This document shows positions 1-64,000 of a stretch of 64,000 bases of DNA, in pieces. The DNA comes from an uncultured beta proteobacterium. Its GTDB lineage: Bacteria; Pseudomonadota; Gammaproteobacteria; Burkholderiales; SG8-41. The stretch covers positions 5,048-69,047 of the forward strand of contig CADECM010000005.1 of assembly GCA_902825845.1 (NCBI GenBank), given 5' to 3'. Below the pieces are notes generated by a model that saw only the letters and a list, made by a program, of their open reading frames with translations, searched no databases and was not told the origin of the DNA. The first letter of the stretch is position 1; each line of letters starts with the position of its first letter. Both the position numbers and the translations under genes were made by a program.

Positions 1-554
1 GCGTTGCGCCCTCGCTGCTGGAAGGCGAAATTACCGAGAGCGTGCTGATGCAGGATGTCAGCGTGGCGATTACCCGGCTGCACGAGTTGCGGGAGGTCGG
101 ACTGGAACTCGCGATAGACGACTTTGGTACCGGCTACTCATCGCTTGCCTATCTGAAACGTTTCCCGCTCAACGTATTGAAGATCGATCGCGCATTTGTC
201 AGGGACATTTTGACGGATACGCATGATTCCGCGATTGCCTCCACCATTATCACACTCGGCAAAACCATGGGACTCACCGTGGTTGCCGAAGGCATGGAAA
301 CGGTGGAGCAGGCCAATCATTTGCTGTCGCTGGGCTGTCGGCTGATGCAAGGGTATCTGTTTGCCCGGCCGGTGCCCGCGGCTGCATTTGCCGACATGCT
401 GCGCGACGGCATCGCCGCGCCGGCGGGACTGGACATTCAGCATGTCGAATCCGGCGTAGCGTTGCCGGCGCCGGACTGTTTCGCTCTCGCGCCGGCAGCC
501 GGCCATCAGCAACGGCCGCTTGCGGGCGTTGCCGCCGCCGGGCGCCTGTCCTGA
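1..554 (+). CDS. EAL-domain c-di-GMP phosphodiesterase, C-terminal part (5' end lies outside the window)
   Basis: The frame is open from the window edge. It reads EITES, then DDFGTGYSSLAYLKRFPLNVLKIDRAFV, then GLTVVAEGMETVEQ and QGYLFARP, all typical EAL-domain motifs. Confidence 0.85.
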   Translation, partial: VAPSLLEGEITESVLMQDVSVAITRLHELREVGLELAIDDFGTGYSSLAYLKRFPLNVLKIDRAFVRDILTDTHDSAIASTIITLGKTMGLTVVAEGMETVEQANHLLSLGCRLMQGYLFARPVPAAAFADMLRDGIAAPAGLDIQHVESGVALPAPDCFALAPAAGHQQRPLAGVAAAGRLS

Positions 555-577
555 CGGCGCCATCAGCCTTTGCGAAC

Positions 578-1552
578 ATGTCGATGCATTCAGCAAAAAT
601 ACAGAACCCGGCGGCCCTCGCACGCATGGCGCTGTCGATGCTGGCGAAGCTCAGCGCTCCGCCCACACCGGAGAATTACGCCCGGGAGTACAGACGCGCG
701 GCCGGAATGCCCGCATATGCCGTGGATGAGGCGCAATCGGCAACGTTCGAAAGCGCCGATACCCTGCTGTCGCTGATCAAGACGATCCGGCTGACCTCCG
801 CAGGACTGACCCAGGGCATCGAGCGTTTTGACGGGGATCTGAAGACAATCTTCGAGGATCAGGATCGCGATTACCCGCAAGGCGTTCGCGACCTGATTGA
901 AGAACTGGCCGCATCACGCGCCACCCTGCAGAAAAGTCTTCAACAATCGCATCGCGAGCTGGAAGACACGCGGCAGCGACTGGATCAAGTCACCTCGGAG
1001 CTGAAACTGAGCCGTTCTCAGGCCCGGATCGATCCGCTGACCGGCGCGATCAACCGGCGCGGAATGGACGAGATCGTCGAACGGGAAATGTCGCGCGCCC
1101 GACGCCTCCACACCGCCTTGTCCGTGGCCATACTGGACATCGATCACTTCAAGCGAATCAATGACGATCATGGCCACGAAACCGGTGATCAGGCGCTGAT
1201 TCAGCTTGTCGCCGCGATCAAGTCAGGACTCAGGGATGGCGATGTCGTGTGCCGTTTCGGCGGCGAAGAGTTCGCGATCATTCTGCCGAATTCAAGTGTC
1301 AATCGCGGCCTGTTCGTGCTCGACCGGCTGAGAGCAACGGTCGAAGCAACACCGGTGAGAATCGCCGACTGCCTTTTATCGTTGCGCTTCAGCGCGGGTG
1401 TTGCGGAACTGTCTGCCGGTGACGATCAGGATGCGTTCATCAGGCGCGCCGACATGGCGCTGCTTGCGGCGAAGCGCGCGGGTCGAAATCGCGTCTATGT
1501 CGGCCAGGCCGCTGAAACGGCCAGTGCGCCAAGTACTGCGGCTTGCGATTGA
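578..1552 (+). CDS. GGDEF-domain diguanylate cyclase with an N-terminal coiled-coil region
   Basis: Contains DPLTGAINRRG, LDIDHFKRINDDHGH and RFGGEEFAIILP (GGEEF active site). ATG start lies 23 nt after the EAL gene stop. Confidence 0.9.
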   Translation: MSMHSAKIQNPAALARMALSMLAKLSAPPTPENYAREYRRAAGMPAYAVDEAQSATFESADTLLSLIKTIRLTSAGLTQGIERFDGDLKTIFEDQDRDYPQGVRDLIEELAASRATLQKSLQQSHRELEDTRQRLDQVTSELKLSRSQARIDPLTGAINRRGMDEIVEREMSRARRLHTALSVAILDIDHFKRINDDHGHETGDQALIQLVAAIKSGLRDGDVVCRFGGEEFAIILPNSSVNRGLFVLDRLRATVEATPVRIADCLLSLRFSAGVAELSAGDDQDAFIRRADMALLAAKRAGRNRVYVGQAAETASAPSTAACD

Positions 1553-1863
1553 AGGTTCACGCCTGATCGGGTGCCGGTTGATTCGGCCCCTCGCTCCGCT
1601 CTCGCCACCCTTGGGCGTTGTCACCACCCGCAGGGCAACACATTGCCGCTCCACCGCTCGCAACCGGGTTGGCGGAAGACGGCCCGCAGCGTGGTGATAT
1701 GATTCTCTGCACCGACTAAGCTGCCACCAGCACGGCCTCAGACCGCTGTCCGGGGCATTCCACAAGGCGGTGAAACCGATGCACTAAAGGAGTGCCTTGC
1801 ACCGCATGCGCAGGGCAACAGCAGCACCGTAGTTCAACAATTAAAAGCAACGAGGAGAAAGCC

Positions 1864-2829
1864 ATGTACAAAATCGCTCTGATGGGCGCGTTGGTCTGTG
1901 CGCCAGCGCTCGCGGCAACGGATGCCGTGGCACAGAAGTATCCCGCCAAACCCATACGTCTGATGACACCGTTCGCCCCGGGCGGCGGCACCGACACGCT
2001 GGCGCGGCTGATCCAGCCCGACGTCGCCAAGGCACTCGGGCAATCGATCGTGGTGGACAACCGGCCCGGCGGCGGCGGTTCCATCGGCACCACACAGGCC
2101 GCATCCGCGGAACCCGACGGCTACACGCTGATCCTGGTCTCCGCCAGTTACAGCACCAACGAACTGTTGCACAAGTTGCCGTATGACACGATCACCGGTG
2201 TGCAGCCGGTCATCCTGCTCGGCGAAACCGGGTTGGTGGTCACCATGCATCCCTCAAGGCCCATCAAGAGCATTGCCGAACTGATTGCAAACATGAAAGC
2301 CAATCCCGGCAAACTGAATTTCGGCTCGGCGGGGCTGGGCGGCCTGGGCCATCTGTCGCAGGAACTGTTCAAGTACCTCACCAAAACGGAATTCACGCAT
2401 GTGCCCTACAAGGGCAGCGGTCCGGTGACGACTGCACTGCTGGCAGGACAGGTCGACTCCAGTTTCAGCAGCCTGGTGCCAAGCATCCCGCACATCAAGG
2501 CAGGCCGGCTGCGCGGCCTCGGCATTACCACGCCCAAACGCTCGCGCGCCCTGCCCGATCTGCCCGCCATCGGCGAAACCGTGCCCGGATTCGAAGTGGT
2601 TCACTGGTACGGCATTTGGGGCCCCAAGGGCATGCCGAAAGACGTCGTGACGTTATGGAATACCGAGGTGGCGAAAGTCGTGCGCTCCGAACGCATCGGC
2701 AAATGGTTCGAGCATGAAGGCATGGATGTGGCCGCAGGCCCGCCGGAGCAGTTCCAGAACCGAATCAAGAGCGACGTGGAGAAATGGCGCAAGCTGGCAA
2801 AGGACGCGAATATTGTTTTGCGGCAGTAG
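1864..2829 (+). CDS. Bug-family (TctC-like) tripartite tricarboxylate transporter substrate-binding protein
   Basis: The internal ATG at 1864 is preceded by GAGGAGAAA. Signal peptide MYKIALMGALVCAPALAA, then the family signature YPAKPIRLMTPFAPGGGTD and VDNRPGGGG. Confidence 0.9.
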   Translation: MYKIALMGALVCAPALAATDAVAQKYPAKPIRLMTPFAPGGGTDTLARLIQPDVAKALGQSIVVDNRPGGGGSIGTTQAASAEPDGYTLILVSASYSTNELLHKLPYDTITGVQPVILLGETGLVVTMHPSRPIKSIAELIANMKANPGKLNFGSAGLGGLGHLSQELFKYLTKTEFTHVPYKGSGPVTTALLAGQVDSSFSSLVPSIPHIKAGRLRGLGITTPKRSRALPDLPAIGETVPGFEVVHWYGIWGPKGMPKDVVTLWNTEVAKVVRSERIGKWFEHEGMDVAAGPPEQFQNRIKSDVEKWRKLAKDANIVLRQ

Positions 2830-3002
2830 CCGGCGAGTCTCGGGCAGCAGCGCGGGGTTTGTAGCCCGCCGCTATTTGCGGCGGGATACGAGCACCTATG
2901 AAGGGCTGCGGGAAAGCTCGGGCCGGAGCTGACGCAATGGCTGGAATCGACCCATACCGGCCGGCCAGTCCTGCTCATTAGCAGTCCATCAACAGCGCGC
3001 TT

Positions 3003-3497
3003 CTAGGCCCCTGACGAAGACTTTGCGATCTCGTCATGGAGCCTTTCAATGCAGAGGTCGCAGATCCGCGCATCATTGCCACCTTCGACCAAAAAGTTGG
3101 CATCGTGCAGCGAGCGATTGCAAAACGAGCAACGGTTTTTGCCTATCTGTACGTCGTGGTAAGCCAATGCGTCATCACGTGAGGCAGGATGCGCTATCCA
3201 CCTTGTTGAAAGCCCCGAATAGTAGTACTCAGCTCGTTCCTTTATCTCCTCAACCGACAAAACGGGTTCGGCCTCTAGCCCGTTCCATGCCTGCGCTGCA
3301 ATCACGCCCCATTCGCCGTCGCAGTGGAAAAGCATCAGGTCGTTCGTGTGCAAATCCTGGCAAATCGCCAGATGCGGTACGGCACCTACCCTTTCATCCC
3401 CTGCGTAGAGATGAAGTTTGCCGGTGTACGTCACCGACTCGTCGACAACTGCGTAATGCAGGACGTGCGCTGAATCAAGAACGGGCGGCGGTGTCAC
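3003..3497 (-). CDS. Hypothetical protein with a C-terminal ClpX-type C4 zinc-finger-like motif
   Basis: The C-terminus reads CSFCNRSLHDANFLVEGGNDARICDLCIERLHDEI. This has the same C-x2-C...C-x2-C spacing and flanking residues as the ClpX N-terminal zinc-binding domain. GC is visibly lower than in the neighbours. Confidence 0.6.
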   Translation of the reverse strand: MTPPPVLDSAHVLHYAVVDESVTYTGKLHLYAGDERVGAVPHLAICQDLHTNDLMLFHCDGEWGVIAAQAWNGLEAEPVLSVEEIKERAEYYYSGLSTRWIAHPASRDDALAYHDVQIGKNRCSFCNRSLHDANFLVEGGNDARICDLCIERLHDEIAKSSSGA

Positions 3498-3761
3498 TGC
3501 CAGGCACCTATCGTCGCAAGCTCAGCGACGGTGGCAACAAGGCGCGCCGACTGCAACCACGATGGCCCGATGCCGTTCGCCGAAGCGCATGCTTAGGTCG
3601 CATTGCCACCGTCAGCAACATACCCTCGACGACCATCGTCCCTTGCTCTTTCGTTGAAAGTTGAAATGCAACCGCGACCGGCCGCTCCTGGCCGCAAAGA
3701 GCCCGCCGATATAGATGTGAAAATCTGCTCCGCCGCAACGGAGCCAAGGTTGAAATGCGCG

Positions 3762-4592
3762 CTACGGGGTCGCGTGCTTGCGGATGAATTCTTTCATCCG
3801 GTCGAGCGCGCGCGCCGCATACGGGGCGTTCGGCTTGCCGGTCATGAAGCCGTGGTCGGCACCCTCGTAGATCTGCAATTCGGCTTGCCCGCCGGCCTTG
3901 TTGTAGTCGGCGACGAAGCTGCGCATCAGTTCCACCGGGACCCACTCGTCTTTGTCACCGCCAAATACCAGTGCCGGCGGCAGTGCGCATTTCTCGCCCC
4001 GCTTCAGCATCGTCGGCGGCGCCGCCTCGGCATGCGCCTCTTCGGTCAGCCAGAATGTGTTGTGGTGATGCACCAGCTCCTGTTTGCCGCCCTGCTTCGC
4101 CAGGTTGTAGCGCAGCAGCGGGTCGAGCACTCCCCAACCGGAGATCACCCACGCCTGCGTCGCGTCTACGCCGGCCGGGCCGGGCAGAATGGTGTAACGC
4201 GGATCCGTCGGCCGCATCGCGGCCAACAGCACCTGATGCCCGCCGCTCGAGGTGCCGAACGAGCCGACCCATTCGGAGCGGCAGCCGAACGACCGCGCAT
4301 TCGCCTTGAGCCAGCGCACGCCGAGGTTGATGTCCTGGATCGAGCCGGGATGAGGTGCCACCGGCGGCATGCGAAAATCGATCGAGGCGACGAAGATGCC
4401 GCTTTCAGCCAGCGCCTTGGCCATGAAGTCGTTGTCGGTGCGGTCCTTGCTGGTCCATGCACCGCCGTGCACCTGCAGTGCGGCGGGAAACGGCCCGGTG
4501 CCCGCCGGCCGGTACAGACGAGCCAGCATGCCGGGCTGATATTCGACATCCTCGATGGTGATGGCGGGACTGGCGGCGATCGTGTCGGGCAT
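3762..4592 (-). CDS. Alpha/beta hydrolase (esterase/lipase, hydrolase fold-3 type)
   Basis: Contains the HGGAW oxyanion motif, the GTSSGGH nucleophile elbow (GxSxG) and a C-terminal DHGF. The start at 4592 is preceded by AAAGGAGAAAGCC. Confidence 0.85.
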   Translation of the reverse strand: MPDTIAASPAITIEDVEYQPGMLARLYRPAGTGPFPAALQVHGGAWTSKDRTDNDFMAKALAESGIFVASIDFRMPPVAPHPGSIQDINLGVRWLKANARSFGCRSEWVGSFGTSSGGHQVLLAAMRPTDPRYTILPGPAGVDATQAWVISGWGVLDPLLRYNLAKQGGKQELVHHHNTFWLTEEAHAEAAPPTMLKRGEKCALPPALVFGGDKDEWVPVELMRSFVADYNKAGGQAELQIYEGADHGFMTGKPNAPYAARALDRMKEFIRKHATP

Positions 4593-4874
4593 GGCTTTCT
4601 CCTTTGGGGTCAGTGGGACGAACAGGAAAATCAATCGCTTTGCGTAACCGGACTGCGACTATATGGCCGTTCCGGAGGGCGGTCAATCGCACGGTGGAGA
4701 CGCGCGGTGGTGACGGAAAATGCCTCATTCACGATAGCTATTCAAGGCCTTGATTGGCACGAGTGGATCCACGTCGACGCAGTCTGATCGCCCCGCGCCA
4801 GCGGGAAGCCAATGCTGTAACGCGAACGCCGAGCTTACGGCACCAGGCGTCTGCTCAAGTCCTCGCGATTCGCC

Positions 4875-5141
4875 TCACTTCGCCTTCACCAGCAACTTCG
4901 CCAGCTTCGCCGCGTCGTCCAGCTTCTCCAGCACCAGCACGGTGTCGCGTATCGCCTCGACCTGCGGCAGCAGGAACACGTGACTGCCGAGCTTCGTGAG
5001 AATCAGCCGTTCGATGCGGCTGCGCACGGCGTCCGGAATTTTGTCGTGGTTCAGCCCGGAAACGAACTGCGCAATTTGCGTGTAGCGGTTGTCTACCTGT
5101 TCGGCCTGATGGCTGTCTGTGCTTGCTGCTGCGGTTGCCAT
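4875..5141 (-). CDS. Small hypothetical protein (88 aa)
   Basis: Intact ORF in a gene-free gap with GC-rich third codon positions. I recognise no family motif. Confidence 0.45.
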   Translation of the reverse strand: MATAAASTDSHQAEQVDNRYTQIAQFVSGLNHDKIPDAVRSRIERLILTKLGSHVFLLPQVEAIRDTVLVLEKLDDAAKLAKLLVKAK

Positions 5142-5200
5142 GCGTGGAATCTCCGTGACAATCGATTGCTTGATCGTTGATACGAATAAAATAATTATTG

Positions 5201-5218
5201 TTTAAAATCAATAGGTTA
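5201..5218 (+). repeat. AT-rich IHF-consensus-like motif, copy A
   Basis: TTTAAAATCAATAGGTTA. Lies in the divergent gap between the 4875-5141 gene and the PrpD-family gene. Confidence 0.8.
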
Positions 5219-5651
5219 TATTATACCGCCAGTGCATCCAACGTGATGGCGTGGATTCGGGTGGAACGTCTTGAATCGAAACGCCGCCACGAAACCGTCC
5301 CCCGCATGACCGAGGGCTGTGCCACCGCACCATGCGAAAGTGTAGTTGCGGAAATCGGCGCGCTCGATATTGACCGTCATGCTGAACCGCTTGCCGTGGC
5401 GATGCCGTCACCAGCAACAACGGTGAAGTCGTGTTCGAGCATGGTTATAGTGACAAGCGAGGGGCACTTGCGCAGCAGGCAAGCTCGACGTTTGTCTGCC
5501 GAAAAGACTTTACGTAATAATCGGCATTCGCGTCCATCGCGATCACCGAAGCGGCGTATTCTACGGTGTCGGGCGCGGTGCTGCTGCAGTCTGCACGGGT
5601 TCCAACCTAAGATTCTCCATCCGGCTGAACAGGCTTCAACAGGAAGACATC

Positions 5652-7010
5652 ATGGATGCTGCCACTGCCCACCTGGTCGATCACGCACTGCGGACGGACT
5701 ATGCCGCGCTGTCCGAACACACGGTGCACGAATGCAAGCGCCGCCTGATCGATACCATCGCCTGCGCAATAGGTGCCTACGATGAACCGCTGAGCCGCAT
5801 GGCGCGCGCGGTGGCGGCCCGCTGCACGGGAACGCCCTCCGCCAGCGTGTGGGGTTCGCCCGTGCCAAGCACGCCGGAAGCGGCGGCATTCGCCAATGGC
5901 GTGATGCTGCGGCTGGATGACATCAGCGACAACTACCGCGTGAAAAGCGGCGGCCATCCCAGCGACACCATTGCCGGTGTGCTGGCCGCGGGCGAGGCGC
6001 TGCATGCCGGCGGCGCATCGGTGATCAACGCCATCACCATCGCCTACGATGTCTACTGCGGCCTGATCGAATCCTTCGACATCAACAGCAAGGGCTGGGA
6101 TCAACCGGTCTACGGCGTGGTGGCGTGCGCACTGGGCGTGGGCAGGCTGCTCGGGCTTGACCGCGAGCAGATGGGCAACGCGGTGTCGCTGGCGCTGGTG
6201 CCCAACATGGCGCTGTTCGAAACTCGCGCCGGCGAAATCTCCAACTGGAAGGGCTGTGCCGGCGGCAACGCCTCGCGCAACGCGGTGTTCGCGGCCTTCC
6301 TCGCGCGTGACGGCTTCACCGGCCCGCCCGCTGCGCTCGAAGGCCGCTACGGGTTGTGGAACATCACCGGCCAATTCGACTGGGCGGTGTCGGTGGACGG
6401 CAATGCGCAACACCGCATCACGCAGACCCACATGAAGAGCTACCCGGTGTGCGGTCACGGCCAGTCCGCGGTGCAGACCGCCATTGAAATGCGGCCGCGG
6501 GTGCGCGTGGACGACATTGCGCAGATTCATGTCGACGCCTACCGCATGTCCGTCGAACTGATGGCGAATGAACCCTCCCGCTGGGCGCCGGCGACGCGGG
6601 AAACCGCCGATCACAGCCTGCCCTATGTGGTGGCGGCCGCGTTGCTCGATGGCGAAGTGGTGCCGCAGTCGTTTGCGGATGACCGTTTGCGTGACCCCGC
6701 GCTCGCCGCGCTGATGCAGAAGGTGACGGTGGCCGAAGACCCTGACATCAGCGCGCGCTTCCCGCAATCATGGTCAACCCGCATTCGCGTGCGCCATGGC
6801 GCGGGCGACGAAACCACGCATGAGGTGCGCCACCCCAAGGGCCATATCCGTGATCCGCTGAGCGACGCGGAACTGGAAACCAAGTTTCGCGGCATGTTTC
6901 GCGGCTTCGGCGGTGACGCCCAGTGTCACGCCGTGCTCGACGCCCTGTGGCAGTTCGAACATGCGCACGACGTCGCGGATGTGTTGACGCTGTTGCTCAG
7001 GCGTAATTGA
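5652..7010 (+). CDS. MmgE/PrpD family protein (2-methylcitrate dehydratase-like)
   Basis: The 452-aa length and an N-terminus of the pattern ...DYAALSEHTVHECKRRLIDTIACAIGA are typical of the MmgE/PrpD family. Confidence 0.88.
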   Translation: MDAATAHLVDHALRTDYAALSEHTVHECKRRLIDTIACAIGAYDEPLSRMARAVAARCTGTPSASVWGSPVPSTPEAAAFANGVMLRLDDISDNYRVKSGGHPSDTIAGVLAAGEALHAGGASVINAITIAYDVYCGLIESFDINSKGWDQPVYGVVACALGVGRLLGLDREQMGNAVSLALVPNMALFETRAGEISNWKGCAGGNASRNAVFAAFLARDGFTGPPAALEGRYGLWNITGQFDWAVSVDGNAQHRITQTHMKSYPVCGHGQSAVQTAIEMRPRVRVDDIAQIHVDAYRMSVELMANEPSRWAPATRETADHSLPYVVAAALLDGEVVPQSFADDRLRDPALAALMQKVTVAEDPDISARFPQSWSTRIRVRHGAGDETTHEVRHPKGHIRDPLSDAELETKFRGMFRGFGGDAQCHAVLDALWQFEHAHDVADVLTLLLRRN

Positions 7011-7908
7011 GCTTCAGCCCCGGCTCCGGCCATTGCATCACGCCCAGCCGCCCGCTGTCGGAAAGCGTGATGTAGGCGGTACGCATGTCCGGTCCGCCGA
7101 AGCAGATGTTGGTCGGATAACGATCGGGCATCTTCACCGCGCGCACGATGTCGCCGGCAGGCGAAATCTCGGTGATATAGCCGGTGCTCAGCGTCGCCAC
7201 CGCGATATTGCCGCTCGCCATCACCGCCAGGCTGTCAAAGCGCGCGTTACCGCCGAGCCCGGCAATGGTGCGCCCGCTGTGCGGCGCGAATTCGCTCCTG
7301 GGCCGCAATTGCCCGGGCCCGCGCACTTCGAACGCCCACAAGCGTGCGCCTTCGGTGTCCGCGACATACAGCGTGTTGCCGTCCGGCGACAGCCCGCAGC
7401 CGTTGGGGCTTAACATCGGATAGGCCAGCGTGATGATTTTCGATCCATCCGGCAGCGCGTAATACAGCCCGCCGTGGTCGCGATGCCGCGCATAGCGCTT
7501 GCCGAGATCCGTGAAGTAAAAGCCGCCGGCCTTGTCGAATACCAGATCGTTCGGCGCCGACAGCAGCTGGCCATCGGCTTCCTTGTAGAGCAGCGTCGCC
7601 ATGCCGGTTTTGGGATCGATGCGCTGCACGGAACCATACTTGTAGTCCGGATGCGGCCCCATGCCCATGGAGTGTCCTTCGACATAGCGGCTGCCGCCGT
7701 TGTTGCACAAATAGAAATATCCGTCAGGCCCGATCGCCAGACCGTTGGGTCCGCCGCCGCAATCGGAAAACACGCTGACCTTGCCGTCGGGCGTCACGCG
7801 CGAACAGCGGCCGTTGCGAATTTCCGTCAATACGATGGAGCCATCGGCACACACCACGGGGCCTTCCGGAAAGCCCAATCCACCTGCGAGTATGGAAACG
7901 TCGTCCAT
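6997..7908 (-). CDS. SMP-30/gluconolactonase/LRE family protein
   Basis: Contains GLGFPEGPV, PNGLAIGPDG, PNDLVFD and LSPNGCGLSPDGNTLYVADT beta-propeller repeats. The start at 7908 follows AAAGGAGAATG. Confidence 0.85.
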   Translation of the reverse strand: MDDVSILAGGLGFPEGPVVCADGSIVLTEIRNGRCSRVTPDGKVSVFSDCGGGPNGLAIGPDGYFYLCNNGGSRYVEGHSMGMGPHPDYKYGSVQRIDPKTGMATLLYKEADGQLLSAPNDLVFDKAGGFYFTDLGKRYARHRDHGGLYYALPDGSKIITLAYPMLSPNGCGLSPDGNTLYVADTEGARLWAFEVRGPGQLRPRSEFAPHSGRTIAGLGGNARFDSLAVMASGNIAVATLSTGYITEISPAGDIVRAVKMPDRYPTNICFGGPDMRTAYITLSDSGRLGVMQWPEPGLKLNYA

Positions 7909-7943
7909 GTTGGCATTCTCCTTTGTCTTGAGTGGGGGCGAGG

Positions 7944-8921
7944 TCACTCGATGCGGATATTGGCCGCCTTCACCACTTTGAGGTAACTGGTGATCTCCGA
8001 TTTGATCATGGCGCTGAATTCGTCAGGCGTTAAGACAAGCGGGACCATGCCGATGCCGTTCAACTTTTCCCGCGTGGCGGGTTGCGCCAGCATGGCGGCA
8101 ATTTCCGCCGACAACTTGTCGACGATCGCCTTCGGCGTGCGGGCAGGCGCAAGCACACCGTTCCAGGTCTTGACATCGAATCCCGGCAGGCCCGCTTCGG
8201 CGAAGGTGGGCATTTGCGGCAGCGCGGTCAGCCGCGTGCTTCCAGTCACCGCAACCGCCTTGAGCTTGCCGGCCTTGACGTGCCCAATGATGTTGACCGG
8301 CACTGAAAAGAACATCTGCACCTGTCCACCCATCAGATCGATCATCGCCGGTCCTGCGCCCTTGTACGGGATATGCTGCGTCCTGACGCCGGCCACCAGA
8401 TTGAATAGTTCCCCGGACAAATGGGTCGGCCCACCGGCGCCGGAGGAGGCAAAGTTGAGTTGCCCCGGCTTTGCCTTTGCCAGCGCAATGACCTCCTGCA
8501 CGGTGTTGGCCGGCACCGCGGGATGCAGCACCAGCACTTGCGGCGCGACACCGATGGTGGCCACCGGCGCAAAATCCCGGACCGGGTCATACGGCGTCTT
8601 TGTAATACTGGAAAGGATGGCATGGGTGGTCGTCGCCAGCACAATCGTGTGGCCATCCGGCGCAGACCGCGCGAGCGTCTCGATACCGATAATGGTATTG
8701 CCGCCGGGGCGGTTGTCGACGATCACATTCTGGCCCCAGCGTTCCGTGAGATGCTGCCCGACCAGCCGGGCCATGTACGAGGTGCTGCCGCCCGGCGCAT
8801 AGGGCGTGATAAACCGGATCGGTCGGTTCGGGTAACTCTGTTGTGCGATGGCGGCGCCCGCAAACGCCAGCGCCAATAGCGCCGCTAGTAACGTGACGGT
8901 CCGCGAATGCTGTTCGGCCAT
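7944..8921 (-). CDS. Bug-family (TctC-like) substrate-binding protein
   Basis: The internal ATG at 8921 gives a signal peptide ending AFAGAAIAQQ, then YPNRPIRFITPYAPGGSTS and VDNRPGGN. Confidence 0.9.
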   Translation of the reverse strand: MAEQHSRTVTLLAALLALAFAGAAIAQQSYPNRPIRFITPYAPGGSTSYMARLVGQHLTERWGQNVIVDNRPGGNTIIGIETLARSAPDGHTIVLATTTHAILSSITKTPYDPVRDFAPVATIGVAPQVLVLHPAVPANTVQEVIALAKAKPGQLNFASSGAGGPTHLSGELFNLVAGVRTQHIPYKGAGPAMIDLMGGQVQMFFSVPVNIIGHVKAGKLKAVAVTGSTRLTALPQMPTFAEAGLPGFDVKTWNGVLAPARTPKAIVDKLSAEIAAMLAQPATREKLNGIGMVPLVLTPDEFSAMIKSEITSYLKVVKAANIRIE

Positions 8922-9099
8922 GCCTGCTCCCTTGCAATCTGCAACGATAGTTCGGTTGGGTTTCCGGCGTAGCCTACCGCGACGGCGGCCGCTGCGCAAA
9001 GCCGCTGCAAATTCCCGTATTGCATGCGGACCATGGGTTGTTCTGACCGGCGCACCGTGCAAGAATTACAAGCATCTACTGCCTCAAAGGAGAAGCACG

Positions 9100-9885
9100 A
9101 TGCCCTGGATTGAAGCGAATGGTGCGAGTCTGCGCTACGAACTGAGCGGCACCGGGAAGGATACGCTGGTGCTGGTGCACGAGGCCGGCGGTTGCCTGGA
9201 CAGTTACGAGGACGCGCTGCCTGCGCTGGAAAAAGCGTTTCGCGTACTGCGTTACGACCAGCGCGGCTTCGGCTTTTCGGAAAAGGCGCGCGAACTCACC
9301 TTTGACATGGTGGTGGCCGACCTGGCGGGACTGCTGGATGCGCTGAAGATCAGCGGGCCGGTGCATCTGGCCGGCTGTGCGATGGGCGCCGATTTCTCCG
9401 TGGGGTTTGCCTCGCGCCATCCGGAACGCGTGGCAAAACTGGCAATCGCCAGCCCCAACATCGGCCACAACGGCCCGCGCAGCCCGCAAAGCATGGAGCG
9501 CGCGGCACAAGCCGAACGCGAGGGCATTCGTGCCGTGATGCAGGCGAGCCACGACCGCTCCTATCCCGAGAATCTGCGCGCGCTCGATCGCGAACGCTTC
9601 CGGCGCTACCAGGCACGCTGGGTTTGCAATACACCGGCGTCATTCACTGCGCAGGCGCGCATGATGAGCACCTCGGACCTCACACCTGATTACCCGAAGA
9701 TCAAGGCGCCGACGCTGGTCATCGGCTGCACCCACGATGCGCTGCGTCCCCCCGAAAAAGCGCAACAGGTGGCCAAGGCCATCGCCGGCAGCAAATACGT
9801 GGTGGCCGACACCGGACACTTCATGCATCTGGAAACGCCGCAGTTGTTCGTGGACACGGTGCTGCCGTTTTTCACCGGACGATAA
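9100..9885 (+). CDS. Alpha/beta hydrolase (enol-lactonase-like)
   Basis: The start at 9100 is preceded by AAAGGAGAAG. Contains VLVHEAGG, a LAGCAMGA nucleophile elbow (Cys or Ala in the Ser position region) and a C-terminal DTGHFMHLE. Confidence 0.8.
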   Translation: MPWIEANGASLRYELSGTGKDTLVLVHEAGGCLDSYEDALPALEKAFRVLRYDQRGFGFSEKARELTFDMVVADLAGLLDALKISGPVHLAGCAMGADFSVGFASRHPERVAKLAIASPNIGHNGPRSPQSMERAAQAEREGIRAVMQASHDRSYPENLRALDRERFRRYQARWVCNTPASFTAQARMMSTSDLTPDYPKIKAPTLVIGCTHDALRPPEKAQQVAKAIAGSKYVVADTGHFMHLETPQLFVDTVLPFFTGR

Positions 9886-9895
9886 AGGAAACGGC

Positions 9896-10870
9896 ATGTT
9901 GAATCCGGCGATGCGCAATCGTGTTGCGGCGTTATGTGTGGCGTTGGGTTGCGCGGGTGTCGCGGCGGCCCAGCCGAAATATCCCACCAAACCGATACGG
10001 CTGCTGACGCCGTTTGCGGCGGGTGGCGGCTCCGACATTCTGGCGCGCCTGATCGGGCCGAAATTGCACGAGGCGTGGGGCCAGCCCATCGTCGTCGACA
10101 ATCGCGGCGGCGGCGGCGGCACACTGGGCGCGGGCATCGTCGTTGCCGCGGTGCCCGACGGCTACACCTTGATACTGGTGTCGGCCAGTTACGGTGCCAA
10201 CGCAGCGCTGTATCGACTGCCTTACGATTCGGTGACCGGGATAACGCCGGTCATTTTGATCGGCGAGACCGGGCTGGTGGTTACCATGCCGCCCGCCTCT
10301 CCGATACGCAGCATGAAGGCATTTATCGCCGACGCGCGGGCGAATCCCAACAAGTACAATTTCGGCTCCTCCGGCAGCGGCGGTCTCGGGCATCTGGCGG
10401 GCGAGTTGTTCATGCTGGAAAGCAAGGCAAAACTGTCGCACGTGCCGTACAAAGGCAGCGGGCCGGTGATGACGGCATTGCTCAGCGGCGAAGTACACAC
10501 CAGTTTCAGCAGCATCGTGCCCAGCATTCCGCATATCAAGGCAGGCCGCCTGCGCGCCATCGGCGTCACGCCCCCCAAACGCGTTAAGGCCTTGGCCGAG
10601 GTGCCGACCATCGGTGAAACCGTGCCGGGATACGAAGTGATTCACTGGTATGGCATCTGGGGGCCCAAGGGATTGCCGGACAACGTTGTCGGGCTGTGGA
10701 ACAGGGAAGTCGCGCGCATCCTGAAAACCGACGCCATGCAAACCTGGTTTGCGAGGGAAGGCATGGAACCGGCCGGCGGGCCGCCGGATCAGTTCCGCGA
10801 CCGTATTCGCAGCGACGCCGAAAAATGGAAGCGCGTGGTGCGCGAAGCAAAGATTCCGGTCGCCGGATGA
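9896..10870 (+). CDS. Bug-family (TctC-like) substrate-binding protein
   Basis: Signal peptide, then YPTKPIRLLTPFAAGGGSD and VDNRGGGGG. About 60 percent identical by eye to the copy at 1864-2829. Confidence 0.9.
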   Translation: MLNPAMRNRVAALCVALGCAGVAAAQPKYPTKPIRLLTPFAAGGGSDILARLIGPKLHEAWGQPIVVDNRGGGGGTLGAGIVVAAVPDGYTLILVSASYGANAALYRLPYDSVTGITPVILIGETGLVVTMPPASPIRSMKAFIADARANPNKYNFGSSGSGGLGHLAGELFMLESKAKLSHVPYKGSGPVMTALLSGEVHTSFSSIVPSIPHIKAGRLRAIGVTPPKRVKALAEVPTIGETVPGYEVIHWYGIWGPKGLPDNVVGLWNREVARILKTDAMQTWFAREGMEPAGGPPDQFRDRIRSDAEKWKRVVREAKIPVAG

Positions 10871-10888
10871 TTCTGCGATGATGCGCGG

Positions 10889-11827
10889 ATGCAGACCGCC
10901 GAACTCACCCGCATCATCCGCGAGATCGGCCGCGGCAAGAACGCGGCACGCGACTTAAACCGGCAGGACGCGCGCGCGCTGTTCGCCGCGATGCTGGACG
11001 GCGACATTCCGGATCTGCAGCTGGGCGCGGTACTGATGGCGCTGCGCATCAAGGGCGAATCGCTCGAGGAACTGGCCGGCTTTCTCGAGGCCTGCGAGGC
11101 GTGTTACCCGCATCTGCCGGCGCCCGCGGGTACCGTGCCGCTGGTGATTCCCGCGTACAACGGCGCGCGCCAATTGCCCAATCTAACGCCCTTGCTGGCG
11201 CAATTGGTGGCGCGTGCGGGCGTGCCGGTGCTGGTGCAGGGCGTGACGCATGACCCGGGACGCGTGACCACGCATGACGTATTTGCCGCGATGGGCGTCG
11301 CGCCCGCCGCCAGCACCGATGAAGCCGGCTTGCAGTTGCGCAATCGCGGCTTCGCGTTCATCGCCATCGACGTGCTGGCGCCGCCGCTGGCGCGCGTGCT
11401 CGCGATACGGCAGAAGATGGGTGTGCGCAGTTCGGGCCACACGCTGGCGAAGATGCTGCAGCCTTTCACCACACCGGCGGTGCGGCTGGTGAGCGTGACG
11501 CATCCCGAATACCTCACGCGCATGCGCGCGTTTTTCACGGGCTACGCGGCGCAGGCGCTGCTGTTGCGGGGCGCGGAGGGTGAAGCGGTGGCGCATCCGC
11601 GGCGCGAGCCGGCGATCGACTGGCTCGATGGCGGCTCGGTCGCGAGCTGGAACGCGGGTGCCGCCGAAACGCCGCTCTTGCCCGATAGCCGCGATGCCGC
11701 GGTGACCGCCGCGTGGATTCAGGAGGCGCTCGCGGGCACGCAGCCGGTGCCCGCCGCCATCACGCATCAGGTGACGTGCTGCATTAGAGCGGCACAATGC
11801 GTGGCCCGCGAACGGCCCAGGTCCTGA
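10889..11827 (+). CDS. Glycosyl transferase family 3 / TrpD2 (YbiB-like) protein
   Basis: The N-terminus IIREIGRGKNAARDL...LGAVLMALRIKGESLEELAGFLEA resembles the anthranilate phosphoribosyltransferase-like YbiB family. Confidence 0.75.
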   Translation: MQTAELTRIIREIGRGKNAARDLNRQDARALFAAMLDGDIPDLQLGAVLMALRIKGESLEELAGFLEACEACYPHLPAPAGTVPLVIPAYNGARQLPNLTPLLAQLVARAGVPVLVQGVTHDPGRVTTHDVFAAMGVAPAASTDEAGLQLRNRGFAFIAIDVLAPPLARVLAIRQKMGVRSSGHTLAKMLQPFTTPAVRLVSVTHPEYLTRMRAFFTGYAAQALLLRGAEGEAVAHPRREPAIDWLDGGSVASWNAGAAETPLLPDSRDAAVTAAWIQEALAGTQPVPAAITHQVTCCIRAAQCVARERPRS

Positions 11828-12107
11828 ATCGCGTCGATCACAATGCCGGTGCCGAGCGCGCGTAGCGGTAGCCTGGCGGCGAAAGTCTGATTTGTGTCAC
11901 CAGCGTGGACGGCAGATCGTAATAGACCACGTCGCGCGGGATCGGCCTGCCGATTTGCGGTCTGCGGTGTGATTGTGGGCAACGCATCCGCGTTCTGGTT
12001 CTCTGTGGCGGGTGAGGCCAGGCGGGCAACCCGCGCCGGTAACTCTGGCCATAATAGTCGCGAATATGGTGCCGCGTACTTTACGGCGCCGTCCGACGGC
12101 GTACGCG

Positions 12108-13061
12108 TCAGATGCTGTATTCGCGCGACTCGCGCTCGGCAGACATGCGCAATGCCGATTCAATCGTGGCGCGCGTTAAATTAGGAGAAAATAATTCAAT
12201 AAAATCATATACATATGATCTTATCTCAACACCATGGCGCAGCGCCAGGCGGGTCATGCTGCTGGCAAACAGATGCGATGCGTCGATCCTGCGCAAATCA
12301 TTGTCGGTGCGTTCGTCAAACGCCATCGCCGCGATGATGCCGACACCGAGGCCTTCCCTTACGTAGGTCTTTATGACGTCCGAGTCCAGCGCCGTCAACA
12401 CAATGTCCGGTTGCACGCCGGCACGGGCGAACGCCGCATCAATGTGGGGACGTCCGGTAAAAATCACTTCATACGTCACGAGGGGATGGCGCGCCAGTTC
12501 TGCGAGGGTCGGGCGTACCACGTCCGTTAGCGGATGATCCGGCGGCACTACGAGCACATGATTCCATGAGTAACAGGGGAAGCTCAAAAGGTCGTCGGCG
12601 AGCGCAAGTGATTCGGTGGCAATGCCGACGTCCGCGTCACCGCTGCGCACCGCATCCACGATGCGCTGCGGCTCGTACTGGTGGAACGCGAGTTTCACCT
12701 TGGGAAACCTGCGCCGGAACTGCGCCACCACGCGAGGCAGCGCGTAACGAGCCTGCGTGTGAGTGGTTGCTACCACCAGATCGCCCTGATCACGGCTGCG
12801 AAAGTCGGCTGCCGTGGTTCGCAAGTTCGCCTGCTCCAACAGCAGGCGCTCGACAATGGGCACGATTTCCCGTCCGGCAGCTGTGTAGCCCGTCAGGCGC
12901 TTGCCGTGGCGGGCAAACAACTCCACGCCAAGCTCCTGTTCCAATTCGCGAATTTGCCGGCTGATCGCCGGCTGCGTGGTGTGCAGCACCTGCGCCACCG
13001 TCGACAGGTTGAAGCCCTGATGCGAAGTTTCCTTGACCGCACGCAGTTGTTGGAGATTCAT
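12108..13061 (-). CDS. LysR-family transcriptional regulator, CysB/Cbl-like
   Basis: The N-terminal HTH reads MNLQQLRAVKE...NLSTVAQVLHTTQPAISRQIRELEQELGVELF. It is divergent from the sulfite reductase operon across a 250-bp AT-rich gap. Confidence 0.85.
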   Translation of the reverse strand: MNLQQLRAVKETSHQGFNLSTVAQVLHTTQPAISRQIRELEQELGVELFARHGKRLTGYTAAGREIVPIVERLLLEQANLRTTAADFRSRDQGDLVVATTHTQARYALPRVVAQFRRRFPKVKLAFHQYEPQRIVDAVRSGDADVGIATESLALADDLLSFPCYSWNHVLVVPPDHPLTDVVRPTLAELARHPLVTYEVIFTGRPHIDAAFARAGVQPDIVLTALDSDVIKTYVREGLGVGIIAAMAFDERTDNDLRRIDASHLFASSMTRLALRHGVEIRSYVYDFIELFSPNLTRATIESALRMSAERESREYSI

Positions 13062-13148
13062 GTTAATTGTTGGATTTCAGGCTGACACAAATAAATTACA
13101 AATGGAATGGTGGGGCATTGCCCACAAAACAGGTCAATAGACTTTATA

Positions 13149-13166
13149 TAACCTATTGTTATTAAA
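13149..13166 (-). repeat. AT-rich motif, copy B
   Basis: The minus strand reads TTTAATAACAATAGGTTA. Lies in the cysB-like/cysI divergent region. Confidence 0.7.
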
Positions 13167-13312
13167 CATATAGTTTTTTGTAAAGGAATTTTGTCACAGT
13201 ATATATATCACAAATTATATAAGTAAGTTCAAAAATAGTACTTTACAGCATATAACGTTTCATCGATCATCGCAACCCTGTCAAAACGGCAATCAAAACA
13301 AGGGCGTTCGAC

Positions 13313-15013
13313 ATGTATCGATATGACGACATCGACCAGCGGATCGTGGCAGAGCGAGTGGCCCAGTTTCGCGACCAGACCCGGCGTTTTCTGTCCGGCC
13401 AGTTGGGCGAAGACGAATTCAAGCCGCTGCGCCTGCAAAATGGCCTTTACATTCAAAAGCATGCGCCGATGCTGCGGGTGGCCATTCCGTACGGCCTGCT
13501 GTCCTCCGCGCAGGTGCGCATGTTCGCGCACATCGCGCGCAAGTACGACCGCGGCTACGGCCACTTCAGCACGCGCCAGAACATCCAGTACAACTGGCCC
13601 AAGCTGGCGCAGGTGCCGGACATTCTCGCCGACCTGGCCAAGGTCGAAATGCACGCGGTGCAAACCAGCGGCAACTGTATCCGCAACATCACGACCGACC
13701 ATTTTGCCGGCGTCGCGCCCGATGAAATCGTCAACCCGCTGGTATGGACCGAGGTGCTGCGGCAATGGTCGACCTTTCATCCGGAATTCGCGTTTCTGCC
13801 GCGCAAGTTCAAGATCGCGGTGTCGGGCGCACAACAGGACCGCGTCGCGATGCAGTTGCATGACGTCGGTCTGCAGGCCGAGCGCAATGCGCAAGGCGAA
13901 GTCGGCTTCAAGGTTTACGTCGGCGGCGGCATGGGCCGCACACCGGTGATCGGCAAGGTGATCCGCGAGTTTCTGCCGTGGCAACACCTGCTCACCTATC
14001 TGGAAGCCATCATTCGCGTCTACAACCGCTATGGCCGCCGCGACAACCTCTACAAGGCGCGCATCAAGATTCTGGTGAAAGAACGCACGCTGGCGGTGTA
14101 TCGCGATGAGGTCGATGCCGAGTGGGCGCAGCTGGTCGACGGCCCGGGCACGCTGACGCGGGACATGGTGGAAGGCATCGCGGCGCGCTTCACGCAGCCC
14201 CCGTATCGCGCGCTGCCGAAGGCGGATTCCGAACTCAAGACGTATCTCGACGCCGAACCGGCATTCGCGCGCTGGCACGGCCGCAACGTGCATGCGCACA
14301 AGACGCCCGGCTACGCCGCGGTCACGCTGTCACTGAAGCGCCCCGGTGTACCGCCGGGCGATGTCACCGACACGCAACTCGAGGCGATCGCCGAACTGGC
14401 CGATCGATACAGCTTCGGCGAGTTGCGCGTGACGCACGAGCAGAACCTGGTGCTGCCCGACGTCGAGCAGCGCGAACTGCACGCGTTGTGGCGCGAAGCC
14501 CGCGCGCTGGGCCTGGCCACGCCGAACATTGGTCTGCTGACCAATATCATCGCCTGCCCCGGCGGCGATTTTTGTTCGCTGGCGAACGCGGTGTCGATAC
14601 CGGTGGCGCTGGCCATCGACGAACGGTTTCAGGATCTCGACTACGTGCACGACATCGGCGAACTGGACCTGAACATTTCCGGCTGCATGAATTCCTGCGG
14701 CCATCATCACGTCGGCCACATCGGCATCCTTGGCGTCGACAAAAACGGCGAGGAGTGGTACCAGGTTTCCATCGGCGGCGCGCAGGGCAATCACTCCGCG
14801 CTGGGCAGGGTGATCGGCCCCTCATTCGCGCGCGCGGATGTGCCGGACGTGGTGGAAAAACTGATCGAGTTTTATCTGGAACAACGCGATTCGCCCGAAG
14901 AACGCTTCATCGACGTGGTGCAGCGGCTCGGTGTCGAACCTTTCAAGAAACACGTCTATGCCAACACTGATAAAAAACAAACGCATCGCACCCGACAGCT
15001 GGCAGTTGCTTGA
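13313..15013 (+). CDS. cysI: Sulfite reductase hemoprotein-type (nitrite/sulfite reductase 4Fe-4S/siroheme family)
   Basis: 566 aa. Contains the siroheme/4Fe-4S cysteine cluster motifs CPGGDFC and SGCMNSCGHHHVGHIG. Followed by DUF934 and SUMT genes. Confidence 0.88.
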   Translation: MYRYDDIDQRIVAERVAQFRDQTRRFLSGQLGEDEFKPLRLQNGLYIQKHAPMLRVAIPYGLLSSAQVRMFAHIARKYDRGYGHFSTRQNIQYNWPKLAQVPDILADLAKVEMHAVQTSGNCIRNITTDHFAGVAPDEIVNPLVWTEVLRQWSTFHPEFAFLPRKFKIAVSGAQQDRVAMQLHDVGLQAERNAQGEVGFKVYVGGGMGRTPVIGKVIREFLPWQHLLTYLEAIIRVYNRYGRRDNLYKARIKILVKERTLAVYRDEVDAEWAQLVDGPGTLTRDMVEGIAARFTQPPYRALPKADSELKTYLDAEPAFARWHGRNVHAHKTPGYAAVTLSLKRPGVPPGDVTDTQLEAIAELADRYSFGELRVTHEQNLVLPDVEQRELHALWREARALGLATPNIGLLTNIIACPGGDFCSLANAVSIPVALAIDERFQDLDYVHDIGELDLNISGCMNSCGHHHVGHIGILGVDKNGEEWYQVSIGGAQGNHSALGRVIGPSFARADVPDVVEKLIEFYLEQRDSPEERFIDVVQRLGVEPFKKHVYANTDKKQTHRTRQLAVA

Positions 15014-15497
15014 ACCGGCCGCCGACGGCGGCTTGCCCGAGCTGCCGCTGACCGGCGACTGGGTGGTGCCGTTCGCGCTGTGGAAAGAGCAGCGTGCGCA
15101 AGGTGCGGGCGAGCGCAGCGGGCGCAACGGCGTGCTGCTGGAGAACACCGACGATCCGCGACAGCTGGTCGGGGACTTCGACAGGCTCGCGCTGATCGCC
15201 GTGCGCTTTCCGAAGTTCACCGATGGCCGCGGCTATTCGATTGCGCGCGAACTGCGCCGCCTCGGCTGGAAGGGCGAATTGCGCGCGGTGGGCGACGTGT
15301 TGCGCGACCAGTTGTTTTACATGACGCGCTGCGGCTTTGACGCGTTTGCACTGCGCGCGGATCAGGATGCGCAATCCGCGCTCACCGCATTCAGCGACTT
15401 CACCGCACCGTATCAGCCGGCGATTGATGACGGCGTGCGGCTGGGCTCGGCACGCGCCGAAACCACGCCGCCCGCCAACACGCTCAATCCGTGGTGA
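14958..15497 (+). CDS. DUF934-family protein associated with sulfite reductase
   Basis: Contains LIKNKRIAPDSWQLL...FPKFTDGRGYSIARELR, typical of the DUF934 partner of CysI. The start is uncertain (14958 ATG or 14931 GTG). It overlaps the cysI 3' end. Confidence 0.75.
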   Translation: MPTLIKNKRIAPDSWQLLEPAADGGLPELPLTGDWVVPFALWKEQRAQGAGERSGRNGVLLENTDDPRQLVGDFDRLALIAVRFPKFTDGRGYSIARELRRLGWKGELRAVGDVLRDQLFYMTRCGFDAFALRADQDAQSALTAFSDFTAPYQPAIDDGVRLGSARAETTPPANTLNPW

Positions 15498-15501
15498 GGC
15501 G

Positions 15502-16272
15502 GTGAGCGGGACCGTCCATCTCGTCGGTTCCGGGCCGGGCGCGCCGGATCTGCTGACCCTGCGCGCCGCGCGACTGCTGGAGCGCGCCGATATCGTGTTT
15601 TATGACGCACTGGTGCATCCTGAAACGCTGGCACTGGCCGCGCGCGCTGTGAAAGTTGCGGTTGGCAAGCGCAGCGGCAGACTGTCCACCGCGCAGCGTT
15701 TTATCAACAAGCAACTGATCGATGCCGCGCACAAATATCAAACCGTGGTGCGCCTGAAAGGCGGCGACCCGATGCTGTTCGGCCGCGCACAGGAAGAAAT
15801 CGATGCGCTGATGGCCGCAGGCATCGCGCTGCACATCGTGCCCGGCGTCAGTGCCGCATTCGCGGCGAGCGCGGATTTGCAGTGCTCGCTGACGCGCCGC
15901 GCGCTCGCCCGCAGCGTGGTGTTCGCCACGCCACGCGAAGCCGCGGGCAGCCGCGAGAACACCTGGGCACGGGCAGCAGCGGCGGCGGACACCGCGATAC
16001 TCTATATGGCTGCGGGCCAGGCACAGGCCGTGAGCGACGCGCTGATCGCGAACGGCGTGCCGGCCTCGCGACCGGCCGTGATCGTCGAAAACGCTTCAAA
16101 CACCGAGCGCAGGATCATTCCCGCGAACGTGGGCTCTCTGCACACGGCCGCGGAACATATCGGTGACGGTCCGGCGCTGGTGATGGTGGGCGAGGTTTAT
16201 GCGGACATCACTGCCGCAGGACTTGAATGGCCTGTTTCAGCATTACCTACGCGCGCACCCGTTACACCCTAA
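15502..16272 (+). CDS. cobA: Uroporphyrinogen-III C-methyltransferase (SUMT)
   Basis: GTG start 4 nt after the DUF934 stop. Contains VHLVGSGPGAPDLLTLRAARLLERADIVFYDALV and VVRLKGGDPMLFGR. Confidence 0.85.
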   Translation: MSGTVHLVGSGPGAPDLLTLRAARLLERADIVFYDALVHPETLALAARAVKVAVGKRSGRLSTAQRFINKQLIDAAHKYQTVVRLKGGDPMLFGRAQEEIDALMAAGIALHIVPGVSAAFAASADLQCSLTRRALARSVVFATPREAAGSRENTWARAAAAADTAILYMAAGQAQAVSDALIANGVPASRPAVIVENASNTERRIIPANVGSLHTAAEHIGDGPALVMVGEVYADITAAGLEWPVSALPTRAPVTP

Positions 16273-16285
16273 CTAATTGTTTTTA
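16270..16285 (-). repeat. AT-rich motif, copy C (5'-truncated)
   Basis: The minus strand reads TAAAAACAATTAGTTA. It overlaps the cobA stop codon. Confidence 0.65.
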
Positions 16286-16822
16286 TTTGGTTTTTAAGTT
16301 CTCCGCCGTTCGACCCACGGGCCTCTTGTGGCACGGTATACCGGCCGGGGATGCGCCCGGCTTTCCGCAGTTACTGCGCGGCGGCGCGCTGACGACCAAG
16401 GCACGATCAAGGCAACATCACTGATCGCTTGTGCCTGCGGAAACGTCGCCCCCCCTTGGAACTCGAAATACAAGACCCCTAGCTCGCGGCAACTTGATCC
16501 TTGCGCACGGACGACGTTGACTGGAACTCATTTCATCATTATTCACGCGTGCGACGCACGATCTGTGGGGGCCTCAGTTACGATCGAGACGAAGGACAAG
16601 CGCAGCAATATCTAAAATATTGCAAGCCTGGCCAACAAAGCAGCCCGCCCACGATGTCCTGTCCCCGGATGGGGAGAACGGGCCGCCATGCAGCACGCGC
16701 TTGATTGTGAGACAGGTTCCAACGTGGCCAACGGCAGGCTACGCGCAGCAACCCACGAACCACGGACTTTGAGAAAATGCCGTGTCGAATCGAGGCAACG
16801 TCCAACAGCAAGAAAGAACAAC

Positions 16823-17599
16823 ATGATCGAACGCACCATTTATGAGGGCTGTCCGCTGTGTGATTCCCTACGTGCGGTAATCCACCATGTCGGTGATTGC
16901 TCAAAACACCCGCTTTACAAAAAGCGGTTGAATCCGAAAATTGTCTGGAAAAAATGCGGGGATTGCGGGCACGTATTTACCGAAGGCTATTACACCGAAG
17001 AGGCCTGCAAGATCATTTTCAGCGGCACCAATGAAGAACAAAAAGTAGGCGGGCTCATCGAGAAAAACCGAATTGTTTCCGCCAGGATGATTGATAAGGT
17101 ATTGCCTTTCGCATCCGATGGTATTTGGCTGGACGTGGGCTTTGGCAACGGCTCACTGCTCTTCACTGCGCAAGAATACGGCTTCAGGCCGGTCGGCATC
17201 GACTTGCGCAGCAATAATGTGGACGTAATGAATTCGCTCGGTATCGAATCATATTGCACTACGTTGAGCGATCTGGTACTGCCTGATCAGTGCGCCGTTA
17301 TCAGCATGGCCGACGTATTGGAACATATTCCGTATCCCAGGACGGCGTTAAACGCGGTCAAGACTTTGCTCAGAACCGGTGGCGTATTGTTGATTTCGCT
17401 GCCGAATTCCGAGAACATGGTCTGGCAGGTAATGGATGAGCAAAATGCCAATCCGTACTGGGGCGAGATCGAGCACTATCACAACTTCAGCCGCACTACG
17501 CTGTATGCATGGCTGGGGCGGTTCGGCTTGAGGCCGGCGCGCTATGGCATCAGCGAACGGTATCGCGCATGCATGGAAGTCATTGCCGTGAAAAATTAG
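16823..17599 (+). CDS. Class I SAM-dependent methyltransferase with an N-terminal Cys4 zinc-ribbon-like motif; low GC
   Basis: Contains CPLCDS...CGDCGH, then LDVGFGNGSLL (SAM motif I) and ADVLEHIPYP. The gene and the 550-bp upstream gap are clearly less GC-rich than their flanks. Confidence 0.75.
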   Translation: MIERTIYEGCPLCDSLRAVIHHVGDCSKHPLYKKRLNPKIVWKKCGDCGHVFTEGYYTEEACKIIFSGTNEEQKVGGLIEKNRIVSARMIDKVLPFASDGIWLDVGFGNGSLLFTAQEYGFRPVGIDLRSNNVDVMNSLGIESYCTTLSDLVLPDQCAVISMADVLEHIPYPRTALNAVKTLLRTGGVLLISLPNSENMVWQVMDEQNANPYWGEIEHYHNFSRTTLYAWLGRFGLRPARYGISERYRACMEVIAVKN

Positions 17600-17840
17600 G
17601 CAGCGCGTTCTCGGCAATAATTTCCCGCGTCACCGCAGGCAGCCAAATCGCCCCCGCCAACGCAATCATGGCGCTGTTGTCGACTCATGATTTGCGCGCG
17701 GGATATTCTGAGGGGCAGCCGCGCACGCGCCGCGTATTCACGTCGCAAAGCAATCGGGCCACAACGTCGCGCGTCCTGTGCTCACCGCGAAAGCAAAGTA
17801 AAATCGCGCCGGTACACCAACCATTGGGACATCTCTCCAA

Positions 17841-18560
17841 ATGACTACCGATTTTTCCCACATCAAAGCGCTGGTGTTCGACGTTTTCGGCACCTGCGTC
17901 GATTTTCGCGGCAGCATCATCAAGGATTGCCGTGCGTGGGGCAAGGCAAAGGGCCTGCGTGTGAACTGGTCGAAGTTTGCCGATGCGTGGCGCGCGGGCT
18001 ATCGGCCGGCGATGGACCGGGTGACGCGCGGCGAATTGCCGTGGACAAAGATTGATGTGTTGCACCGGCTTATCCTCGATGATCTGCTGGTGCAATTCAA
18101 AATCAACGATTTGACCGAGGCCGAGAAGGACCATCTCAACCGCGTGTGGCACCGGTTGAAGCCGTGGCCCGATACGGTCAAGGGCCTCCGGCGCCTTAAA
18201 AAGCGCTACATCATTTCCACGCTGTCGAACGGCAACACCTCGCTGCTGGTGAACATGGCCAAGTTTGGCGGCCTGCCGTGGGATTGCGTGTTGTCGGCGG
18301 AGACGTTCCACCACTACAAGCCCGACGCCGAAGCTTATCTGGGTGCGGCGGACGCGTTCAGCGTCAGGCCCGATCAGGTGATGATGGTGGCGGCGCACAA
18401 GCACGATCTGTTTGCCGCACAAAAGCACGGCCTTAAAACCGCGTTCGTGCGCCGCCCGCACGAGCACGGCCGCAATTCCAACAAGGACCTCGCCGACGAG
18501 CCGTCATTCACCGTCAACGCGGATGACATGGTGGATCTGGCGGCAAAACTCGGCTGTTAG
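17841..18560 (+). CDS. Haloacid dehalogenase type II (HAD superfamily hydrolase)
   Basis: Contains ALVFDVFGTCVD (DxxGT-type motif I), STLSNGN, YKPD and a late AAHKHDL. Confidence 0.82.
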   Translation: MTTDFSHIKALVFDVFGTCVDFRGSIIKDCRAWGKAKGLRVNWSKFADAWRAGYRPAMDRVTRGELPWTKIDVLHRLILDDLLVQFKINDLTEAEKDHLNRVWHRLKPWPDTVKGLRRLKKRYIISTLSNGNTSLLVNMAKFGGLPWDCVLSAETFHHYKPDAEAYLGAADAFSVRPDQVMMVAAHKHDLFAAQKHGLKTAFVRRPHEHGRNSNKDLADEPSFTVNADDMVDLAAKLGC

Positions 18561-18578
18561 TTAACTACGGAGGACATC

Positions 18579-19190
18579 ATGCCCGCCCAAACCAAACGTC
18601 CCACGCAGGAAGAAATGAAATCGCGCATTGCGCGCTTCAAGGATCTGAAATCGACCAAGGCGCAGCACGGCGCCAACAAGGGCATTCCGCCCGAGGTGCT
18701 GGAGCTGATCACCGCCAGGACCACCTACAACATCATGTCGCCGCTGAATCTCGGCGGGCAGTTGTCGCCCACGCCGCCGGTGGTGGGCGGCGATGCCGGC
18801 GTGTTCCGGCTGGGCATCGTCACCTGCCCGCCGGGCAACGGCGCGGGACTGCATGTGCACTGGAAAACCCACGAAACCTTCATGGCGCTTACCGGCAAAT
18901 GGGAAATGATCTGGGGCGACAAGGGCGAGGAAAAGGTGGTGATCGAGCCGTTTGACCTGATGGCAGTACCGCCCGGGGTCACGCGCACGTTCAAGAACAT
19001 TTCCGATGCCGACGCGCATATGCTGGTGATTATTCAGGGCACGCCGGGCGAGTTCGACGACGTGGGGCGCGTGCCGGAAACCGCGGACAAGGTCGCGCAA
19101 AAGTTCGGACCGGAGATGGTCGACAAATTGAAAAGCCTCGGCTGGCAGTTCACGCTGGACGCAAATGCGCCGCCCGAGGCGTTCAAGTAG
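18579..19190 (+). CDS. Cupin domain protein
   Basis: Contains GNGAGLHVHWKTHETFMAL....MAVPPGVTRTFKN (cupin motifs 1 and 2). RBS ACGGAGGA. Confidence 0.7.
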   Translation: MPAQTKRPTQEEMKSRIARFKDLKSTKAQHGANKGIPPEVLELITARTTYNIMSPLNLGGQLSPTPPVVGGDAGVFRLGIVTCPPGNGAGLHVHWKTHETFMALTGKWEMIWGDKGEEKVVIEPFDLMAVPPGVTRTFKNISDADAHMLVIIQGTPGEFDDVGRVPETADKVAQKFGPEMVDKLKSLGWQFTLDANAPPEAFK

Positions 19191-19261
19191 GTGCAGCGAT
19201 GACGCTATGGGCGCAGCCGCCAAACCCTCGTGCCGTTCCCGCGCGGACGGAGACCCTTGCA

Positions 19262-20302
19262 ATGATTGAGAGCAAGATGTGTTATGGGTTGCCGCCGGTG
19301 CGGGAACGGCAGTGGTGGTGCACAGCATCGTTCTTGCTCGCAACATGTGCGTCCCTATCAGGGGGGCTGGCGCAAGCCGCTGACACAAGCGCAGTGCAGG
19401 CTTTTCCCACCCGCCCGATTCGCCTCGTCGTCCCGTTCCCCGCCGGCGGCACCGCCGATGTGATCGCGCGCGGCGTCGCCAGTGAAGTGGGCGCGCAGCT
19501 CGGCCAGACCATCGTCATTGACAATCGCGGCGGTGCCAACGGCATCATCGGCATCGACATCGTTGCCAAGTCGGCCCCCGACGGCCACACGCTGTTGCAC
19601 AGCACCGCGTCGATCGTGATCAATCCCAGCATCTATTCCCGGCTGCCGTACGACACCTTTCGCGATTTCGATCCAGTGACCAATCTGGTGTTGGGCACCG
19701 GCTATCTGGTGGTGCTGCATCCGGCCGTGCCGGCCAACACGGTCAGGGAACTCATTTCACTCGCGCGCAGCGGCAAGGTCAGCTACAGCTCGCCGGGCGT
19801 CGGCAACACCCTGCATCTGGCAGCGGAAATGTTTGCCACCCGTACCGGTGTGCATCTGCTGCACGTGCCATACAAGGGCGTAGCGCCGGCACTGGGCGCG
19901 CTGCTCGCCGGTGAAGTGCAAATGACACTGATCCCGCCCACCATTGCGGTGCCGCAGATCAAGGCAGGACGCGCCAAAGCGATTGCGTTTACCGGTGCCA
20001 CGCGCTTTGCCGGATTGCCGCAACTGCCGACCATGAACGAGGCGGGCGTCACCGATCTGGTGCTGACCGGCGCATGGCACGGCTGGTTTGCGGCGGCCAA
20101 ATCGCCGCCAAAAGCAATAGCGCGTCTGCATCAGGAAGTTGCGAAATCGCTCAAGCTGCCGAAGGTGCGCGAATTGATCATCGCCGGCGGCTACGACCCC
20201 GACGGCCGCAGCCCGGCCGAGTTCGCCCGGTTTCTGCGCGCCGAAACCGGGCGCTATGCGGAGATGGTGCGGGTGGCCAAAGTACCCAAAGTGTCCAACT
20301 AG
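19262..20302 (+). CDS. Bug-family (TctC-like) substrate-binding protein
   Basis: Contains FPTRPIRLVVPFPAGGTAD and IDNRGGANG. The start could be 19262 or 19277. Confidence 0.85.
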   Translation: MIESKMCYGLPPVRERQWWCTASFLLATCASLSGGLAQAADTSAVQAFPTRPIRLVVPFPAGGTADVIARGVASEVGAQLGQTIVIDNRGGANGIIGIDIVAKSAPDGHTLLHSTASIVINPSIYSRLPYDTFRDFDPVTNLVLGTGYLVVLHPAVPANTVRELISLARSGKVSYSSPGVGNTLHLAAEMFATRTGVHLLHVPYKGVAPALGALLAGEVQMTLIPPTIAVPQIKAGRAKAIAFTGATRFAGLPQLPTMNEAGVTDLVLTGAWHGWFAAAKSPPKAIARLHQEVAKSLKLPKVRELIIAGGYDPDGRSPAEFARFLRAETGRYAEMVRVAKVPKVSN

Positions 20303-20309
20303 AAAATTG

Positions 20310-20327
20310 TTTAAAAACAACAAGTTA
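20310..20327 (+). repeat. AT-rich motif, copy D
   Basis: TTTAAAAACAACAAGTTA. Starts 8 nt after the Bug gene stop. Confidence 0.8.
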
Positions 20328-20345
20328 CGTTCAAATTGCGCTGGC

Positions 20346-20714
20346 TTGATTCTGTTCGCGCACGGCTCGCGCAATCCTGCGTGGCGGAAACCCTTTGACC
20401 GCCTGCTGCAGGACATCATGCGCCGCGGCGAGTGTCACGCTGTGCTCGCGTTTGGCGAGTTCATGTCGCCGGGGTTGGCTGAAGCGGCAACATCGCTGGC
20501 AGAAGCCGGCATCAAGAGCGCGGTGATCGTGCCGCTGTTCCTGGGCGGCGGGTTGCACGTGCGAGGCGATTTGCCGAAACTGGCCGCGCAGGCGCGCGCG
20601 GCCAGCGGCATCCGCCTGCGCGTGGCCAAAGCGATCGGTGACGACGCCAGCGTGCTCGGCGCCATCGCCGACTACAGCATCGCCGCTATTTCATCGCCCC
20701 GAAAACACGCTTGA
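20346..20714 (+). CDS. CbiX/SirB-type sirohydrochlorin chelatase (small form)
   Basis: Contains LILFAHGSRNPAWRKPF...VIVPLFLGGGLHVRGDLP. No in-frame ATG lies upstream of the conserved FAHGS, so a TTG at 20346 is proposed. The start is uncertain. Confidence 0.65.
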   Translation: MILFAHGSRNPAWRKPFDRLLQDIMRRGECHAVLAFGEFMSPGLAEAATSLAEAGIKSAVIVPLFLGGGLHVRGDLPKLAAQARAASGIRLRVAKAIGDDASVLGAIADYSIAAISSPRKHA

Positions 20715-21363
20715 CGATGTCGCTGGTGGCACCGATCGGATTGGCGCGGAACGCCTTTTCCTGTTCACCGATCATCAGATACAGGCCGTCGAGCGATTTT
20801 TGCGTGACATAGCTCTCGATGGTGGACTGATCTTTTTTGATCAAGCCAAAACCGGCAGCCTGTCCGGCAAGCCCGTTGTATTGCTGCGCGAGGCCCACGC
20901 GATCGGTCTGCTGCTTGACGATCGGCAGGAAGCGCTGTGTGAGCTGCGCACTGGTGGTGCGGCGGAAGTAATCGGTCACCGAGGTCTGACCGCCCTGCAG
21001 GATGCCCTTGGCGTCCTGCAGCGTCATTTTTTTGGCGGCATCGACCAGCAACTGTTTGGCGTGCGGCACCGCGGCCTCTGCCGCGCGGTTCATCGAGGTC
21101 ACCAGTTCATCCGCCTGCTTTTTCATGCCAAACGTGCGCATCGCGCCCTCGACGCGCGCGAGCGCCGGCGGCATCGGAATTTTCACCTGCGGATTGCCGA
21201 GAAAGCCGTCGGCGACGCCGAGCTTGGCGACGGCCGCCGCCGCGCCGTCGGTAAGTGCCTGGCGTACGCCGCTGGCGGCGTCGAGGTTGCTGATCCCGGC
21301 CAATTGCGCGTGCGCGGTCGCCGTGATGACAGACAACAGAAAAATACCCAGAATACGCAACAT
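20686..21363 (-). CDS. DUF4197-family periplasmic protein
   Basis: Signal peptide MLRILGIFLLSVITATAHA, then the GVRQALTDGAAAAVAKLG...FLGNPQVKIPMP pattern typical of DUF4197. Confidence 0.75.
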   Translation of the reverse strand: MLRILGIFLLSVITATAHAQLAGISNLDAASGVRQALTDGAAAAVAKLGVADGFLGNPQVKIPMPPALARVEGAMRTFGMKKQADELVTSMNRAAEAAVPHAKQLLVDAAKKMTLQDAKGILQGGQTSVTDYFRRTTSAQLTQRFLPIVKQQTDRVGLAQQYNGLAGQAAGFGLIKKDQSTIESYVTQKSLDGLYLMIGEQEKAFRANPIGATSDIVKRVFGAMK

Positions 21364-21906
21364 ATGAAGACCTCTCCCCGTAAGCGCCCGGTCAACGCGG
21401 GCAATCTGCGCAATCGTATGCTGTTCGCGCTGCTTGCTGCAACCCTTTTAGCCTCGTGCGGGCCGCCGGCGGCGAAATTCGAGGTCAGGGCCGCGCCTGC
21501 GGTAACCTTCATGACGGTCAAGGGCGAGACCATCCCGCTCGCCAGCTTGCGCGGCAAGGTGGTGCTGGTGAATTTTTGGGCCACTGACTGCCCGGTTTGT
21601 CTGAAAGAAATGCCGGAACTGATCGCCACCCACAAGCAATATCAGGCGCAAGGTTATGAAACCGTGGCCGTGGCCATGTGGTACGACCCGCCCAACCGGG
21701 TCGTTGATTTCGCCGCAACACGCGCGCTGCCGTTCAAGGTGGCGTTCGATCCCGTGGGAGACCACGCCAGGGCATTCGGCGAAGTGACGCTGACGCCGAC
21801 GACGCTGCTGATCGACCGGCAGGGCAATATCGTCAGCCGCATCGTTGGCAAACCCGACTTCGCGAAACTGCATCAGCTGGTGGAAAAGCTGTTGCGCGCG
21901 GCGTGA
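21364..21906 (+). CDS. TlpA-family thiol:disulfide oxidoreductase (lipoprotein)
   Basis: Lipobox LLASCG, then VVLVNFWATDCPVCLKEMPEL (thioredoxin-fold CxxC). An alternative start lies at the MLFALL Met. Confidence 0.85.
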   Translation: MKTSPRKRPVNAGNLRNRMLFALLAATLLASCGPPAAKFEVRAAPAVTFMTVKGETIPLASLRGKVVLVNFWATDCPVCLKEMPELIATHKQYQAQGYETVAVAMWYDPPNRVVDFAATRALPFKVAFDPVGDHARAFGEVTLTPTTLLIDRQGNIVSRIVGKPDFAKLHQLVEKLLRAA

Positions 21907-22077
21907 TTGGTAACCCTCGCATCGTCCGGCACGAGGCCGCCTTGCCACCATGCGGGACGCGCTGTTCGGACTGGCCGTAGCCATCGCCGTGGCGCTCGGC
22001 ACGGGGATTGCCGCCTTGCTGCTTGTACTTGTCGCAGTGGCTGTCGGCGTGGCGCCGTGACTTTCGGCCGCGGCGGA

Positions 22078-23079
22078 CTATAGCTTCGGCAGCCCCGCGC
22101 TGCGCACAATCTCACCATAGCGCGCAATGTCCTCGCGCAGCATGGTACCCAGTTCTTCCGGTGACCCGGGCCAGGGATCGACGCCCATCGCGGTCAGTTG
22201 CTTGCCGGTATCCGGCGACTTCAGCGCGGCCACCAGCGCGCCGTGGAGGCGAGCCACGATCTCACGCGGCGTGCCCGCCGGTGCGAACATGCCATACCAC
22301 AGCGGCATGACGAAATCCTTGACGCCGGCTTCGATGCCGGTGGGCACATCGGGCAGGGACGCGATGCGCTGCGGCGTCAACACCGCCAGCGCGCGCACCT
22401 TGCCCGCGCGCAGCTGCGGGATGGCAGTGGTGACCGGCATCACTACTTCATCCACTTCACCGCCCAGCATGGCGGTCATCGCCACGGTCACACCCTTGTA
22501 AGGCACGTGCACGATGTTGATCTTGGCCAGGTGCTTGAGCAGTTCGTTGGCCAGGTGATTGGTGGTGCCGGCGCCGCCGGAGCCGAAGTTGAGTTTGCCG
22601 GGAGACGCGCGCGCCAGATCGATGAACTGGCGCAGGGTCTTCGCGGGCACCGACGGATGAATGATCATCACGTTGGGAAGCGAGGTCAGGCGCGCCACCG
22701 GCGCCAGATCCTTCACTGGATCAAAACCCAGATTCTTGTAGAGCGACGGGCTGACCGCGATGCTCGCGGTGGCGATGACGATGGTGTAGCCGTCGGGCGC
22801 GGACTTGGCAACGGCGCCGATGCCCAGATTGCCGCCGACGCCGGAGCGATTGTCGGCAATCACCTGTTCGCCCAGTTGCGCAGTCATTTTTTGCGCCAGC
22901 AGGCGGCCCACCACGTCGCTCGACGCGCCGGGTGGAAACGGCACCACCAGGCGTATCGGTTTGGCCGGATAGCCCTTGGCCGCGCCGGGCGCAGGTGTCT
23001 GCGCGTGCGCGCCGGGCGCGGTGAGTACACTGCATAGGGCGCCGATGACCGCAATCGTGTGCGCGCGCAACACTTCCAT
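22078..23079 (-). CDS. Bug-family (TctC-like) substrate-binding protein
   Basis: Signal peptide, then YPAKPIRLVVPFPPGASSD and ADNRSGVGG. Confidence 0.9.
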   Translation of the reverse strand: MEVLRAHTIAVIGALCSVLTAPGAHAQTPAPGAAKGYPAKPIRLVVPFPPGASSDVVGRLLAQKMTAQLGEQVIADNRSGVGGNLGIGAVAKSAPDGYTIVIATASIAVSPSLYKNLGFDPVKDLAPVARLTSLPNVMIIHPSVPAKTLRQFIDLARASPGKLNFGSGGAGTTNHLANELLKHLAKINIVHVPYKGVTVAMTAMLGGEVDEVVMPVTTAIPQLRAGKVRALAVLTPQRIASLPDVPTGIEAGVKDFVMPLWYGMFAPAGTPREIVARLHGALVAALKSPDTGKQLTAMGVDPWPGSPEELGTMLREDIARYGEIVRSAGLPKL

Positions 23080-23129
23080 TGGTGACTCCTCGTTTTATTG
23101 TTGGCGTTACTGCCGTGGTGCAATACCGA

Positions 23130-24068
23130 TCAGGCGACACCCGCCGCGTGCGCCTGCTGATCCGCGTGATAACTCGAGCGCACCAGCGGTCCACTCGCGG
23201 CATGCACAAACCCCATCTCGGCGGCCTTGGCGGCAAAGCGGTCGAATACCGCCGGTTCGACGTAGCGCAGCACCGGCAGGTGATGCGCGCCCGGCTGCAG
23301 GTACTGGCCGATGGTCAGCATGTCGACGTTGTGTGCCCTGAGGTCGCGCATCACGTCCAGAATTTCCTCGTCGGTTTCACCGAGGCCCACCATGAGGCCG
23401 GACTTGGTCGTCACGTGAGGAAAACGTGACTTAAATTTTTTTAATAAAATCAATGAGTTACTGTAGTCCGCCCCGGGACGTGCCTGCTTGTAGAGGCGCG
23501 GCACGGTTTCGAGGTTGTGGTTCATCACGTCGGGCGGACACTCGCTGAGAATATCCAACGCGAGGTCAAGGCGTCCGCGAAAATCCGGCACCAGCACTTC
23601 GATGCGCGTGTGCGGCGAGCGCGCGCGCACTTCGCGGATGCAGTCCCTGAAATGCGCGGCGCCGCCGTCGCGCAGATCGTCGCGATCGACGCTGGTGATC
23701 ACCACGTATTTGAGTTTCAGCGCGGCGATGGTGTCGGCCAGATGCACCGGCTCGTCGGCGTCCGGCGGCAACGGCCGGCCATGGCCCACGTCGCAGAACG
23801 GACAGCGGCGCGTGCACAAGTCGCCGAGGATCATGAAGGTCGCGGTGCCCTTGCCGAAGCATTCGCCGATGTTGGGACAGCTCGCTTCCTCGCACACCGT
23901 GTGCAGCTTTTGCTCGCGCAGGATGTGCTTGATCTCGCGAAAGCGCGGGCTGTCGGTGAGCCGCACGCGGATCCATTCGGGCTTGCGCAGCGCCTCTGCC
24001 GGCACGATCTTGATCGGGATGCGCGCGGTCTTGGCGCTGCCTTTTTGTTTTTCGCCGGCTTCGCTCAT
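23130..24068 (-). CDS. lipA: Lipoyl synthase
   Basis: Contains the [12 protein letters not shown] and [10 protein letters not shown] radical-SAM cysteine clusters and a C-terminal RSSYHAD. The start at 24068 (MSEAGEKQK...) was chosen because the longer ORF overlaps lipB. Confidence 0.95.
23443..23460 (+). repeat. AT-rich motif, copy E (inside the lipA coding sequence)
   Basis: AATAAAATCAATGAGTTA. Encoded on the lipA antisense strand across codons for SLILLKKF. Confidence 0.7.
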
Positions 24069-24715
24069 GCCAGCACGCGCAGCAGTTGCCGCAACAGTTT
24101 GTCGGTCACGGTATCGAACGCATCCACCACGCCCAGCGCACGTAATTGCGTGACCGCCATGCCGGCGTAGCCGCAGGGATTGATCGCCTGAAAAGGGGTG
24201 AGGTCCATGTCGATATTGAGTGCCAGTCCGTGATAGCAGCAGCTGTTCCTCACGCGCAGTCCCAAGGCGGCGATTTTCGCCTCGTTTCCGTCCTGCGAAA
24301 CGTAAACCCCCGGCGCGTCGCTGCGGTAGCGGGCCGCGATGCCGTAATCGGCCAGCAAGTCTATCACGGCGCCTTCCATCTTCCGCACCAGCGCGCGCAC
24401 GCCGAGATTGCGCCGCTTCATGTCGAGCAGCAGATACGCCACCAATTGCCCGGGACCATGATAGGTAATCTGCCCGCCGCGGTCGCACTGGACAACTGCA
24501 ATGCCGGTGTCGGGACGCAACAGATGTTCGGGCCGGCCGGCAAGCCCCAGGGTATACACCGGCGGATGCTGCAACAGCCAGATTTCGTCGGCGGTGGCGG
24601 CGCTGCGCTGCGCGGTGAAGGACTGCATCGCCTGCCACGTCGGCTGATAATCGCTGACACCTTGCCGGCGCACGATGGGGCTGGAGGCGTTACGAAGGGA
24701 ACAAAGGGAATTCAT
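24065..24715 (-). CDS. lipB: Octanoyltransferase
   Basis: Contains [28 protein letters not shown] and [19 protein letters not shown]. It overlaps the lipA start by 4 nt. Confidence 0.9.
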
Positions 24716-24788
24716 GGCTGCCAAAGTTGTCCGTCGAAGGGAACGGTAGCACAATGCCGCTTTTTGCGGCCCGCCACACGTCAATCCC

Positions 24789-25277
24789 ATGCCACGATTC
24801 GCACCCAAAACCAGTCTCCGCGTCCTGCTCTGCGCAATGTTGTGCGCCTGCGGTGCGACGATTGCCGCCGAGCAATCCTCCTACAACGCCGATCTCGCCA
24901 CGCTCTACAATGAGTATCAGCGCCTGCTCGCGGTGCGGGATGCCTGCATCACCGCGCAGCCGGCACGGCGCAGTGAGGTGGCCAGCGCCTATCAGGACTG
25001 GCTGGACCGCCATCAGCGCATCGTGGATGATCTGGACAACCGCTTCGCCGCGATCGTCAAGCGCGCCTCCAAAAATCAGGCCGAATTTACCCGCAACTAC
25101 GGCAAGTATCAGGCCGAGGTCTATCAGATGCGCGAAGAAAATAAAAAGGCGCTGTTGGCCGACCGGGAAAAACTCGCCAAACAATGCGGCGAGTTTGTCA
25201 CCTACGTGCGCCATCCCCAATCGGATATCCCGACCCTGTTTCCCACGCAGTTCAAGAATATCTACCGCGTGCGATAG
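24789..25277 (+). CDS. Hypothetical exported protein or lipoprotein
   Basis: The N-terminus LRVLLCAMLCACG resembles a lipobox. No family was recognised. Confidence 0.5.
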   Translation: MPRFAPKTSLRVLLCAMLCACGATIAAEQSSYNADLATLYNEYQRLLAVRDACITAQPARRSEVASAYQDWLDRHQRIVDDLDNRFAAIVKRASKNQAEFTRNYGKYQAEVYQMREENKKALLADREKLAKQCGEFVTYVRHPQSDIPTLFPTQFKNIYRVR

Positions 25278-25281
25278 TTTG

Positions 25282-25299
25282 TAACTAATTGTTTTTAAA
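25282..25299 (-). repeat. AT-rich motif, copy F
   Basis: The minus strand reads TTTAAAAACAATTAGTTA. Starts 5 nt after the stop at 25277. Confidence 0.8.
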
Positions 25300-25846
25300 G
25301 TATTTTTTAATAGCCTTGGTGCTCACGGGCGGGGCCTATGGTGATGCAGCCGGCGCGGCCTTGTCGCCCGGCGACAGCGAGATCCGGCACTGGATCAGCC
25401 GTCACGCGCATCAGCGGCACGCGGTTGAAGTCTCTGCCGCACGGCAGCGCGTGGTCGGTGACCTCGACGGCGACGGACGCAATGACGTCGCGGTGCTTTA
25501 CACGCTGAAATCGCGTGCCATCCCTGGCGGCGAGTCGCGCTATCTGGCGGCCTTTTTAAACGACAGCGGGCGGCAGCGCGCAACAACGGGCAAAGACCGA
25601 TCACAACAAGCCCGTGACATTCGCCGCGACGCCTTGCGTTATCACGCCCATGTGCTGGTAAGCGGGCCGGGGGCGGGCGAGGCCAATCGCATTACCATAC
25701 TCAATCGCACGCTGGTGGTGGAGATGCTGACGTTTGCGCCCGGCGATGCCGCCTGTTGCCCTACGCGCGCCGCCACACGACGCTATCGGCTGGGCACACA
25801 GGCACTGACGCTGGTGCGGCCCGCAACCGGAAAGCATGCGCGATGA
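25289..25846 (+). CDS. Hypothetical exported protein
   Basis: The putative TTG start lies inside an AT-rich repeat copy. Contains a hydrophobic N-terminus and a GDLDGDGRNDVAVLY motif (FG-GAP/VCBS-like). The start is uncertain. Confidence 0.45.
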   Translation: MFLKYFLIALVLTGGAYGDAAGAALSPGDSEIRHWISRHAHQRHAVEVSAARQRVVGDLDGDGRNDVAVLYTLKSRAIPGGESRYLAAFLNDSGRQRATTGKDRSQQARDIRRDALRYHAHVLVSGPGAGEANRITILNRTLVVEMLTFAPGDAACCPTRAATRRYRLGTQALTLVRPATGKHAR

Positions 25847-25906
25847 TTACATTGGATCGGGCGCGGTAACGGCGTAAAATCCGCAAATTTATCGGAGAGC
25901 AGCACC

Positions 25907-26032
25907 ATGGGCAAAGGCGACAAACGTACGGCAAAAGGCAAGCGGTTCAAGAGCTCCTACGGCAATTCGCGGCCGCAGGGCAGCAAAGCCGTGAAAAAGT
26001 CGGCCGCCAAAAAGGCGCCGAAAAAAGGCTGA
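25907..26032 (+). CDS. Small basic protein resembling 30S ribosomal protein THX (41 aa; below the ORF-track cutoff)
   Basis: My own translation is MGKGDKRTAKGKRFKSSYGNSRPQGSKAVKKSAAKKAPKKG. The MGKGD+RT++GK opening is the THX signature as I recall it. GGAGAG lies 7 nt upstream. Confidence 0.65.
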   Translation: MGKGDKRTAKGKRFKSSYGNSRPQGSKAVKKSAAKKAPKKG

Positions 26033-26047
26033 CGCGGTCTCAGCCCG

Positions 26048-26311
26048 TCACAGCACCTTGACCACCATCGGGTGGTCGCACAACGCCTGATACAACGCGT
26101 CCAGCTGCGGCTGCGAGGTGGCCCGTATGGTGCAGGTCAGGCTCAGGTATTTGCCCTTGCTGCTGGGACGCATTTCCATCGTCGTGCCGTCGTAGTCGGG
26201 CGCGTGGCGCCGCACCACGTCGAGGATGGCCTGAGCGTATCCCGCTCGCTGAAAACCGATGATTTTCAGCGGAAACTCGCACGGGAATTCAAGCAGGCTG
26301 GGTTCCGCCAT
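26048..26311 (-). CDS. YbeD-like DUF493 protein
   Basis: Contains LEFPCEFPLKIIG. Its position between dat and lipB is the conserved arrangement. Confidence 0.85.
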   Translation of the reverse strand: MAEPSLLEFPCEFPLKIIGFQRAGYAQAILDVVRRHAPDYDGTTMEMRPSSKGKYLSLTCTIRATSQPQLDALYQALCDHPMVVKVL

Positions 26312-26340
26312 GGTGCGTTGTCGCGGTATGGCGCGCAGGC

Positions 26341-27198
26341 CTATCTGGCCCGCATCACCTCGCGCTTGAAGTCCTGATACAGCGCGTGCATGCGGCGGAA
26401 CAGCAGGCCCGGCTTGCCGTCGCCCACCGGCTTGCCGTCGAGCGTGGTAATTGCCAGCACTTCCTTGGTCGATGAGGTGACCCAGATTTCATCCGCGTCA
26501 CGGGTTTCAGCCTCCGAAATCGAGCGCACCTCGACCAGGAACTCGCGCGCGCGGGCAATTTCCAGCACCACGTCGTAGGTGATGCCCGGCAACACCAGGT
26601 TGTCCTTGGGCGGAGCCAGCAACACGCCGTTCTTCACCACAAATACGTTGCTGGCGGAGGCCTCGGTCAGCTTGCCGTCGCGAAACAGAATGGTCTCGAC
26701 CGCGCCCGCATCCACGGCGAGCTGGCGCAACAGGCAATTGCCCAGCAGGGACACTGATTTGACGTCGCATTTGAGCCAGCGGAAATCGCTGGCGCTGATG
26801 GCCGGGGCGCCATGTTCAACCTGCTCACGCGGCGGCGTGGTGAGCGGGCTCGACATCATGAACACCGTCTGCTGCACATGCTTGGGAAAGGCGTGATCAC
26901 GCCGCGCCACGCCGCGCGTGATCTGCAGATAAATCGACTGGTCGTCGCCATCGTTTTTGGCAATAATCTCGCCCACCAGGCGCGTCCATGCCGCGTCGTC
27001 CATGGGATTGGCAAGCCGGATGCCGTCGAGGCTGTTTTGCAGGCGCCGCAGATGCTCGGCCAGACGAAACGGGTGGCGCGAATACACCGGCACCACTTCG
27101 TACACGCCGTCGCCGAAAATAAAACCGCGGTCGAGCACGGGTATGCGCGCTTCGTCCAGCGGCATGAACGCACCATTCAGATAGACAATGTCACTCAT
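26341..27198 (-). CDS. dat: D-amino acid aminotransferase (class IV aminotransferase)
   Basis: Contains LDRGFIFGDGVYEVVPVY, EASASNVFVVKNGVL and LPGITYD. Confidence 0.82.
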   Translation of the reverse strand: MSDIVYLNGAFMPLDEARIPVLDRGFIFGDGVYEVVPVYSRHPFRLAEHLRRLQNSLDGIRLANPMDDAAWTRLVGEIIAKNDGDDQSIYLQITRGVARRDHAFPKHVQQTVFMMSSPLTTPPREQVEHGAPAISASDFRWLKCDVKSVSLLGNCLLRQLAVDAGAVETILFRDGKLTEASASNVFVVKNGVLLAPPKDNLVLPGITYDVVLEIARAREFLVEVRSISEAETRDADEIWVTSSTKEVLAITTLDGKPVGDGKPGLLFRRMHALYQDFKREVMRAR

Positions 27199-27204
27199 GG
27201 TTTC

Positions 27205-28338
27205 TCACTGTATGTAGAGACGCAGCGTGTCCCACAGGCGGCCGAACATGCCGGCGACCGGCACGTCCTGCAGTGCCAGCAGCGGCTGCGAGCGGTACGG
27301 CTTGCCGTCCAGCTCCAGCTTGAGCGTGCCCAGCGCCTGTCCTGTGCGCAGCGGCGCCAGCAGCGGCTGCACGGTTTCGATGGTGGCTTTCAGGTTCGCG
27401 GCGCGGCCCTTGGGCACGGTCACGTAGAGGCCCTGCGGAAATCCCGCCTTGATGTTGTTGAGGGCGCCCTTCCACACCCGCGGCGATGAGGCCACCTGCC
27501 CTGGTTCGTACAGGCGCACCGTGTCGAAAAACTGGTACCCGTAATTGAGCAGTTTCTGGCTTTCCGCCGCGCGCGCGGCATCTGACGCGGCACCCAGTAC
27601 AACGGCGACCAGCCGCCGGCTGTCGCGCCTGGCGGAACTGATCAGGCACCAGCCGGCGGCTTCGGTATGGCCGGTCTTGACGCCATCCACCGTCGGATCG
27701 CGCCACAACAGGCGGTTGCGGTTGTGCTGGGTAATCTTGTTGTAGCGGTATTCTTTTTGCGCGTACAGCGGGTAATGCTCGGGAAAGTCGTGAATCAGCG
27801 CCGCGGCGAGCGTCGCCAGGTCGCGCGCCGTGGAGGTGTGTTGCGGCGCCGGCAGCCCGCTGGCGTTGGCGAATTGGGTATTGGAGAGGCCCATGCGTTT
27901 GCCCTGCTGGTTCATCAGCACAACGAACGCTTCCTCGCTGCCGGCAACCGCCTCCGCCAGCGCGATGGTGGCATCGTTGCCCGACTGGATAATCATGCCG
28001 CGCACCAGTTCGTCCACCGTCACCGGCATGTCCTGCTGAATGAACATGCGCGAGCCGACCGCCTGGCGCGCCTTGTCGGACACCGGCGCCACCTGCTCGG
28101 GTTTGATTTTCTTCTGCTTCAGCGCATCGAACACCAGATACGCGGTCATCAGCTTGGTCAGCGACGCGGGCTCGAAACGCTCGTCGTGCTTGTAGCCGGT
28201 GATCAGTTGGCCGCTTTGGGTGTCGAGCAGCACCCAGGCGCGCGCGGCAATTTGCGAGGCCGGCACCGGCGGTGTCTGCGCGTGCGTCAGGCAGACGCCG
28301 GTAAAAAACAGCAGAAGAAATAAGATACGGTTTGCCAC
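27205..28338 (-). CDS. dacC: D-alanyl-D-alanine carboxypeptidase (PBP5/6 family, S11)
   Basis: Signal peptide, ASLTKLMT (SxxK), SGND (SxN) and KTGHT (KTG). Confidence 0.9.
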   Translation of the reverse strand: MANRILFLLLFFTGVCLTHAQTPPVPASQIAARAWVLLDTQSGQLITGYKHDERFEPASLTKLMTAYLVFDALKQKKIKPEQVAPVSDKARQAVGSRMFIQQDMPVTVDELVRGMIIQSGNDATIALAEAVAGSEEAFVVLMNQQGKRMGLSNTQFANASGLPAPQHTSTARDLATLAAALIHDFPEHYPLYAQKEYRYNKITQHNRNRLLWRDPTVDGVKTGHTEAAGWCLISSARRDSRRLVAVVLGAASDAARAAESQKLLNYGYQFFDTVRLYEPGQVASSPRVWKGALNNIKAGFPQGLYVTVPKGRAANLKATIETVQPLLAPLRTGQALGTLKLELDGKPYRSQPLLALQDVPVAGMFGRLWDTLRLYIQ

Positions 28339-28371
28339 GCCGCGATTATACGCGAGCCGGAGGCATTGGCA

Positions 28372-28566
28372 CTAACGGCCCGGCGCGTCGTCGTCGCCCG
28401 CGAGCCGCCGCATCGCGCGGCGGATGAAAGCCGATTGCTTTGCGAACTGGCTGCAGGCATCGCAAATCAGCAGATGCAGGCGCAGCAGCAGCCGCTCCCA
28501 CCGCGATAACTGGCGGTCCAGCGCCTGCGAAATCAGCGCCGTGGCCTCTTTGCAGGTCAGCCGCAT
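28372..28566 (-). CDS. Anti-sigma factor (zf-HC2 type)
   Basis: MRLTCKEAT...HLLICDACSQF has the H-x3-C-x2-C pattern. Its start overlaps the sigma gene stop as TGATG. Confidence 0.7.
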   Translation of the reverse strand: MRLTCKEATALISQALDRQLSRWERLLLRLHLLICDACSQFAKQSAFIRRAMRRLAGDDDAPGR

Positions 28567-29144
28567 CAGGATTTTCCGAACCAGGTCAATTCGAGGCATT
28601 CGCGCAGCGACAGCCGCGCCCGGTGCAGCATCACCCAGCAGTTGGTCGCGGTGATGTTGAGCGCCTTACAGATATCCTCGGTTTCCATTTCCATCACGTC
28701 GCGCATCATGAACACGCGCGCGGTTTTTGCCGGCAGATTCTTTGTGCAAAGATCCAGCGCCTCGATAAATTTCTTGTTTTCCAGCGCCTGATCGGGATCG
28801 CCCCAGTGGCGCGGGCGCGTTTGCCAGTGGCCGTCGGCCTTGAACAGAAGATCCACCGCCTCCGCTTCGTTCTGTTCGTCGTCGTGCGTCAGCGGCTGTT
28901 CGCGCGACCGCCGCCGATGATGATCGACAATCTTGTGTTTGAGGATGCCGGTAAGCCAGGTCCTGACCGAGGCGTTGCCCGAGAATCGATCGCGTCCTTC
29001 CAGTGCCGCGATCAGCGTGTCCTGCACCGCATCCTCGGCGGCACCCGCGTCACGTAACTGCAGCGTGGCGTAACGCAGCAGGTACTCGCGGTGTTGCTCG
29101 ATCCGGGCCGTGTCCAGACCGGGTGATACGGCGTCGGCAGCCAT
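28566..29144 (-). CDS. ECF-type RNA polymerase sigma-70 family factor
   Basis: Region 2 reads YLLRYATLQLRDAGAAEDAVQDTLIAAL and FSGNASVRTWLTGILKHKIVD. The region 4 HTH reads EDICKALNITATNCWVMLHRAR. Confidence 0.9.
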   Translation of the reverse strand: MAADAVSPGLDTARIEQHREYLLRYATLQLRDAGAAEDAVQDTLIAALEGRDRFSGNASVRTWLTGILKHKIVDHHRRRSREQPLTHDDEQNEAEAVDLLFKADGHWQTRPRHWGDPDQALENKKFIEALDLCTKNLPAKTARVFMMRDVMEMETEDICKALNITATNCWVMLHRARLSLRECLELTWFGKS

Positions 29145-29157
29145 TTACAATAAATCG

Positions 29158-29175
29158 TTTAAAATCAATTAGTTA
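29158..29175 (+). repeat. AT-rich motif, copy G
   Basis: TTTAAAATCAATTAGTTA. Lies 14 nt upstream of the ECF sigma start, in the sigma/hsp20 divergent region. Confidence 0.8.
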
Positions 29176-29217
29176 TTAGAATATTCGGGCGCTGACCCAA
29201 ATTTTGGCTGCGACACG

Positions 29218-29245
29218 CTTGAAATCAAATCGCAGACTCCCATAT
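29218..29245 (+). promoter_or_regulatory. Candidate sigma-32 (RpoH)-type heat-shock promoter for the hsp20 gene
   Basis: CTTGAAA (29218-29224), a 14-nt spacer, then CCCATAT (29239-29245). Compare the E. coli consensus CTTGAA-N13-17-CCCCATNT. It ends 46 nt upstream of the hsp20 ATG. Confidence 0.45.
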
Positions 29246-29290
29246 TCGATCCATGGGCGCAAGGCGCCCGCCACTTACGGAGATTACATC

Positions 29291-29716
29291 ATGGTAAATA
29301 TTGCTCGCTATTCACCCTTTGACGATGCATTTGACAACCTGTTTCGCGGCTTTCTGGTGCGGCCCGTTGCAATGGACAATGACGACACCACGGCGAAATT
29401 TCGCGCGGACATTACCGAAAACGAAAAGGCCTACACCGTGCACGCCGAACTGCCCGGTGTGAAAAAGGAAGACATTCACGTCTCGATTGACGGCGACCAG
29501 GTATCCATCACCGCCGAAGTGCGCCGTGAAAAGGACGTCAAGGACGGTGACCGCGTGTTGCGCACCGAGCGCTACACCGGAAAGTTCCACCGTGCCTTTG
29601 CGCTGGGCAGCCCCCTCGACGAAGCCGCGGCAAGCGCGCGTTATGTCGACGGCGTGCTGGAACTGACGCTACCCAAAAAGGCGGCGGCGGCAGCGAAGCG
29701 ACTGACCATTCAGTAA
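29291..29716 (+). CDS. Hsp20/alpha-crystallin family small heat-shock protein
   Basis: Contains DITENEKAYTVHAELPGVKKEDIHVSIDGDQVSI...FALGSPLDEAAASARYVDGVLELTLPKK. Confidence 0.9.
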   Translation: MVNIARYSPFDDAFDNLFRGFLVRPVAMDNDDTTAKFRADITENEKAYTVHAELPGVKKEDIHVSIDGDQVSITAEVRREKDVKDGDRVLRTERYTGKFHRAFALGSPLDEAAASARYVDGVLELTLPKKAAAAAKRLTIQ

Positions 29717-29737
29717 GCGCCTTCGGGCACAACCAAG

Positions 29738-29774
29738 GCGGCGGGGCGGCAGGGAAGCGCCCCGCCGCTTTTTT
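29738..29774 (+). terminator. Rho-independent terminator after hsp20
   Basis: Perfect 11-bp stem GCGGCGGGGCG / CGCCCCGCCGC with a 9-nt loop, followed by TTTTTT. Confidence 0.85.
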
Positions 29775-29784
29775 GCTCGTGTAA

Positions 29785-30729
<945 letters not shown>

Positions 30730-30778
30730 CCATGAATGCGTACGCAGCAGCCCTCCCACTCGCGCGGTAATACCCATC

Positions 30779-31441
30779 GTGCCACAGAGCCGGGACTGGA
30801 TATTCGATCTGGACAATACCCTGCACAATGCCGCGATCCATGTGCTGCCGCGCATCGACCGCGCCATGACCGCTTATGTGCAAACGCATCTGAATCTCGG
30901 CGCCGTGGAAGCGGATGCGTTGCGGCGCAGTTACTGGCAACGCTACGGCGCCACCATCCTGGGGCTGATACGGCATCACGGCACCGACCCCGCGCATTTC
31001 CTGTGGCACACGCACCAGTTTCCCGACCTTCATCAGGTGCTGGTGGCGGAACCCATGCTGCGCGCAACATTGACGCGGCTGCCCGGACGCAAGTTCGTGT
31101 TTTCCAACGCACCGGTGCATTACGCCATGGCGGTACTGCGCGGGCTGCGCATCAGCGATCTGTTTGCCGGCGTCTACGCCATCGAACACACGCGCTACCG
31201 GCCGAAGCCCGATACCTTCGGCTTCCTGCGACTCATCCGCAGCCACCGCTTGCATCCGCGCCGCTGTATCATGGTTGAGGACAAGCTTGAAAATCTGAGA
31301 ACAGCCAAACGCCTGGGAATGAAAACGGTGTGGCTGACCGGCGCGCTGGTCACGCGCGGCATGGCGCCGGGGTATGTCGACAAGACCGCGCGCAGCGTGG
31401 CGAAGCTGCCATCGCTGCTTAAACAATTACAACCGCTCTAG
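30779..31441 (+). CDS. Pyrimidine 5'-nucleotidase (HAD superfamily)
   Basis: WIFDLDNTLH (DxDxT motif), FSNAP, KP and a late VEDKLENL. Confidence 0.8.
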   Translation: MPQSRDWIFDLDNTLHNAAIHVLPRIDRAMTAYVQTHLNLGAVEADALRRSYWQRYGATILGLIRHHGTDPAHFLWHTHQFPDLHQVLVAEPMLRATLTRLPGRKFVFSNAPVHYAMAVLRGLRISDLFAGVYAIEHTRYRPKPDTFGFLRLIRSHRLHPRRCIMVEDKLENLRTAKRLGMKTVWLTGALVTRGMAPGYVDKTARSVAKLPSLLKQLQPL

Positions 31442-31456
31442 CAGCAGGGGAAACGC

Positions 31457-32041
31457 GTGGCCAGAACGTCAGACCGCAAGAATCAGATTCTTCAAACACT
31501 CGCCCAGATGCTGGAAGGTCCGGCAGCCGAAAAAGTAACCACTGCCGCGCTGGCCAAGCAACTCGAGGTGTCGGAGGCCGCGCTTTACCGGCATTTTTCC
31601 GGCAAGGCGCAGATGTTCGAAGGGTTGATCGATTTCATCGAGCAAACGCTGTTCGCGCTGATCAACAAGATCACCAGCGAAGAGCAAAGCGGACTGCGCC
31701 AATGCGAAGCTGTCATTGGCGTTCTGCTCGGCTTTGCGCAGAAAAACCGCGGTATGACGCGGGTGCTGATCGGCGATGCATTGGTGAACGAAAACGAAAA
31801 ATTGCAGGTGCGCATCAATCAGCTGCATGACCGGCTGGAGGCGACACTGCGCCAGTCGCTGCGCTTTGCGATGACACAGAACGCGGTCGCGCCGGATGTC
31901 GACGCCGCCGCCCAGGCCAACCTGATCATGAGCTGGGTGAACGGCCGTTGGCATCAATATGCCAAGAGCGGTTTCCGGCGCGACCCCACGGAATTGTGGG
32001 CCACGCAATGGAAGCAGCTGATGGAAGGCGTACTGGCCTAG
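31457..32041 (+). CDS. slmA: Nucleoid occlusion factor SlmA (TetR family)
   Basis: GTG start. Contains ILQTLAQMLE...KVTTAALAKQLEVSEAALYRHF and a later FGLLxF-like region. Its position after argB and the nucleotidase is conserved in Burkholderiales as I recall it. Confidence 0.8.
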   Translation: MARTSDRKNQILQTLAQMLEGPAAEKVTTAALAKQLEVSEAALYRHFSGKAQMFEGLIDFIEQTLFALINKITSEEQSGLRQCEAVIGVLLGFAQKNRGMTRVLIGDALVNENEKLQVRINQLHDRLEATLRQSLRFAMTQNAVAPDVDAAAQANLIMSWVNGRWHQYAKSGFRRDPTELWATQWKQLMEGVLA

Positions 32042-32082
32042 TCGCACAGACGTTTTGCAGGGCAATCACCGGGAGAAACACC

Positions 32083-32436
32083 ATGTCCAGTCTCACCACC
32101 GAGCAGCTTGCGGAACTGTTGCTGGGCGTCGCCCGCGCGCAACTGGCGATGGCCGATGCCGTCGAAAGCGCGAAGGCCGGATTCAAGGCCACGCACCTGC
32201 GCCCGGCCGTGGAAAGCGCGGCGCGCATCAAGATGAACCGGCCGGAAACGCTCGCGGATTTCCCGTCACGCCTTCTGCTGCAGATGCTGGGACGCAATCC
32301 ACCGCCGCAGGAATCGGTGACGCGCGAACTGACGGCCCTGCTGGCGGCTCACGCCGGTCCGGACAAGGCCATTACGCTGGACATGACGCAAGACCCGGCG
32401 GTGGAGAGCGGCATGACGCTGGATATGACGCGGTAG
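32083..32436 (+). CDS. Hypothetical protein (117 aa)
   Basis: The internal ATG is preceded by GGGAGAAACACC. The codon bias looks coding. No family was recognised. Confidence 0.5.
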   Translation: MSSLTTEQLAELLLGVARAQLAMADAVESAKAGFKATHLRPAVESAARIKMNRPETLADFPSRLLLQMLGRNPPPQESVTRELTALLAAHAGPDKAITLDMTQDPAVESGMTLDMTR

Positions 32437-32467
32437 ACGCCGCAGCCGCGGCAGGCGCGTTCGCGAA

Positions 32468-33226
32468 TTATCGCGGCGCGTGCGGCCCGCACACGACACA
32501 ACGCGGGTCTTTTTTCAGCCGTATGGTGCGAATGTCCATGGTCAGCGCGTCGATCAGCAGCAGCTTGCCGCTGAGCGGCGTGCCCGCGCCGGTGATCACT
32601 TTCAGCGCTTCGGCCGCCTGGATGCAACCGACGATGCCGGTCAGCGGCGCGAATACGCCCATCACCGCGCAGCGCACTTCCTCGCCTTCGCCGTCTTCGG
32701 GAAACAGGCAGGCATAGCAGGGCGCGCCGGCATCCCGCATGTCGAACACCGACACCTGCCCGTCAAAGCGCACGCCGGCGCCGGATACCAGCGGCTTTTT
32801 GTGCCTGACACAGGCGCGGTTGACGGCGTGGCGCGTGGCGAAATTGTCGCAGCCATCCAGCACCACGTCGGCGCGCGCCACCAGCTGATCGAGTTCGTTG
32901 CCGGTCACGCGCGAAGCGACCGTTTCAACCTGTATTTCAGGGTTGACACCGGCCAGGGTGTCACGCGCTGATTCCACCTTGAGTTGGCCGATGGCGTCGG
33001 TACGATGGACGATCTGCCGCTGCAGGTTGGTCAGATCCACCTTGTCGTCGTCGCACAACGTAAGGGTTCCCACGCCCGCGGCCGCAAGATAGAGCGTGAT
33101 CGGCGATCCCAGACCACCCGCGCCGATCACCAGCACGCGCGCTGCATTCAGTCGCTCCTGCCCTTCGACGCCGATTTCAGGCAGCAGGATGTGGCGGCTG
33201 TAGCGCAGTAGCTGATCGTCGTTCAT
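32468..33226 (-). CDS. moeB: Molybdopterin-synthase adenylyltransferase MoeB (ThiF/MoeB/HesA family)
   Basis: Contains RYSRHILLPEIG, VLVIGAGGLGSP, DLTNLQRQ and two CxxC pairs (CYACLF, CVVCG). Confidence 0.85.
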   Translation of the reverse strand: MNDDQLLRYSRHILLPEIGVEGQERLNAARVLVIGAGGLGSPITLYLAAAGVGTLTLCDDDKVDLTNLQRQIVHRTDAIGQLKVESARDTLAGVNPEIQVETVASRVTGNELDQLVARADVVLDGCDNFATRHAVNRACVRHKKPLVSGAGVRFDGQVSVFDMRDAGAPCYACLFPEDGEGEEVRCAVMGVFAPLTGIVGCIQAAEALKVITGAGTPLSGKLLLIDALTMDIRTIRLKKDPRCVVCGPHAPR

Positions 33227-33275
33227 ATGAAAGACGCCCGGTCGGGCACAGCGCGACCGGGCGACAGTTTTATTG

Positions 33276-33293
33276 TAAGTATTTGTTTTTAAA
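33276..33293 (-). repeat. AT-rich motif, copy H
   Basis: The minus strand reads TTTAAAAACAAATACTTA. Lies 7 nt downstream of the ctpA stop. Confidence 0.8.
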
Positions 33294-33299
33294 TGATTT

Positions 33300-34718
33300 T
33301 TAGTCTGCGCCCGTAGAAGAGCGCGATTTCAGGAATGCCATCGCCTGATTCAGTTCATAGTCTTTTTTCGACACCACCTCGCCAGGCGCGGGCCGCAGTT
33401 CCTTGGGATCGACTTCGACGCGTGCATCCGGCGTGAATTTGTACTTGGCGTGTGCGGCCTCCGCGACCTTGTCCTTGTCGTCGGCTGCAGGCGCCTTGCC
33501 ACTCTCCAGATGCTTGGTGAGATCGGCTTCGCGTATGCGCAGGCTGGCATTCTTGTCGATGGCACTTTGCAGCGGGATGTCGGGCGTGATGCCCTTGGCC
33601 TGAATCGAACGGCCGTTCGGCGTGTAGTAGCGCGCGGTGGTGAGCTTGATGGCCGTGTTGTTGCCCAGCGGTAATATCGTCTGCACCGAGCCCTTGCCGA
33701 AAGTCTGCTGTCCCATGATCACCGCGCGGTTGTGGTCCTGCAGCGCGCCGGCCACGATCTCCGAGGCGGACGCCGAGCCGCCATTGACCAGCACCACCAT
33801 CGGCACCTTGCGGATTTCGGCCGGCAGCCGGCGCACAAAGTCTTCGCGGTTGCGGCCGCGCAGATAGAACTCGGGACTGGCGCTCAGACGCATCTTGGAA
33901 TCATCGGCGCGACCGTCGGTGTACACCACCAGTTTGCCGGGATCGATAAACATCGCGGTCACCGCCACCGCACTGTTCAACAGGCCGCCGGGATCATTGC
34001 GCAAATCGAGAATGATGCCCTTCATCGGGCCTTTGACGTGGTTTTCGATGGCCCGCGCCAGCAACTCGCCCGTGCTTTCCTGAAACTGTGTTACGCGGAA
34101 GTAGGCGTAACCCGGCTCCAACGTGGTGGACTTCACGCTTTGAATCTTGATGACGGCGCGCGTGAGCGTGATTTCCAGCGGATTCGGCTCGCCCTTGCGC
34201 ACGATCGTCAGGCGGATCTGCGTGTTGGGTTTGCCGCGCATCTGCTTGACTGCGTCGTTCAGCGTCAGACCCTTGACCGAAGTGTCGTCCAGCTTGACGA
34301 TGAGGTCGCCCGCCATCACCCCTGCGCGCGACGCCGGCGTGTCGTCGATCGGCGAGATCACCTTCACAAAACCGTCTTCCATCCCGACTTCGATGCCCAG
34401 ACCGCCGAACTCGCCCTGCGTGCCCACCTGCATTTCGCGGAACGCCTCCTGATCGAGATACGCGGAATGCGGATCGAGACCGGTCAACATGCCGTTGATG
34501 GCCTCGGTGATGAGTTTCTTGTCTTCGACCGGTTCGACGTAGTCCTGCTTCACCTTGCCGAACACTTCGGTGAACGCGCGCAACTCCTCGATGGGCAGCG
34601 GCAGTTGCGCGCGCGAGGTGCTCTCGCGCTGCGCAACGGCAGAAAAATTCAGACTGATGGCCACACCGATCAGCACACCAGCAATAATGAGGCCGAATTG
34701 CCCCAGTTTGTTACGCAT
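33300..34718 (-). CDS. ctpA: Carboxy-terminal processing protease (S41)
   Basis: Contains a PDZ region GLGIEVG...SPIDDTPASRAGVMAGDLIV, then DLRNDPGGLL and ASASEIVAGALQD. Confidence 0.9.
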   Translation of the reverse strand: MRNKLGQFGLIIAGVLIGVAISLNFSAVAQRESTSRAQLPLPIEELRAFTEVFGKVKQDYVEPVEDKKLITEAINGMLTGLDPHSAYLDQEAFREMQVGTQGEFGGLGIEVGMEDGFVKVISPIDDTPASRAGVMAGDLIVKLDDTSVKGLTLNDAVKQMRGKPNTQIRLTIVRKGEPNPLEITLTRAVIKIQSVKSTTLEPGYAYFRVTQFQESTGELLARAIENHVKGPMKGIILDLRNDPGGLLNSAVAVTAMFIDPGKLVVYTDGRADDSKMRLSASPEFYLRGRNREDFVRRLPAEIRKVPMVVLVNGGSASASEIVAGALQDHNRAVIMGQQTFGKGSVQTILPLGNNTAIKLTTARYYTPNGRSIQAKGITPDIPLQSAIDKNASLRIREADLTKHLESGKAPAADDKDKVAEAAHAKYKFTPDARVEVDPKELRPAPGEVVSKKDYELNQAMAFLKSRSSTGAD

Positions 34719-34783
34719 GGACTGCTCCACTGAAATCACGCTTCCGGCTGTATGAGCAGCGCGAATGACCTGTTTGCGCTGCT

Positions 34784-36031
34784 CTAGCGCCGCCTGACCC
34801 AGCTTAAAGGGTCAAACGGCTTACCCTGATGCCGTAGTTCAAAGTATAAACCTGAATCCCCGCTTCCGCCGCTGTTGCCGACTGTGGCAACCGTGTCACC
34901 ACCGCCGATCACATCGCCAACGCGCTTTAATAGTGTCTCGTTGTAACCATAAAGGCTCATATAGCCGTCGCCGTGGTCGACAATCAGCATATTTCCAAAC
35001 CCGCGCAACCAGTCGGCATAAACCACGCGTCCCGCCGCCACCGCCTTGACTGCTTCGCCGGCCCTGGCGGCGAGGAATAACCCCTTCCACGTCATTCCAC
35101 CATCACTGCGTGGACTACCGAAACGCCCCGCAAGTTCCCCCCGTACCGGCAGTGACAGCTGTCCACGCAACAGGGAAAACGTCTGCGCTACCGCAGGCAT
35201 CGCCGGACTGGCCTCAGTGCGCGCGACGGGTTCCTGGCGCACGCGCGCCGGCGCGGTATTTTCGCGTGGCGCCGCCGGCGGGCGCGCAATCAATTTGGCC
35301 AGCTGTTCGATCAGATTCGTCAGCCGCGTCTCATTGCGCCGCATGGCGCCGATTTCCCTGCGCTGCCGCGTGATATCCCGCGACAGCCGCGCCACCACTT
35401 CGGCGCGCTTGTGCTTTTCCGCTTCGAGGCGCCGGCGCTGATTCAGTTGCGCGGCGCCAATGCCGGCGAGTTCCCGCGCCTTGTTCACGCTCTCTTCGCC
35501 GAGCGATTTCAGCCGTGCCTGGCTCTCGCGCATGCCGCTGATGGCATCGCGGTGTGCACGCGATACATGGCCGAGATAGTGCAGGTCGCGCGCGATGTCA
35601 TTGGGACTCTCGCCGCTGAGCAGCAACCGCAGTGCATCGGGTGCGCTGCCGCCCTGCCGCACATGCTGCAAATGCAAGTGGCGCGCCAGCAGTTTCTGGT
35701 GTTCCTGCAGGGTCGCGGTGACTTTGCGCGTCTCGGCCTGCAGCGCCTGCGCGCGTTGCGAAGCGAGGCGCGACAGGCGCTCGAGTTCAGCCAGTTCGCG
35801 GCTGGCCTCGGAGATTGCGCGCTCCGACTCGCGCAGCGCGTCCGCGGCATCGCCACGCGATTCCTCGGCCGCGGCCAGTTCCTTCTGCAGCGCTTCGATG
35901 CGCGAGCGCAACTGCTGCAGTTCCTGCCGCGCAGTCGCGTCGCTTGCGGCCGGCATCGCGGCATTGGAAAACAACAAGGACAACAGCAGGACAGCCGGCC
36001 CGCGCGCCGTGCGCCGCGGCTTCTTTCGCAA
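34784..36031 (-). CDS. Murein hydrolase activator EnvC-like (coiled coil plus M23 peptidase domain)
   Basis: Long coiled coil, then a C-terminal GRVVYADWLRGFGNMLIVDHGDGYMSLYG...GNSGG. A TTG start at 36031 gives the signal peptide MRKKPRRTARGPAVLLLSLLFS. The longer ORF extension is Arg/Gly-rich and non-coding-like. Confidence 0.78.
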   Translation of the reverse strand: MRKKPRRTARGPAVLLLSLLFSNAAMPAASDATARQELQQLRSRIEALQKELAAAEESRGDAADALRESERAISEASRELAELERLSRLASQRAQALQAETRKVTATLQEHQKLLARHLHLQHVRQGGSAPDALRLLLSGESPNDIARDLHYLGHVSRAHRDAISGMRESQARLKSLGEESVNKARELAGIGAAQLNQRRRLEAEKHKRAEVVARLSRDITRQRREIGAMRRNETRLTNLIEQLAKLIARPPAAPRENTAPARVRQEPVARTEASPAMPAVAQTFSLLRGQLSLPVRGELAGRFGSPRSDGGMTWKGLFLAARAGEAVKAVAAGRVVYADWLRGFGNMLIVDHGDGYMSLYGYNETLLKRVGDVIGGGDTVATVGNSGGSGDSGLYFELRHQGKPFDPLSWVRRR

Positions 36032-36081
36032 CCCCGTTACTGCCCAGGGGTGTTGGCGTTCAATCGCTATCGCCCGCGTCC

Positions 36082-37620
36082 TCACGCAAATTCGAGCAGC
36101 GGTTTGCCGGTCATTTCCGCCGGTTGCGGCAGGCCCATCATCCGCAGCAGCGTGGGCGCCACGTCCTCCAGCGCGCCGCCGCCGGCCACCCGCGCCTTGC
36201 GGCCGATATACAGCAGCGGCACCAGGTTCAGGGTATGCGCGGTGTGCGGCTGGTGTGATTCGGTATCCAGCATGGTTTCGGCATTGCCGTGATCGGCGGT
36301 GATCAGCACCTCGCCGCCGATGGCCTGCATCGCCTCCACCGCGCGGCCGACGCACTCATCCAGTGTTTCGATGGCGCGGGTCGCCGCCGCAAGATCGCCG
36401 GTGTGGCCCACCATGTCGCCGTTGGCATAGTTGCAGACGATGGCATCGTAATGGCGGCTTTGTATCGCCGCCACCAGCTTGTCAGTGACTTCGCGCGCGC
36501 TCATCTCCGGCTGCAGATCATAGGTGGCAACCTTGGGTGAGGGCACCATCACGCGCTCCTCGCCGGCATAGGGTGTTTCCACGCCGCCGTTGAAGAAATA
36601 GGTGACGTGCGCATACTTCTCGGTTTCGGCGATGCGCAGCTGCTTCAGGCCACGTGCCGCGAGGTACTCGCCAAAGCCGTTGCGAATGCTTTGCGGCGGG
36701 TACGCCGCCGGCAACTGCACAAAATCCTCGCCATAGGTGGTCAGCGTGGCGAAGTAGCCCAGTGCGGGCGCATGCTCGCGCGTGAAGCCATTGAATCCCG
36801 GGTCGGTCAGCGCCAGCGTCATCTGGCGCGCGCGATCGGCGCGGAAATTCATGAACACCACGGCATCGCCGTCGTTCATGCGCACCGCCTTGCAGCCCGG
36901 CGGCACCACGGCCGTGGGCTTGACGAATTCATCGGTTTCACCGCGCGCGCCGGCGAGCAGATAGGCATCGGTGGCCGACGCCGCCCAGTACTGGGCCTTG
37001 CTCTGTGTGATCAGGTCATACGCGGGCTGCACCCGTTCCCAGCGCTTGTCGCGGTCCATCGCATAGTAGCGGCCGCAAATGGAGGCGATGCGGCCGCGGC
37101 CCAGCGCTTCGAACTTCTGCTGCAGCGCCACCAGCGACGGCTCCGCGCTTTTGGGCGGCGTATCGCGGCCATCCAGAAACGCGTGTACATATATGTTTTT
37201 GACACCGGCCGCAGCCGCCATGTCCACCAGTTCATGAATCTGCGACTCGTGGCTGTGTACGCCGCCGGGCGACAGCAAGCCGAGCACGTGCAGCGCGCGT
37301 TTTTTGCCGGTTTCGAGCGCCTTAAGCAGCACGGGGTTGCTGCGAAATTCCCCGGTTTCAATGGCGTGCTCGATCTTGGTGTAATCCTGATACACCACGC
37401 GGCCGGCGCCGATATTCATGTGGCCGACCTCCGAATTGCCCATCTGGCCGGTGGGCAGGCCAACCTTTTTTTCAGAAGCGTCGATCAGCGTGTGCGCGTA
37501 GCGTTTCCACAGCAGATTCCAGTGCGGTTTGCGCGCCTGGCAGATGGCATTGTTGTCGCATTCTTCGCGATGCCCGAAGCCGTCGAGGATAATCAGTAAA
37601 ACCGGTGTAACGTTCACCAT
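36082..37620 (-). CDS. gpmI: 2,3-bisphosphoglycerate-independent phosphoglycerate mutase
   Basis: 512 aa. Contains LIILDGFG, GNSEVGHMNIGAGR, GGVHSH and ITADHGN. Confidence 0.95.
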   Translation of the reverse strand: MVNVTPVLLIILDGFGHREECDNNAICQARKPHWNLLWKRYAHTLIDASEKKVGLPTGQMGNSEVGHMNIGAGRVVYQDYTKIEHAIETGEFRSNPVLLKALETGKKRALHVLGLLSPGGVHSHESQIHELVDMAAAAGVKNIYVHAFLDGRDTPPKSAEPSLVALQQKFEALGRGRIASICGRYYAMDRDKRWERVQPAYDLITQSKAQYWAASATDAYLLAGARGETDEFVKPTAVVPPGCKAVRMNDGDAVVFMNFRADRARQMTLALTDPGFNGFTREHAPALGYFATLTTYGEDFVQLPAAYPPQSIRNGFGEYLAARGLKQLRIAETEKYAHVTYFFNGGVETPYAGEERVMVPSPKVATYDLQPEMSAREVTDKLVAAIQSRHYDAIVCNYANGDMVGHTGDLAAATRAIETLDECVGRAVEAMQAIGGEVLITADHGNAETMLDTESHQPHTAHTLNLVPLLYIGRKARVAGGGALEDVAPTLLRMMGLPQPAEMTGKPLLEFA

Positions 37621-37705
37621 TGTGTCACGATAGCTTCATGTTTTTGATGCGTTTTTTACGGATGACCGCATACGGTATAATTCTAGCCCATTTCAGGAGT
37701 TCGCC

Positions 37706-38149
37706 TTGGAGCAGTTTTTCGCAACGTTTTTTACTTATGTGCAGAAGAGTCCGCTCAACATGGTGTTGTTGGGCCTTGCGATCACCTCCGGCGGCATGCT
37801 GCTGTATCCCTTGATCACGCGTGGCATGCGGCCCGGCGCCGAAGTCGGCCCCAGTGAGGCGGTAATGATGATCAACCGCAAGGATGCCGTGGTGCTGGAT
37901 GTGCGCGCGGACGGCGAATATGCCGGCGGCCACATCACCAACGCGCGCCACGTGCCCGAAAAGCAGATTGCCGAGCGCATGAAGGAGCTGGAGAAGCTCA
38001 AAGGCAAACCGCTGATCGTCAGTTGCGCCAGCGGACGGCGCGCGACCGCGGTGGTGGACACGCTGCGCAAACAGGGATTTGCGGACGTGGTGGCGCTGCG
38101 TGGCGGCATCAGCGCCTGGCAGCAAGCCGGCATGCCGCTGGAAAAATAG
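37706..38149 (+). CDS. Membrane-anchored rhodanese-domain protein
   Basis: TTG start after CAGGAG. One N-terminal TM segment. Contains VLDVRADGEYAGGHITNARHVP and the active-site loop CASGRRA. Confidence 0.85.
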   Translation: MEQFFATFFTYVQKSPLNMVLLGLAITSGGMLLYPLITRGMRPGAEVGPSEAVMMINRKDAVVLDVRADGEYAGGHITNARHVPEKQIAERMKELEKLKGKPLIVSCASGRRATAVVDTLRKQGFADVVALRGGISAWQQAGMPLEK

Positions 38150-38177
38150 TTCCCACTCAACGACCGACAGGAAGATC

Positions 38178-38435
38178 ATGGCAAAAGTACTGATGTACAG
38201 CACAGCGGTTTGACCGTACTGCGTATCCGCGGAGCGGCTACTGGCAAACAAGGGCGTCAAGGAAATCGAAAAGGTTTACATCGATCGTGATCCGGCGCGC
38301 CGCAGTGAAATGATGGAAAAAACCGGGCGGCGCACCGTGCCGCAAATCTATATCGGCGACACCCATGTCGGCGGTTATGACGACCTGTCCGCGCTCGACC
38401 GTGCGGGCGGACTCGATGCGTTGCTGGCGAAGTAG
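38178..38435 (+). CDS. grxC: Glutaredoxin 3 homolog with an in-frame TGA replacing the first active-site Cys (U-P-Y-C); selenoprotein candidate or pseudogene
   Basis: My own translation is MAKVLMYSTAV-TGA-PYCVSAERLLANKGVKEIEKVYIDRDPARRSEMMEKTGRRTVPQIYIGDTHVGGYDDLSALDRAGGLDALLAK. Apart from the TGA at 38211-38213 it is a complete, conserved Grx (TVPQI, GG.DD). The ORF track misses it because of the stop. Confidence 0.8.
38223..38241 (+). other. Hairpin 9 nt downstream of the in-frame TGA (SECIS-like position)
   Basis: GTATCCGC-GGA-GCGGCTAC forms 7 base pairs with one T/C mismatch. The apical loop starts with GG and lies 17 nt after the TGA. Confidence 0.35.
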
Positions 38436-38474
38436 CGCCACCGCAGACAACGCACACCCACGAAAGTATCCGCA

Positions 38475-38969
38475 ATGAGTGAACAACCGCAGCAACCGGC
38501 CGGCGCGCAGGACACCACGCAGCCGATATTCAGCGTCGAGAAGGTCTATGCCAAGGATATGTCGCTGGAGGTGCCCGGCGCGCCGGCGATTTACATGTCG
38601 AACGACGCGCCGCAGGTCGACGTCAATATTCACACCGCGGCCTCGGTTGTCGAAGCGGGCGCGCTCTACGAAGTGGTGCTCACCGCCACCGTGACCGCGA
38701 AAGCGGGCGAGCGCACGGTGTTTCTGGTCGAAGTCGCGCAGGCCGGGCTTTTCCATATCCGCAACCTGCCGCCGCAGGATCTTGACGCCGTGCTCGGCAT
38801 CCTGTGTCCCACCACGCTGCTGCCCTATGCACGAGAGGCGGTGTCGGGAACGATTTCGCGCGCCGGCTTCCCGCCGGTGGTATTGCAGCACATGGATTTC
38901 AACCAGGTGTACCAGCAGAGCCTGCAGGCACGCGCGGGGGAACAGACCGCCCCGGCGCAGACCAACTGA
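38475..38969 (+). CDS. secB: Protein-export chaperone SecB
   Basis: Contains FSVEKVYAKDMSLEVP and LCPTTLLPYAREAVSGTISRAGFPPVVLQHMDF. Confidence 0.95.
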   Translation: MSEQPQQPAGAQDTTQPIFSVEKVYAKDMSLEVPGAPAIYMSNDAPQVDVNIHTAASVVEAGALYEVVLTATVTAKAGERTVFLVEVAQAGLFHIRNLPPQDLDAVLGILCPTTLLPYAREAVSGTISRAGFPPVVLQHMDFNQVYQQSLQARAGEQTAPAQTN

Positions 38970-38970
38970 T

Positions 38971-39414
38971 ATGTCCCGCTGCGCCGCCGCCGCGTTCCTG
39001 TTCGCCGTGCTGGCGGCCCAGCAGTCCACGGCCGCTGATTTCCGGGCGGCCGCCGACACGGCCGTGGTGCTGTACGATGCGCCATCGGCACAGGCCAAAA
39101 AGGTCTACATCGTCAGCCAGGGGTATCCGCTCGAAGTGGTCGTGCTGCTGCGCGAATGGGTCAAAGTACGCGACGCCAGCGGCGCCCTGAGCTGGGTCGA
39201 GGCGAAGAAAGTATCTGCGAAACCCCGCACGGTAATGGTCAAAGTACCCGTCGCGCCCATTCGTCAGGCGGCCGACGAGGCTTCCCCGGTGGTGTTCCAG
39301 GCCCAGCAGAACGTGCTTCTGGAACTCACCGGGACAGCCGGCAGCTGGCTGCAGGTGCGCCATCGCGACGGCGTAACCGGCTACATCCGCATCGCACAGG
39401 TGTGGGGCGTCTGA
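38971..39414 (+). CDS. SH3-domain (bacterial SH3_3-like) exported protein
   Basis: Signal peptide [21 protein letters not shown]. Two repeats of the pattern ...[17 protein letters not shown] / [19 protein letters not shown] lies 2 nt after the secB stop. Confidence 0.7.
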
Positions 39415-39424
39415 TCAGGCGCGG

Positions 39425-40411
39425 ATGAACATCGCCGTATTGGGCGCGGGCGCCTGGGGTACTGCGATGGCAGTACATCTGTCGGCGCGCCACCGCGTCA
39501 CGCTGTGGGCACGCGACGCGGGGCAGGCGGCGGCGCTGCGCCTGGATCGCGTCAATCGCCGCTATCTGCCGGGCATCCCGCTACCCGCACACCTTGCCGT
39601 CAGCGCGGATTTGCCGGAGACGCTGCGCGACGCCGCGCTGATCCTGGCCGGTGTCACTACCGCGGGCCTGCGCGAAACGTTGCGCCGCATCCACAGTGCC
39701 GGCTGCCCGGTGCCGGTGCTGTGGCTGTGCAAGGGCTTTGAGCGCGAGCGCGCGCTGCTGCCGCACCAGGTGTGCGCGGCGGAACTGCCCGATGCCACCT
39801 GCGGCGTGCTGTCGGGCCCCAGTTTTGCCGATGAAGTCGCGCGCGGACAACCTACCGCGCTGACGCTGGCCTCCACCGACGCCACTTTCGCCGGCAATAG
39901 CGCGCGTGAACTGCACGGCGGCTCATTGCGCGTGTATTCCAGCACCGACGTCATCGGCGTGGAAGTGGCCGGCGCTGTCAAGAACGTGATGGCGATCGCC
40001 ACCGGCATCTGCGACGGGCTGAAGCTGGGACTGAACGCGCGCGCGGCGTTGATGACGCGCGGACTGGCGGAAATCACCCGCCTCGGCGTGGCACTGGGCG
40101 GGCGCGCGGAAACCTTCATGGGCCTCGCCGGCGTGGGCGACCTGATACTCACCTGCACCGGCGACCTGTCTCGCAACCGCAAGGTGGGTTTGGCGCTGGC
40201 GGCGGGCACGCCACTGGCGCAGATTCTCGATCAACTCGGCCATGTCGCCGAGGGTGTCCATAGCGCGCGCGAAGTGGCACGCATCGCCGGCGAGCGCGGC
40301 ATTGAAATGCCCATCACCGACGCGGTGTGCCGCGTGCTTGATGCCCCGCAATCCGCGGCCGTAGTGGCGCGCGCCCTGCTGGAGCGCGATGCCAGGGCCG
40401 AGAATGGCTGA
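39425..40411 (+). CDS. gpsA: NAD(P)H-dependent glycerol-3-phosphate dehydrogenase
   Basis: Contains [32 protein letters not shown] and [11 protein letters not shown]. Confidence 0.95.
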
Positions 40412-40425
40412 TTTACAAAAAATCA

Positions 40426-40443
40426 TTTAAAAACAAATATTTA
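40426..40443 (+). repeat. AT-rich motif, copy I
   Basis: TTTAAAAACAAATATTTA. Starts 15 nt after the gpsA stop. Shares 22 identical nt (AAAAATCATTTAAAAACAAATA) with copy H. Confidence 0.8.
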
Positions 40444-40493
40444 TGTAAAAACTCCAGCGCCATGCCGGTGCATGCGCGCATACAGGAACGGTT

Positions 40494-41834
40494 TTGTCAT
40501 TGGACGATACGTCAGTCGCCGCAAGCGACGCCAAGCCGCTGGATGCCGAAAGCGGCACGCACCAGCTGGCGTCCCGCTTTGCCGCGATTGCGATCTCGCT
40601 GTTCGTCGGCACCATCGTCGGCTTTGCCGCGGTGATTTTCGTCAGGATCGTGGCACTGGCGGACGACTATCGGCGGCTCACCGTTCCCGGCAATTTATCG
40701 CTGGCAGACTACACGCTGAACCCGGTCATCGGCATCGGCCTGTTTACCGCGGCGCTGATTTCAGGTCTGGCGTTGCGCCATTTCAGTAACGGTCAGCCGC
40801 ATGGACCGGCCGATCTGATCCATGCGGCGCAGCACGATCACGCCCCCGATCAACGCGCCGGCTTTTTGTCGTCGCTGCTCGCCATGATCAACCTGTCCGG
40901 GGGCGCGTCGGTGGGCATATTCGGGCCGTTGGTGACGTTCGGCGGCTGCCTGAGCCACATCCTGCAACCGCGCTCGACACGCCTGTCGCGCGACGTGATT
41001 CTCGGCGCGGGGGCCGGGGGCGCCATCGCGGCGGTGTTTTCCGCGCCGATCGGCGCCGCGATCTTCGCCCATGAAGCGATCATCCGGCGCTTTGGCGGAT
41101 TCGGCACGGCGCCGGTCATCGCCTGCACCTTTTCAGCGTACCTGGTCTCCTATCTGCTGTTGGGAGAGCATCCGCTGTTTTCCGGCCTCACATCGCCGCC
41201 GCTGAGCGTCATCAGCATAGCGGCGGTGATCGGCATCGGGATTGCCAGCGGCATCGCCACGACAATCTATATGCTGTGTGTGACCGCTGCGCCGGGATGG
41301 GCACGCGCGACGCGCCTCGGCCTGCCGCTGCGGCCGTTGATCCCCGCCGCCGTGTTGTTTTTGTTGTCGCCGCTACTGCCGCATCTGCTGGGCACGGGCT
41401 TCAGCTCGATCGATCTGGTGCTGGCCGGGAAATTCACAATCACGCTGCTGCTCGCGCTGGTACTGCTCAAAATCGCGGTTTCCAGTCTTTGTCTGGGCTT
41501 CGGCTTCTTCGGCGGCACCTTCGGACCGGCGCTGTTTTTCGGCGCCATGATCGGCGGCATCTTCGATATTCTGCTGAGCGGCCACATGGGCGGCCACCCC
41601 ACGTTCGCGGTGCTGGGTGCGGCCAGTTGTGTTGCCGCGGTCATCGGGTCGCCGCTGGCCGCCATCGTCATCATGTTTGAACTGACGGGCAGCTTCACCT
41701 GGGCGGTGCTGTCCATGGTCAGCGTGGTCACCGCGACGCAGATATCGCGCTCCTTCGCCGGACGCTCACTGTTCGACCGGCAACTCAAGATGCGCGGCGT
41801 GCTGGTGAAGGACGACTACACCGCCAGCGGCTGA
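40494..41834 (+). CDS. ClC-family voltage-gated chloride channel protein
   Basis: Polytopic membrane protein with GGASVGIFGP (GxEGP-like), GAIAAVFSAPIGAAIFAHE and GGTFGPALFFGAMIG. A TTG start is proposed. Confidence 0.82.
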   Translation: MSLDDTSVAASDAKPLDAESGTHQLASRFAAIAISLFVGTIVGFAAVIFVRIVALADDYRRLTVPGNLSLADYTLNPVIGIGLFTAALISGLALRHFSNGQPHGPADLIHAAQHDHAPDQRAGFLSSLLAMINLSGGASVGIFGPLVTFGGCLSHILQPRSTRLSRDVILGAGAGGAIAAVFSAPIGAAIFAHEAIIRRFGGFGTAPVIACTFSAYLVSYLLLGEHPLFSGLTSPPLSVISIAAVIGIGIASGIATTIYMLCVTAAPGWARATRLGLPLRPLIPAAVLFLLSPLLPHLLGTGFSSIDLVLAGKFTITLLLALVLLKIAVSSLCLGFGFFGGTFGPALFFGAMIGGIFDILLSGHMGGHPTFAVLGAASCVAAVIGSPLAAIVIMFELTGSFTWAVLSMVSVVTATQISRSFAGRSLFDRQLKMRGVLVKDDYTASG

Positions 41835-42075
41835 GCCAACGGGCTGGCAGTGGAGCCGCACCCTGCCGGGCAGCGGGCGGCTGGGCGTGATGCGGTGGCC
41901 TGAAGCCGGATTGAAGCTGACTTTGGCTGAAACGCCTTCAGTTTGGTGCGGCTTTGTGTGTACTGTATCCTCGTAGAAATCCAGCGGTCCGTTCGGGTGT
42001 AGATTGACCGCACAAACCATCGGAACGCAGAAACTGTTCGCAATGGACACCATGCATCTTCCCCCAACCGCGCAT

Positions 42076-42564
42076 TCACATGGGGTGGAGTAAATCCGGT
42101 GAAACAACGGCGCGCAGCAAGTTGAGTTTTTCGAATGTCTTTACCTCATTCGAGAACCACCACGCACTGCCGCCGAAGACTTCGCATTTGCCCTCGACAC
42201 CGGCAAGCAGGAGCGACACCACTTTGCCGACCGTGGGCTGATGGCCCACGAACACGACTGTTCCCTGCCCATCGGGCCATCCCGCGGCGACGAGCACGGC
42301 TTGGCCAGTCGCCGATTCCAATCCGTATCCCAACGCTGGCACTGCTTCGTAGTCCGGCGTGAGCGCTCCAGCAGTTGCACGCGCGCGAAGCGCCGGGCTG
42401 CCGATGACCCGGTAAGGGCCGGGGAGATGTTTCGTCAGCCATCCAGCCACTACCGCGGCTTGCAGACGACCGGGATCGGTCAGAGGGCGGGCCGCGTCGG
42501 GCTCGCCGGGTAATGCATCCGCATGCCGCCATATAACCAAGTTCAATTGAACCTCCCCGCACAT
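42076..42564 (-). CDS. Histidine phosphatase family protein (SixA-like)
   Basis: Contains LVIWRHADA (RH motif), ...SPALRARAT and FVGHQP. Confidence 0.72.
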   Translation of the reverse strand: MCGEVQLNLVIWRHADALPGEPDAARPLTDPGRLQAAVVAGWLTKHLPGPYRVIGSPALRARATAGALTPDYEAVPALGYGLESATGQAVLVAAGWPDGQGTVVFVGHQPTVGKVVSLLLAGVEGKCEVFGGSAWWFSNEVKTFEKLNLLRAVVSPDLLHPM

Positions 42565-42600
42565 AGGGCAACATGGCAGCCGCGCATGTCGCCACTGCCC

Positions 42601-43374
42601 CTAAAGCATTCCACTCATCATGCCCACGGCGATCAGAATCAGTAGCGCAGCCACTATGAACTGGATGCTCGCCAATGTCGCCTTCTTCAGCAGCCGGTTG
42701 CCCAGGAACGCCCCGAGGAATGCCGCACACACGGCAGCAGCGAGCAAAATGTTATCCGAATCTGTCCGCGTGCTCGCAAACGTCTGCCAGTAAACACTGA
42801 GCCGCGCGATATCGATCACGAAAGCCACTGCGGCCCCGGTGGCGATATAAGCCTCCTTGGTCAGGCCTGCCTTGATCAAAAAAGCCGATCGTAAAGCCCC
42901 TTGCATGCCCGACAAACCGCCGAAGAATCCGCTTAGCAGCCCGCCGACGGGCAGAAATTTCGCCGGGAACGCCAGATCGCGGAACCGTGGCGCGGCTTCA
43001 AGAAGGCAGAAGACCAGAAGTAGCGCGCCGACGACGAATTTCACCGGCGTCACCACGAATGTTCGATTGAACAAGACATAGCTTCCAAGCGGGGCGGCAT
43101 CGGCCGCCATGAGCAGCAATTGCGCACCGAAATAGGCAGCCACGATCGCCGGCAGTCCGAAGCGAATCGCAACGCCCACATCGATATGACGCCGGACGAG
43201 CACGAGTTTGAATCCCCCATTCAAAAAGTGCACGATCGCCGTCAGCGCAATCGCTTTCTCGACCGGAAAGAAGAGGACGAACGCGGGGAGCAGCAACGTC
43301 CCCAAACCGAAACCCGAGAAGAAGGTCAGCATCGAGGCCAGCAGCGCGACGGCGCACACAACTGCGAAGACCAT
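42601..43374 (-). CDS. TauE/SafE family sulfite/anion exporter
   Basis: 257 aa with about 8 TM segments. Internal repeat with GxGGG-like FFGGLSGMQG and FFSGFGLGTLLLP. Confidence 0.8.
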   Translation of the reverse strand: MVFAVVCAVALLASMLTFFSGFGLGTLLLPAFVLFFPVEKAIALTAIVHFLNGGFKLVLVRRHIDVGVAIRFGLPAIVAAYFGAQLLLMAADAAPLGSYVLFNRTFVVTPVKFVVGALLLVFCLLEAAPRFRDLAFPAKFLPVGGLLSGFFGGLSGMQGALRSAFLIKAGLTKEAYIATGAAVAFVIDIARLSVYWQTFASTRTDSDNILLAAAVCAAFLGAFLGNRLLKKATLASIQFIVAALLILIAVGMMSGML

Positions 43375-43421
43375 GGCGTGGTTTCTCCCGTGTCAAAACC
43401 GGTACGGCAAGATCAAGTCGG

Positions 43422-44648
43422 TCAATGCAGGATGCGCTGGAGGCCCCAACCGGCGACCGCGCTCAGTATAACAACCAGCCAGGGGGGCGTCTTCCAGAAG
43501 ACGAGCAGCGCGAAGGCCGCTAAGCCCAGCGCAAAATCCGGCGGCGCCTTGATCGCGCTGGTCCACACCGGGTAATAAAGCGCCGCAAGCAAAAGCCCGA
43601 CGACGGCCGCATTGACCCCAACCAGAGCTGCGCGCACTGCCCGGAAGCGGCGCAGATCGTCCCAGAAGGGCAGCACGCCGATGGTCAGTAGGAACGCCGG
43701 GAGAAAGATGGCGGCGGTGCACAGTGCGGCCCCGGCCCAGCCATGCGGTTCGGGCCCCATGATAAACCCCAGATATGCGGCGAACGTGAACAGCGGCCCC
43801 GGCACGGCCTGCGCTGCACCATACCCGGCGAGGAAGGCGTCGTTGGACACCCACCCCGGCGGCACGACTTCCGACTGCAGCAATGGCAGAACCACGTGGC
43901 CGCCGCCGAACACCAGCGACCCCGAGCGGTAAAAGCTGTCGAACAAGGCGAGCCATTGGCCCGGATAGACCGCCCCAAGGATCGGCAGCCCGATCAACAG
44001 CGCGAAGAATAACACCAGGCAGAGGGTTCCGGCCGTCTTGCCCAGCGATATGCCCATATCGACATGGGTGTCGTCCACCTTGGCGCCCAGCCACAGAATC
44101 CCGACGACGGCCCCGGCCAGAATGGCGGCGACCTGTCCCAACGCGGTGGGAAACAGCATGGCAATAACAGAGGCCCCTACCGCGAGAGAAAACCGCTGTG
44201 CATCCGGCGTGAGATTGCGCGCCATGCCCCACACCGCCTGCGCCACGACGGCGACCGCCACGACTTTCAATCCGTGCAGCCAGCCGGCATTCAGGTCTTT
44301 GGCAAAGGCGTCAACCCCGAATGCAAACAGGATCAAAGCCAGTACCGATGGTGTGGTGAAGCCGACCCAGGCCGCCAGCGCGCCGGGCAGCCCGGCACGT
44401 GAAAGCCCGATGCCGATACCGACCTTGCTGCTCGCGGGACCTGGCGTGAACTGGCACAGCGCAACCAGATCCGCGTAGACCTGTTCTTCAAGCCACTTGC
44501 GGCGCGCGACGAACTCCTCGCGGAAGTAGCCCAGATGCGCAATGGGGCCGCCAAACGACGTGCAGCCCAGCACCAAAAAGACCTTGAGGACCTCGAACGC
44601 GGTTCCGGTGCCCCTGCCCGGCTTGGATGATGATTCCGATTCGCTCAT
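43422..44648 (-). CDS. chrA: Chromate transporter ChrA (two-domain CHR family)
   Basis: The start at 44648 follows ACAGGGGGGACA. Contains LGCTSFGGPIAHLGYFREEFV..RKWL and a second repeat SGSLVFGGGHVVLPLLQSEVV. Confidence 0.9.
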   Translation of the reverse strand: MSESESSSKPGRGTGTAFEVLKVFLVLGCTSFGGPIAHLGYFREEFVARRKWLEEQVYADLVALCQFTPGPASSKVGIGIGLSRAGLPGALAAWVGFTTPSVLALILFAFGVDAFAKDLNAGWLHGLKVVAVAVVAQAVWGMARNLTPDAQRFSLAVGASVIAMLFPTALGQVAAILAGAVVGILWLGAKVDDTHVDMGISLGKTAGTLCLVLFFALLIGLPILGAVYPGQWLALFDSFYRSGSLVFGGGHVVLPLLQSEVVPPGWVSNDAFLAGYGAAQAVPGPLFTFAAYLGFIMGPEPHGWAGAALCTAAIFLPAFLLTIGVLPFWDDLRRFRAVRAALVGVNAAVVGLLLAALYYPVWTSAIKAPPDFALGLAAFALLVFWKTPPWLVVILSAVAGWGLQRILH

Positions 44649-44797
44649 TGTCCCCCCTGTGACGGTAGCCCGCAACGACTTACAATCCGATGCAAGGATG
44701 CCGTTGTGGACCTGCCGGCTTCGCGGCATGTCCACGAATAAATGGTATCCGGCAGCCAAATGATAATATCGAATACCGTTATCGTAACACGATATCA

Positions 44798-45109
44798 ATG
44801 AATAACACCATCATCCGGGACGTCATGCTGTCGTTCGTTCGCGTGCATATCCTCCATCACGCGGCACGGGAGGCGGTGTTCGGCCTGGCAATGATCGAGG
44901 AATTGCGTCGGCACGGCTACGATCTCAGTCCCGGCACCCTCTACCCGACCCTTCACGGCATGGAGCAGTCCGGACTGCTCAAGTGCAAACATGAAGTCGT
45001 GGCGGGCAAGGTGCGCAAGTACTACACGGCGACCGCCAAGGGACGCCGCACACTCGACGAACTCAAGGGCAAGATCAAGGAATTGTTCGGAGAATTGTTC
45101 GACGCGTGA
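44798..45109 (+). CDS. PadR-family transcriptional regulator
   Basis: Contains HILHHAAREAVFGLAMIEELRRHGYDLSPGTLYPTLHGMEQSGLL. Divergent from chrA. Confidence 0.85.
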   Translation: MNNTIIRDVMLSFVRVHILHHAAREAVFGLAMIEELRRHGYDLSPGTLYPTLHGMEQSGLLKCKHEVVAGKVRKYYTATAKGRRTLDELKGKIKELFGELFDA

Positions 45110-45562
45110 GTCCGACACAGCGCGCCGCGACGTTGAAAGACACAGCCGATGCCGTCGCGGAAATTGCGCCTTGCCGAGTCTCAATGCGGTAAGAAACCGC
45201 TCCCGAAATCACATGTCCCGGTGGACGATACAATGCCTGACTTCGGCCGTAGTGAAAACGTTTTAATCATGCCGTTATGCAACCCACGCACGCGCAAGGC
45301 GCCAGGGAATTGTCAAGGGCTGATGGATGGATGCCTGCGAAAACGTGACTATTCGGTCCAATTATTTGGAGCCAAACGCCCATCTAGTCCCTGGCTCCGC
45401 AAGCGGGGCGAAGGAACTTGTGTGGATACGCATGCCCGCTGCGACAAGTCCGCGATTGAAGTGGAGAGGAGGATTGCGATGAGGGCTGCAGTTGATTTCG
45501 CCGCACGCACTGAACCGATGGAAGAATCCGCGCACAACCGTTATTTTCCGTGAAGGGGTGTC

Positions 45563-46342
45563 ATGGCCACACAAGATCAACGCGTCCTTGAAGAATTTTC
45601 ACGTCAGGCTGCCGCCATGAGCGAAGCGGCCATCTTCAATGACGAGACCATCCTCAATCGCATCCGTGATTCTGCATGCGGTTCAAGCGGTGCGGCCAAT
45701 GTGCATGTTCTCGATGTCGCTTGCGGCCCGGGTATAGTGGTCGCCCATCTCGCGCCGCACTGCCGCCAGATCACCGGCTGCGACATGACGCCGGCCATGC
45801 TGGACAAGGCACGTGCACGAACGGCCGCCAAGGGCATTGCCAATGCGCATTTCGTACCCGGGCGGGTGGAGGCACTGCCGTTTGACGACGAAGCGTTTGA
45901 CGTCGTCGTGTCCCGCTCCGCGGTTCACCATTTCGCCGATCCGCCGGCGGCGTTCCGCGAAATGGCGCGGGTCACACGCACGGGCGGTCGCCTCATCACC
46001 GTAGACGTGGCGGCGAGTGAAACCGAAGCCGATGCAAAATTGCACAACGCGCTCGAAATCCTGCGTGATCCCTCCCATGTGCGCATGCTTTCCAGGAGCG
46101 AACTCCATCGCGCCATCGCGCAAGCGGGCCTCGCCATCGACGCGGCAGTGGCCTGGACCAACCACCGCGAATTCGACGAATGGATGAAGATCATCGACGC
46201 GCCCGAACGCATCGGCCCGCTCAAGGTGGTGATGACGGCACTGGCCGGGGCAGGCGTTGGCGCAGGTATTGGATTACGGCTGGAACAGGGCAGGCTGCGA
46301 TTTGCGCATCAACCCGCATTGACGGTCGCGGTGAAAGAGTAG
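45563..46342 (+). CDS. Class I SAM-dependent methyltransferase (type 11, UbiE/COQ5-like)
   Basis: Contains VLDVACGPGIV (motif I), PFDDEAFDVVVSRSAVHHF and GGRLITVDV. Its stop lies 12 nt before ORF position 46355 of the TIR gene. Confidence 0.85.
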   Translation: MATQDQRVLEEFSRQAAAMSEAAIFNDETILNRIRDSACGSSGAANVHVLDVACGPGIVVAHLAPHCRQITGCDMTPAMLDKARARTAAKGIANAHFVPGRVEALPFDDEAFDVVVSRSAVHHFADPPAAFREMARVTRTGGRLITVDVAASETEADAKLHNALEILRDPSHVRMLSRSELHRAIAQAGLAIDAAVAWTNHREFDEWMKIIDAPERIGPLKVVMTALAGAGVGAGIGLRLEQGRLRFAHQPALTVAVKE

Positions 46343-46405
46343 AAAAGCGGGGCTGTGCCACCGACCCCAGTGGATTCTGAACACGTTACTGTAACGGAGA
46401 TCGCC

Positions 46406-47623
46406 GTGACTCATGTGAACAAGCCAGCCGCCGTTTTCATTAGTTACCGCAGGGCGGATACACAGTCGTTCGCGCGCGACCTCCATAAGCACCTGGCGGC
46501 GGGCTTTGGCTATCACCGCGTTTTCATGGACCGCGCGGAGATTCGCGCTGGCCAGCGCTGGGCCGAGCGCCTTGACGAGGAGCTCGAGCGCTCCACGGTG
46601 GTACTGGCATTGATCGGTCCCCATTGGCTCAAATTGCAGGATGCAGATCATCGCCGCCGCATAGACGGTCCCGACGACTGGGTGAGACGGGAAATCAGCA
46701 CGGCTCTCACCGGAGGAAAGGAAGTTATTCCGATCTATGTCGGCGGGGCCGAGCGGATCAAGGATCCGAACAAGCTACCCGCGGATCTCGTGGACTTGCC
46801 CGCGCATGAACCTATTGAGCTGACCGAAAACTACTGGAATGCTGGAATGGCCGACTTGGTGCAACGGCTGGAACATTTCGGACTCCGTGCGGCGCGGCCG
46901 GATTTCCGCCTGCCCGCGCGGCTGAAGCATGTGGCACCGCTTTCAGCGGCGGAACTCGAAGCGGAGCTCGCCAAGCTACCGCATTGGACCCTTACCGGAG
47001 AAGAGCGCCGTATTCCGCATGCGGCGGGGCCGGTACCGCATAGCGAGCTGTACCGGGAATACGCGTTCAGCCGATTCGAACACGCTACCGCGTTCATGGC
47101 CCAGACCAGCGCAGAGATCAACAAGCGCCAGCACCATCCGCGCTGGGAAAACTTCTGGACCACCGTCCGGGTATGGCTCTCGACCTGGGACATCGAGTTT
47201 CAGCCATCAGCATACGATATCGCGCTGGCAAAATGGCTGGATCAGGCCTATCTTGAGTTCAAACCATCCCCGGCCAAAATTCCTGTCGACACCGTGGCGG
47301 CGGCACCCGCCTCAACGGGTGTTCCGACACGTATGGCCAATGACGAAGTGCAGCGGCGACTCATCGCGCTGACAGGCTGGTCCCTGGTGGCAGGCAAGCT
47401 TGAGCGTACGCTGCAGTTTGGCGACTTTCAGTCTGCTTTTGGTTTCATGACATCCGTAGCGCTGGCGGCCGAGACCCTGAATCATCACCCCGAGTGGTTC
47501 AACGTGTACGATACGGTGCGCATTCAACTCACCACGCACGACGCCGGCGGCATCAGCGAAAATGACTTTAAGCTGGCTCAACGCATTGACGCACTGGCTG
47601 CCAGGCACGGCGTGCGGCCATAG
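46406..47623 (+). CDS. TIR domain protein fused to two pterin-4a-carbinolamine dehydratase (PCD/DCoH)-like domains
   Basis: TIR region: [23 protein letters not shown]...[10 protein letters not shown]...[12 protein letters not shown]...[11 protein letters not shown]-like 1: [15 protein letters not shown]...[25 protein letters not shown] 2 (canonical): LTGWSLV...[64 protein letters not shown]. The GTG at 46406 follows GGAGA; an alternative GTG start is at 46355. Confidence 0.8.
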
Positions 47624-47896
47624 CCCGTGGAAATCGGAGAACCATTCGATCCGCAAAGTCGCAGCCCGATAGCGCGCAAAGCCCGCGCTTGGGACAACTA
47701 CTGACGTAAAGACCCGTTCGCTGAATTGCGCGGGCCGACGCGTTCCAGAAACGCCTCGCCGGCATTGCCACGCCGATTTGTCACTTGCCAATGTCGGAAA
47801 CATGTTCAATGATGTTGCCTGCGTCAGACCGGATGGCAAGCACCGGCCGGGCAAACGCTTCCCCACGCCAACGCCGTCGCAATGAAGGAGACAAAC

Positions 47897-49507
47897 ATGG
47901 TGTCCCGGGTAAGACGATCCATCGAAGACCTCCAGATCGCCTACGAGCGTGGCGACAAGAAGCCGCTGGAAACTGTCATGCGTGCCTGGAAAGGCATCAA
48001 GGACCTTCCGCCAGACAATCCTGATTCATTCTTCGTGATCGGCGGCTACCACGGCGAGCCGTTTCGCGGGGCGGGCTGGGGCAATTCCGGCTTCTGGGGC
48101 GGTTATTGCAACCACGGCAATGTCTTGTTCCCGAGCTGGCACCGCGCCTATCTGCTGCGACTTGAAGACGCAATGCGCGCCATTCCCGGCTGCGGGGACG
48201 TCACGCTGCCGTTCTGGGACGAATGCAGCCCTGCATCGGTCAACAATGGCATTCCGTGGGCGCTGACGGTGGAGAGCTTTGCACTGGACGGCGCAATCAT
48301 TCCCAATCCGTTGAAGTCGTTCACCCTCAGCCGCCAGATTGTCGATCACATCGCTGGCGACACTCCCAACTACAGCAAGCCCATCGGCTACGAGACTGTG
48401 CGCTATCCACTGTCGGGTCTGGTGGGAACGCCGGACGACATCACGAAATCGAAAGCGCACAACGCGAAGTATCCGAACTATCAGTACAACGTAGGGCTGC
48501 TCAACGCCAATATCGTCGCATGGCTGACCTCCTATATCGAGGTGGGCGACGGCGCGAACAAGCAACGCATTCCGACCAACACGGCAAAGAAATGGGCGGA
48601 CTGCCTGAACGCGCCGAACTACACGGTATTTTCGAATACCACCTCGGCCGCCGAGTGGAACGGCAATCTGCCTGCCGGTGATGCACGCGTGGTGCCGATC
48701 GAATCGCCGCACAACGATATGCATCTCGCGGTTGGCGGCTTCGACGTTCCGAGCGGCCCGAACGCGGGAAATTTCTCGCAGGCCGCCGGCGCCAACGGCG
48801 ACATGGGCGAGAACGACACCGCGGCGTTCGACCCCATATTCTATTTTCACCATTGCTACGTCGACCGCATGTTCTGGCTGTGGCAGAAGAAGCACGGCGC
48901 AACCGGCACGCTGGAAATCATCCCGCACTACCCGGGCACCAATACCGTGGATAGTCAGGGGCCGACACCCGGCGTCGCGCCGAATGCCTGGCTGACGGTC
49001 GAATCACCGCTCGATCCCTTCAGGAAGCGCGATGGGAGCCCCTACACCACGTGCGACCTGGTCAATATCGAAACGCAGCTCGACTACACCTATGGACCGG
49101 GTTCGTTCGACGATCACGTCGCGCCGAACGCGGAACTTGCCCGCGCCGGCCCGGGCACCGCGCTGCATGTCCACGTCGGCGGGGTGGATCGCGGTATCGT
49201 TCGCGGCTCATTCATCATCTCGGCTTTCGCCAGCGTGGACGGCAAGTTGCAGCACATCGGCACGGAATCCGTGCTCAGTCGCTGGCATGTCGAAGGATGC
49301 GCCAACTGCCAGACGCATTTAAAAGCCAGCGCGGCGATCCCCATTCAGGGGGCTTTGACCGCGCCCGGCGGTGCCCCGGAAATCCACGTCGAGGTGCGCA
49401 CGCGTGACGGCCTGCTGCCGACGCATGGCGCCCCGCCCGGCGCGAGCGCGGTCGCCCTCACACCCGCGGCTGCGGCGCGGCCGCGCTTCCGCGTCCAGGT
49501 TCGCTGA
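47897..49507 (+). CDS. Tyrosinase/polyphenol oxidase (type-3 copper protein) with a long C-terminal extension
   Basis: CuA: GYHGEPF...CNHGNVLFPSWHRAYLLRLE. CuB: SPHNDMHLAVGG...AAFDPIFYFHHCYVDRMFWLWQ. The ATG at 47897 follows AAGGAGA. About 170 residues follow CuB. Confidence 0.85.
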   Translation: MVSRVRRSIEDLQIAYERGDKKPLETVMRAWKGIKDLPPDNPDSFFVIGGYHGEPFRGAGWGNSGFWGGYCNHGNVLFPSWHRAYLLRLEDAMRAIPGCGDVTLPFWDECSPASVNNGIPWALTVESFALDGAIIPNPLKSFTLSRQIVDHIAGDTPNYSKPIGYETVRYPLSGLVGTPDDITKSKAHNAKYPNYQYNVGLLNANIVAWLTSYIEVGDGANKQRIPTNTAKKWADCLNAPNYTVFSNTTSAAEWNGNLPAGDARVVPIESPHNDMHLAVGGFDVPSGPNAGNFSQAAGANGDMGENDTAAFDPIFYFHHCYVDRMFWLWQKKHGATGTLEIIPHYPGTNTVDSQGPTPGVAPNAWLTVESPLDPFRKRDGSPYTTCDLVNIETQLDYTYGPGSFDDHVAPNAELARAGPGTALHVHVGGVDRGIVRGSFIISAFASVDGKLQHIGTESVLSRWHVEGCANCQTHLKASAAIPIQGALTAPGGAPEIHVEVRTRDGLLPTHGAPPGASAVALTPAAAARPRFRVQVR

Positions 49508-49573
49508 GGGATTGCAGTAGATGAGCCGCGCGGGTCACAAGCAACAGACAGCGGCAGACCATCGCCACGGCAA

Positions 49574-50218
49574 TCAAGCCGCCTTGGCAAATTCCGCCAT
49601 CACCTGCTTTTCATGCGCCTCCAGCTTTTGTACGCTGGGCCGCTGGCGCATGCGCTCCCAGTGCGCGTGGCAATTTTTGAACTGCGACAGATCGAGCTTG
49701 AACGAGATCGCGCGACGGAAGCACCAGAAGAAGTACGCGTCCGGCGCGGTGAAATGATCGAAGAACCATTCGCGGCCCGCGAGCAGGTCTTCCACCACCG
49801 CGAAGTCCTCGAACAGCAGTTTGTTGCTGACGCGTTTGACGCTTTCCGCCGAACCGGGCAGATCGCAGTAGTTTTCCGGACGTGCATTGGGCGTCAGGTG
49901 CGGATGAATGCCGGAACCGAAAAACGACATCAGCGAAATCGCGCGGATTTCCAGCACCGGATCGGCGGGCAGCAACGTGGCGGCAGGGAAATGGCGCGCG
50001 ATCCACACCTGTAGCGCGAGGTTTTCGGTGAGCGCTTCGCCGTCGATGATCAACACCGGCACCTTGTGCTTCGGGTTCAAACGCAGAAACTCGGGCGAGC
50101 GCAACTGGCCCGTACGCGAATTCAGGTTACTGACGTCAAAATCCGCGCCCGCCTCGGTGAGGGTTATGAAGGGAACCGTGGCACAGGTTTGCGGGGCGTA
50201 ACAGAGGGTGAGTTTCAT
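49574..50218 (-). CDS. Glutathione S-transferase
   Basis: Contains RSPEFLRLNPKHKVPVLIIDGEALTENLALQVWI (GST N-domain) plus a helical C-domain. Confidence 0.82.
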   Translation of the reverse strand: MKLTLCYAPQTCATVPFITLTEAGADFDVSNLNSRTGQLRSPEFLRLNPKHKVPVLIIDGEALTENLALQVWIARHFPAATLLPADPVLEIRAISLMSFFGSGIHPHLTPNARPENYCDLPGSAESVKRVSNKLLFEDFAVVEDLLAGREWFFDHFTAPDAYFFWCFRRAISFKLDLSQFKNCHAHWERMRQRPSVQKLEAHEKQVMAEFAKAA

Positions 50219-50398
50219 GCGGAGCGTCCCAAGGTGGGCAATACAGCGGCACAGTCGGGTTCCATGAGCCGCCCTTGCGAACTTGATTCTGCCTTACCGC
50301 ACCGTTCAGGCGCAAGGCATATGTCTTCCGGATGATGGCCTGCAACACGGCATGAGGTACATACTGTATCCCTGTCCACATTTCCATGGGAGCACAAA

Positions 50399-51343
50399 AT
50401 GAGCCTTGGCATTGCCTTTGACGTCGGGATGGGATTGATTCTGATGTATTTGATTTTGAGCCTGCTTGTCATGGCAATCAATGAGCTCGTTGCGCAATTC
50501 GGCGCAATTCGCGCGAAGCATCTGTTGAGCGCGTTGCGGAGAATCCTCGATCTCAAGGCAAAACCGGACGATAAGGACAACCTTTTGCTGTTTGATGCCG
50601 TCATGAACAGCCCAACGCTGCAAATTGCCGGCGCGATTTCCAAGACGGCGTGGACCGGCGCCAACCCGTTGCCGTCATACATCAAGCGCGAGACGTTTCT
50701 GGCGGCACTGCGTGAAGCGGTACCAAAACTGCCCAACTTGAAGGCGGTTACGGATGCCACGCAAACGCCCATCAACATCGAGACCACACGCGATATCGCC
50801 ACCTTGATCGAGGCCCTGCCGGACGACAGCCGGGTAAAAAGCGCCTTGAAAGCCGCCATGGGTGACGCCACTGCCACGGCGCAGCAAGTGGAACAGCGCG
50901 TGGGTGATTGGTTTGACGGCATGATGGAGCGGGCCACCGGCGCGTACAAGCGATGGATGAGTACTGCGTCGTTGATCATCGGGTTGGCGCTTGCAGTCGG
51001 ACTGAACTGCGACACGATTCGCGTCGCCGATGCCCTGGCCAAAAGCCCGGAGTTGCGGGCGCAGATCGCAAAGGTCGCCGACGACGTCGTCCAGCGCTGC
51101 ACCACCGCCGACGGTCAACCGAACCTCGCCGTAAGCGACTGCAATGTTGTCAGGAAAAATCTGGACGCCTTGCAGGCGCTTCCGATCGGCGGGAGTCGTG
51201 AGATCAATTGGCTGTCAATTTTCGGCTGGCTTATAACGGCCTTCGCCGTGACACTGGGCGCGCCGTTCTGGTTCGACATTCTGTCAAAAGTCATGAATGT
51301 GCGATCGAGCTTCAAAAGGAAAGTGGCGATCACAGAGGCATAG
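50399..51343 (+). CDS. Hypothetical membrane protein
   Basis: N-terminal TM (GLILMYLILSLLVMAI) and two C-terminal TM segments. GC is somewhat lower. No family was recognised. Confidence 0.55.
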   Translation: MSLGIAFDVGMGLILMYLILSLLVMAINELVAQFGAIRAKHLLSALRRILDLKAKPDDKDNLLLFDAVMNSPTLQIAGAISKTAWTGANPLPSYIKRETFLAALREAVPKLPNLKAVTDATQTPINIETTRDIATLIEALPDDSRVKSALKAAMGDATATAQQVEQRVGDWFDGMMERATGAYKRWMSTASLIIGLALAVGLNCDTIRVADALAKSPELRAQIAKVADDVVQRCTTADGQPNLAVSDCNVVRKNLDALQALPIGGSREINWLSIFGWLITAFAVTLGAPFWFDILSKVMNVRSSFKRKVAITEA

Positions 51344-51469
51344 ACCGGGACAGACAGGACGGCGAATCGGGGATGGCCATTGCGGGTACAAACCGCAAGC
51401 ACTCGCCTGCCCCGGACGTGCACGCGCCATACGTTACACTCCGTTCACCGAATCACAATCACACAGCGA

Positions 51470-52429
51470 ATGAGCGCCCCATCCCTGAAACAAGTTGTCA
51501 TTTGCATTGTCTGTGCGGCCATGCCACTGACGGCCGTGGCTCAGACCTATCCGACCCGTCCGGTGCGGCTGCTGATTCCCAGCGGCGCCGGCGGCATCAC
51601 CGACATCCTCGCGCGCATCATCGCGCCCAAACTCGGCGATGCGCTGGGCCAGCAGGTGGTGGTCGACAACCGGCCCGGCGCCAGCGGCATCGTCGGCTCG
51701 CAGATTGTGGCGAAGGCGGCGCCCGACGGTTACACGCTGCTGATGGCGTTCCCGTCGCATGTCACCAACCCGTCGCTGTTCCCCGACATGCCGTACGACA
51801 CGGTGCGCGATTTTGCGCCGGTCACACTGGTGAGCGCGGTGGCGCCGGTGCTGGTGGTGAATGCGCAAATGCCGGCGCGCAACATGAAGGATTTCATTGC
51901 GCTCGCCAAAACCAAACCCGGCGGGCTTAATCACGGCGCGGTGGGTGCCGGCAGCATGGGCGCGCTGGCCGCCGATCTGCTGGGCGAAATGGCGGGCTTC
52001 AAGTTCACGCAGGTGATGTTCAAGGGTTCGCCGCAGGGCATGACCGCGGTGTTGTCGGGCGAAATCGATTTTTACATGCTGGGTTCGGCGGGCTCCGCCG
52101 TGCCGCAGGTGAAGGCGGGCCGCATCCGCGCGCTCGGCGTGGGCGGGCGCAACCGCATCGCGCCGTTGCCCGAGGTGCCGCCGATCGCGGACACGCTGCC
52201 GGGTTATGAGGCGCGTGGCTGGAACGGCATTCTCGCGCCGGCCGGCACGCCCAAGCCCATCATCGAGCGGCTGAATCGCGAACTGGTGAAGATCATTCGC
52301 TCGGCGGACATGCAGCCCGCGCTGGCGGGTGAAGGCGCGGCGGCCGTGGGCAACACGCCCGCGGAGTTCGCGGCGGTAATCCGCGCGGATATCGCGAAAT
52401 GGGCCGCAATCATCAAAGCACGAAAATAA
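51470..52429 (+). CDS. Bug-family (TctC-like) substrate-binding protein
   Basis: Signal peptide, then YPTRPVRLLIPSGAGGITD and VDNRPGASG. Confidence 0.9.
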   Translation: MSAPSLKQVVICIVCAAMPLTAVAQTYPTRPVRLLIPSGAGGITDILARIIAPKLGDALGQQVVVDNRPGASGIVGSQIVAKAAPDGYTLLMAFPSHVTNPSLFPDMPYDTVRDFAPVTLVSAVAPVLVVNAQMPARNMKDFIALAKTKPGGLNHGAVGAGSMGALAADLLGEMAGFKFTQVMFKGSPQGMTAVLSGEIDFYMLGSAGSAVPQVKAGRIRALGVGGRNRIAPLPEVPPIADTLPGYEARGWNGILAPAGTPKPIIERLNRELVKIIRSADMQPALAGEGAAAVGNTPAEFAAVIRADIAKWAAIIKARK

Positions 52430-52436
52430 AAAATTA

Positions 52437-52454
52437 TTTAAAAACAAATACTTA
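52437..52454 (+). repeat. AT-rich motif, copy J
   Basis: TTTAAAAACAAATACTTA. Starts 8 nt after the Bug gene stop and ends 13 nt before the next ATG. Confidence 0.8.
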
Positions 52455-52467
52455 TATAATTATCGCC

Positions 52468-53256
52468 ATGCCCTATTTTGACCTCTCGCCGGGCCGCCTG
52501 TATTACGAGATCGACGATTACACCGATCCGTGGACCACGCCCGAAAGCGTGCTGCTGATACACGGCTTTACCGAAAGCACGCCCGCGTGGCGCGCGTGGG
52601 TGCCGCATCTGGCGCGGCGCTATCGCGTGATTCGTTTTGATCAGGAAGGCTTCGGGCAGTCGAGCGCGGTGCCAAACGTCGACATTTTCAGCACGGCGCG
52701 GTTTGTCGATCATGCGGCACGGCTGATCGAGGCGTTCGGCGGCGGCAGCGCGCATGTGATGGGGGCGAAAAGCGGCGGTCTGGTCGCCATCGAACTCGCG
52801 CGCCTGCAGCCGCAGCGCGTCAAAACGCTGACGCTGGCGTCGGTTCCGCTCGACCCGCCGCAGCCGCAGCAATGGCTGCAACACATGGAGCAGCATGGCG
52901 TGCAAAGCTGGGCGCGCGACACCATGCCGCCGCGACTCGGCACGCGCATGCCGCCGGCGGGCTTCGAGTGGTGGGTGAATCTGATGGGCTCAACCCGCAT
53001 TGAAACCGCGCGTGCCTATATGCGCTGGGTGAGCACGATCGATGTCGGCGCCACCCTGCACGAAGTGAAATGCCCCGCGTTGGTGCTCACCACGCAATCA
53101 CCGCGGCGCGCCTACAGCCGCTCGGACATCGAGGTCTACCGCGAAAAACTGCCGCAGGCGGAAATCGTCGCGCTGCCGGTGGATGGTTATCACGTGGGGG
53201 CCACTGATCCCGACGAATGCGCGCGCATTGCGCTGGAATTTCTCGCGCGCCACTGA
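52468..53256 (+). CDS. Alpha/beta hydrolase
   Basis: Contains VLLIHGFTES, a VMGAKSGG nucleophile elbow and a late GYHVGATDPDE. Confidence 0.82.
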   Translation: MPYFDLSPGRLYYEIDDYTDPWTTPESVLLIHGFTESTPAWRAWVPHLARRYRVIRFDQEGFGQSSAVPNVDIFSTARFVDHAARLIEAFGGGSAHVMGAKSGGLVAIELARLQPQRVKTLTLASVPLDPPQPQQWLQHMEQHGVQSWARDTMPPRLGTRMPPAGFEWWVNLMGSTRIETARAYMRWVSTIDVGATLHEVKCPALVLTTQSPRRAYSRSDIEVYREKLPQAEIVALPVDGYHVGATDPDECARIALEFLARH

Positions 53257-53277
53257 GCACAGGGCGCATTGCGGCCG

Positions 53278-54069
53278 TCAGCGGCCGCTAAAGCGCGGCT
53301 TGCGTTTTTCCTGAAACGCTTTGACCGCCTCCTGGTGATCGTCGCCCATGTTGGTCAGCGCTTCATACGCCAGCGAGGCGTCGAGCATGGAATGCGCCAG
53401 TTGCCGCAGCGGGATATTGATGCTGGCCTTGGTCCACTTGATCGCCTTGGTCGGTCCACGCGCGAGTTTTTGCGCCAGCGTATTCACCTTCGCGTCGAGC
53501 TGATCGCGCGGTACGGCGTGATTGATGAGGCCGATGCGCTCGGCTTCTTTGGCGTCGAGCATGTCACCCGTCAACAGATATTCCTTGGCGCGCGCGTAGC
53601 CGATGAGTTGCGGCCAGATGATGGCGCCGCCATCGCCCGCCACATAGCCCATCTTGACGTGCGGATCGCCAAAGCGCGCGTCGTCGACGGCGATGATGAT
53701 GTCGCACAGTAAAGCCAGCGTCGCGCCGAGGCCGATGCAGTCGCCGTTGATGCGCGCGATCACCGGCTTTTCCAGATCAAGCAGACCGAAGATCATCTGC
53801 TTCATTTCAAGGTTCTTCTGGTTGAACAGCTCCGGATCGTCGATGCGCTTTTGCATCATCGGAATATCGCCGCCGGCGGAAAACACGTCGCCTGCGCCGG
53901 TGAAGATGACCACGTCGGATTCATGATCGCGCTGCACTTGATGCCACAACTGTGCCAGCTCGTTGTGCAGCTCGTAGTGGATCGGATTCATCGGCGGACG
54001 ATTGAGCATGATCGTCAGGATGCGGTCCTGCCGGTCAATCTTCATGTGCCTGTAGTTTGCGTAATCCAT
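53278..54069 (-). CDS. Enoyl-CoA hydratase/isomerase family protein
   Basis: Contains VVIFTGAGDVFSAGGDI and KPVIARINGDCIGLGATLALLCD. Confidence 0.9.
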   Translation of the reverse strand: MDYANYRHMKIDRQDRILTIMLNRPPMNPIHYELHNELAQLWHQVQRDHESDVVIFTGAGDVFSAGGDIPMMQKRIDDPELFNQKNLEMKQMIFGLLDLEKPVIARINGDCIGLGATLALLCDIIIAVDDARFGDPHVKMGYVAGDGGAIIWPQLIGYARAKEYLLTGDMLDAKEAERIGLINHAVPRDQLDAKVNTLAQKLARGPTKAIKWTKASINIPLRQLAHSMLDASLAYEALTNMGDDHQEAVKAFQEKRKPRFSGR

Positions 54070-54138
54070 GGCGCCACCGTCTCAAAGTGACGCTGCCGAC
54101 ACCTCAGCACGGCCATATGGCCGTGCGTCTTATTTTTA

Positions 54139-54156
54139 TAACTTATTGATTTTAAA
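54139..54156 (-). repeat. AT-rich motif, copy K
   Basis: The minus strand reads TTTAAAATCAATAAGTTA. Lies 5 nt downstream of the histidine kinase stop. Confidence 0.8.
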
Positions 54157-54160
54157 CAAT

Positions 54161-56803
54161 TTATTTTGCAGCATCCTGCGGCACCCATTGCGGCAGCGTC
54201 ACGATAAATACACTGCCCTGATCCACCTTGCTTTCCACGGTGATCGTGCCGTGCTGCAGTTCGACGATTTTTTTGGTTAGCGCCAGCCCCAGGCCGGTGC
54301 CCTCGTGCCGGCGCGCGTCTCCGCCGTCGATCTGATAGAACTTCTCGAACAGCCGCTCGATATCCTTGCCGTCAATACCGATGCCGGTGTCGCTCACGCG
54401 CACGACCAGCAGGCCCTGCGGTTCGCCGACAATCCCGACTTCAACCTCTACTCGACCGCCTGCAGGGGTGAACTTGACGCCGTTCGACACCAGGTTGTGC
54501 AACACTTGCACGAATTTAGTCCGGTCCAGCGTGACGCTGGACAATGCCGGCGCGACCCTCCGCTGCAATTCGACGCGCTTCCCGATTGCGATGGGCGATA
54601 CCACGCCGCAGACTTCCGCCACCGCCTCGCTCACGGAAAACGTTTCCGGCGTGAGTTCCATCTTGCCCGCTTCGATCTTCGACAGATCGAGGATGTCGTT
54701 GATCAGCGTCAACAGGTGCAGGCTGCTGCCATGAACGCTGTCCAGACACTCGGCCTGTTCCTCATTCAACGGGCCTGCTTGCCCCGCGCGCAGATATTCC
54801 GCAAAACCAATCACGCCGGTCAGCGGCGTACGCAGCTCGTGTGACATGGTGGCCAGAAATTCGCTTTTCAGGCGGCTCGCTTCCGCGGCTGCATCGCGCT
54901 CGCGCATGGCCTCTTCCGCCAGCTTGCGATCGGTCAGATCGACGCAGGTGCCGATATAACCGGCAAAACCGCCGGCACCGTCAAACCGCGGTTTGGCCAC
55001 GGTCAGCATCAGGCGGTAAACGCCATCGTGGCGCCGCAGGCGGCACTCCATCTGAAACTCGGCACGCGAATCCATGCCTTTGTTGAATGTGCTCACGCAC
55101 GTTGCCAGGTCGTCCGGATGAATGCCGGCCATCCAGCCGCTGCCCAGTTCCTGGTCCAGCGTGCGCCCGGTGAAATTGAGCCAGCCCGAATTGAAATACG
55201 TGCCGCGCTTGCGCGCGTCGTTCATCCAGATCAGCGCCGGCGCCGTGTCGGCGACAATGCGAAAGCGTTCCTCGCTTTCACGCAGCGCATTTTCTGCGCG
55301 GCGCCGTTCGGTGACGTCGCGCGCTATCGTGGAAATGCCGGTTACCGCGCCCTGCCGGTCGCGCAACGGCGAGGCACTGGCCGACATCTGCAGTTCCCGG
55401 CCGTCCTTGGACAAAAAAACCGTCTGGAACTGATTGACGCTCTCGCCATCCTGCGCGCGCGCGCGAACCTCGCGTTCCGCTTCATGCCATTGCGGCGGCA
55501 TCAGCAATGCCTGGAATTTCCTGCCGATGGCTTCCGCGGCCGTGTAGCCCAACAGTTTTTGCGCGCCGGGGTTCCACGTCTGAATCACCCCTTCAACCGT
55601 TTTGGTGATGATGACATCTTCCGAATGGGCGACGATCGCCGCCATCTGCGCCAGGGCCTCTGTCGATTTCTTGCGTTCCGTGATGTCGGAGAAAGTGATA
55701 ATGACACGGGGCGGGCGGCCGTCCTGTGCGTGGCCGGACAACGGTATGCCGTTTTGCACAATCCAGATGTCGGCGCCGTCGGACCTCTTCAATACTCGTT
55801 CACGATGCAGCAGCGGCTGGTTGGTGCGCCGGATAATCGCAACCGCCAGCGTCTCGGGATTGAACGCGGTTTCTTCCACCGCCCTGGGCTTCCACGGAAT
55901 ATCGGCGTAATGCATGCCCACCAGCGCGCTCGCCTTCCAGCCCAATAGGCGTTCGGCCGCCCGATTGCACGCCTCGATGCGTCCGTCGGCATCCCACAAG
56001 ACAACCCCTTCCTCCAGCGATTCGAACAAGCCGCGATACAGGGTTTCACTGTCGCGCAAGGCGTTTTCCGCGCGCTTGCGCTCACTGACATCGCGAATCA
56101 CCAGCGTGAAATGCTGTTCGCCGTCCACGTCGTGACGGGAAATGGTAGCCTCCACCGGGAATTCTTCGCCGTTGGCACGTACCCCTCTTACCGGGCCTTC
56201 CACAAAGCGGTTCAGGGCGCCGCTGACCGCCAGACTGCGAATCAGTTTTTCGCACAGCCGGCGGTGTGACTCAGGAATCAACAGTCTTGCCGCCGTGCCC
56301 ACCAGCTGGTGCGGTGCGTAGCCAAACATTTTCTCGGCGGCCGGATTGATATAGACGATCTCGAGTTGATCATCGACCGTAATAATGCCATCCATCGCCG
56401 CGTTGAACATGCCGGACAGCCGGATTTCATCCGCGCGCAGCCGCGCTTGAGACTGGAGCATGCGGTCCGCGAGGTAACTGACGACGGCGCCGGCAAGGAT
56501 AAAGATTGACCACTGCATCAGGTCAAACGACGAACCCGCGCCGCCGGCACGATAACTTTCCGCCAGAAAGAACGCGGTCAGCAGCGCCGAGAAGGCAGTG
56601 CACAGCACGCCCGGCAACAGGCCGCCAAGGTACGCGCACAGCGTTACCGGGATGATGAACAGGATCATCGCCGGCCGCCCCAGGGTGGTATCGCCAAAGT
56701 AAAGGCGTGCCAGCAACGCAACGCCCGGCAACGCCATGGCGAGGACGAGGGCCAGCCCGTTGCGCCGGGATTCGCTCATTGCGAGCGGGGCGACATCAGG
56801 CAT
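54161..56803 (-). CDS. Multi-PAS sensor histidine kinase (membrane N-terminus, about four PAS/PAC modules, HisKA, HATPase_c)
   Basis: The N-terminal TM bundle is DUF4118-like. Repeated PAS blocks (e.g. WNPGAQKLLGYTAAEAIG, RDVTERRRAENALRESEERF). H-box FLATMSHELRTPL. G-boxes DTGIGI and GTGLGL. No receiver domain and no adjacent response regulator. Confidence 0.9.
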   Translation of the reverse strand: MPDVAPLAMSESRRNGLALVLAMALPGVALLARLYFGDTTLGRPAMILFIIPVTLCAYLGGLLPGVLCTAFSALLTAFFLAESYRAGGAGSSFDLMQWSIFILAGAVVSYLADRMLQSQARLRADEIRLSGMFNAAMDGIITVDDQLEIVYINPAAEKMFGYAPHQLVGTAARLLIPESHRRLCEKLIRSLAVSGALNRFVEGPVRGVRANGEEFPVEATISRHDVDGEQHFTLVIRDVSERKRAENALRDSETLYRGLFESLEEGVVLWDADGRIEACNRAAERLLGWKASALVGMHYADIPWKPRAVEETAFNPETLAVAIIRRTNQPLLHRERVLKRSDGADIWIVQNGIPLSGHAQDGRPPRVIITFSDITERKKSTEALAQMAAIVAHSEDVIITKTVEGVIQTWNPGAQKLLGYTAAEAIGRKFQALLMPPQWHEAEREVRARAQDGESVNQFQTVFLSKDGRELQMSASASPLRDRQGAVTGISTIARDVTERRRAENALRESEERFRIVADTAPALIWMNDARKRGTYFNSGWLNFTGRTLDQELGSGWMAGIHPDDLATCVSTFNKGMDSRAEFQMECRLRRHDGVYRLMLTVAKPRFDGAGGFAGYIGTCVDLTDRKLAEEAMRERDAAAEASRLKSEFLATMSHELRTPLTGVIGFAEYLRAGQAGPLNEEQAECLDSVHGSSLHLLTLINDILDLSKIEAGKMELTPETFSVSEAVAEVCGVVSPIAIGKRVELQRRVAPALSSVTLDRTKFVQVLHNLVSNGVKFTPAGGRVEVEVGIVGEPQGLLVVRVSDTGIGIDGKDIERLFEKFYQIDGGDARRHEGTGLGLALTKKIVELQHGTITVESKVDQGSVFIVTLPQWVPQDAAK

Positions 56804-57035
56804 GCGCAGCCAAGCACATCACACGGCCGCGCTGTGACTCTTGGGTGGTATGGCACGCTGAAGGCGGCAAAGCTCGGATGGCGCAGACCTTTATGCTCAA
56901 GCAAGGCACGCGGAAAAACTCTCAATTCAGGTTACTATTGGCGCGCAAATTGTACCATGCACACTGCGTCCGGTTCCCGGCGTTGTTCATCGCGCCGGCG
57001 CCGCCGGCCGCGGCCATTCACGACGGTTATACGCC

Positions 57036-57800
57036 ATGTCATCCGTAATCACATTTGTCGCCGGAAATTATCGCTACATCAAGGCGGTTTTTCAGTATTC
57101 GGGCGGGGTCGCCGCGGAACCCGGCTATATCATCGAACGCGCCCGCCTGGCGCGGCCATTGCCACTGGCCGAAGCGTTCAAGGCGGTCGAGACGCATCTG
57201 CGACGGCTGGCCCGGCCCCTCACCGCATTCGCGGCCTGCGAACTGCGATCGCCGGCGCCGTTTACCGAGCTGGGGTTTTACGACTTCAACAAAGCCTACG
57301 TCACCACGCTGGCAAGCTGGGGCATCTATCGTGAGGGCGACGAGCGCCTCAACCCGGTGGCACGCACCAATGTGTGCCCCATGTACGGCACCCCCGGGGA
57401 AACCGTAATGTCGGCGTTTTCGTATACCGTGCCGGCCGCGGACCCGCATGCACGCGGCAGCTTTATCCTGGCCGGGGGTGGCGAGGCGCGCGGCGGCGCG
57501 GGGAGCTTCCGCGAGCGCATTGTGCGGCTGGACGACACCTCTCCCGAAGGCTTGCGCGAAAAAGTCTCGTTCGTGGCTGCGGAAATGGAACGGCGGCTGG
57601 GCCTGCTTGGCTTCGGCTGGCAGGACGCCATTTCCACACAAGCCTATACCGTGCAAAATATCGGCCATCTGGCGGGCGAAGTGCTGGCGGCGCGCGGCGC
57701 ATGCGCCGAAGGTCTCACCTGGCACTATGCGCGCCCGCCGGTGATCGGCCTGGAATTCGAGATGGATGTGCGCGGCGCAGCGCGCGAGATCATTCTGTAA
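57036..57800 (+). CDS. Conserved hypothetical protein (I weakly recall similar proteins annotated as CnbZ-like aminomuconate deaminases)
   Basis: Clean 254-aa ORF with coding-like composition. The family assignment comes from memory only. Confidence 0.5.
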   Translation: MSSVITFVAGNYRYIKAVFQYSGGVAAEPGYIIERARLARPLPLAEAFKAVETHLRRLARPLTAFAACELRSPAPFTELGFYDFNKAYVTTLASWGIYREGDERLNPVARTNVCPMYGTPGETVMSAFSYTVPAADPHARGSFILAGGGEARGGAGSFRERIVRLDDTSPEGLREKVSFVAAEMERRLGLLGFGWQDAISTQAYTVQNIGHLAGEVLAARGACAEGLTWHYARPPVIGLEFEMDVRGAAREIIL

Positions 57801-57815
57801 ATTAGCGGAGGAGCA

Positions 57816-58643
57816 ATGCAGCAACTGACCAAGAACGTTTACATCGAAACCTGCATCCGCGGATGCAACCACGGCTTTGTCACCACCAGCGACGGCGTGG
57901 TGTTGATCGACACGCCGCACAAACCCAGCGACGCGGTGAAGCTCAAGGCAGAAATTGCGAAGCACGGCCCCCTGCGCTACATCATCAACACCGAGCCACA
58001 CGGTGACCACTGGACCGGCAACGCATTTTTCGACGCGCCGGTGATTGCGCACGAAGGCGTGCGCACGCGCATCCTCGGCACCGACATGGCGGCGCACGTG
58101 GCGCGCGTGTCGACCTTCGGACCCGAGGAACCGGGACTGCTGGCCGGGTATCACCCCAACGCGCCCATCATCACGTTCAAGAATGGCATGACCATCCACG
58201 TGGGCAATCACACCTTCGAAATGATCCATATGCCCGGGCACACCATGTACCAGGCCGCGATCTGCATCAAGGAAGAAGGCGTGGTGTTCACCAGTGACAA
58301 TATTTTCCACAAGGTGCAGACCTGGTTGCAGGAAGCAAATCCCGATCTGTGGCTGATGTCGCTGGAGTCGCTGCGCAAGTTGAAGGAAGAGATTTTCGTG
58401 CCCGGCCACGGCGATGTCTGCGGCAAGGCGTATCTCAACGAGCAGGGTGCGTTCATTGAGGAATGGAAAGCGTACGTGAGGGACGCCATCGACCGCGGCA
58501 TGACGCGAGACGAAGCCATCGTGAAGCTCACCGCCATGACCGATCGTTACCCGATGGACGTGGGGCAGGACGGCATGTCGCCGGCAGTGCAGAAAATGAA
58601 CGTGGGCAATCTGTATAACTATCTGACCGGCACCGCGGCGTGA
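57816..58643 (+). CDS. MBL-fold metallo-hydrolase
   Basis: Contains LIDTPH, NTEPHGDHWTGN (HxHxDH-like) and HMPGHT. RBS GCGGAGGAG. Confidence 0.85.
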   Translation: MQQLTKNVYIETCIRGCNHGFVTTSDGVVLIDTPHKPSDAVKLKAEIAKHGPLRYIINTEPHGDHWTGNAFFDAPVIAHEGVRTRILGTDMAAHVARVSTFGPEEPGLLAGYHPNAPIITFKNGMTIHVGNHTFEMIHMPGHTMYQAAICIKEEGVVFTSDNIFHKVQTWLQEANPDLWLMSLESLRKLKEEIFVPGHGDVCGKAYLNEQGAFIEEWKAYVRDAIDRGMTRDEAIVKLTAMTDRYPMDVGQDGMSPAVQKMNVGNLYNYLTGTAA

Positions 58644-59290
58644 GTGCCACCGACGCGGGTGAACGCGTGCTGTGGGGTGTGGGCACCTCACGCACGCTGC
58701 GCGCGCTGTGGATACTGCAGGAACTTGAGCTACCCTATGAGCACCGCCGCATCACCTCGCGCTCCGGCGAGACGCTCACGCCCGAGTACACGCGCCTCAA
58801 CCCCAGCCAGAAGATCCCCGCGCTGCAGGAAGGCGACTTCGTGTTGTCGGAAAGCGCCGCCATCGTCAACTATCTCGCCACCACACACGGCGCGGCGCGC
58901 GGCCTGTGTCCGCCTACCGCCCCGCGCGAGCGGGCACGCTACGACCAATGGTGTTTTTTTTCGATGATGGAACTCGATGCCAATACGCTGTACGTGATCC
59001 GCAAGCACGAAGACCTGCATCAGCTCTACGGCGAGGCACCCAACGCGCTACAGGCGGCACGGGACGGTTTTGCGCGTCAGGCGCACGCTGCCGCGCGGCG
59101 CCTGACACACAGCGGACCGTATGTGCTGGGTGAGAATTTCAGCGGCGCGGATATCCTGTTCACCACCTGTCTGAACGGCGCGCTGCGGCGCGGTATCGAA
59201 TTGCCGCAGACCCTGCACGCGTACCGGCAACGCGTCACCGCTCGCGCCGCTTACCAACGCGCCTCACAACTCAACCAGCGCGATGGGTGA
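58640..59290 (+). CDS. Glutathione S-transferase
   Basis: The GTG start overlaps the MBL stop (GTGA). Contains RLNPSQKIPALQEGDFVLSESAAIVNYL. Confidence 0.82.
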   Translation: MSATDAGERVLWGVGTSRTLRALWILQELELPYEHRRITSRSGETLTPEYTRLNPSQKIPALQEGDFVLSESAAIVNYLATTHGAARGLCPPTAPRERARYDQWCFFSMMELDANTLYVIRKHEDLHQLYGEAPNALQAARDGFARQAHAAARRLTHSGPYVLGENFSGADILFTTCLNGALRRGIELPQTLHAYRQRVTARAAYQRASQLNQRDG

Positions 59291-59303
59291 ATGTTAAAAT
59301 ATT

Positions 59304-59321
59304 TAATAAAAACAGATACTT
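59304..59321 (+). repeat. AT-rich motif, copy L (variant)
   Basis: AATAAAAACAGATACTTA. Lies between the convergent GST and usp stops. Confidence 0.65.
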
Positions 59322-59329
59322 ACATAAAT

Positions 59330-59815
59330 TCAGTGCTGCACCATCGCCTTGTCGGGGTGATCCGAGCTCATCAGACCGCGGAACGTCAGCACCGGGATCG
59401 ATGAGCGATGCAGCACGCGGCTCGCTTCGCTGCCCATGATCAGCGCGCCCAAGCCCTTCTTGTAGCGCGCCGTCATCACGATCAGATCGCAGCCGCGCGC
59501 ATTGGCGGTGTCGACGATCGCATCGTACGGATGATGCCCTTTCACCACCAGCGTCTGGCACGCCACCCCGGCGCGCTCGGCTGCCTTTTGCACGAAATCA
59601 AGAAAGCCCATTGCCTGATCGTGCGCCTGCTTGTCCATCTGCTCTTCCATCCCCGGCGGCACCATGCCTTCAGAGGCCATCATCATCTGATAGTCCTGCA
59701 TCACATGAATGCCGGTGACGTGCGCGCCGCAAAGTTTTGCCAGCTCGATGCCGCGTTCAACGGCTTTTTCGGAATGTGCTGACCCATCGGTAGGCATCAG
59801 AATATGTTTAAACAT
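59330..59815 (-). CDS. Universal stress protein (UspA family)
   Basis: Contains MFKHILMPTDGSAHSEKAV...CDLIVMTARYKKGLGALIMGSEASRVLHRSSIPVL. The longer ORF extension upstream is Arg/Pro-rich and was rejected. Confidence 0.9.
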   Translation of the reverse strand: MFKHILMPTDGSAHSEKAVERGIELAKLCGAHVTGIHVMQDYQMMMASEGMVPPGMEEQMDKQAHDQAMGFLDFVQKAAERAGVACQTLVVKGHHPYDAIVDTANARGCDLIVMTARYKKGLGALIMGSEASRVLHRSSIPVLTFRGLMSSDHPDKAMVQH

Positions 59816-60089
59816 GGATCCTCCTCCGCGAGTGATCTTGCCAAACACTGACACTGGGTAACCGGACTGCACAGCTACCTTACCAGCTATTCCACTTGTT
59901 GGCATCAGCACAGACGCACTGCGCGTCACGGCCATCGGGCGCGGCCGGGTCGAAATCCGTATCCGATTGATTACAATACGTTTTACGTCCTCAAACCGGG
60001 AAGACCGTAGCGTCGATGCGGGCGCTGTGGCGCACCGCGGCGGCACACGGCACGGCAGATGCCGTGGCCTCGGGCCAGACGCGGCAAAA

Positions 60090-60470
60090 CTAGCTGGCGA
60101 GTCCGATCTGCTTTTTCTTTTCGCGCGCGGCCTTTTTTTGCTGCAATTCCAGCGCGGCGCGCTCCGCGTCGGCCTTGGCTTGGGCGTCGGCCTGCGCCTG
60201 CTTGAGTTGGCGCTGCAGATCGGGCCAGCGGGCTTTGCATTCCTCCCACGCCGCCGTGGCCGCGGCGGCTTCCTCGGGCGGCAGCGCACCGATGTAATTG
60301 GGCGCAAAATTGTACGCTGGCGGAACCCAGTTCTTGCGCGTTTCCTCGAATGGGGTCGCATCGCTGAAGCGAAAAAACTGCAGCACCTGATTCGGCCCGG
60401 AAGCATTGCCTTCGCCGCTGCGATCCAATACCACCCAGCCGTGTTCCTTGCTGTGTCCCCACCATTCCAT
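60090..60470 (-). CDS. Hypothetical protein (126 aa) with an Ala/Gln/Lys-rich helical tail
   Basis: The ATG at 60470 is preceded by CAGGAGATCGAC. No family was recognised. Confidence 0.5.
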   Translation of the reverse strand: MEWWGHSKEHGWVVLDRSGEGNASGPNQVLQFFRFSDATPFEETRKNWVPPAYNFAPNYIGALPPEEAAAATAAWEECKARWPDLQRQLKQAQADAQAKADAERAALELQQKKAAREKKKQIGLAS

Positions 60471-60684
60471 GTCGATCTCCTGTTGAATTGCGGACTGTCG
60501 GGGTTTGACCCTGCAGACCCGCATCCCGTTCGCCGTAAATCCCGCGAGCGGGTGACTTCGCGTTGGGGTATAAGTGCCGCACAATGTGCGTGCACCTTGA
60601 GTCGTGGCCGCAGCGCCCGAAAATCGGCACCCTGCGTGTCGCCCGTTTTGACCATGGTAACACCATATGGTCACTGCTTGTCGA

Positions 60685-61401
60685 TCACGCGCCAGGATCG
60701 GGAGATTCGATCGCATCAATCAACGACGCATCGTCATCGCGCGGGCGTTTGTCGCTACGAACCGGGTGGGCGGCGATCATGTCTTCGGGTGGGGGCTTGA
60801 GCAACGCCTCCAGCGCGGGCACGGCGTCAATCGAGGTGTCGAGCCAGAACGCTTCGTCTTCCCGCGCAATGATCACCGGCATGCGGTCATGCACCCGCGA
60901 CATCGCGCGGTTGGCCTCGCCCACGATAATGGTGCAGGATTCGATCACCTCATCCCCGCGATGCCAGCGGTCCCACAGTCCGGCGAAGCTGACGATGCCA
61001 CGATCCGGCTTGTGCAGCCACCACTTCATTTTTCCGCGCGGCGTCTCCTGCCACTCGAACCAGCCCAGCGCCGGAATCAAACAGCGCCGCTTGCGAAACG
61101 GCACGCGGTAACTCGCCGCGCCGGCCACCTTGTCAGTGCGCGCATTGAAGGTGCTGAACTTGATGCGCGGCTCCTTCGACCAGTACGGCAGCAGCCACCA
61201 CTGCATCGTCACCAGTTCCGTCGCGCCATGGGCGCCGTGGCGGATCACCGGCACATAGGCCGCGGGATTGCCCTGCTGCGGCGTGACGTTATAACGTTCC
61301 GCAAAATGCGCATCCGCCGGATAGGGATTGTTCTGTCCGCGCCCGAGGTGGTAGTGCCGCTCGATCGCGGCCTGATTGGGGGTTACGTAGCGGCCGCACA
61401 T
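60685..61401 (-). CDS. SOS response-associated peptidase (SRAP/YedK family)
   Basis: N-terminal MCGRY (catalytic Cys2), NARTDKV, RRCLIPALGWFEW and DRMPVI. Confidence 0.9.
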   Translation of the reverse strand: MCGRYVTPNQAAIERHYHLGRGQNNPYPADAHFAERYNVTPQQGNPAAYVPVIRHGAHGATELVTMQWWLLPYWSKEPRIKFSTFNARTDKVAGAASYRVPFRKRRCLIPALGWFEWQETPRGKMKWWLHKPDRGIVSFAGLWDRWHRGDEVIESCTIIVGEANRAMSRVHDRMPVIIAREDEAFWLDTSIDAVPALEALLKPPPEDMIAAHPVRSDKRPRDDDASLIDAIESPDPGA

Positions 61402-61689
61402 AACAGAATTCTACGCAAGAACTCGCTTTCGCCATTTATTTGCCAGAATGGATTTGGATTGGCGTGTCAGTTTCCAGACTAGACAAGCATCCAACGCTTA
61501 CGAACCCTGCAATCAGATTGTCAAGTTTGATAGAAATTTCAATCTTGTGACGATCGCTGCCCATGAAGTGCGCCAGCGCCGAGTAGCCGGAGCTGGGCTC
61601 GCGGCCTACCATCGCCTTTGCAAGATAAGCGCAATCCAGCTCCCTGCCTTCCCCTACGCGAATAGCCTGTGTTCAAATTTAAAATAATA

Positions 61690-61707
61690 TTTAAAAACAA
61701 CTACTTA
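61690..61707 (+). repeat. AT-rich motif, copy M
   Basis: TTTAAAAACAACTACTTA. Lies 12 nt upstream of the 25-bp palindrome. Confidence 0.8.
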
Positions 61708-61718
61708 CAATTCAATTG

Positions 61719-61743
61719 TATTGTATCAAATTTTGATACAATA
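61719..61743. promoter_or_regulatory. Perfect 25-bp palindrome (candidate operator) just upstream of the winged-helix gene
   Basis: TATTGTATCAAA-T-TTTGATACAATA has 12-bp arms and ends 6 nt before the ATG at 61750. Confidence 0.5.
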
Positions 61744-61749
61744 AACTTT

Positions 61750-62349
61750 ATGCCGCTGCAATTAGACAATTTTAATGATCTCACCGGCCCAGCACGTGGG
61801 CGACTAATGCATGCCCTGCGCTCCGCTCCGGACGAGGGCGTGCACTTGCGCGAACTGGCCCGCGCAGCGGACCTGTCATTATCGTCGGTGCAGCGTGAGT
61901 TGGCGCGCCTGACTTCGCTTGGCGTGTTGCAGCGGCGTCATGCGGGCAATCGCGTATTGCTGCGGCTCAATCGTCGCGATGCATTTACCCGATTGCTATT
62001 GGCTGCAGCGCTGGCGCTTGGGTTGCGTGGCCGTTTTTTCTCCGACATGCCGGTCGACCGTGAGGCCGAATTGCTGCTTGCCGGACTGTGTGCACACATT
62101 CCGCCGGATGCCTTGCTCTGGCGCGAGTACGGCAACGTCGAGTTCCTCGCGGGGCTGGCGGTCATGCTGGCGGGGCACACGGGTTACGACCGCGCAGCCT
62201 ATCTTGCACTCGCAGAATCATTGCATCGGGGCGCAAGCACACCCGAGCAATACGATGCATGGTATCAAAAGTATCGGCCCGATTTCGCGCGGCTGCTGTC
62301 ATTGGTCGATCGTGAACGCAGAACCCATGCGCGATCTGACGATCAGTAA
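61750..62349 (+). CDS. Winged-helix DNA-binding protein (ArsR/AbiEi-like N-terminus)
   Basis: Contains GVHLRELARAADLSLSSVQRELARLTSLGVLQRRHAGNRVLLRLN, followed by a domain of about 110 aa that I could not assign. Confidence 0.68.
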   Translation: MPLQLDNFNDLTGPARGRLMHALRSAPDEGVHLRELARAADLSLSSVQRELARLTSLGVLQRRHAGNRVLLRLNRRDAFTRLLLAAALALGLRGRFFSDMPVDREAELLLAGLCAHIPPDALLWREYGNVEFLAGLAVMLAGHTGYDRAAYLALAESLHRGASTPEQYDAWYQKYRPDFARLLSLVDRERRTHARSDDQ

Positions 62350-62920
62350 ACGCGCCGACACTGCGTACGTCGAGGCCTTTCGCACACTGGCGTTGCGGGT
62401 TGCGCGTTCGGCGAAGGCTACCGCACAGGCGCCGATAACGATGTTCCTCGCCGGCGGTGCCGCCATGCATTTTTACACCGGTGCGCGCATGACTGACGAC
62501 GTAGATGCCGTGTTCGACCAAAAAATACTGGTGCCAGCCGATTCAACCGTGATATTTCGCGATACTCAAGGGAAAGCGCGCTCGGTGTATTTCGACATGA
62601 ATTACAACGAATCGTATGCCCTGTTGCATGAAGATGCACATAATGACGCCTGGCGCCTCACCCTCGGCGGCATGGATGCAGTGCGCGTGCTGGTACTGCA
62701 GCCGGTCGATCTGGCGATTTCCAAACTCTCACGATTTTCCGAGATCGACCGCGGCGACATTGTGCAACTTGCAAAGGATGGCCTGATCACTGCAACTGCA
62801 CTGCGACAGCGGGCCGAAGAGGCGCTGCCGGGTTACGTCGGCAATCTCGTTCCGTTGCGCACGTCGATTACCCTGGCGTGCCGGGATATTGAAGCCCTCG
62901 CGAACGATACCCATCCGTAG
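62327..62920 (+). CDS. Nucleotidyltransferase-fold protein (minimal NTase motif G-G-x12-DDVD)
   Basis: FLAGGAAMHFYTGARMTDDVDAVF fits the hG[GS]-x9-13-DxD polymerase-beta-type NTase signature. It overlaps the upstream gene by 23 nt. Confidence 0.6.
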   Translation: MRDLTISKRADTAYVEAFRTLALRVARSAKATAQAPITMFLAGGAAMHFYTGARMTDDVDAVFDQKILVPADSTVIFRDTQGKARSVYFDMNYNESYALLHEDAHNDAWRLTLGGMDAVRVLVLQPVDLAISKLSRFSEIDRGDIVQLAKDGLITATALRQRAEEALPGYVGNLVPLRTSITLACRDIEALANDTHP

Positions 62921-62956
62921 GCCAGTCAACCGCCGCAACGACACTCGGGAAAAGAA

Positions 62957-63637
62957 TTACGCGATGGCTGGCGGCTTTTGCACCATGAATTGCAGCATGT
63001 ACGCGTCGCGCTCAACACCCGTGGCACCCGCCGCGCAACCGTTGTCCGCCAGCGACACATCCGACAACAGCGCCTCACCCGCCCCCTCGACGGCGGCCAG
63101 CGTGAAACCCTCCACCATCACGATCCAGTTGGGGATGGTGGTTGGGCGGCCCTGCCGTTCCACCGGCGTCATCGCACTCGCGTTCTGGTCTGCAACGATC
63201 AGATGCGCACCAGCGATATCCACGCGCTGTGCGATCTGCGGCAGGGCTTGCTGTGCGAGAAAGTGTTCCAGCGCGTCTCCACCGCCCGCCAGCGGTTCAA
63301 AGCGCAACGTCAGCGCGCAGCCGCCGGTGGCCGGACCGAACGACGCGCGCACGCGTGACAAACCGCGCACGCTGTCATGCACGACCGGCGTGGTGCGCAG
63401 GGTGAGCGGGCTGGGGTTGTTGGCCTTGGCCAGGTAGTCGGGCCCGGTCAGCACGTCGAGGTCGGCGACCTCGTACATCGTCAGAAAACCGCGCGTTGCT
63501 TTTTCAGGATATGCCGCAATGTAACGCCGTCCTCGCAGGAAACCGGGAATGGCAACGCGCCCCACCATGTGTTCATGGCAATGCCACGCGTCGTAGGCCG
63601 GGCGGTTTTCCGGCGCCACGTTGTTCCAGTTGATCAT
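62957..63637 (-). CDS. Hypothetical protein
   Basis: Intact ORF with coding-like composition (MINWNNVAPENRPAYDAWHCHEHM...). No confident family. The start is 63637 or 63658. Confidence 0.5.
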   Translation of the reverse strand: MINWNNVAPENRPAYDAWHCHEHMVGRVAIPGFLRGRRYIAAYPEKATRGFLTMYEVADLDVLTGPDYLAKANNPSPLTLRTTPVVHDSVRGLSRVRASFGPATGGCALTLRFEPLAGGGDALEHFLAQQALPQIAQRVDIAGAHLIVADQNASAMTPVERQGRPTTIPNWIVMVEGFTLAAVEGAGEALLSDVSLADNGCAAGATGVERDAYMLQFMVQKPPAIA

Positions 63638-63782
63638 GATGCCGCGTCCCAGTAGCACGTGAGTTTCTCCTGAATTTCGAGTATCGCCGCGCCGTCATGG
63701 CTTATTGCGGCAAAGTGATTGAAGGATGCCTCAACCGGCTATAGCATGACAATCCTTTCTCTCGTTCCAGCAGGCGCGCGCC

Positions 63783-64000
63783 ATGTCCACTGAAGTCCGT
63801 TCCAACCAGCGTACCGGTCCCGATCGCGAACTGACTGATATTGCCGACGACGTGCTGGGTTATCGCCTGAAGAGCCGGAACGTGCTTGACATTGCGCGCC
63901 TGCGCATGACCGATACGCTGGCGTGCGCGCTGGATGCACTGGACTATCCCGACTGCACCAAGCTGTTGGGCCCGGTGATCCCCGGCACGGTGGTGCCGCT
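63783..64000 (+). CDS. prpD: 2-methylcitrate dehydratase PrpD, N-terminal part (runs off the window)
   Basis: My own translation is MSTEVRSNQRTGPDRELTDIADDVLGYRL...DTLACALDALDYPDCTKLLGPVIPGTVVP. It parallels the E. coli PrpD N-terminus (DREIVDIVDYV...[29 protein letters not shown]) as I recall it. Confidence 0.85.
   Translation, partial: MSTEVRSNQRTGPDRELTDIADDVLGYRLKSRNVLDIARLRMTDTLACALDALDYPDCTKLLGPVIPGTVVP

Follow-up and report, generated by a model that had tools for sequence, protein, structure and literature searches.

A dispersed AT-rich element in a clade of GC-rich uncultured Betaproteobacteria, a candidate family of recognition sites for a bending protein of the IHF type

The element and its copies

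The window (the whole stretch of 64 kb that was analysed) has a GC content of 61% and carries, among others, cysB, cysI, lipA, cobA, ctpA, moeB, gpsA and hsp20. A census of AT-rich islands (at least 83% AT over 24 nt) throughout the 64 kb gives 14 of them, and all 14 hold one motif of about 36 bp, aTAAAAtAwTyr-WWTAAAAWCAAnTAsTTA-yrww (Table 1), which amounts to 14 copies per 64 kb or about one per 4.6 kb. The copies are not spaced with significantly greater regularity than chance would give (P=0.07). The initial annotation had listed thirteen copies of an ~18-nt motif. The dispersed family is real, since TTTAAAAWCAANNNNTTA is found exactly in nine copies at the coordinates then reported, against a mean of 0.00 in 100 dinucleotide shuffles, but conservation extends over about 36 nt rather than 18, and a 14th copy exists at 12198(+); the observation is stronger than was first reported. 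Relative to the earlier consensus, copy B (13149, minus strand) has one mismatch, copies C and E have two each (AAT replacing TTT), and copy L is present with three, its core being shifted one base to the right, to 59305. The 22-nt identity of copies H and I is borne out by direct comparison, and the stop-codon distances of C, D, F, H, I, J, K and L proved right on rechecking, while A, B, G and M, which have no upstream stop codon, belong to divergent promoter regions.

The motif holds about 44 bits of information across ~30 positions, with peaks at C9, A10, T16 and T17 and low values over N12-15. It does not fold into any secondary structure (mean MFE -1.3 kcal/mol) and has no match in Rfam.

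Table 1. Position and surroundings of the 14 copies in the window
Copy	Element	Strand	Core	Context
A	5189..5224	+	5201-5218, TTTAAAATCAATAGGTTA	Divergent region; 57 nt to ATG of minus-strand gene 4875-5141
14th	12186..12221	+	12198-12215, AATAAAATCATATACATA	Overlooked in the initial annotation; within cysB CDS, antisense; 16 A/T-ending codons in a row
B	13143..13178	-	13149-13166	cysB/cysI divergent region; 87 nt to cysB ATG
C	16264..16299	-	16270-16287, AATAAAAACAATTAGTTA	Overlaps cobA stop codon; antisense relative to both neighbours
D	20298..20333	+	20310-20327	Begins 7 nt past stop of TctC-family gene; follows a TTG and supplies codons 2-7 of CbiX-like ORF, in frame
E	23431..23466	+	23443-23460	Within lipA CDS, antisense, without indel; encodes 11 residues of the lipA product
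F	25276..25311	-	25282-25299	Antisense, 4 nt past stop of 24837-25277(+); reverse complement gives TTG start and first signal-peptide codons of 25289-25846(+)
G	29146..29181	+	29158-29175	Between ECF sigma gene and hsp20; 13 nt to ECF sigma ATG (opposite strand); 42 nt 5' of hsp20 sigma-32 -35
H	33270..33305	-	33276-33293	Strand order: ctpA stop, motif, intrinsic terminator hairpin, moeB ATG
I	40414..40449	+	40426-40443	Begins 14 nt past gpsA stop; start of accessory-looking block without counterpart in relatives
J	52425..52460	+	52437-52454	Occupies 38-nt spacer between TctC-like gene (called from C-terminal sequence; no NCBIfam hit) and hydrolase gene; ends 13 nt ahead of hydrolase ATG
K	54133..54168	-	54139-54156	Begins 4 nt past stop of 880-aa gene; 69 nt to next ATG
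L	59293..59328	+	59305-59322, AATAAAAACAGATACTTA	Occupies 39-nt convergent spacer
M	61678..61713	+	61690-61707	Divergent region; 42 nt 5' of ATG of probable winged-helix regulator (assigned by visual inspection of its sequence); AT-rich palindrome in the interval

Orientation and gene context

Among 73 copies, 18 are in sense and 21 in antisense orientation, 7 are divergent, 6 convergent and 4 in coding sequences; the orientation of the motif is independent of the flanking genes and of transcription. About 75-85% of the copies are intergenic. Genes adjoining them have unrelated functions, and thus the copies do not constitute a regulon. Random orientation together with the absence of secondary structure indicates that the element acts as DNA and not as RNA. 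A terminator, also considered, was rejected on the gene-independent orientation, the lack of secondary structure and the small share of gaps occupied (12 of 46).

An AU-rich RNA signal, be it an RNase E site, an S1-dependent or other translation enhancer or a 3'-UTR element, would suit the sense copies located 4-8 nt past stop codons and those lying 13-19 nt ahead of starts without a Shine-Dalgarno sequence. Readings of this kind had been offered in the initial annotation, but they are scarcely credible when antisense copies are no rarer than sense ones, when the cysB and lipA copies are antisense, and when the sequence itself is conserved beyond its AU content and is absent from Rfam. Copy G lies 5' of the sigma-32 promoter of hsp20 and is therefore outside the transcript of that promoter.

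Our first hypothesis, a promoter or UP element of the downstream gene, was attractive in that most of the strong copies in the window are directed toward the downstream gene, the 3' end of the motif is TTAyAAT-like and some downstream starts have no Shine-Dalgarno sequence. It is very improbable in view of the random orientation over 73 copies, copies F and C being antisense to both neighbours and L lying in a convergent spacer. The motif is present in only 12 of the 46 intergenic gaps and is missing from several divergent promoter regions; no conserved -35/-10 pair with legal spacing is found, hsp20 is provided with a sigma-32 promoter of its own, downstream of copy G, and at copy H the motif is followed by a terminator.

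Copies in coding sequences and clade distribution

The term 'intercistronic', applied to the family at first, is too narrow, as copies also occupy divergent and convergent regions, codons 2-7 of the CbiX-like gene and the interior of cysB (the 14th copy), lipA (copy E) and, in relatives, polA. Compared with homologues, these three differ by synonymous and conservative substitutions and have no indels, and they depart from the consensus only where the protein sequence forces a mismatch. The cysB copy is present in the cysB of L326 and absent from that of L003. Copies of the motif arise in place, through substitution.

The motif is a feature of a single clade of uncultured Betaproteobacteria, in whose loci it occurs about once per 5.8 kb; 1.06 Mb of sequence from other, more distant GC-rich Betaproteobacteria is almost devoid of it. 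The exact 18-mer is common to many metagenome contigs of 53-66% GC, whereas its matches in viral contigs are almost only AT-rich chance hits. Several sites (ctpA/moeB, the gpsA 3' end, the CbiX start, hsp20/sigma, and those inside lipA, cysB and polA) are conserved in position between genomes at ~80% amino-acid identity, which indicates sustained constraint. Orthologous sites also turn over, decaying by point changes and small deletions. One synteny break and the start of an accessory-looking block both fall at copy I, and this block of 12 kb (40.5-52.4 kb) holds no copy.

A dispersed repeat found mostly at 'safe' positions past stop codons might be a miniature mobile element of the MITE, REP or Correia-like type spread by transposition, and the PBP5/aminotransferase spacer of L324, ~38 nt longer than that of its relatives, contains an L324-specific copy. 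Such an origin is nevertheless most unlikely, as the element has no terminal inverted repeats, target-site duplication or hairpin, copies in coding sequences are not accompanied by indels, and orthologous copies are kept over deep divergence and decay gradually as described above.

A candidate bending site, its rivals and known systems

The IHF sites of E. coli and phage lambda have the consensus WATCAANNNNTTR with a 5' dA+dT tract, as in H' of lambda attP. Positions 6-18 of the motif read A-A-W-C-A-A-N4-T-T-A, that is, WATCAANNNNTTR with no or one mismatch, and the conservation profile parallels the IHF core (C-A and T-T invariant, N4 weak) plus a 5' A-tract. In lambda H' the core is preceded by an A/T tract at a distance of 8 bp, which we take to be the same spacing as in the motif. 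The conserved length of ~36 bp is close to the IHF footprint of ~35 bp. Six occurrences of WATCAANNNNTTR are found in the window against 0.72 expected, four of them in copies A, E, G and K, as first noticed. The chromosome of E. coli measures about 4.6 Mb. It has 1042/1022 IHF ChIP-seq regions, a density that the one copy per 4.6 kb of the window resembles, and less than 10% of its IHF motifs are upstream of operons (PMC3333857).

An IHF-type protein, already suggested by the initial annotation, remains the best concrete candidate, with the qualification that 9 of the 14 copies in the window, and most of those in relatives, have A where WATCAA has its canonical T. Conservation also extends to T3 and A4-A5, 5' of the core that begins with A6-A7, and to T13 and A14 within N4. 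To our knowledge these positions are not read by IHF. As far as we know, IHF is universal in Proteobacteria, yet the motif is clade-restricted, and therefore a clade-specific factor is needed, for instance a paralogue, an altered specificity or drive.

In six genomes, 42, 42, 53, 41, 32 and 43 bp separate the motif from the sigma-32 -35 of hsp20, and each of these spacings is a multiple of the helical turn (3, 4 or 5 turns) to within ~1 bp. Helical phase is kept at this one promoter, the evidence coming from a single locus with two large indels (roughly p~0.06 by our own estimate), and whole-turn spacing is the expectation for a bending site obliged to face the promoter.

The motif might instead be the site of another clade-specific DNA-binding protein (for example a global regulator, a factor that organises the chromosome, or a recombinase or transposase that has been domesticated), its likeness to IHF sites being incidental. 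This is rather unlikely, although the ~44 bits include positions outside the IHF consensus, the motif is limited to one clade and copy I marks a synteny break and the start of the accessory-looking block. The analysis yielded no candidate for such a protein, nor any evident gene with conserved linkage to the motif; there are no inverted pairs of copies and, by eye, no flanking cassette structure, and the functionally unrelated neighbours do not make up a regulon.

A more serious contender, though still a doubtful one, is an uptake-signal-like sequence functionally analogous to DUS or USS and spread by drive. The DNA-uptake machinery of the clade would prefer fragments bearing the motif, any mutation improving a copy would be propagated through transformation and recombination, as a molecular drive, and copies would build up wherever tolerated. 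Such a process would account for a dominant over-represented long motif, in both orientations and specific to one clade, for the exact 18-mer in metagenome contigs and for orthologous positions that are kept with turnover. Uptake sequences behave in coding regions as the cysB, lipA and polA copies do, and they are missing from genes without homologues in relatives (PMC2817400), as the motif is from the 12-kb block. Against this, one motif per 4.6-6 kb is sparser than the ~1 uptake sequence per 1.2 kb of H. influenzae and N. meningitidis or the ~1 per 3 kb of A. pleuropneumoniae (copy counts from PMC2817400 set against the respective genome sizes). Most copies are intergenic, their spacing is not significantly regular, and the L324-specific copy with its extra nucleotides is not a pure substitution. 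The helical phase at hsp20 is not predicted by uptake, and under this model the close resemblance to the IHF core with its A-tract would be due to chance, which we put at a few percent.

That the ~36-bp element constitutes a family of double-stranded recognition sites for an IHF-type (DNABII) bending protein is a tentative preference, judged from sequence as falling just short of probable. The element would work as double-stranded DNA recognised by a sequence-specific DNA-bending nucleoid protein, either IHF or a DNABII paralogue, for which one clade of GC-rich uncultured Betaproteobacteria may maintain about one site per 4.6-6 kb. In a chromosome of 61% GC, the copies are essentially the only AT-rich, readily bent or melted spots, placed where sequence constraint permits: after stop codons, in promoter regions, in first codons and in tolerant coding sequence. 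The role would presumably be architectural, with local bending and an influence on melting induced by supercoiling at promoters like that of hsp20, and general nucleoid organisation elsewhere. Such a role is not obvious where a copy separates a stop codon from a terminator or is embedded in lipA, cysB or polA.

Among known systems, RIP/BIME-1 and the IHF sites of Neisseria Correia elements are likewise lineage-specific dispersed intergenic repeats that contain an IHF-type site and are frequently placed at the 3' ends of genes. The motif, however, is the site alone, having no REP palindromes, terminal inverted repeats or hairpin, and is also made by substitution inside coding sequences; the RIP/RIB analogy drawn initially thus fails structurally. 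The DUS of Neisseriaceae and the USS of Pasteurellaceae are similarly clade-specific, hugely over-represented and orientation-independent, are embedded in coding regions via codon and conservative amino-acid choice, and share conserved orthologous positions with turnover, as well as the lack of copies in one accessory block. In contrast to them, the motif is AT-rich, much longer and IHF-site-like, has a density 4-5 times below that of H. influenzae or N. meningitidis, and is far more biased to intergenic DNA. From IHF sites it differs in that most copies read AAACAA instead of AATCAA, in its extra invariants (TAAAA 5' of the core and TA in N4), and in being near-identical clade-wide, whereas natural IHF sites are degenerate. 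It agrees with them in the 13-bp core with no or one mismatch, the A/T tract ~8 bp upstream, the asymmetric extent of ~35 bp, the coinciding invariant C-A and T-T, the location mostly away from promoters at about one per 4.5 kb, and the face-of-helix spacing kept at one promoter.

The AT-rich element and its extent

The window has a GC content of 61%, and its 64 kb contain only 14 AT-rich islands (at least 83% A+T over 24 nt), every one of which carries the same motif. All 13 copies listed in the initial annotation, referred to here as A to M, are present, although that list was incomplete, a 14th copy at 12198(+) within cysB having been overlooked. The consensus proposed there, TTTAAAAWCAANNNNTTA, has nine exact matches with correctly assigned coordinates, with none expected from 100 dinucleotide-preserving shuffles. 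The four remaining listed copies exist but are weaker: B differs from the consensus by one mismatch, C and E have AAT where it has TTT, and L requires the alignment to be shifted one base to the right, to 59305. The core of the integration host factor (IHF) site, WATCAANNNNTTR, occurs six times in the window against 0.72 expected, and copies A, E, G and K account for four of these, as had been noted. Among the 14 copies this core is perfect in four and has a single mismatch in eight, in seven of which the conserved T is changed to A; two mismatches each are present in copy L and in the copy within cysB. AAACAA is likewise found in most copies of the relatives.

The conserved unit is about twice as long as the ~18 nt originally assigned to it, spanning ~36 nt with the consensus aTAAAAtAwTyr / WWTAAAAWCAAnTAsTTA / yrww; its information content relative to a uniform background is ~44 bits, a figure inflated by ascertainment. 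Scanning the window with a 36-position IUPAC consensus at 26/36 or better recovers all 14 copies, with no match in 20 shuffles. The sole extra match (26/36, at 61719) falls in a perfect AT-rich palindrome, TTGTATCAAATTTTGATACAA, that separates copy M from the ATG of what is probably a winged-helix regulator and that probably serves this regulator as its own operator. Even spacing of the copies was dropped as not significant (coefficient of variation of the gaps 0.57 versus 0.83 simulated, P=0.07), and so was a division into GTTA and CTTA subfamilies, both forms being present in all genomes. Positions 8 (T) and 15 (G) of the window copies show no clear covariation by eye.

Features of the window and of related loci (L numbers, loci of relatives; columns: feature, position in the window, loci, remarks)
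Feature	Position	Loci	Remarks
Motif-free block	40494-52429		ClC channel, TauE, chromate transporter, PadR, methyltransferase, GST
TIR + two pterin-4a-carbinolamine dehydratase domains	46355-47623		in motif-free block
Tyrosinase	47882-49507		in motif-free block
TctC/'Bug' periplasmic receptor genes	1864-2829, 7944-8876, 9896-10870, 19394-20302, 22078-23079, 51470-52429
ctpA/moeB copy (H)		window, L003, L004, L005, L324/L325, L326	orthologous position and orientation; partly deleted in L322
gpsA 3' end copy (I)		window, L002, L004, L005	orthologous position and orientation; degenerate in L003
hsp20/ECF sigma copy (G)	29146-29290 (hsp20 region)	window, L322, L327, L328, L329	orthologous position and orientation; degenerate in L324
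Copy at stop of 24837-25277 orthologue		window, L322, L323	orthologous position and orientation
CbiX-like gene	20307-20714	L003:18887, L322:15183, L324:16967	start TTG or ATG abutting motif
cysB patch	12176-12224
lipA patch (E)	23421-23462
polA copy		L327:13707, L328:13894, L329:13792	sense orientation
Copy F, reverse complement	25282-25330
Palindrome	61708-61750
Segment from copy A to PrpD/MmgE-like gene	5219-5651		433 nt
ORF at copy A	5198-5785

Orientation, placement and clade range

Gene context was analysed for 73 copies in GC-rich loci. Among them, 18 run in the sense direction of the genes on either side and 21 run against both, 7 lie in divergent regions, 6 in convergent regions and 4 inside coding sequences. 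The orientation of the motif relative to genes is random; in the window itself, C and F run antisense to the genes on either side, and L lies in a convergent spacer. A promoter was the first idea, most strong copies of the window being directed at the downstream gene, and the initial annotation had offered an RNA signal; both are excluded by the random orientation. A consensus promoter scan, the presence of an hsp20 sigma-32 promoter downstream of copy G, and the distribution over the 46 intergenic gaps of at least 25 nt in the window, 12 of which contain the motif and 34 of which do not, are also against a promoter, and several divergent promoter regions of the window are without it. Neither a fixed orientation and distance to the downstream gene nor -35/-10 boxes with 16-18 bp spacing, as for a sigma-70 promoter with UP element, were found, nor were sigma-54 promoters near the copies.

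Folding of 42 nt gives a mean MFE of -1.3 kcal/mol, which shows the motif to be unstructured, and its flanks have no excess or asymmetry of structure (P=0.28), so that it is not a terminator, a REP/BIME or an attC-like element. At ctpA/moeB, six of the seven genomes compared have the order stop codon, motif, canonical intrinsic terminator and next gene, a separate terminator thus lying 3' of the hairpin-free motif, and in L322 the terminator is intact where the motif is a remnant. The likeness to RIP/RIB elements suggested initially does not hold, since the inverted REP palindromes that flank the IHF site in RIP/BIME-1 are absent. A MITE or Correia element is rejected for want of a terminal inverted repeat (TIR) and a target-site duplication, and because the cysB, lipA and polA copies are gap-free against their homologues. 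Taken together, a promoter, an RNA signal or a MITE is very improbable. In 60 loci the copies showed no link to tRNA genes or to integration sites, and the resemblance to dif/Xer and Tus-Ter sites, judged by eye against their consensus sequences, is limited to short AT-rich similarities at positions that are not conserved.

The window encodes proteobacterial genes such as cysB, a cysI/nirA-like gene, cobA, lipA/lipB, gpsA, moeB, ctpA, an ECF sigma factor and hsp20, together with at least four genes of the TctC ('Bug') family; among the six tabulated, three are Pfam TctC hits and three are inferred via cross-matches to the TctC orthologue in the related locus L003. Expansion of this family is typical of Burkholderiales-type Betaproteobacteria. 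The window has no tRNA gene, and an Rfam search of its whole length gave no family at gathering score. The nearest genomes are uncultured MAGs labelled Betaproteobacteria, Nitrosomonadales or Burkholderiales, with 78-80% identity for GpsA and 84-91% for LipA. The motif is present across the clade loci (L002-L005 and L322-L329, 168 kb), where 29 hits correspond to 1 per 5.8 kb, against 1 per 4.6 kb for the window, and is nearly missing beyond them: GC-rich loci of less closely related Betaproteobacteria, 1.06 Mb in total, yield just 5 hits, all marginal. It is restricted to one clade.

Exact 18-mer matches in metagenome contigs are bimodal in GC content, with an AT-rich mode and a 55-65% GC mode (53 of 120 contigs have at least 55% GC and 62 at least 50%). 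Contigs of the latter mode share the motif flanks, and several have two or three copies. Viral contigs show the pattern that chance hits produce, 116 of 120 hits being in contigs below 50% GC, and the AT-rich metagenome matches are chance hits. Orthologues of window genes at 55% identity or more were not found among the metagenome matches. One of the few GC-rich viral matches, L225 (IMGVR_UViG_3300016466_000665), has the motif directly 3' of a sequence like a tRNA 3' end (GGTTCAAGTCC...CCA), where ARAGORN calls no tRNA gene; this copy may stem from host sequence at the edge of a provirus. In practice, the motif can serve as a marker for assigning contigs to the clade during binning.

Turnover of sites and copies within genes

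Several copies occupy orthologous positions in the relatives and others have turned over. In the cysB/cysI spacer, the copies of the window and L003 are opposite in orientation and differently placed; one copy shared by L004 and L005 is missing from the window and L003, and a copy specific to L324 lies in a spacer ~38 nt longer than that of its relatives. Decay proceeds by point changes and small deletions, and no target-site duplication was seen. Gene order differs between 12-22 kb of the window and 10-20 kb of L003: the cysB-cysI-cobA-TctC-CbiX block follows gpsA in L003 and is ~27 kb from gpsA in the window, and at least one breakpoint, at the gpsA 3' end, coincides with a copy of the motif.

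Copies also arise in place by substitution, including within genes. In cysB the motif is written in 16 successive codons that all have A or T in third position. Codons of this kind make up 22.8% of those in the genome, and ~8e-7 such runs are expected in the window. This copy is gap-free against CysB structures, and its only mismatches to the 30-nt consensus can be read as avoidance of a stop codon and retention of Tyr and Ser. L326 shares this AT-rich copy, and L003 encodes the identical peptide in GC-rich codons. The gap-free lipA copy occurs in the window, L324/L325 and L326 and is missing in L322, where GC-rich codons encode A-H...M versus S/T-N...I/F elsewhere. The polA copy encodes RILSIKTISYDD, a stretch that presumably aligns without gaps to the corresponding region of E. 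coli Pol I. These patches of 40-50 nt contain only A/T-ending codons and conservative replacements, and spell the motif as nearly as the protein sequence permits.

Some copies abut gene starts. The CbiX-like gene appears to start directly before the motif, which supplies codons 2-7 after a TTG in the window and an ATG in L003, L322 and L324; public gene calls start at this same codon, and the resulting N-terminal extension, M-(F/N)-K-N-(N/K)-x-L, is missing in CbiX of L326. A signal peptide takes its TTG start and its opening residues, (M)FLKYFLIALVLTGGAYG, from the reverse complement of copy F, only 11 nt past the upstream stop codon. In five GC-rich metagenome loci (L103, L154, L184, L192 and L174), the motif forms codons 2-7 (MFKNKYL or MNKNKYL) of TctC-sized ORFs of ~320-327 aa with signal peptides and an upstream GGAGG Shine-Dalgarno sequence. 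A mini-ORF or leader peptide (NTG plus FKNKYL) was rejected, because NTG stands at -3 in only 28 of the 73 copies, of which seven, but not the others, are true gene starts (CbiX and TctC-sized proteins); we treat such copies as tolerated placement rather than function. At copy A, TTG and motif begin an ORF whose coding character is weak by eye, and the segment from this copy to the PrpD/MmgE-like gene has no convincing gene call and no Rfam match. The gap-free, in-gene and gene-start copies rule out that the motif spread mainly by transposition, and show sustained selection or drive on the DNA sequence itself.

Possible bending-protein sites or uptake signals

One ~36-bp motif makes up essentially every AT-rich island of a GC-rich genome, is found clade-wide and is imposed on essential coding sequence by codon choice, which implies a strong genome-wide force, either selection for regularly placed sites of a bending protein or transformation-linked drive. 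We tentatively regard the motif as a family of IHF-type sites, with somewhat less than even confidence. IHF sites combine WATCAA-N4-TTR with a dA+dT tract, as in the lambda H' site, whose architecture we take to be the same as that of the motif. Within the 18-nt centre, A7, C9, A10, T16 and T17 are invariant and N12-15 are weak, with an A/T tract 8 bp 5'; the flank consensus at -12 to -3 is aTAAAAtAwT, an A/T tract roughly a helical turn away from the core on its 5' side, and the conserved span is ~36 nt. Such a tract and an asymmetric extent of ~35 bp are features of IHF sites, and the extent of the motif is presumably close to the IHF footprint. E. coli has 1042/1022 IHF ChIP-seq regions, with less than 10% of motifs upstream of operons, and the density in the window approximates that of IHF in E. 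coli (PMC3333857).

Against a plain IHF site, most copies have A where WATCAA has T, and other Betaproteobacteria lack the motif although they also possess IHF. T3, A4-A5 and T13-A14 are conserved, yet to our knowledge are not read by IHF. These points would be compatible with the likeness to IHF if the clade had a DNABII paralogue of its own or if specificity had changed there; the DNA examined contains no IHF or HU gene. Another specific DNA-binding protein is an unlikely candidate.

The hsp20 locus bears on the choice between bending and drive. Its sigma-32 promoter, CTTGAAA-N14-CCCATAT, lies 42 nt downstream of copy G, and the distance from motif to -35 box in six genomes (window, L322, L324, L327, L328 and L329) is 42, 42, 53, 41, 32 and 43 bp, in each case ~1 bp or less off three, four or five helical turns despite the diverged intervening sequence; a deletion of 10 and a tandem duplication of 10 both keep the helix face. 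Such phasing, an indirect sign of protein binding and a sharp DNA bend, is expected of a bending site and not of an uptake tag, although it concerns one locus and we estimate its significance at ~0.06.

On the other hand, the motif might, with a rather low probability, be an uptake-signal-like sequence spread by transformation-linked drive, that is, a DNA uptake signal, unknown until now, of an uncultured betaproteobacterial clade of soil and sediment. Known uptake-sequence systems would then number three, and this one, in abundant environmental bacteria, would be the first to be AT-rich and to resemble an IHF site, with drive strong enough to have rewritten codons of lipA, cysB and polA. As with DUS and USS, the motif is clade-specific, far over-represented and found in both orientations; copies are embedded in three coding sequences with conservative amino-acid changes, and orthologous positions are kept with turnover, which may parallel the behaviour of USS and DUS (PMC2817400). 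The 12-kb block at 40.5-52.4 kb, which looks accessory and is replaced after gpsA in relatives by a different gene, carries no copy (Poisson P~0.06); uptake sequences are rare in genes that lack homologues in relatives. However, the density in window and clade loci is below the roughly one per 1-3 kb of known systems, copies are strongly biased toward intergenic DNA, the likeness to IHF architecture would have to be coincidental and the hsp20 phasing would go unexplained. Competence genes were not found in the DNA examined.

We classify the motif as a dispersed family of nucleoid-protein sites, of which searches by sequence string and by topic found no description in the literature. The probability that it is of a more novel kind is substantial. 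If a bending nucleoid protein is responsible, the clade offers an unusually clean natural system for IHF-type chromosome organisation and promoter tuning. Among known systems, RIP/BIME-1 and Correia elements are set apart from the motif by its lack of palindromes and TIRs; uptake sequences resemble it in population-genomic behaviour but not in density; and it works most like an IHF site, although one defining consensus position fails in most copies.

Follow-up and report, generated by a model that had tools for sequence, protein, structure and literature searches.

A conserved in-frame TGA at the nucleophilic cysteine codon of glutaredoxin 3 in an uncultured betaproteobacterial clade: a candidate selenoprotein gene

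The window, a stretch of 64,000 nucleotides from an uncultured betaproteobacterium that was analysed as a whole, carries between a rhodanese-domain gene and secB a reading frame of 85 codons that is interrupted by a single TGA and otherwise reads as a complete glutaredoxin 3 (GrxC). The elements of the locus are as follows.

37706..38149, + strand: rhodanese-domain gene, with Cys and not Sec at its active site; the same neighbour is found in all related loci.
38169..38174, + strand: Shine-Dalgarno-like AGGAAG, read from the sequence, upstream of the ATG at 38178.
38178..38435, + strand: grxC (glutaredoxin 3), a candidate selenoprotein gene of 85 codons plus a TAG stop, with the predicted product MAKVLMYSTAVUPYC...
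38211..38213, + strand: in-frame TGA at codon 12, the predicted Sec codon replacing the nucleophilic Cys of CPYC; the next base is C (UGA-C).
38220..38222, + strand: codon 15, TGC, the second Cys of UPYC; TGC or TGT in 36 of 36 genes.
38475..38969, + strand: secB, with an ordinary TGA stop (NF004394, 187.6 bits).

Translation of 38178-38435 on the forward strand yields MAKVLMYSTAV*PYCVSAERLL...RRTVPQIYIGDTHVGGYDDL...LLAK*, or in full MAKVLMYSTAV*PYCVSAERLLANKGVKEIEKVYIDRDPARRSEMMEKTGRRTVPQIYIGDTHVGGYDDLSALDRAGGLDALLAK*, with the TGA of codon 12 as the sole internal stop of the frame. When Cys is substituted at this codon, the product scores 111.6 bits against the TIGR02181 'glutaredoxin 3' model (cut-off 90), and its best relative of solved structure is E. 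coli Grx3 (1FOV; E 1e-22 over residues 3-83). Codon 12 aligns opposite the first Cys of the CPYC motif in E. coli Grx3 and opposite Cys in all close full-length homologs, and the TVPQIYIG and HVGGYDDL blocks, which are invariant among homologs, are both present. The original prediction, made from the letters of the window alone, had described a complete 85-codon glutaredoxin-3 homolog between the rhodanese gene and secB, with a TGA falling exactly on the nucleophilic Cys, no further stop or frameshift and all conserved blocks intact, and the profile match, the neighbouring genes, the alignment and the translation bear out each of these points. It was equally correct that the TGA had hidden the gene from the ORF track, as the ORF list of the window contains only a 44-aa N-terminal piece ending at the TGA and a 41-aa C-terminal piece starting at 38310.

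The window gene is orthologous by sequence to E. coli Grx3 (GrxC; 1FOV, 3GRX), with which it shares the TVPQI and GGxDD blocks, and it resembles the Cys-type GrxC of other Betaproteobacteria both in sequence, at up to 87% identity, and in gene neighbourhood. In contrast to these, the window gene has TGA in place of TGC or TGT for its first active-site residue, and the RNA downstream of this codon is constrained. The locus reads ThiF, S41 protease, M23 peptidase, GpmI // rhodanese, grxC, secB, SH3 protein, gpsA, CLC channel, and the order rhodanese-grxC-secB-SH3-gpsA is common to the window and to its TGA-type and Cys-type relatives. TGA is not reassigned to a sense codon in this genome, since it serves as the commonest ordinary stop of the window, where it ends secB, gpsA and, by a rough heuristic, about half of the provisionally called ORFs; the GC3-based gene calling behind this fraction picked shadow ORFs, is unreliable and was used for stop-codon usage only. 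The window was also screened for a further in-frame TGA flanked by coding signal, and none emerged, as the 14 candidates proved to be neighbouring genes that share a frame or antisense shadow frames.

Among the full-length proteins of the collection, the nearest homologs all carry Cys. Orthologs with TGA are called as fragments and are therefore invisible to a full-length protein search, so the 41-aa fragment was itself looked up. It falls in a cluster, formed at 90% identity, that comprises 20 different truncated 'glutaredoxin 3' fragments, 41 or 53 aa in length and derived from many contigs. The contigs fetched for three of these fragments (22 loci, from NCBI MAGs, ENA, JGI and Logan) without exception carry the codon-12 TGA in an 85-codon frame that is otherwise unbroken. 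The 22 loci represent 8 distinct nucleotide sequences, which differ at up to 42 of 258 positions, nearly all of them third codon positions. Among these first eight distinct sequences, dN/dS over codons 13-85 is 0.03-0.13 with dS up to 1.0, while upstream of the TGA the variation in codons 2-10 is almost only synonymous and the N-terminus MAKVLMYSTAV is kept in orthologs. We also used a degenerate pattern (TGA-CCN-TWY-TGY, then 96-108 nt, then G-R-x-T-V-P-Q-I), which gave 0 chance matches in shuffles of the window and matched 20 GTDB species-representative genomes and 23 JGI metagenome contigs, all with intact frames; 18 of the 20 genomes belong to the betaproteobacterial clade of the window. 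The TGA forms were gathered exhaustively and the Cys forms from the top protein matches only. On this sample, TGA stands at codon 12 in 36 of 36 distinct full-length TGA-form genes of the main clade, and the proposed check for TGA at the same codon in orthologs thus returned a clear recurrence. The codon-12 TGA is genuine, and the sequence on its two sides is read as a single protein that purifying selection maintains. The full-length reading corrects a systematic annotation error, as the records examined call only 41- or 53-aa 'glutaredoxin 3' fragments or nothing at all.

The intact frame on both sides of the TGA and the purifying selection acting on it exclude, for practical purposes, three simpler accounts of the interrupted gene. 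A recent nonsense mutation, which would make grxC a still undecayed pseudogene, is what one would assume by default for any single in-frame stop and agrees with the 41- and 53-aa fragments that gene callers output, but the stop is common to 36 distinct sequences and at least 18 species-level genomes, with no frameshift and no second stop, and the divergence among them is mainly synonymous, with the low dN/dS given above downstream of the stop. This possibility, which had accompanied the original prediction, is accordingly refuted by recurrence and by selection on both flanks, and we regard it as very improbable. The same fragments might suggest that a C-terminal polypeptide alone, initiated at 38310 or an equivalent internal start, is the product; however, codons 1-11 are conserved as protein in the same frame with synonymous variation, and a polypeptide with no active site and only half of the thioredoxin fold would be no glutaredoxin. 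The alternative that TGA is a sense codon here is contradicted by its use as the stop of secB, of gpsA and of about half of the provisional ORFs, and between them these two readings carry a negligible probability. A base-call or assembly error, in which TGC or TGT was read as TGA, was the other reservation of the original prediction and has nothing in its favour beyond the prior plausibility of a single-base difference. An exact-match look-up of the window SecB led to four Logan assemblies from different sequencing runs, and the two that reach grx (ERR3089234 and ERR3089227), both assembled independently from the same population, match the window at every position over 341 nt, TGA included. 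Since the same codon also appears in NCBI, ENA, JGI and Logan assemblies made by different groups, an error of this kind is hardly credible.

Two mutually exclusive hairpins can form directly downstream of the TGA; in what follows, nucleotides are numbered with the U of UGA as 1.

38223..38230 and 38234..38241, + strand: arms of the putative SECIS, hairpin B, with the loop GGA at 38231..38233 and a U.C mismatch at 38226/38238.
38214..38237, + strand: the alternative hairpin A (CCGU.CUGCG-UAUC-CGCGG.GCGG), the minimum-energy fold.

Hairpin B, GTATCCGC-GGA-GCGGCTAC (38223-38241), has 7 pairs and one U.C mismatch, and its loop starts 17 nt after the TGA, just as first described. It pairs nucleotides 13-20 with 24-31 around the loop G21 G22 A23, with the mismatch at U16.C28. 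Hairpin A pairs 4-13 with 18-27 around a UAUC loop and overlaps hairpin B, the energies in context being -12.4 kcal/mol for A versus -10.7 kcal/mol for B. Hairpin stability was dropped as a line of evidence, as the folding energy of the 60 nt that start at the TGA is -14.1 kcal/mol, which is not unusual beside the -15.0 +/- 2.9 of shuffled sequences (z = 0.33), and GC-rich Cys-type genes are even more stable (-19 to -20 kcal/mol). Covariation was likewise set aside as proof of structure, because the core is invariant and so neither establishes hairpin B nor chooses between B and A. Among 26 distinct sequences, five pairs of hairpin B are invariant and two change only to wobble pairs, while position 16-28 is A-U in 5, G-C in 3 and unpaired in 18; for hairpin A, 96.6% of cells are paired, changes are to wobble pairs only, and the 6-25 pair is broken in 8 of 26. 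By this pair counting, hairpin A accounts for the data about as well as hairpin B does. A search of Rfam at gathering and at permissive thresholds gave no family match.

Just after the TGA, the RNA is under more constraint than the encoded protein alone would impose. In the first 8 sequences codons 16-24 do not vary at all, whereas 67% of the other degenerate codons do (longest-run permutation P = 0.003), and across 36 genes the third positions of codons 17-20 (NCC GCG GAG CGG) are unchanged. The codons chosen in this region are atypical of the gene. Arg20 is CGG in 36 of 36 genes as compared with 26 of 198 at other Arg codons, which are mostly CGC, and Leu21 is YTA (CTA or TTA) in 33 of 36 as compared with 5 of 246 at other Leu codons, although, with related sequences, the Fisher P values of both comparisons exaggerate the significance. 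Val16 is GTA in 33 of 36. GTA and YTA are seldom used in the rest of the gene, and in hairpin B each is the complement of the other; where Val16 is instead GTG, in 3 genes, Leu21 is CTG and position 16 is a G that pairs with C28. One further candidate, Glu19 as GAG, was rejected as a SECIS-driven codon choice because GAG is also present in all 7 Cys-type genes. As the GTA/YTA choice fits only hairpin B, and only hairpin B has a G in its loop (that of hairpin A is usually without one), we favour B over A as the element that functions.

The distribution of hairpin B among Cys-type genes is consistent with this assignment at a distance. It cannot form in four distant Cys-type genes with the context QMAERLL or LMAERLL (+5 to +9.6 kcal/mol), and distant Cys-type genes vary at Ala18 (GCG/GCC) and Arg20 (CGG/AGG/CGC). 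The proposal that the hairpin is a SECIS element therefore stands in part: it is present in all TGA forms of the clade and absent from distant Cys orthologs, but its covariation is weak and two Cys forms nested within the clade, described below, retain it. The expectation of hairpin-preserving covariation fared similarly, in that atypical synonymous sites are fixed as such an element would demand, while one pair alone is compensatory and the rest are invariant or wobble.

When compared with an established betaproteobacterial element, hairpin B shows both resemblance and divergence. The fdhA SECIS of Burkholderia cenocepacia has a bulged U17, an upper stem of 18-21/27-30 and the loop G22 G23 U24 C25 U26. 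Like it, hairpin B is located inside the coding region just 3' of the UGA, has a 4-bp upper stem and a loop that begins with GG, and has an irregularity just below the upper stem (the U16 mismatch in place of the bulged U17). Unlike it, hairpin B is one nucleotide nearer to the UGA, its loop starting at nucleotide 21 instead of 22, and the loop is GGA, without a U, instead of GGUC(U). In E. coli, SECIS elements of the fdhF/fdnG type display G23 U24 in the loop, and SelB requires a U in the SECIS loop. Where this type is recognized by a loop G-U above a bulged U17, hairpin B has G21 G22 A23 above U16.C28. Thus, hairpin B is SECIS-like by position and shape and is not a member of the fdhF-type sequence class, and its function may be analogous.

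TGA also occupies this position in more divergent GrxC sequences, namely a ...PYC[VT]RAEQLL group of five loci, a MYHKD[HY]UPYC pair, a UPFC pair of which one member is from a Binatia MAG, and a single further divergent locus, L040. Within these other TGA-bearing groups, pN/pS downstream of the TGA is about 0.2-0.35. The presence of TGA at the same position in divergent groups indicates that Sec-type GrxC, as predicted from these sequences, exists in several lineages. The hairpins of these lineages differ from hairpin B: other TGA lineages have GCGGAGC-AGUU-GCUYCGC with its loop at 26-29, L040 has the GCGGAGC/GCUYCGC stem with a GGUU loop, and the UPFC pair has loops GUC or GGA at 24-26. In the comparison with the fdhA-type element, the AGUU, GGUU and GUC loops of these lineages lie 1-4 nt further downstream. 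Every TGA lineage nonetheless has a hairpin with a small G-containing loop (GGA, GUC, AGUU or GGUU) that starts 17-23 nt after the UGA.

Taken with the recurrence of TGA in 36 of 36 genes and the purifying selection on both flanks, which support the Sec-containing GrxC first proposed, these features make it very probable that UGA12 is decoded as selenocysteine through SelA, SelB, SelC and SelD under the guidance of the downstream hairpin, yielding a UPYC glutaredoxin 3. According to this scheme, the UGA of codon 12 would be recoded rather than terminate translation, with SelB carrying Sec-tRNA(Sec) binding the mRNA hairpin at 38223-38241, whose G-rich triloop lies 17 nt after the UGA. In the resulting full-length enzyme of about 9.5 kDa, a selenolate would replace the N-terminal active-site thiolate and attack glutathione-mixed disulfides, and the Se-S intermediate would be resolved by Cys15 or by a second glutathione. 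By analogy with the known course of bacterial Sec decoding and with the characterised Clostridium Sec-Grx (cited in PMC13188914), the inserted residue would be Sec, SelB would mediate the recoding and Sec would confer a catalytic advantage; the part given to Cys15 of UPYC, formation of a selenenylsulfide, is likewise suggested by glutaredoxin chemistry. The Sec machinery is plausible in this clade because Betaproteobacteria are a major Sec-decoding group (PMC1794560). The Sec locus of Burkholderia cenocepacia contains fdhA with its in-frame TGA, selA, selB and tRNA(Sec). No selA, selB, selD or tRNA-Sec gene was found in the 64-kb window plus about 460 kb of grx-centred loci (67 loci, about 522 kb), a result that covers the grx neighbourhood only and is uninformative rather than negative.

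The remaining competitor to selenocysteine insertion is SelB-independent read-through, in which a leaky UGA-C would be decoded by a near-cognate tRNA (Trp, Cys or Arg) to give a little non-selenium protein, the hairpin serving only to slow the ribosome. UGA-C is a weak termination context, and the base after every UGA in our set is C. The ordinary stability of the hairpin, a GGA loop without the U that is seen in the Burkholderia fdhA SECIS loop, and the fact that no Sec machinery was found in the window and the grx-centred loci, which cover the grx neighbourhood only, also agree with such leakage. Against it, an enzyme with Trp or Arg in place of the nucleophile would be inactive, and Cys would be inserted far more efficiently through TGC or TGT, each one mutation away, yet TGA is kept in all 36 genes at dS up to about 1. 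Furthermore, several independent GrxC lineages have their TGA precisely at the redox Cys, which is unexpected for leaky stops, and UGA on a redox Cys is the Sec/Cys signature by which selenoproteins have been defined (PMC1088965). We therefore consider read-through improbable and retain Sec insertion as the preferred reading.

If UGA12 encodes Sec, the relationship between Sec and Cys forms within the clade is a close one. Among the protein matches listed, only seven full-length Cys clusters are at least 84% identical to the window protein, and the four of these that were aligned have the V/I-A-A-E-R-L-L context of the clade. A neighbour-joining tree of the adjacent SecB recovers the main clade, including the Cys-type loci L070 and L071, with 99.5% bootstrap, pairs L070 (Cys) with L057 (Sec) in 100% of replicates and never recovers a Sec-only clade. 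L070 and L057 are 91.5% identical over 1.5 kb, at about 94% in the flanks and only 86% in grx, and their amino-acid changes are concentrated around the active site and in codons 37-43. The rhodanese gene of a third Cys-type locus, L073, is closest to those of Sec-type loci (83.6% to L031) and not to those of the other Cys forms. Three Cys forms (L070, L071 and L073) are placed by these comparisons inside the Sec clade, and so Sec and Cys appear to have been exchanged among close relatives, matching the 'dynamic' Sec/Cys exchange described for bacterial selenoproteins (PMC1794560).

The hairpins of the nested Cys forms are preserved to different degrees. L070 and L071 have a perfect hairpin B (GUGGCUGC-GGA-GCGGCUrC; -11.6 and -10.6 kcal/mol), whereas that of L073 is decayed (-1.5 kcal/mol). 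It follows that the hairpin is not exclusive to TGA forms and by itself is no indicator of Sec. The simplest reading of the nested forms is a reversion from Sec to Cys that leaves behind a fossil SECIS, the polarity of which is suggestive only and unproven, since sampling was exhaustive for the TGA forms alone. A more far-reaching version, possible but in our view rather doubtful, is a rapid toggling between Sec and Cys with a non-canonical SECIS, in which repeated and recent Sec-to-Cys replacement would be accompanied by compensatory remodelling of the active site and would leave fossil hairpins in various states of decay. If this were true, a GGA triloop without the U of the fdhA type would mean that the RNA specificity of SelB has changed or that another recoding factor is at work. 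The nested Cys forms provide closely matched natural Sec/Cys pairs for testing what Sec contributes and how a SECIS decays after Sec is lost.

Selenocysteine-containing glutaredoxins are in themselves a known kind, having been listed among bacterial selenoprotein families since 2005; the novelty here lies in the lineage and the locus, as this is the housekeeping GrxC in a clade of uncultured Betaproteobacteria. The family (PF00462, UxxC) was reported with ten Sargasso Sea sequences (PMC1088965) and subsequently in Geobacter, Alkaliphilus and Moorella (PMC1794560), with WP_010943784.1 of Geobacter sulfurreducens as one example. PMC13188914 cites Clostridium oremlandii Grx1 as an experimentally characterised Sec-Grx (Kim et al. 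2011), and experimental validation of Sec-Grx is noted in PMC9312934 and PMC13188914. The statement in the original prediction that such proteins occur in other bacterial lineages accordingly reflects an established UxxC family (PMC1088965, PMC13188914). Set beside the published proteins by their descriptions, the window protein has the same fold and family, a UxxC motif with Sec predicted at the N-terminal nucleophile, a UGA followed by a small hairpin with a G in the apical loop, and close Cys homologs. It differs in its hosts, which are uncultured Betaproteobacteria, and in being the housekeeping GrxC of a conserved rhodanese-grxC-secB-gpsA locus.

In the 2006 survey, FdhA was the sole selenoprotein family of Sec-decoding Betaproteobacteria (PMC1794560), and full-text searches of limited literature coverage found no later report of Sec-Grx in this class. 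With the GrxC described here, a class for which that survey listed formate dehydrogenase only (PMC1794560) would gain a second selenoprotein family, this one a housekeeping thiol-disulfide oxidoreductase. It also suggests that basic redox homeostasis in these widespread uncultured Betaproteobacteria depends on selenium. The MAGs of the clade are labelled Betaproteobacteria, Burkholderiales or Nitrosomonadales, and several are labelled 'Bordetella parapertussis', which looks wrong. The names of samples and isolates hint at freshwater, stream and soil sources.

Two codons upstream of the in-frame TGA are also fixed, or nearly so, at their synonymous sites across the 36 distinct full-length main-clade grxC genes, all of which carry TGA at codon 12, with codon 8 being AGC in every gene and codon 11 being GTT in 35 of the 36 (window 38199-38210 and the orthologous positions). 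In contrast, codons 7, 9 and 10 vary freely in the same genes. The fixed pair may reflect a context effect on the efficiency of termination or recoding, or may form a portion of a longer RNA structure.

Three Cys-type grxC genes are nested within the Sec clade (L070, 638-895; L071, 3001-3258; L073, 1128-1385), and the putative SECIS hairpin is retained perfectly in L070 and L071 and decayed in L073. The L070 locus is 91.5% identical over 1.5 kb to L057, a Sec-type locus, and the two grx genes are separated by approximately 11 amino-acid changes concentrated around the active site and at codons 37-43, while the few changes in the C-terminal half are synonymous only. This pattern could indicate either partial gene replacement or fast remodelling following the loss of Sec.

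Among the more divergent TGA-type copies, L054 (JGI contig Ga0335083_10346093) gave the top pN/pS value observed, at 0.36 in the comparison with L062, to which it is closely related. Towards its C-terminal end it reads IDDFHVGG where L062 has IGDAHVGG, and it extends into a longer tail (...LAGASAEGGGAPASATLPPAVG). L054 may be a copy in the course of decay, or its sequence may carry an assembly error.

The gene adjoining grxC bears a weak resemblance to selenium-related models:

37706-38149, forward strand, rhodanese gene

Its product matches NF041203, the "rhodanese-related (seleno)protein" model, weakly (48 bits, against a cut-off of 115), and the tRNA 2-selenouridine synthase models faintly, and its active site holds Cys (SCASGRR) rather than Sec. 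The pairing of rhodanese and grxC is also kept in Cys-type relatives, and thus implies no selenium link.

Gene callers and the JGI annotation recover only "glutaredoxin 3" fragments of 41 or 53 amino acids that begin at internal ATG or GTG codons (the P0121-P0135 cluster of the public protein collection), so that the collection searched lacks the half that bears the active site. Several MAGs with this betaproteobacterial locus are titled "Bordetella parapertussis" (L031, L033, L038, L039, L042 and L044), and the record of L040, a more divergent TGA-bearing locus, is titled "uncultured Streptomycetaceae". Judging from gene content and sequence, these public records appear to be mislabelled through errors of taxonomy or binning.

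Elsewhere in the window lies a further gene with an uncommon domain architecture:

46355-47623, forward strand, 422-aa protein with an N-terminal TIR_2 domain and two Pterin_4a (pterin-4a-carbinolamine dehydratase) matches

The fusion is unusual and might be related to defence or signalling; the same combination is present in locus L001.

Follow-up and report, generated by a model that had tools for sequence, protein, structure and literature searches.

Domain architecture of the locus

Why a TIR domain should be joined to two modules of the pterin dehydratase (PCD/DCoH) fold, and whether the fusion is peculiar to one gene, is the question raised by the open reading frame (ORF) at 46355..47623 (+) of the window, the whole stretch of 64,000 nucleotides that was analysed. 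The ORF is single and intact and encodes, in order, a TIR_2 domain, a PCD of variant type (named PCD-W here) and a canonical PCD. Pfam, NCBIfam and AlphaFold2/Foldseek agreed on one TIR and two PCD-like domains, as called in an earlier note on this DNA, and the motifs quoted there (FISYRR, W109-x3-E113, HHPRWEN...LSTWD, and HHPEWFNVY...LTTHD) were all found in place. The occurrence of a TIR and two PCD/DCoH folds in one protein was confirmed, and the AlphaFold2 model of the protein had a mean pLDDT of 86.9. The features of the gene are as follows.

46355..47623 (+), whole ORF TIR-PCD-W-PCD, 422 aa, longest-ORF start GTG
46433..46876 (+), TIR domain, SARM1-like; Pfam TIR_2 at residues 27-157, modelled fold to about residue 174
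46436..46453 (+), FISYRR motif, residues 28-33; aligned with SARM1 F565-R570
46529..46552 (+), D59 to G66; aligned with SARM1 D594 to G601 (BB-loop Gly)
46679..46693 (+), W109-V-R-R-E113; aligned with SARM1 W638...E642, predicted catalytic Glu codon at 46691-46693
46877..46939 (+), TIR-to-PCD linker with conserved Pro187 (R-L-P-x-R/P); P187 invariant in A2, pLDDT lower here
46940..47263 (+), PCD-W module, residues 196-303; variant PCD/DCoH fold, first Pfam Pterin_4a stretch, family-defining
47132..47152 (+), HHPRWEN, residues 260-266; His pair kept, R263 and E265 clade-specific in place of canonical E and F
47186..47191 (+), W278-D279; Trp for the third catalytic His (STHD to STWD)
47264..47329 (+), Ala/Pro-rich linker between the PCD modules; length-variable in A1, low confidence (pLDDT 58-72)
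47330..47605 (+), canonical PCD module, residues 326-417; HHPEW at 47483-47497, third His (H395) at 47537-47539
47621-47623 (+), stop codon, end of the TIR-PCD-W-PCD ORF

An alternative start, GTG 46406, gives a protein of 405 aa (P0001) and is the choice of gene callers elsewhere. A GGAG (46396-46399) lies 6 nt ahead of it, and it is probably the true start.

The TIR domain

Pfam TIR_2 was matched at residues 27-157 with E = 8.6e-19 and 68.7 bits against a cut-off of 28. The TIR of SARM1 was the best PDB match by sequence (phmmer, E = 1.3e-8), and Foldseek against the PDB matched the predicted fold to SARM1 TIR structures with TMt 0.81-0.84, 28-30% identity and a probability of 1.00. Among 172 family TIRs, the FISYRR motif was well conserved (F in 166, Y in 167, and the two R in 167 and 161), the pocket Asp D59 was kept in 172 and the BB-loop Gly G66 in 146, while W109 was kept in 169 and E113 in all 172. 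The position given for the catalytic Glu in the earlier note was right, as the codon at 46691-46693 encodes E113, which is column-matched to the Glu of the SARM1 WVHKE segment. The numbering of SARM1 E642 was obtained by counting from G601, and the PDB titles "G601P mutant" and "E642A" are consistent with it. Sequence and model together suggest that the window TIR is of the NAD-cleaving type, closest to SARM1, and it is predicted to act as an NADase.

The PCD-W module

The first PCD matched the Toxoplasma gondii PCD 2v6s with E = 1.7e-10 (phmmer against the PDB). A comparison of 266 PCD-W domains with 30 canonical ones showed four systematic switches in the pocket (E to R263, F to E265, Y to W268 and H to W278), while His-His-Pro-x-Trp, the Asn, the Thr and two Asp are common to both. 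The HHPRWEN...LSTWD of this module spans residues 260-279, and a Trp stands at the third-His position in 92% of PCD-W domains. The catalytic His-His...His triad is incomplete in module 1 (W278) and complete in module 2 (H377, H378 and H395).

The first PCD had been described as looking catalytically degenerate. W278 does fall exactly on the third catalytic His of crystallised PCDs, but it would be wrong to see the module as a copy in decay: no other part of the protein is so well conserved, the whole family is defined by it, and its HHPRWEN...STWDI block varies little or not at all from phylum to phylum (A1/A2). The PCD-W clade contained 152 clusters at 50% identity that reach E <= 1e-10. PCD-W could still be a working dehydratase, given that the His pair is retained, and the COG2154 activity motif that Naponelli et al. 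published in 2008 reportedly tolerates Trp at the third-His position.

Distribution of the family and fusion partners

The fusion, called unusual in the earlier note, is not confined to this gene and belongs to a widespread family. The same TIR+PCD architecture was found in 151 homologues in the protein database, and 219 PCD-W loci in species-representative genomes of many phyla were confirmed by tblastn, which places the architecture far beyond chance. The statement that no TIR-PCD architecture had been described held up, as no such description was found in the literature searched. The commonest form is a TIR–PCD-W protein of about 290 aa, and most members are without the canonical module. 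Examples of this short form occur in Rhodococcus jostii RHA1 (pRHL1, 1089419-1090289), Burkholderia sp. F1 and Allocoleopsis franciscana. Every homologue with a source name was called "4a-hydroxytetrahydrobiopterin dehydratase", a systematic mis-annotation that is likely carried by at least 219 reference-genome loci and many more in metagenomes.

Fusion partners were tallied on the 148 best PCD-W representatives. TIR_2 was present on 58 of these, EAD11 on 8, EAD7 on 1, a second TIR family (CAP12/Pycsar-type) on 2, and CHAT on 2, while one TIR-PCD-W-WD40 protein and one of reversed order (PCD-W-TIR) were also seen. About 25-32 look like stand-alone PCD-W proteins. PCD-W is a conserved, previously undescribed module that has been repeatedly joined to cell-suicide or immune effectors (TIR, caspase-like CHAT) and adaptors, and this domain shuffling with TIR, CHAT and EAD suggests a link to conflict systems.

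The distribution is patchy over many phyla, with a bias towards cyanobacteria, actinomycetes, acidobacteria and filamentous proteobacteria. Three paralogues were found in one Ralstonia pickettii replicon, an IS element interrupts one family copy, a single full copy turned up in 72,556 plasmid records, and the phage search found no family copy. The TIR-PCD-W family is not housekeeping, because it is patchy and multi-copy, even close relatives (70-100% identity) lie in different contexts, it has no constant neighbours, and it includes island copies and an IS-disrupted copy.

The canonical PCD module and the control of the TIR

The second PCD scored 173.6 bits against the cut-off of 108 of the NCBIfam PCD equivalog NF002018, and its HHPEWFNVY...LTTHD covers residues 377-396. 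Pfam Pterin_4a matched twice (E = 5.7e-50), most strongly at residues 326-414. Foldseek against the PDB matched PCD/DCoH structures with a probability of 1.00, namely 3jst (TMt 0.90), 1f93, 3hxa and 2v6u, with a TMt range of 0.81-0.90 for 3jst, 1f93 and 2v6u; module 2 showed 43-45% identity and an rmsd of 1.4-2.0 to 3jst and DCoH. The canonical PCD is fused in the long form, which occurs in some Burkholderiales including the window gene, and was a separate adjacent gene at 7 of 80 genome loci (Paraburkholderia, Alphaproteobacteria, Xanthobacteraceae, Aquabacterium, an unclassified betaproteobacterium and Saprospiraceae). Of the two modules, PCD-W is the core, and the canonical PCD is an optional addition. 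The fragment with both PCD modules was predicted with a pTM of 0.73 despite the disordered linker.

The analysis established the folds and the conserved catalytic residues, an architecture common to the family, the modular re-use of PCD-W with TIR, CHAT and EAD, and the recurrence of a canonical PCD, fused or adjacent. The reading of them that we favour, with evenly poised confidence, is a stand-alone conflict or stress effector in which a SARM1-type TIR NAD+ glycohydrolase is under the control of a PCD/DCoH-derived module at the C-terminus. The earlier suggestion of a ligand- or oligomerisation-gated NADase remains the best account; from the observations we infer the NADase activity, the gating by oligomerisation, a ligand and its identity, and the biological role, for which anti-phage or other conflict and stress-triggered dormancy or death are candidates.

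PCD/DCoH folds are obligate dimers and tetramers. PCD-W, paired here in cis with a canonical PCD as a pseudo-heterodimer, would supply an oligomerisation hub, in a role like that of the SAM domains in SARM1. As its pocket is mostly kept but remodelled (R263, E265, W268 and W278), its likeliest function would be to bind a partner protein or a small heterocyclic ligand, and not that of a housekeeping dehydratase. A change of assembly driven by the ligand or partner would align the TIRs head to tail, the contact that NAD+ cleavage requires, and the cleavage would then deplete NAD+ or yield an ADPR-derived product.

A more specific proposal, which is tentative and rather unlikely, is that PCD-W represents a new class of small-molecule sensor, descended from a pterin enzyme and gating bacterial suicide or immune effectors (TIR, CHAT), with a pterin or related ligand that is made or destroyed by the canonical PCD. 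A 4a-hydroxy or quinonoid pterin, or a metabolite derived from 7-deazaguanine or GTP, would be the candidate ligands. If this is true, bacteria would possess a pterin-based form of immune or stress signalling in which the canonical PCD takes the role that ring nucleases or cyclases have in nucleotide-based systems.

It is unlikely that PCD-W instead mimics the cell's own PCD/DCoH without being catalytic, as a guard or decoy whose altered assembly releases the TIR NADase. The trigger would be an invader protein that binds the host PCD, or the loss or change of the host or fused canonical PCD partner, and the fused or adjacent canonical PCD would be an antitoxin-like inhibitor in cis or in trans. 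The repeated pairing of PCD-W with a canonical PCD, whether fused or in a neighbouring gene, is consistent with this, and DCoH is able to swap its homotetramer for partner complexes, such as that with the HNF-1 dimerisation domain (PDB 1f93). Inactive versions of enzymes have also been proposed as decoys in such systems (Kaur et al., PMC7159879). However, about 69 of the 80 loci had no adjacent canonical PCD, and a pure protein-binding decoy would not need the His pair, the Asn and both Asp, which are strongly constrained. A phage-encoded PCD as trigger or mimic was rejected, as no significant match to a PCD-like fold was found among predicted viral structures (BFVD); a canonical-PCD-like ORF was present in only two uncultured phage contigs. 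We know of no phage factor that targets PCD.

Genomic context

When about 5,100 ORFs from 85 loci were clustered all against all, no conserved operon partner emerged. An SDR formed the best neighbour cluster (12 of 85 loci), with ABC transporter, LysR, WD40 and integrase families next. The 130 flanking genes contained 107 different Pfam families, of which the commonest was another TIR. A check of the 130 flanking proteins for defence-island enrichment (Pfam and PADLOC) gave weak signals: some copies lie within TIR/STAND/TPR-S/patatin islands beside transposases, but most, including the window gene, sit among ordinary metabolic and transport genes, and specific PADLOC models were matched by only about 6 of the 130 immediate neighbours. 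PADLOC contained no model for TIR-PCD-W and gave weak TIR-level matches only. The GC composition around the window gene showed no clear anomaly.

Two neighbours in the window were considered as partners and rejected. The upstream SAM methyltransferase was conserved only in contigs of the same species (L001 and L002), and its PADLOC "mad2" match most likely reflects generic methyltransferase similarity. A tyrosinase gene (541 aa) lies 259 nt downstream; it was missed in the earlier note and is incidental. It has its own promoter-like site and Shine-Dalgarno sequence, and a pterin/tyrosine-melanin operon was rejected after BLAST found no tyrosinase at 84 other loci.

A TIR that senses through PCD-W and makes an ADPR-derived second messenger, in the manner of Thoeris ThsB or plant TIRs, is improbable. 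Such a messenger would activate an effector encoded elsewhere, possibly recruited by TIR-TIR or EAD contacts. There is weak TIR-level similarity to the ThsB and ThcB4 profiles, some copies stand beside other TIR, STAND, SLOG-like or TPR-S proteins, and the EAD adaptors on PCD-W relatives imply multi-protein networks. Against this, the ThsB_TIR profile scored 19.8 bits, below its cut-off of 21.2 (ThcB4, 39 bits against 220), no ThsA-like or other neighbour is conserved, and both sequence and fold are closest to the NAD-depleting SARM1 type.

It is very unlikely that the protein works in pterin recycling as a true 4a-hydroxytetrahydrobiopterin dehydratase, the enzyme that its database name implies, perhaps in support of the adjacent tyrosinase or of an aromatic hydroxylase, with the TIR as a regulatory or NAD(H)-binding appendage. 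The score of module 2 above the equivalog cut-off, the PCD names given by the sources and the nearby tyrosinase agree with such an enzyme, and pterin recycling beyond the PCD step uses NAD(P)H (PMC9737128). But most family members have no canonical module, the tyrosinase is absent from the 84 other loci, the distribution is patchy and multi-copy with contexts that vary between close relatives, the TIR catalytic Glu is invariant, and CHAT peptidases and EAD adaptors occur as further fusion partners of PCD-W. A regular-expression test for the iron-site signature of aromatic-amino-acid hydroxylases was negative in the 10-kb flanks of 84 loci. With no such signature in these flanks and no conserved partner, the context lends no support to the idea that the fusion links NAD and pterin metabolism.

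Scaffold-only TIRs, such as animal adaptor TIRs, generally lack the catalytic Glu. That the TIR here is a non-enzymatic, homotypic adaptor of this kind, recruiting a PCD-type enzyme or sensor into TIR assemblies, is hardly to be expected: one locus (L003) does carry unrelated enzymes each with an N-terminal TIR like a docking tag (TIR-TGT-like, TIR-WD40 and TIR-TPR-S), but the Glu is kept in 172 of 172 family TIRs, and the NAD-pocket Asp and the Trp are conserved too.

Significance

The coupling of a TIR NADase to a sensor or oligomerisation domain is a theme central to bacterial, plant and animal immunity, and SARM1 is itself a drug target. The family adds a new kind of partner for TIRs, a remodelled pterin-dehydratase/DCoH fold that has been attached repeatedly to TIR, caspase-like CHAT and EAD domains. 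If PCD-W senses a metabolite, a chemically new class of signals would be added to those of bacterial abortive or stress responses; if it serves solely for oligomerisation, it would be a compact natural analogue of the SARM1 SAM ring, useful for studies of TIR activation.

Comparison with known systems

Thoeris differs from the window locus, which has no adjacent ThsA-type effector gene and no conserved neighbour of any kind. As for CBASS and Pycsar, no cyclase or CD-NTase was found in the window neighbourhood or among the 25 commonest of the 107 Pfam families in the 130 flanking proteins. Effector-plus-sensor fusions are known from defence, namely TIR-SAVED, the Pycsar TIR effectors and SAVED-CHAT. 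The likeness to these is that the same effectors (TIR_2, CAP12/Pycsar-type TIR and CHAT) are joined to one small module, and PCD-W occupies the sensor or oligomerisation slot; the differences are that no signal-generating neighbour is conserved and that the module is PCD-derived, not SAVED, CARF or cNMP-binding.

EADs (effector-associated domains) serve as homotypic adaptors through which effector or signalling domains are attached to the cores of conflict systems (Kaur, Burroughs, Iyer, Aravind 2020, PMC7159879). The EAD-coupled NTP-dependent conflict systems resemble the present family in their phyletic bias and through the PCD-W relatives with EAD11 or EAD7, and some TIR-PCD copies adjoin STAND/NACHT-WD40, TPR-S or patatin genes. 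The window protein, in contrast, has no EAD and no STAND, MoxR-vWA or other core NTPase nearby, and no DCoH or pterin module is mentioned in that paper or in its 2021 sequel.

A precedent for PCD folds in non-dehydratase, protein-binding roles is given by plant RAF2 and the alpha-carboxysome acRAF, which are described as inactive PCD domains in a Rubisco/carboxysome context (PMC5972614). PCD-W differs from these in keeping the His pair and the pocket Asp; its neighbourhood contains no genes for Rubisco or carboxysomes, and the sequence search of the PDB did not return acRAF. With PCD/DCoH itself (EC 4.2.1.96, PF01329; PhhB, PCBD1/2), the fold is shared by both C-terminal modules and the full His-His...His signature by module 2, whereas module 1 has Trp for the third His and the R263, E265 and W268 switches. 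The window modules are also fused to a TIR, as PCD-W elsewhere is to CHAT or EAD, and no aromatic-hydroxylase signature was found in the 10-kb flanks of the 84 loci.

The TIR of SARM1/TIR-1 is matched at the equivalents of FISYRR, D594, G601, W638 and E642, which are all aligned and conserved in the family. SARM1 has an ARM sensor and a SAM octamer ring N-terminal to its TIR, whereas the window protein is bacterial, has its TIR at the N-terminus and lacks ARM and SAM domains, the partner being a PCD/DCoH-derived module. What the two would have in common is a TIR tethered to a separate oligomerising domain.

Domain composition of the TIR-PCD-W-PCD protein

The feature under study was confirmed as one gene of the window:

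46355..47623, + strand: TIR-PCD-W-PCD gene, one ORF of 422 aa without interruption

On public contigs of identical sequence, gene prediction placed the start at GTG 46406, giving a 405-aa protein (P0001), and the sequence GGAG (46396-46399) sits 6 nt ahead of this codon. GTG 46406 is probably the true start, and the choice between it and the longest ORF changes no domain; residues are numbered here on the 422-aa ORF. The earlier note had proposed a TIR domain and two PCD-like domains in one ORF, and this was borne out by Pfam, NCBIfam, AlphaFold2 and Foldseek. Pfam showed a TIR_2 match at residues 27-157 (E = 8.6e-19) and a Pterin_4a match in two stretches (E = 5.7e-50), and the PCD equivalog NF002018 of NCBIfam was above cut-off. 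The AlphaFold2 model, built from a 28-sequence alignment, had a mean pLDDT of 86.9. Its top Foldseek matches against the PDB were of two kinds only, PCD/DCoH (3jst, TMt 0.90; also 1f93, 3hxa and 2v6u) and the TIR domains of SARM1 or TIR-1 (TMt 0.81-0.84). All motifs quoted in the earlier note were found in place, including the Glu codon at 46691-46693.

The TIR domain

A phmmer search of PDB sequences showed SARM1 TIR as the best match of the window TIR (E = 1.3e-8), while TIRs beyond SARM1/TIR-1 scored E > 0.1. SARM1 residues were numbered by counting from G601 in the alignment, and the numbers match those in the PDB titles 'G601P mutant' and 'E642A'.

Window TIR residues aligned with SARM1 by phmmer, and their conservation among 172 near-full-length TIR domains of the TIR-PCD-W family
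F28-I-S-Y-R-R33; SARM1 F565-R570
D59; SARM1 D594; 172/172
G66; SARM1 G601; 146/172
W109; SARM1 W638; 169/172
E113; SARM1 E642; 172/172

The Glu of the W-x3-E motif, E113, thus occupies the catalytic position of TIR NADases, as had been suggested. The window TIR appears to be of the SARM1 NADase type and, judged by its residues, looks catalytically competent. In two proteins of the same TIR clade, P0120 (635 aa) and P0119 (581 aa), the TIR is joined to an FGE-sulfatase domain at the C-terminus or to an extended low-complexity stretch; the TIR of this clade is therefore itself a modular N-terminal unit.

The variant module PCD-W

The first PCD module, PCD-W, has Trp (W278) exactly where Toxoplasma and mammalian PCDs align their third catalytic His. 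Alignment of 17 homologues of the long form (TIR-PCD-W-PCD) revealed that conservation along the protein peaks in PCD-W, with HHPRWEN-x-W-x-TVRVWLS-x-WDIEF (nearly) invariant. When the alignment was extended with short homologues, the commonest architecture was TIR and PCD-W alone (the short form, ~290 aa), and the canonical C-terminal PCD was limited to a Burkholderiales-centred subgroup. The description of this module as a degenerate PCD therefore stood for the replaced third His but not for decay, since PCD-W is the heart of the family.

Comparison of 266 PCD-W domains with 30 canonical PCDs fused or adjacent to PCD-W showed common core or pocket positions (W211, F238, F241, H260, H261, P262, W264, N266, T277, D279 and D288) and four systematic switches from canonical PCD to PCD-W (E to R263, F to E265, Y to W268 and H to W278). 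Because the pocket is kept yet remodelled under strong constraint, a change of ligand specificity or catalysis would fit better than a lost function. In the COG2154 activity motif, as published, Trp is reportedly admitted at the third-His position, and PCD-W may be either an active or an inactive dehydratase. A further variant type was seen in P0125, a metagenomic representative of 554 aa that has four PCD repeats in tandem, each reading HHPEWSNVW...TTDD with Asp at the third-His position, a single-chain mimic of the PCD tetramer.

Coupling of PCD-W to canonical PCD

A separate canonical PCD gene (95-127 aa; HHPEW/HHPDW...THD/THE) lay directly beside the PCD-W gene in 7/80 genome loci of unrelated lineages, downstream in L019, L023, L051, L063, L081 and L084 and upstream in L058. 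That the two are fused in some genomes and adjacent in others is a classic sign of partnership, physical or functional. The PCD-W and canonical PCD fragment of the window protein was modelled with a pTM of 0.73 despite a disordered linker of ~25 residues, which suggests that the two modules pack together.

In L084 (Saprospiraceae MAG, 9905-10865), a TIR-less PCD-W-EAD11 gene (222 aa) overlaps the start of the canonical PCD gene (100 aa), which is followed by a PG_binding and peptidase_M15 gene; a Ntox23-like ORF lies at 3542-4492. Canonical-PCD-like ORFs 34-38% identical to the second module were also present in two uncultured human-gut 'Bacteriophage sp.' contigs, MT835479.1 (52561-52866) and MT835996.1 (19545-19838), and could be phage-borne PCD or contamination. 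No PCD fold was found in BFVD.

Distribution and module shuffling

The earlier note had called the fusion unusual; it is not a one-off of this genome. The protein database held 151 homologues at E <= 1e-5, nearly all TIR_2 plus Pterin_4a and, where named, called 'pterin-4a-carbinolamine dehydratase'. Scanning a single genome for each species gave 219 confirmed loci over many phyla, in Burkholderiales (Ralstonia, Paraburkholderia, Variovorax), Thiothrix/Thiolinea, Cyanobacteria (Nostoc, Leptothoe, Stenomitos), Actinomycetes (Frankia, Lentzea, Nonomuraea, Actinoplanes), Acidobacteriota, Planctomycetota, Verrucomicrobiota, Saprospiraceae and others. Chromosome 3 of Ralstonia pickettii RAL3 (CP158805.1) carries three paralogous short-form genes (L013, L030, L071). 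Phage records held no full family copy, and 72,556 plasmid records held only one, in the genetically tractable model organism Rhodococcus jostii RHA1:

NC_008269.1 (pRHL1) 1089419-1090289, - strand: short-form TIR-PCD-W, 31% identity over residues 23-302

A transposase ORF (8398-9921) splits the TIR part from the PCD-W part in a Chloroflexia MAG (L082, 7698-10501). Copies in several long-read MAGs (L073, L077, L079, L080, L083) are frameshifted and may be pseudogenes or assembly indels.

An exhaustive HMMER search with PCD-W only gave 722 clusters (50% identity) at E <= 1e-3 and 152 at E <= 1e-10, and most of the best 148 representatives had Trp at the third-His position. Pfam classification of these 148 showed TIR_2 in 58, EAD11 in 8, EAD7 in 1, CAP12/Pycsar-type TIR in 2 and CHAT in 2, while roughly 25-32 were seemingly stand-alone. 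Single architectures included CHAT-PCD-W, CHAT-PCD-PCD, TIR-PCD-W-WD40, reversed PCD-W-TIR, doubled PCD-W and a four-repeat PCD. By these architectures PCD-W is a shuffled module of conflict systems. Elsewhere, both TIR families and CHAT effectors are joined to sensors of second messengers (SAVED and cNMP-binding domains, for example), so by analogy PCD-W takes the sensor or oligomerisation slot. EADs were defined as homotypic adaptors without enzymatic activity, which link effector or signalling domains to the cores (STAND, MoxR-vWA or GTPase) of conflict systems found enriched among multicellular bacteria (PMC7159879). DCoH and pterin domains are mentioned neither there nor in the sequel to that paper, and the literature searched contained no paper linking TIR or defence to PCD/DCoH, in agreement with the earlier view that the architecture is undescribed.

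Genomic context

The window gene lies among ordinary chromosomal genes, with no compositional anomaly around it. Upstream are SecB, GpsA, a ClC channel, TauE, a chromate transporter, PadR and a SAM methyltransferase; downstream are a tyrosinase, GST, TctC, a hydrolase, enoyl-CoA hydratase and a PAS histidine kinase. The immediate neighbours are:

45563-46342, + strand: SAM-dependent methyltransferase (PADLOC model mad2, E = 6.6e-23)
47882-49507, + strand: tyrosinase, 541 aa (PF00264, E = 1.4e-43), with a long C-terminal extension

The methyltransferase gene stops 12 nt short of the longest ORF and 63 nt short of GTG 46406; its mad2 match is most likely generic methyltransferase similarity, and it is kept in same-species contigs only. 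The tyrosinase gene probably starts at ATG 47897, preceded by AAGGAG, and has a promoter-like site at 47785-47813; it was rejected as a partner, being present in the window only (0/84 other loci).

Relatives at 72-80% identity occupy quite different contexts (L003, L004). Clustering of ~5,100 ORFs from 85 loci revealed no conserved neighbour, the largest cluster being an SDR in 12 loci, and the 130 immediately flanking proteins fell into 107 different Pfam families, most often TIR_2 (4), then integrases, TPR-S proteins and Phd antitoxins with two each. The absence of a conserved neighbour and the varied contexts indicate a stand-alone unit. The gene is patchy in its phyletics and mobile-looking, and the suspected defence-island enrichment proved weak, with ~6/130 flanking proteins matching specific PADLOC models.

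Some loci were rich in TIR proteins. L003 (ENA ERZ27314201 k119_138726, 1-21212) is an island that has IS91/IS66 transposases and an integrase at its borders and encodes TIR-WD40 (1133 aa), TIR-PCD-PCD, TIR-TPR-S, a 140-aa ThsB-like TIR and a TIR-TGT-like fusion, adjoined by PfkB, Ogg-HhH and QueC; its TIR-TGT/QueC/Ogg cluster may point to a 7-deazaguanine-linked system. L004 has DUF4062-NACHT-WD40, TPR-S, TPR-S-patatin and PIN genes as neighbours. L079 is flanked by a SLOG-like plus TIR protein (430 aa; 8583-9875, - strand) and a TIR-NACHT/STAND protein (1194 aa; 11715-15299, - strand), L054 by a TIR-trypsin protein and L061 by two further TIR_2 proteins.

Proposed mechanism and comparison with known systems

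PCD folds are obligate dimers or tetramers, as established for DCoH (e.g. PDB 1dch, 1f93). The most likely mechanism, for which the chances seem about evenly balanced, is a NADase of SARM1 type with a PCD/DCoH-derived module that controls its self-association. PCD-W, here paired in cis with a canonical PCD, would act as a hub clustering TIR domains; a small heterocycle or partner would bind to the constrained, remodelled pterin pocket of PCD-W and so switch assembly, with NAD+ depletion or an ADPR-derived product as the outcome.

A guard or decoy arrangement, with the fused or adjacent canonical PCD as inhibitor, is unlikely. To a similar degree improbable is a ThsB-like signal generator with remote effectors; the window protein does not fit the operon organisation of Thoeris. 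A genuine metabolic PCD, as annotated, seems more doubtful still: a regular-expression search of the 10-kb flanks of 84 loci showed no aromatic-amino-acid-hydroxylase signature and there was no conserved partner, so the suggested link between NAD and pterin metabolism found no backing in the genomic context. A scaffold-only TIR is the least probable, as strict retention of E113, D59, W109 and G66 argues for an active enzyme.

The interest of the feature lies in a widespread, mis-annotated family in which a PCD-derived module is recurrently wired to TIR, CHAT and EAD components, and not in a one-off fusion, a pterin-metabolism link or the neighbouring tyrosinase. The window protein also departs from CBASS/Pycsar operons and, having no EAD itself, from EAD-coupled effectors. 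PCD-W, the family's defining module, lacks the His triad of PCD/DCoH, and differs from RAF2/acRAF in its kept His pair and the lack of a Rubisco context. With SARM1 the window protein shares both the sequence and the fold features of a TIR NADase, and by analogy it would work most like SARM1 and the bacterial effector-plus-sensor fusions.
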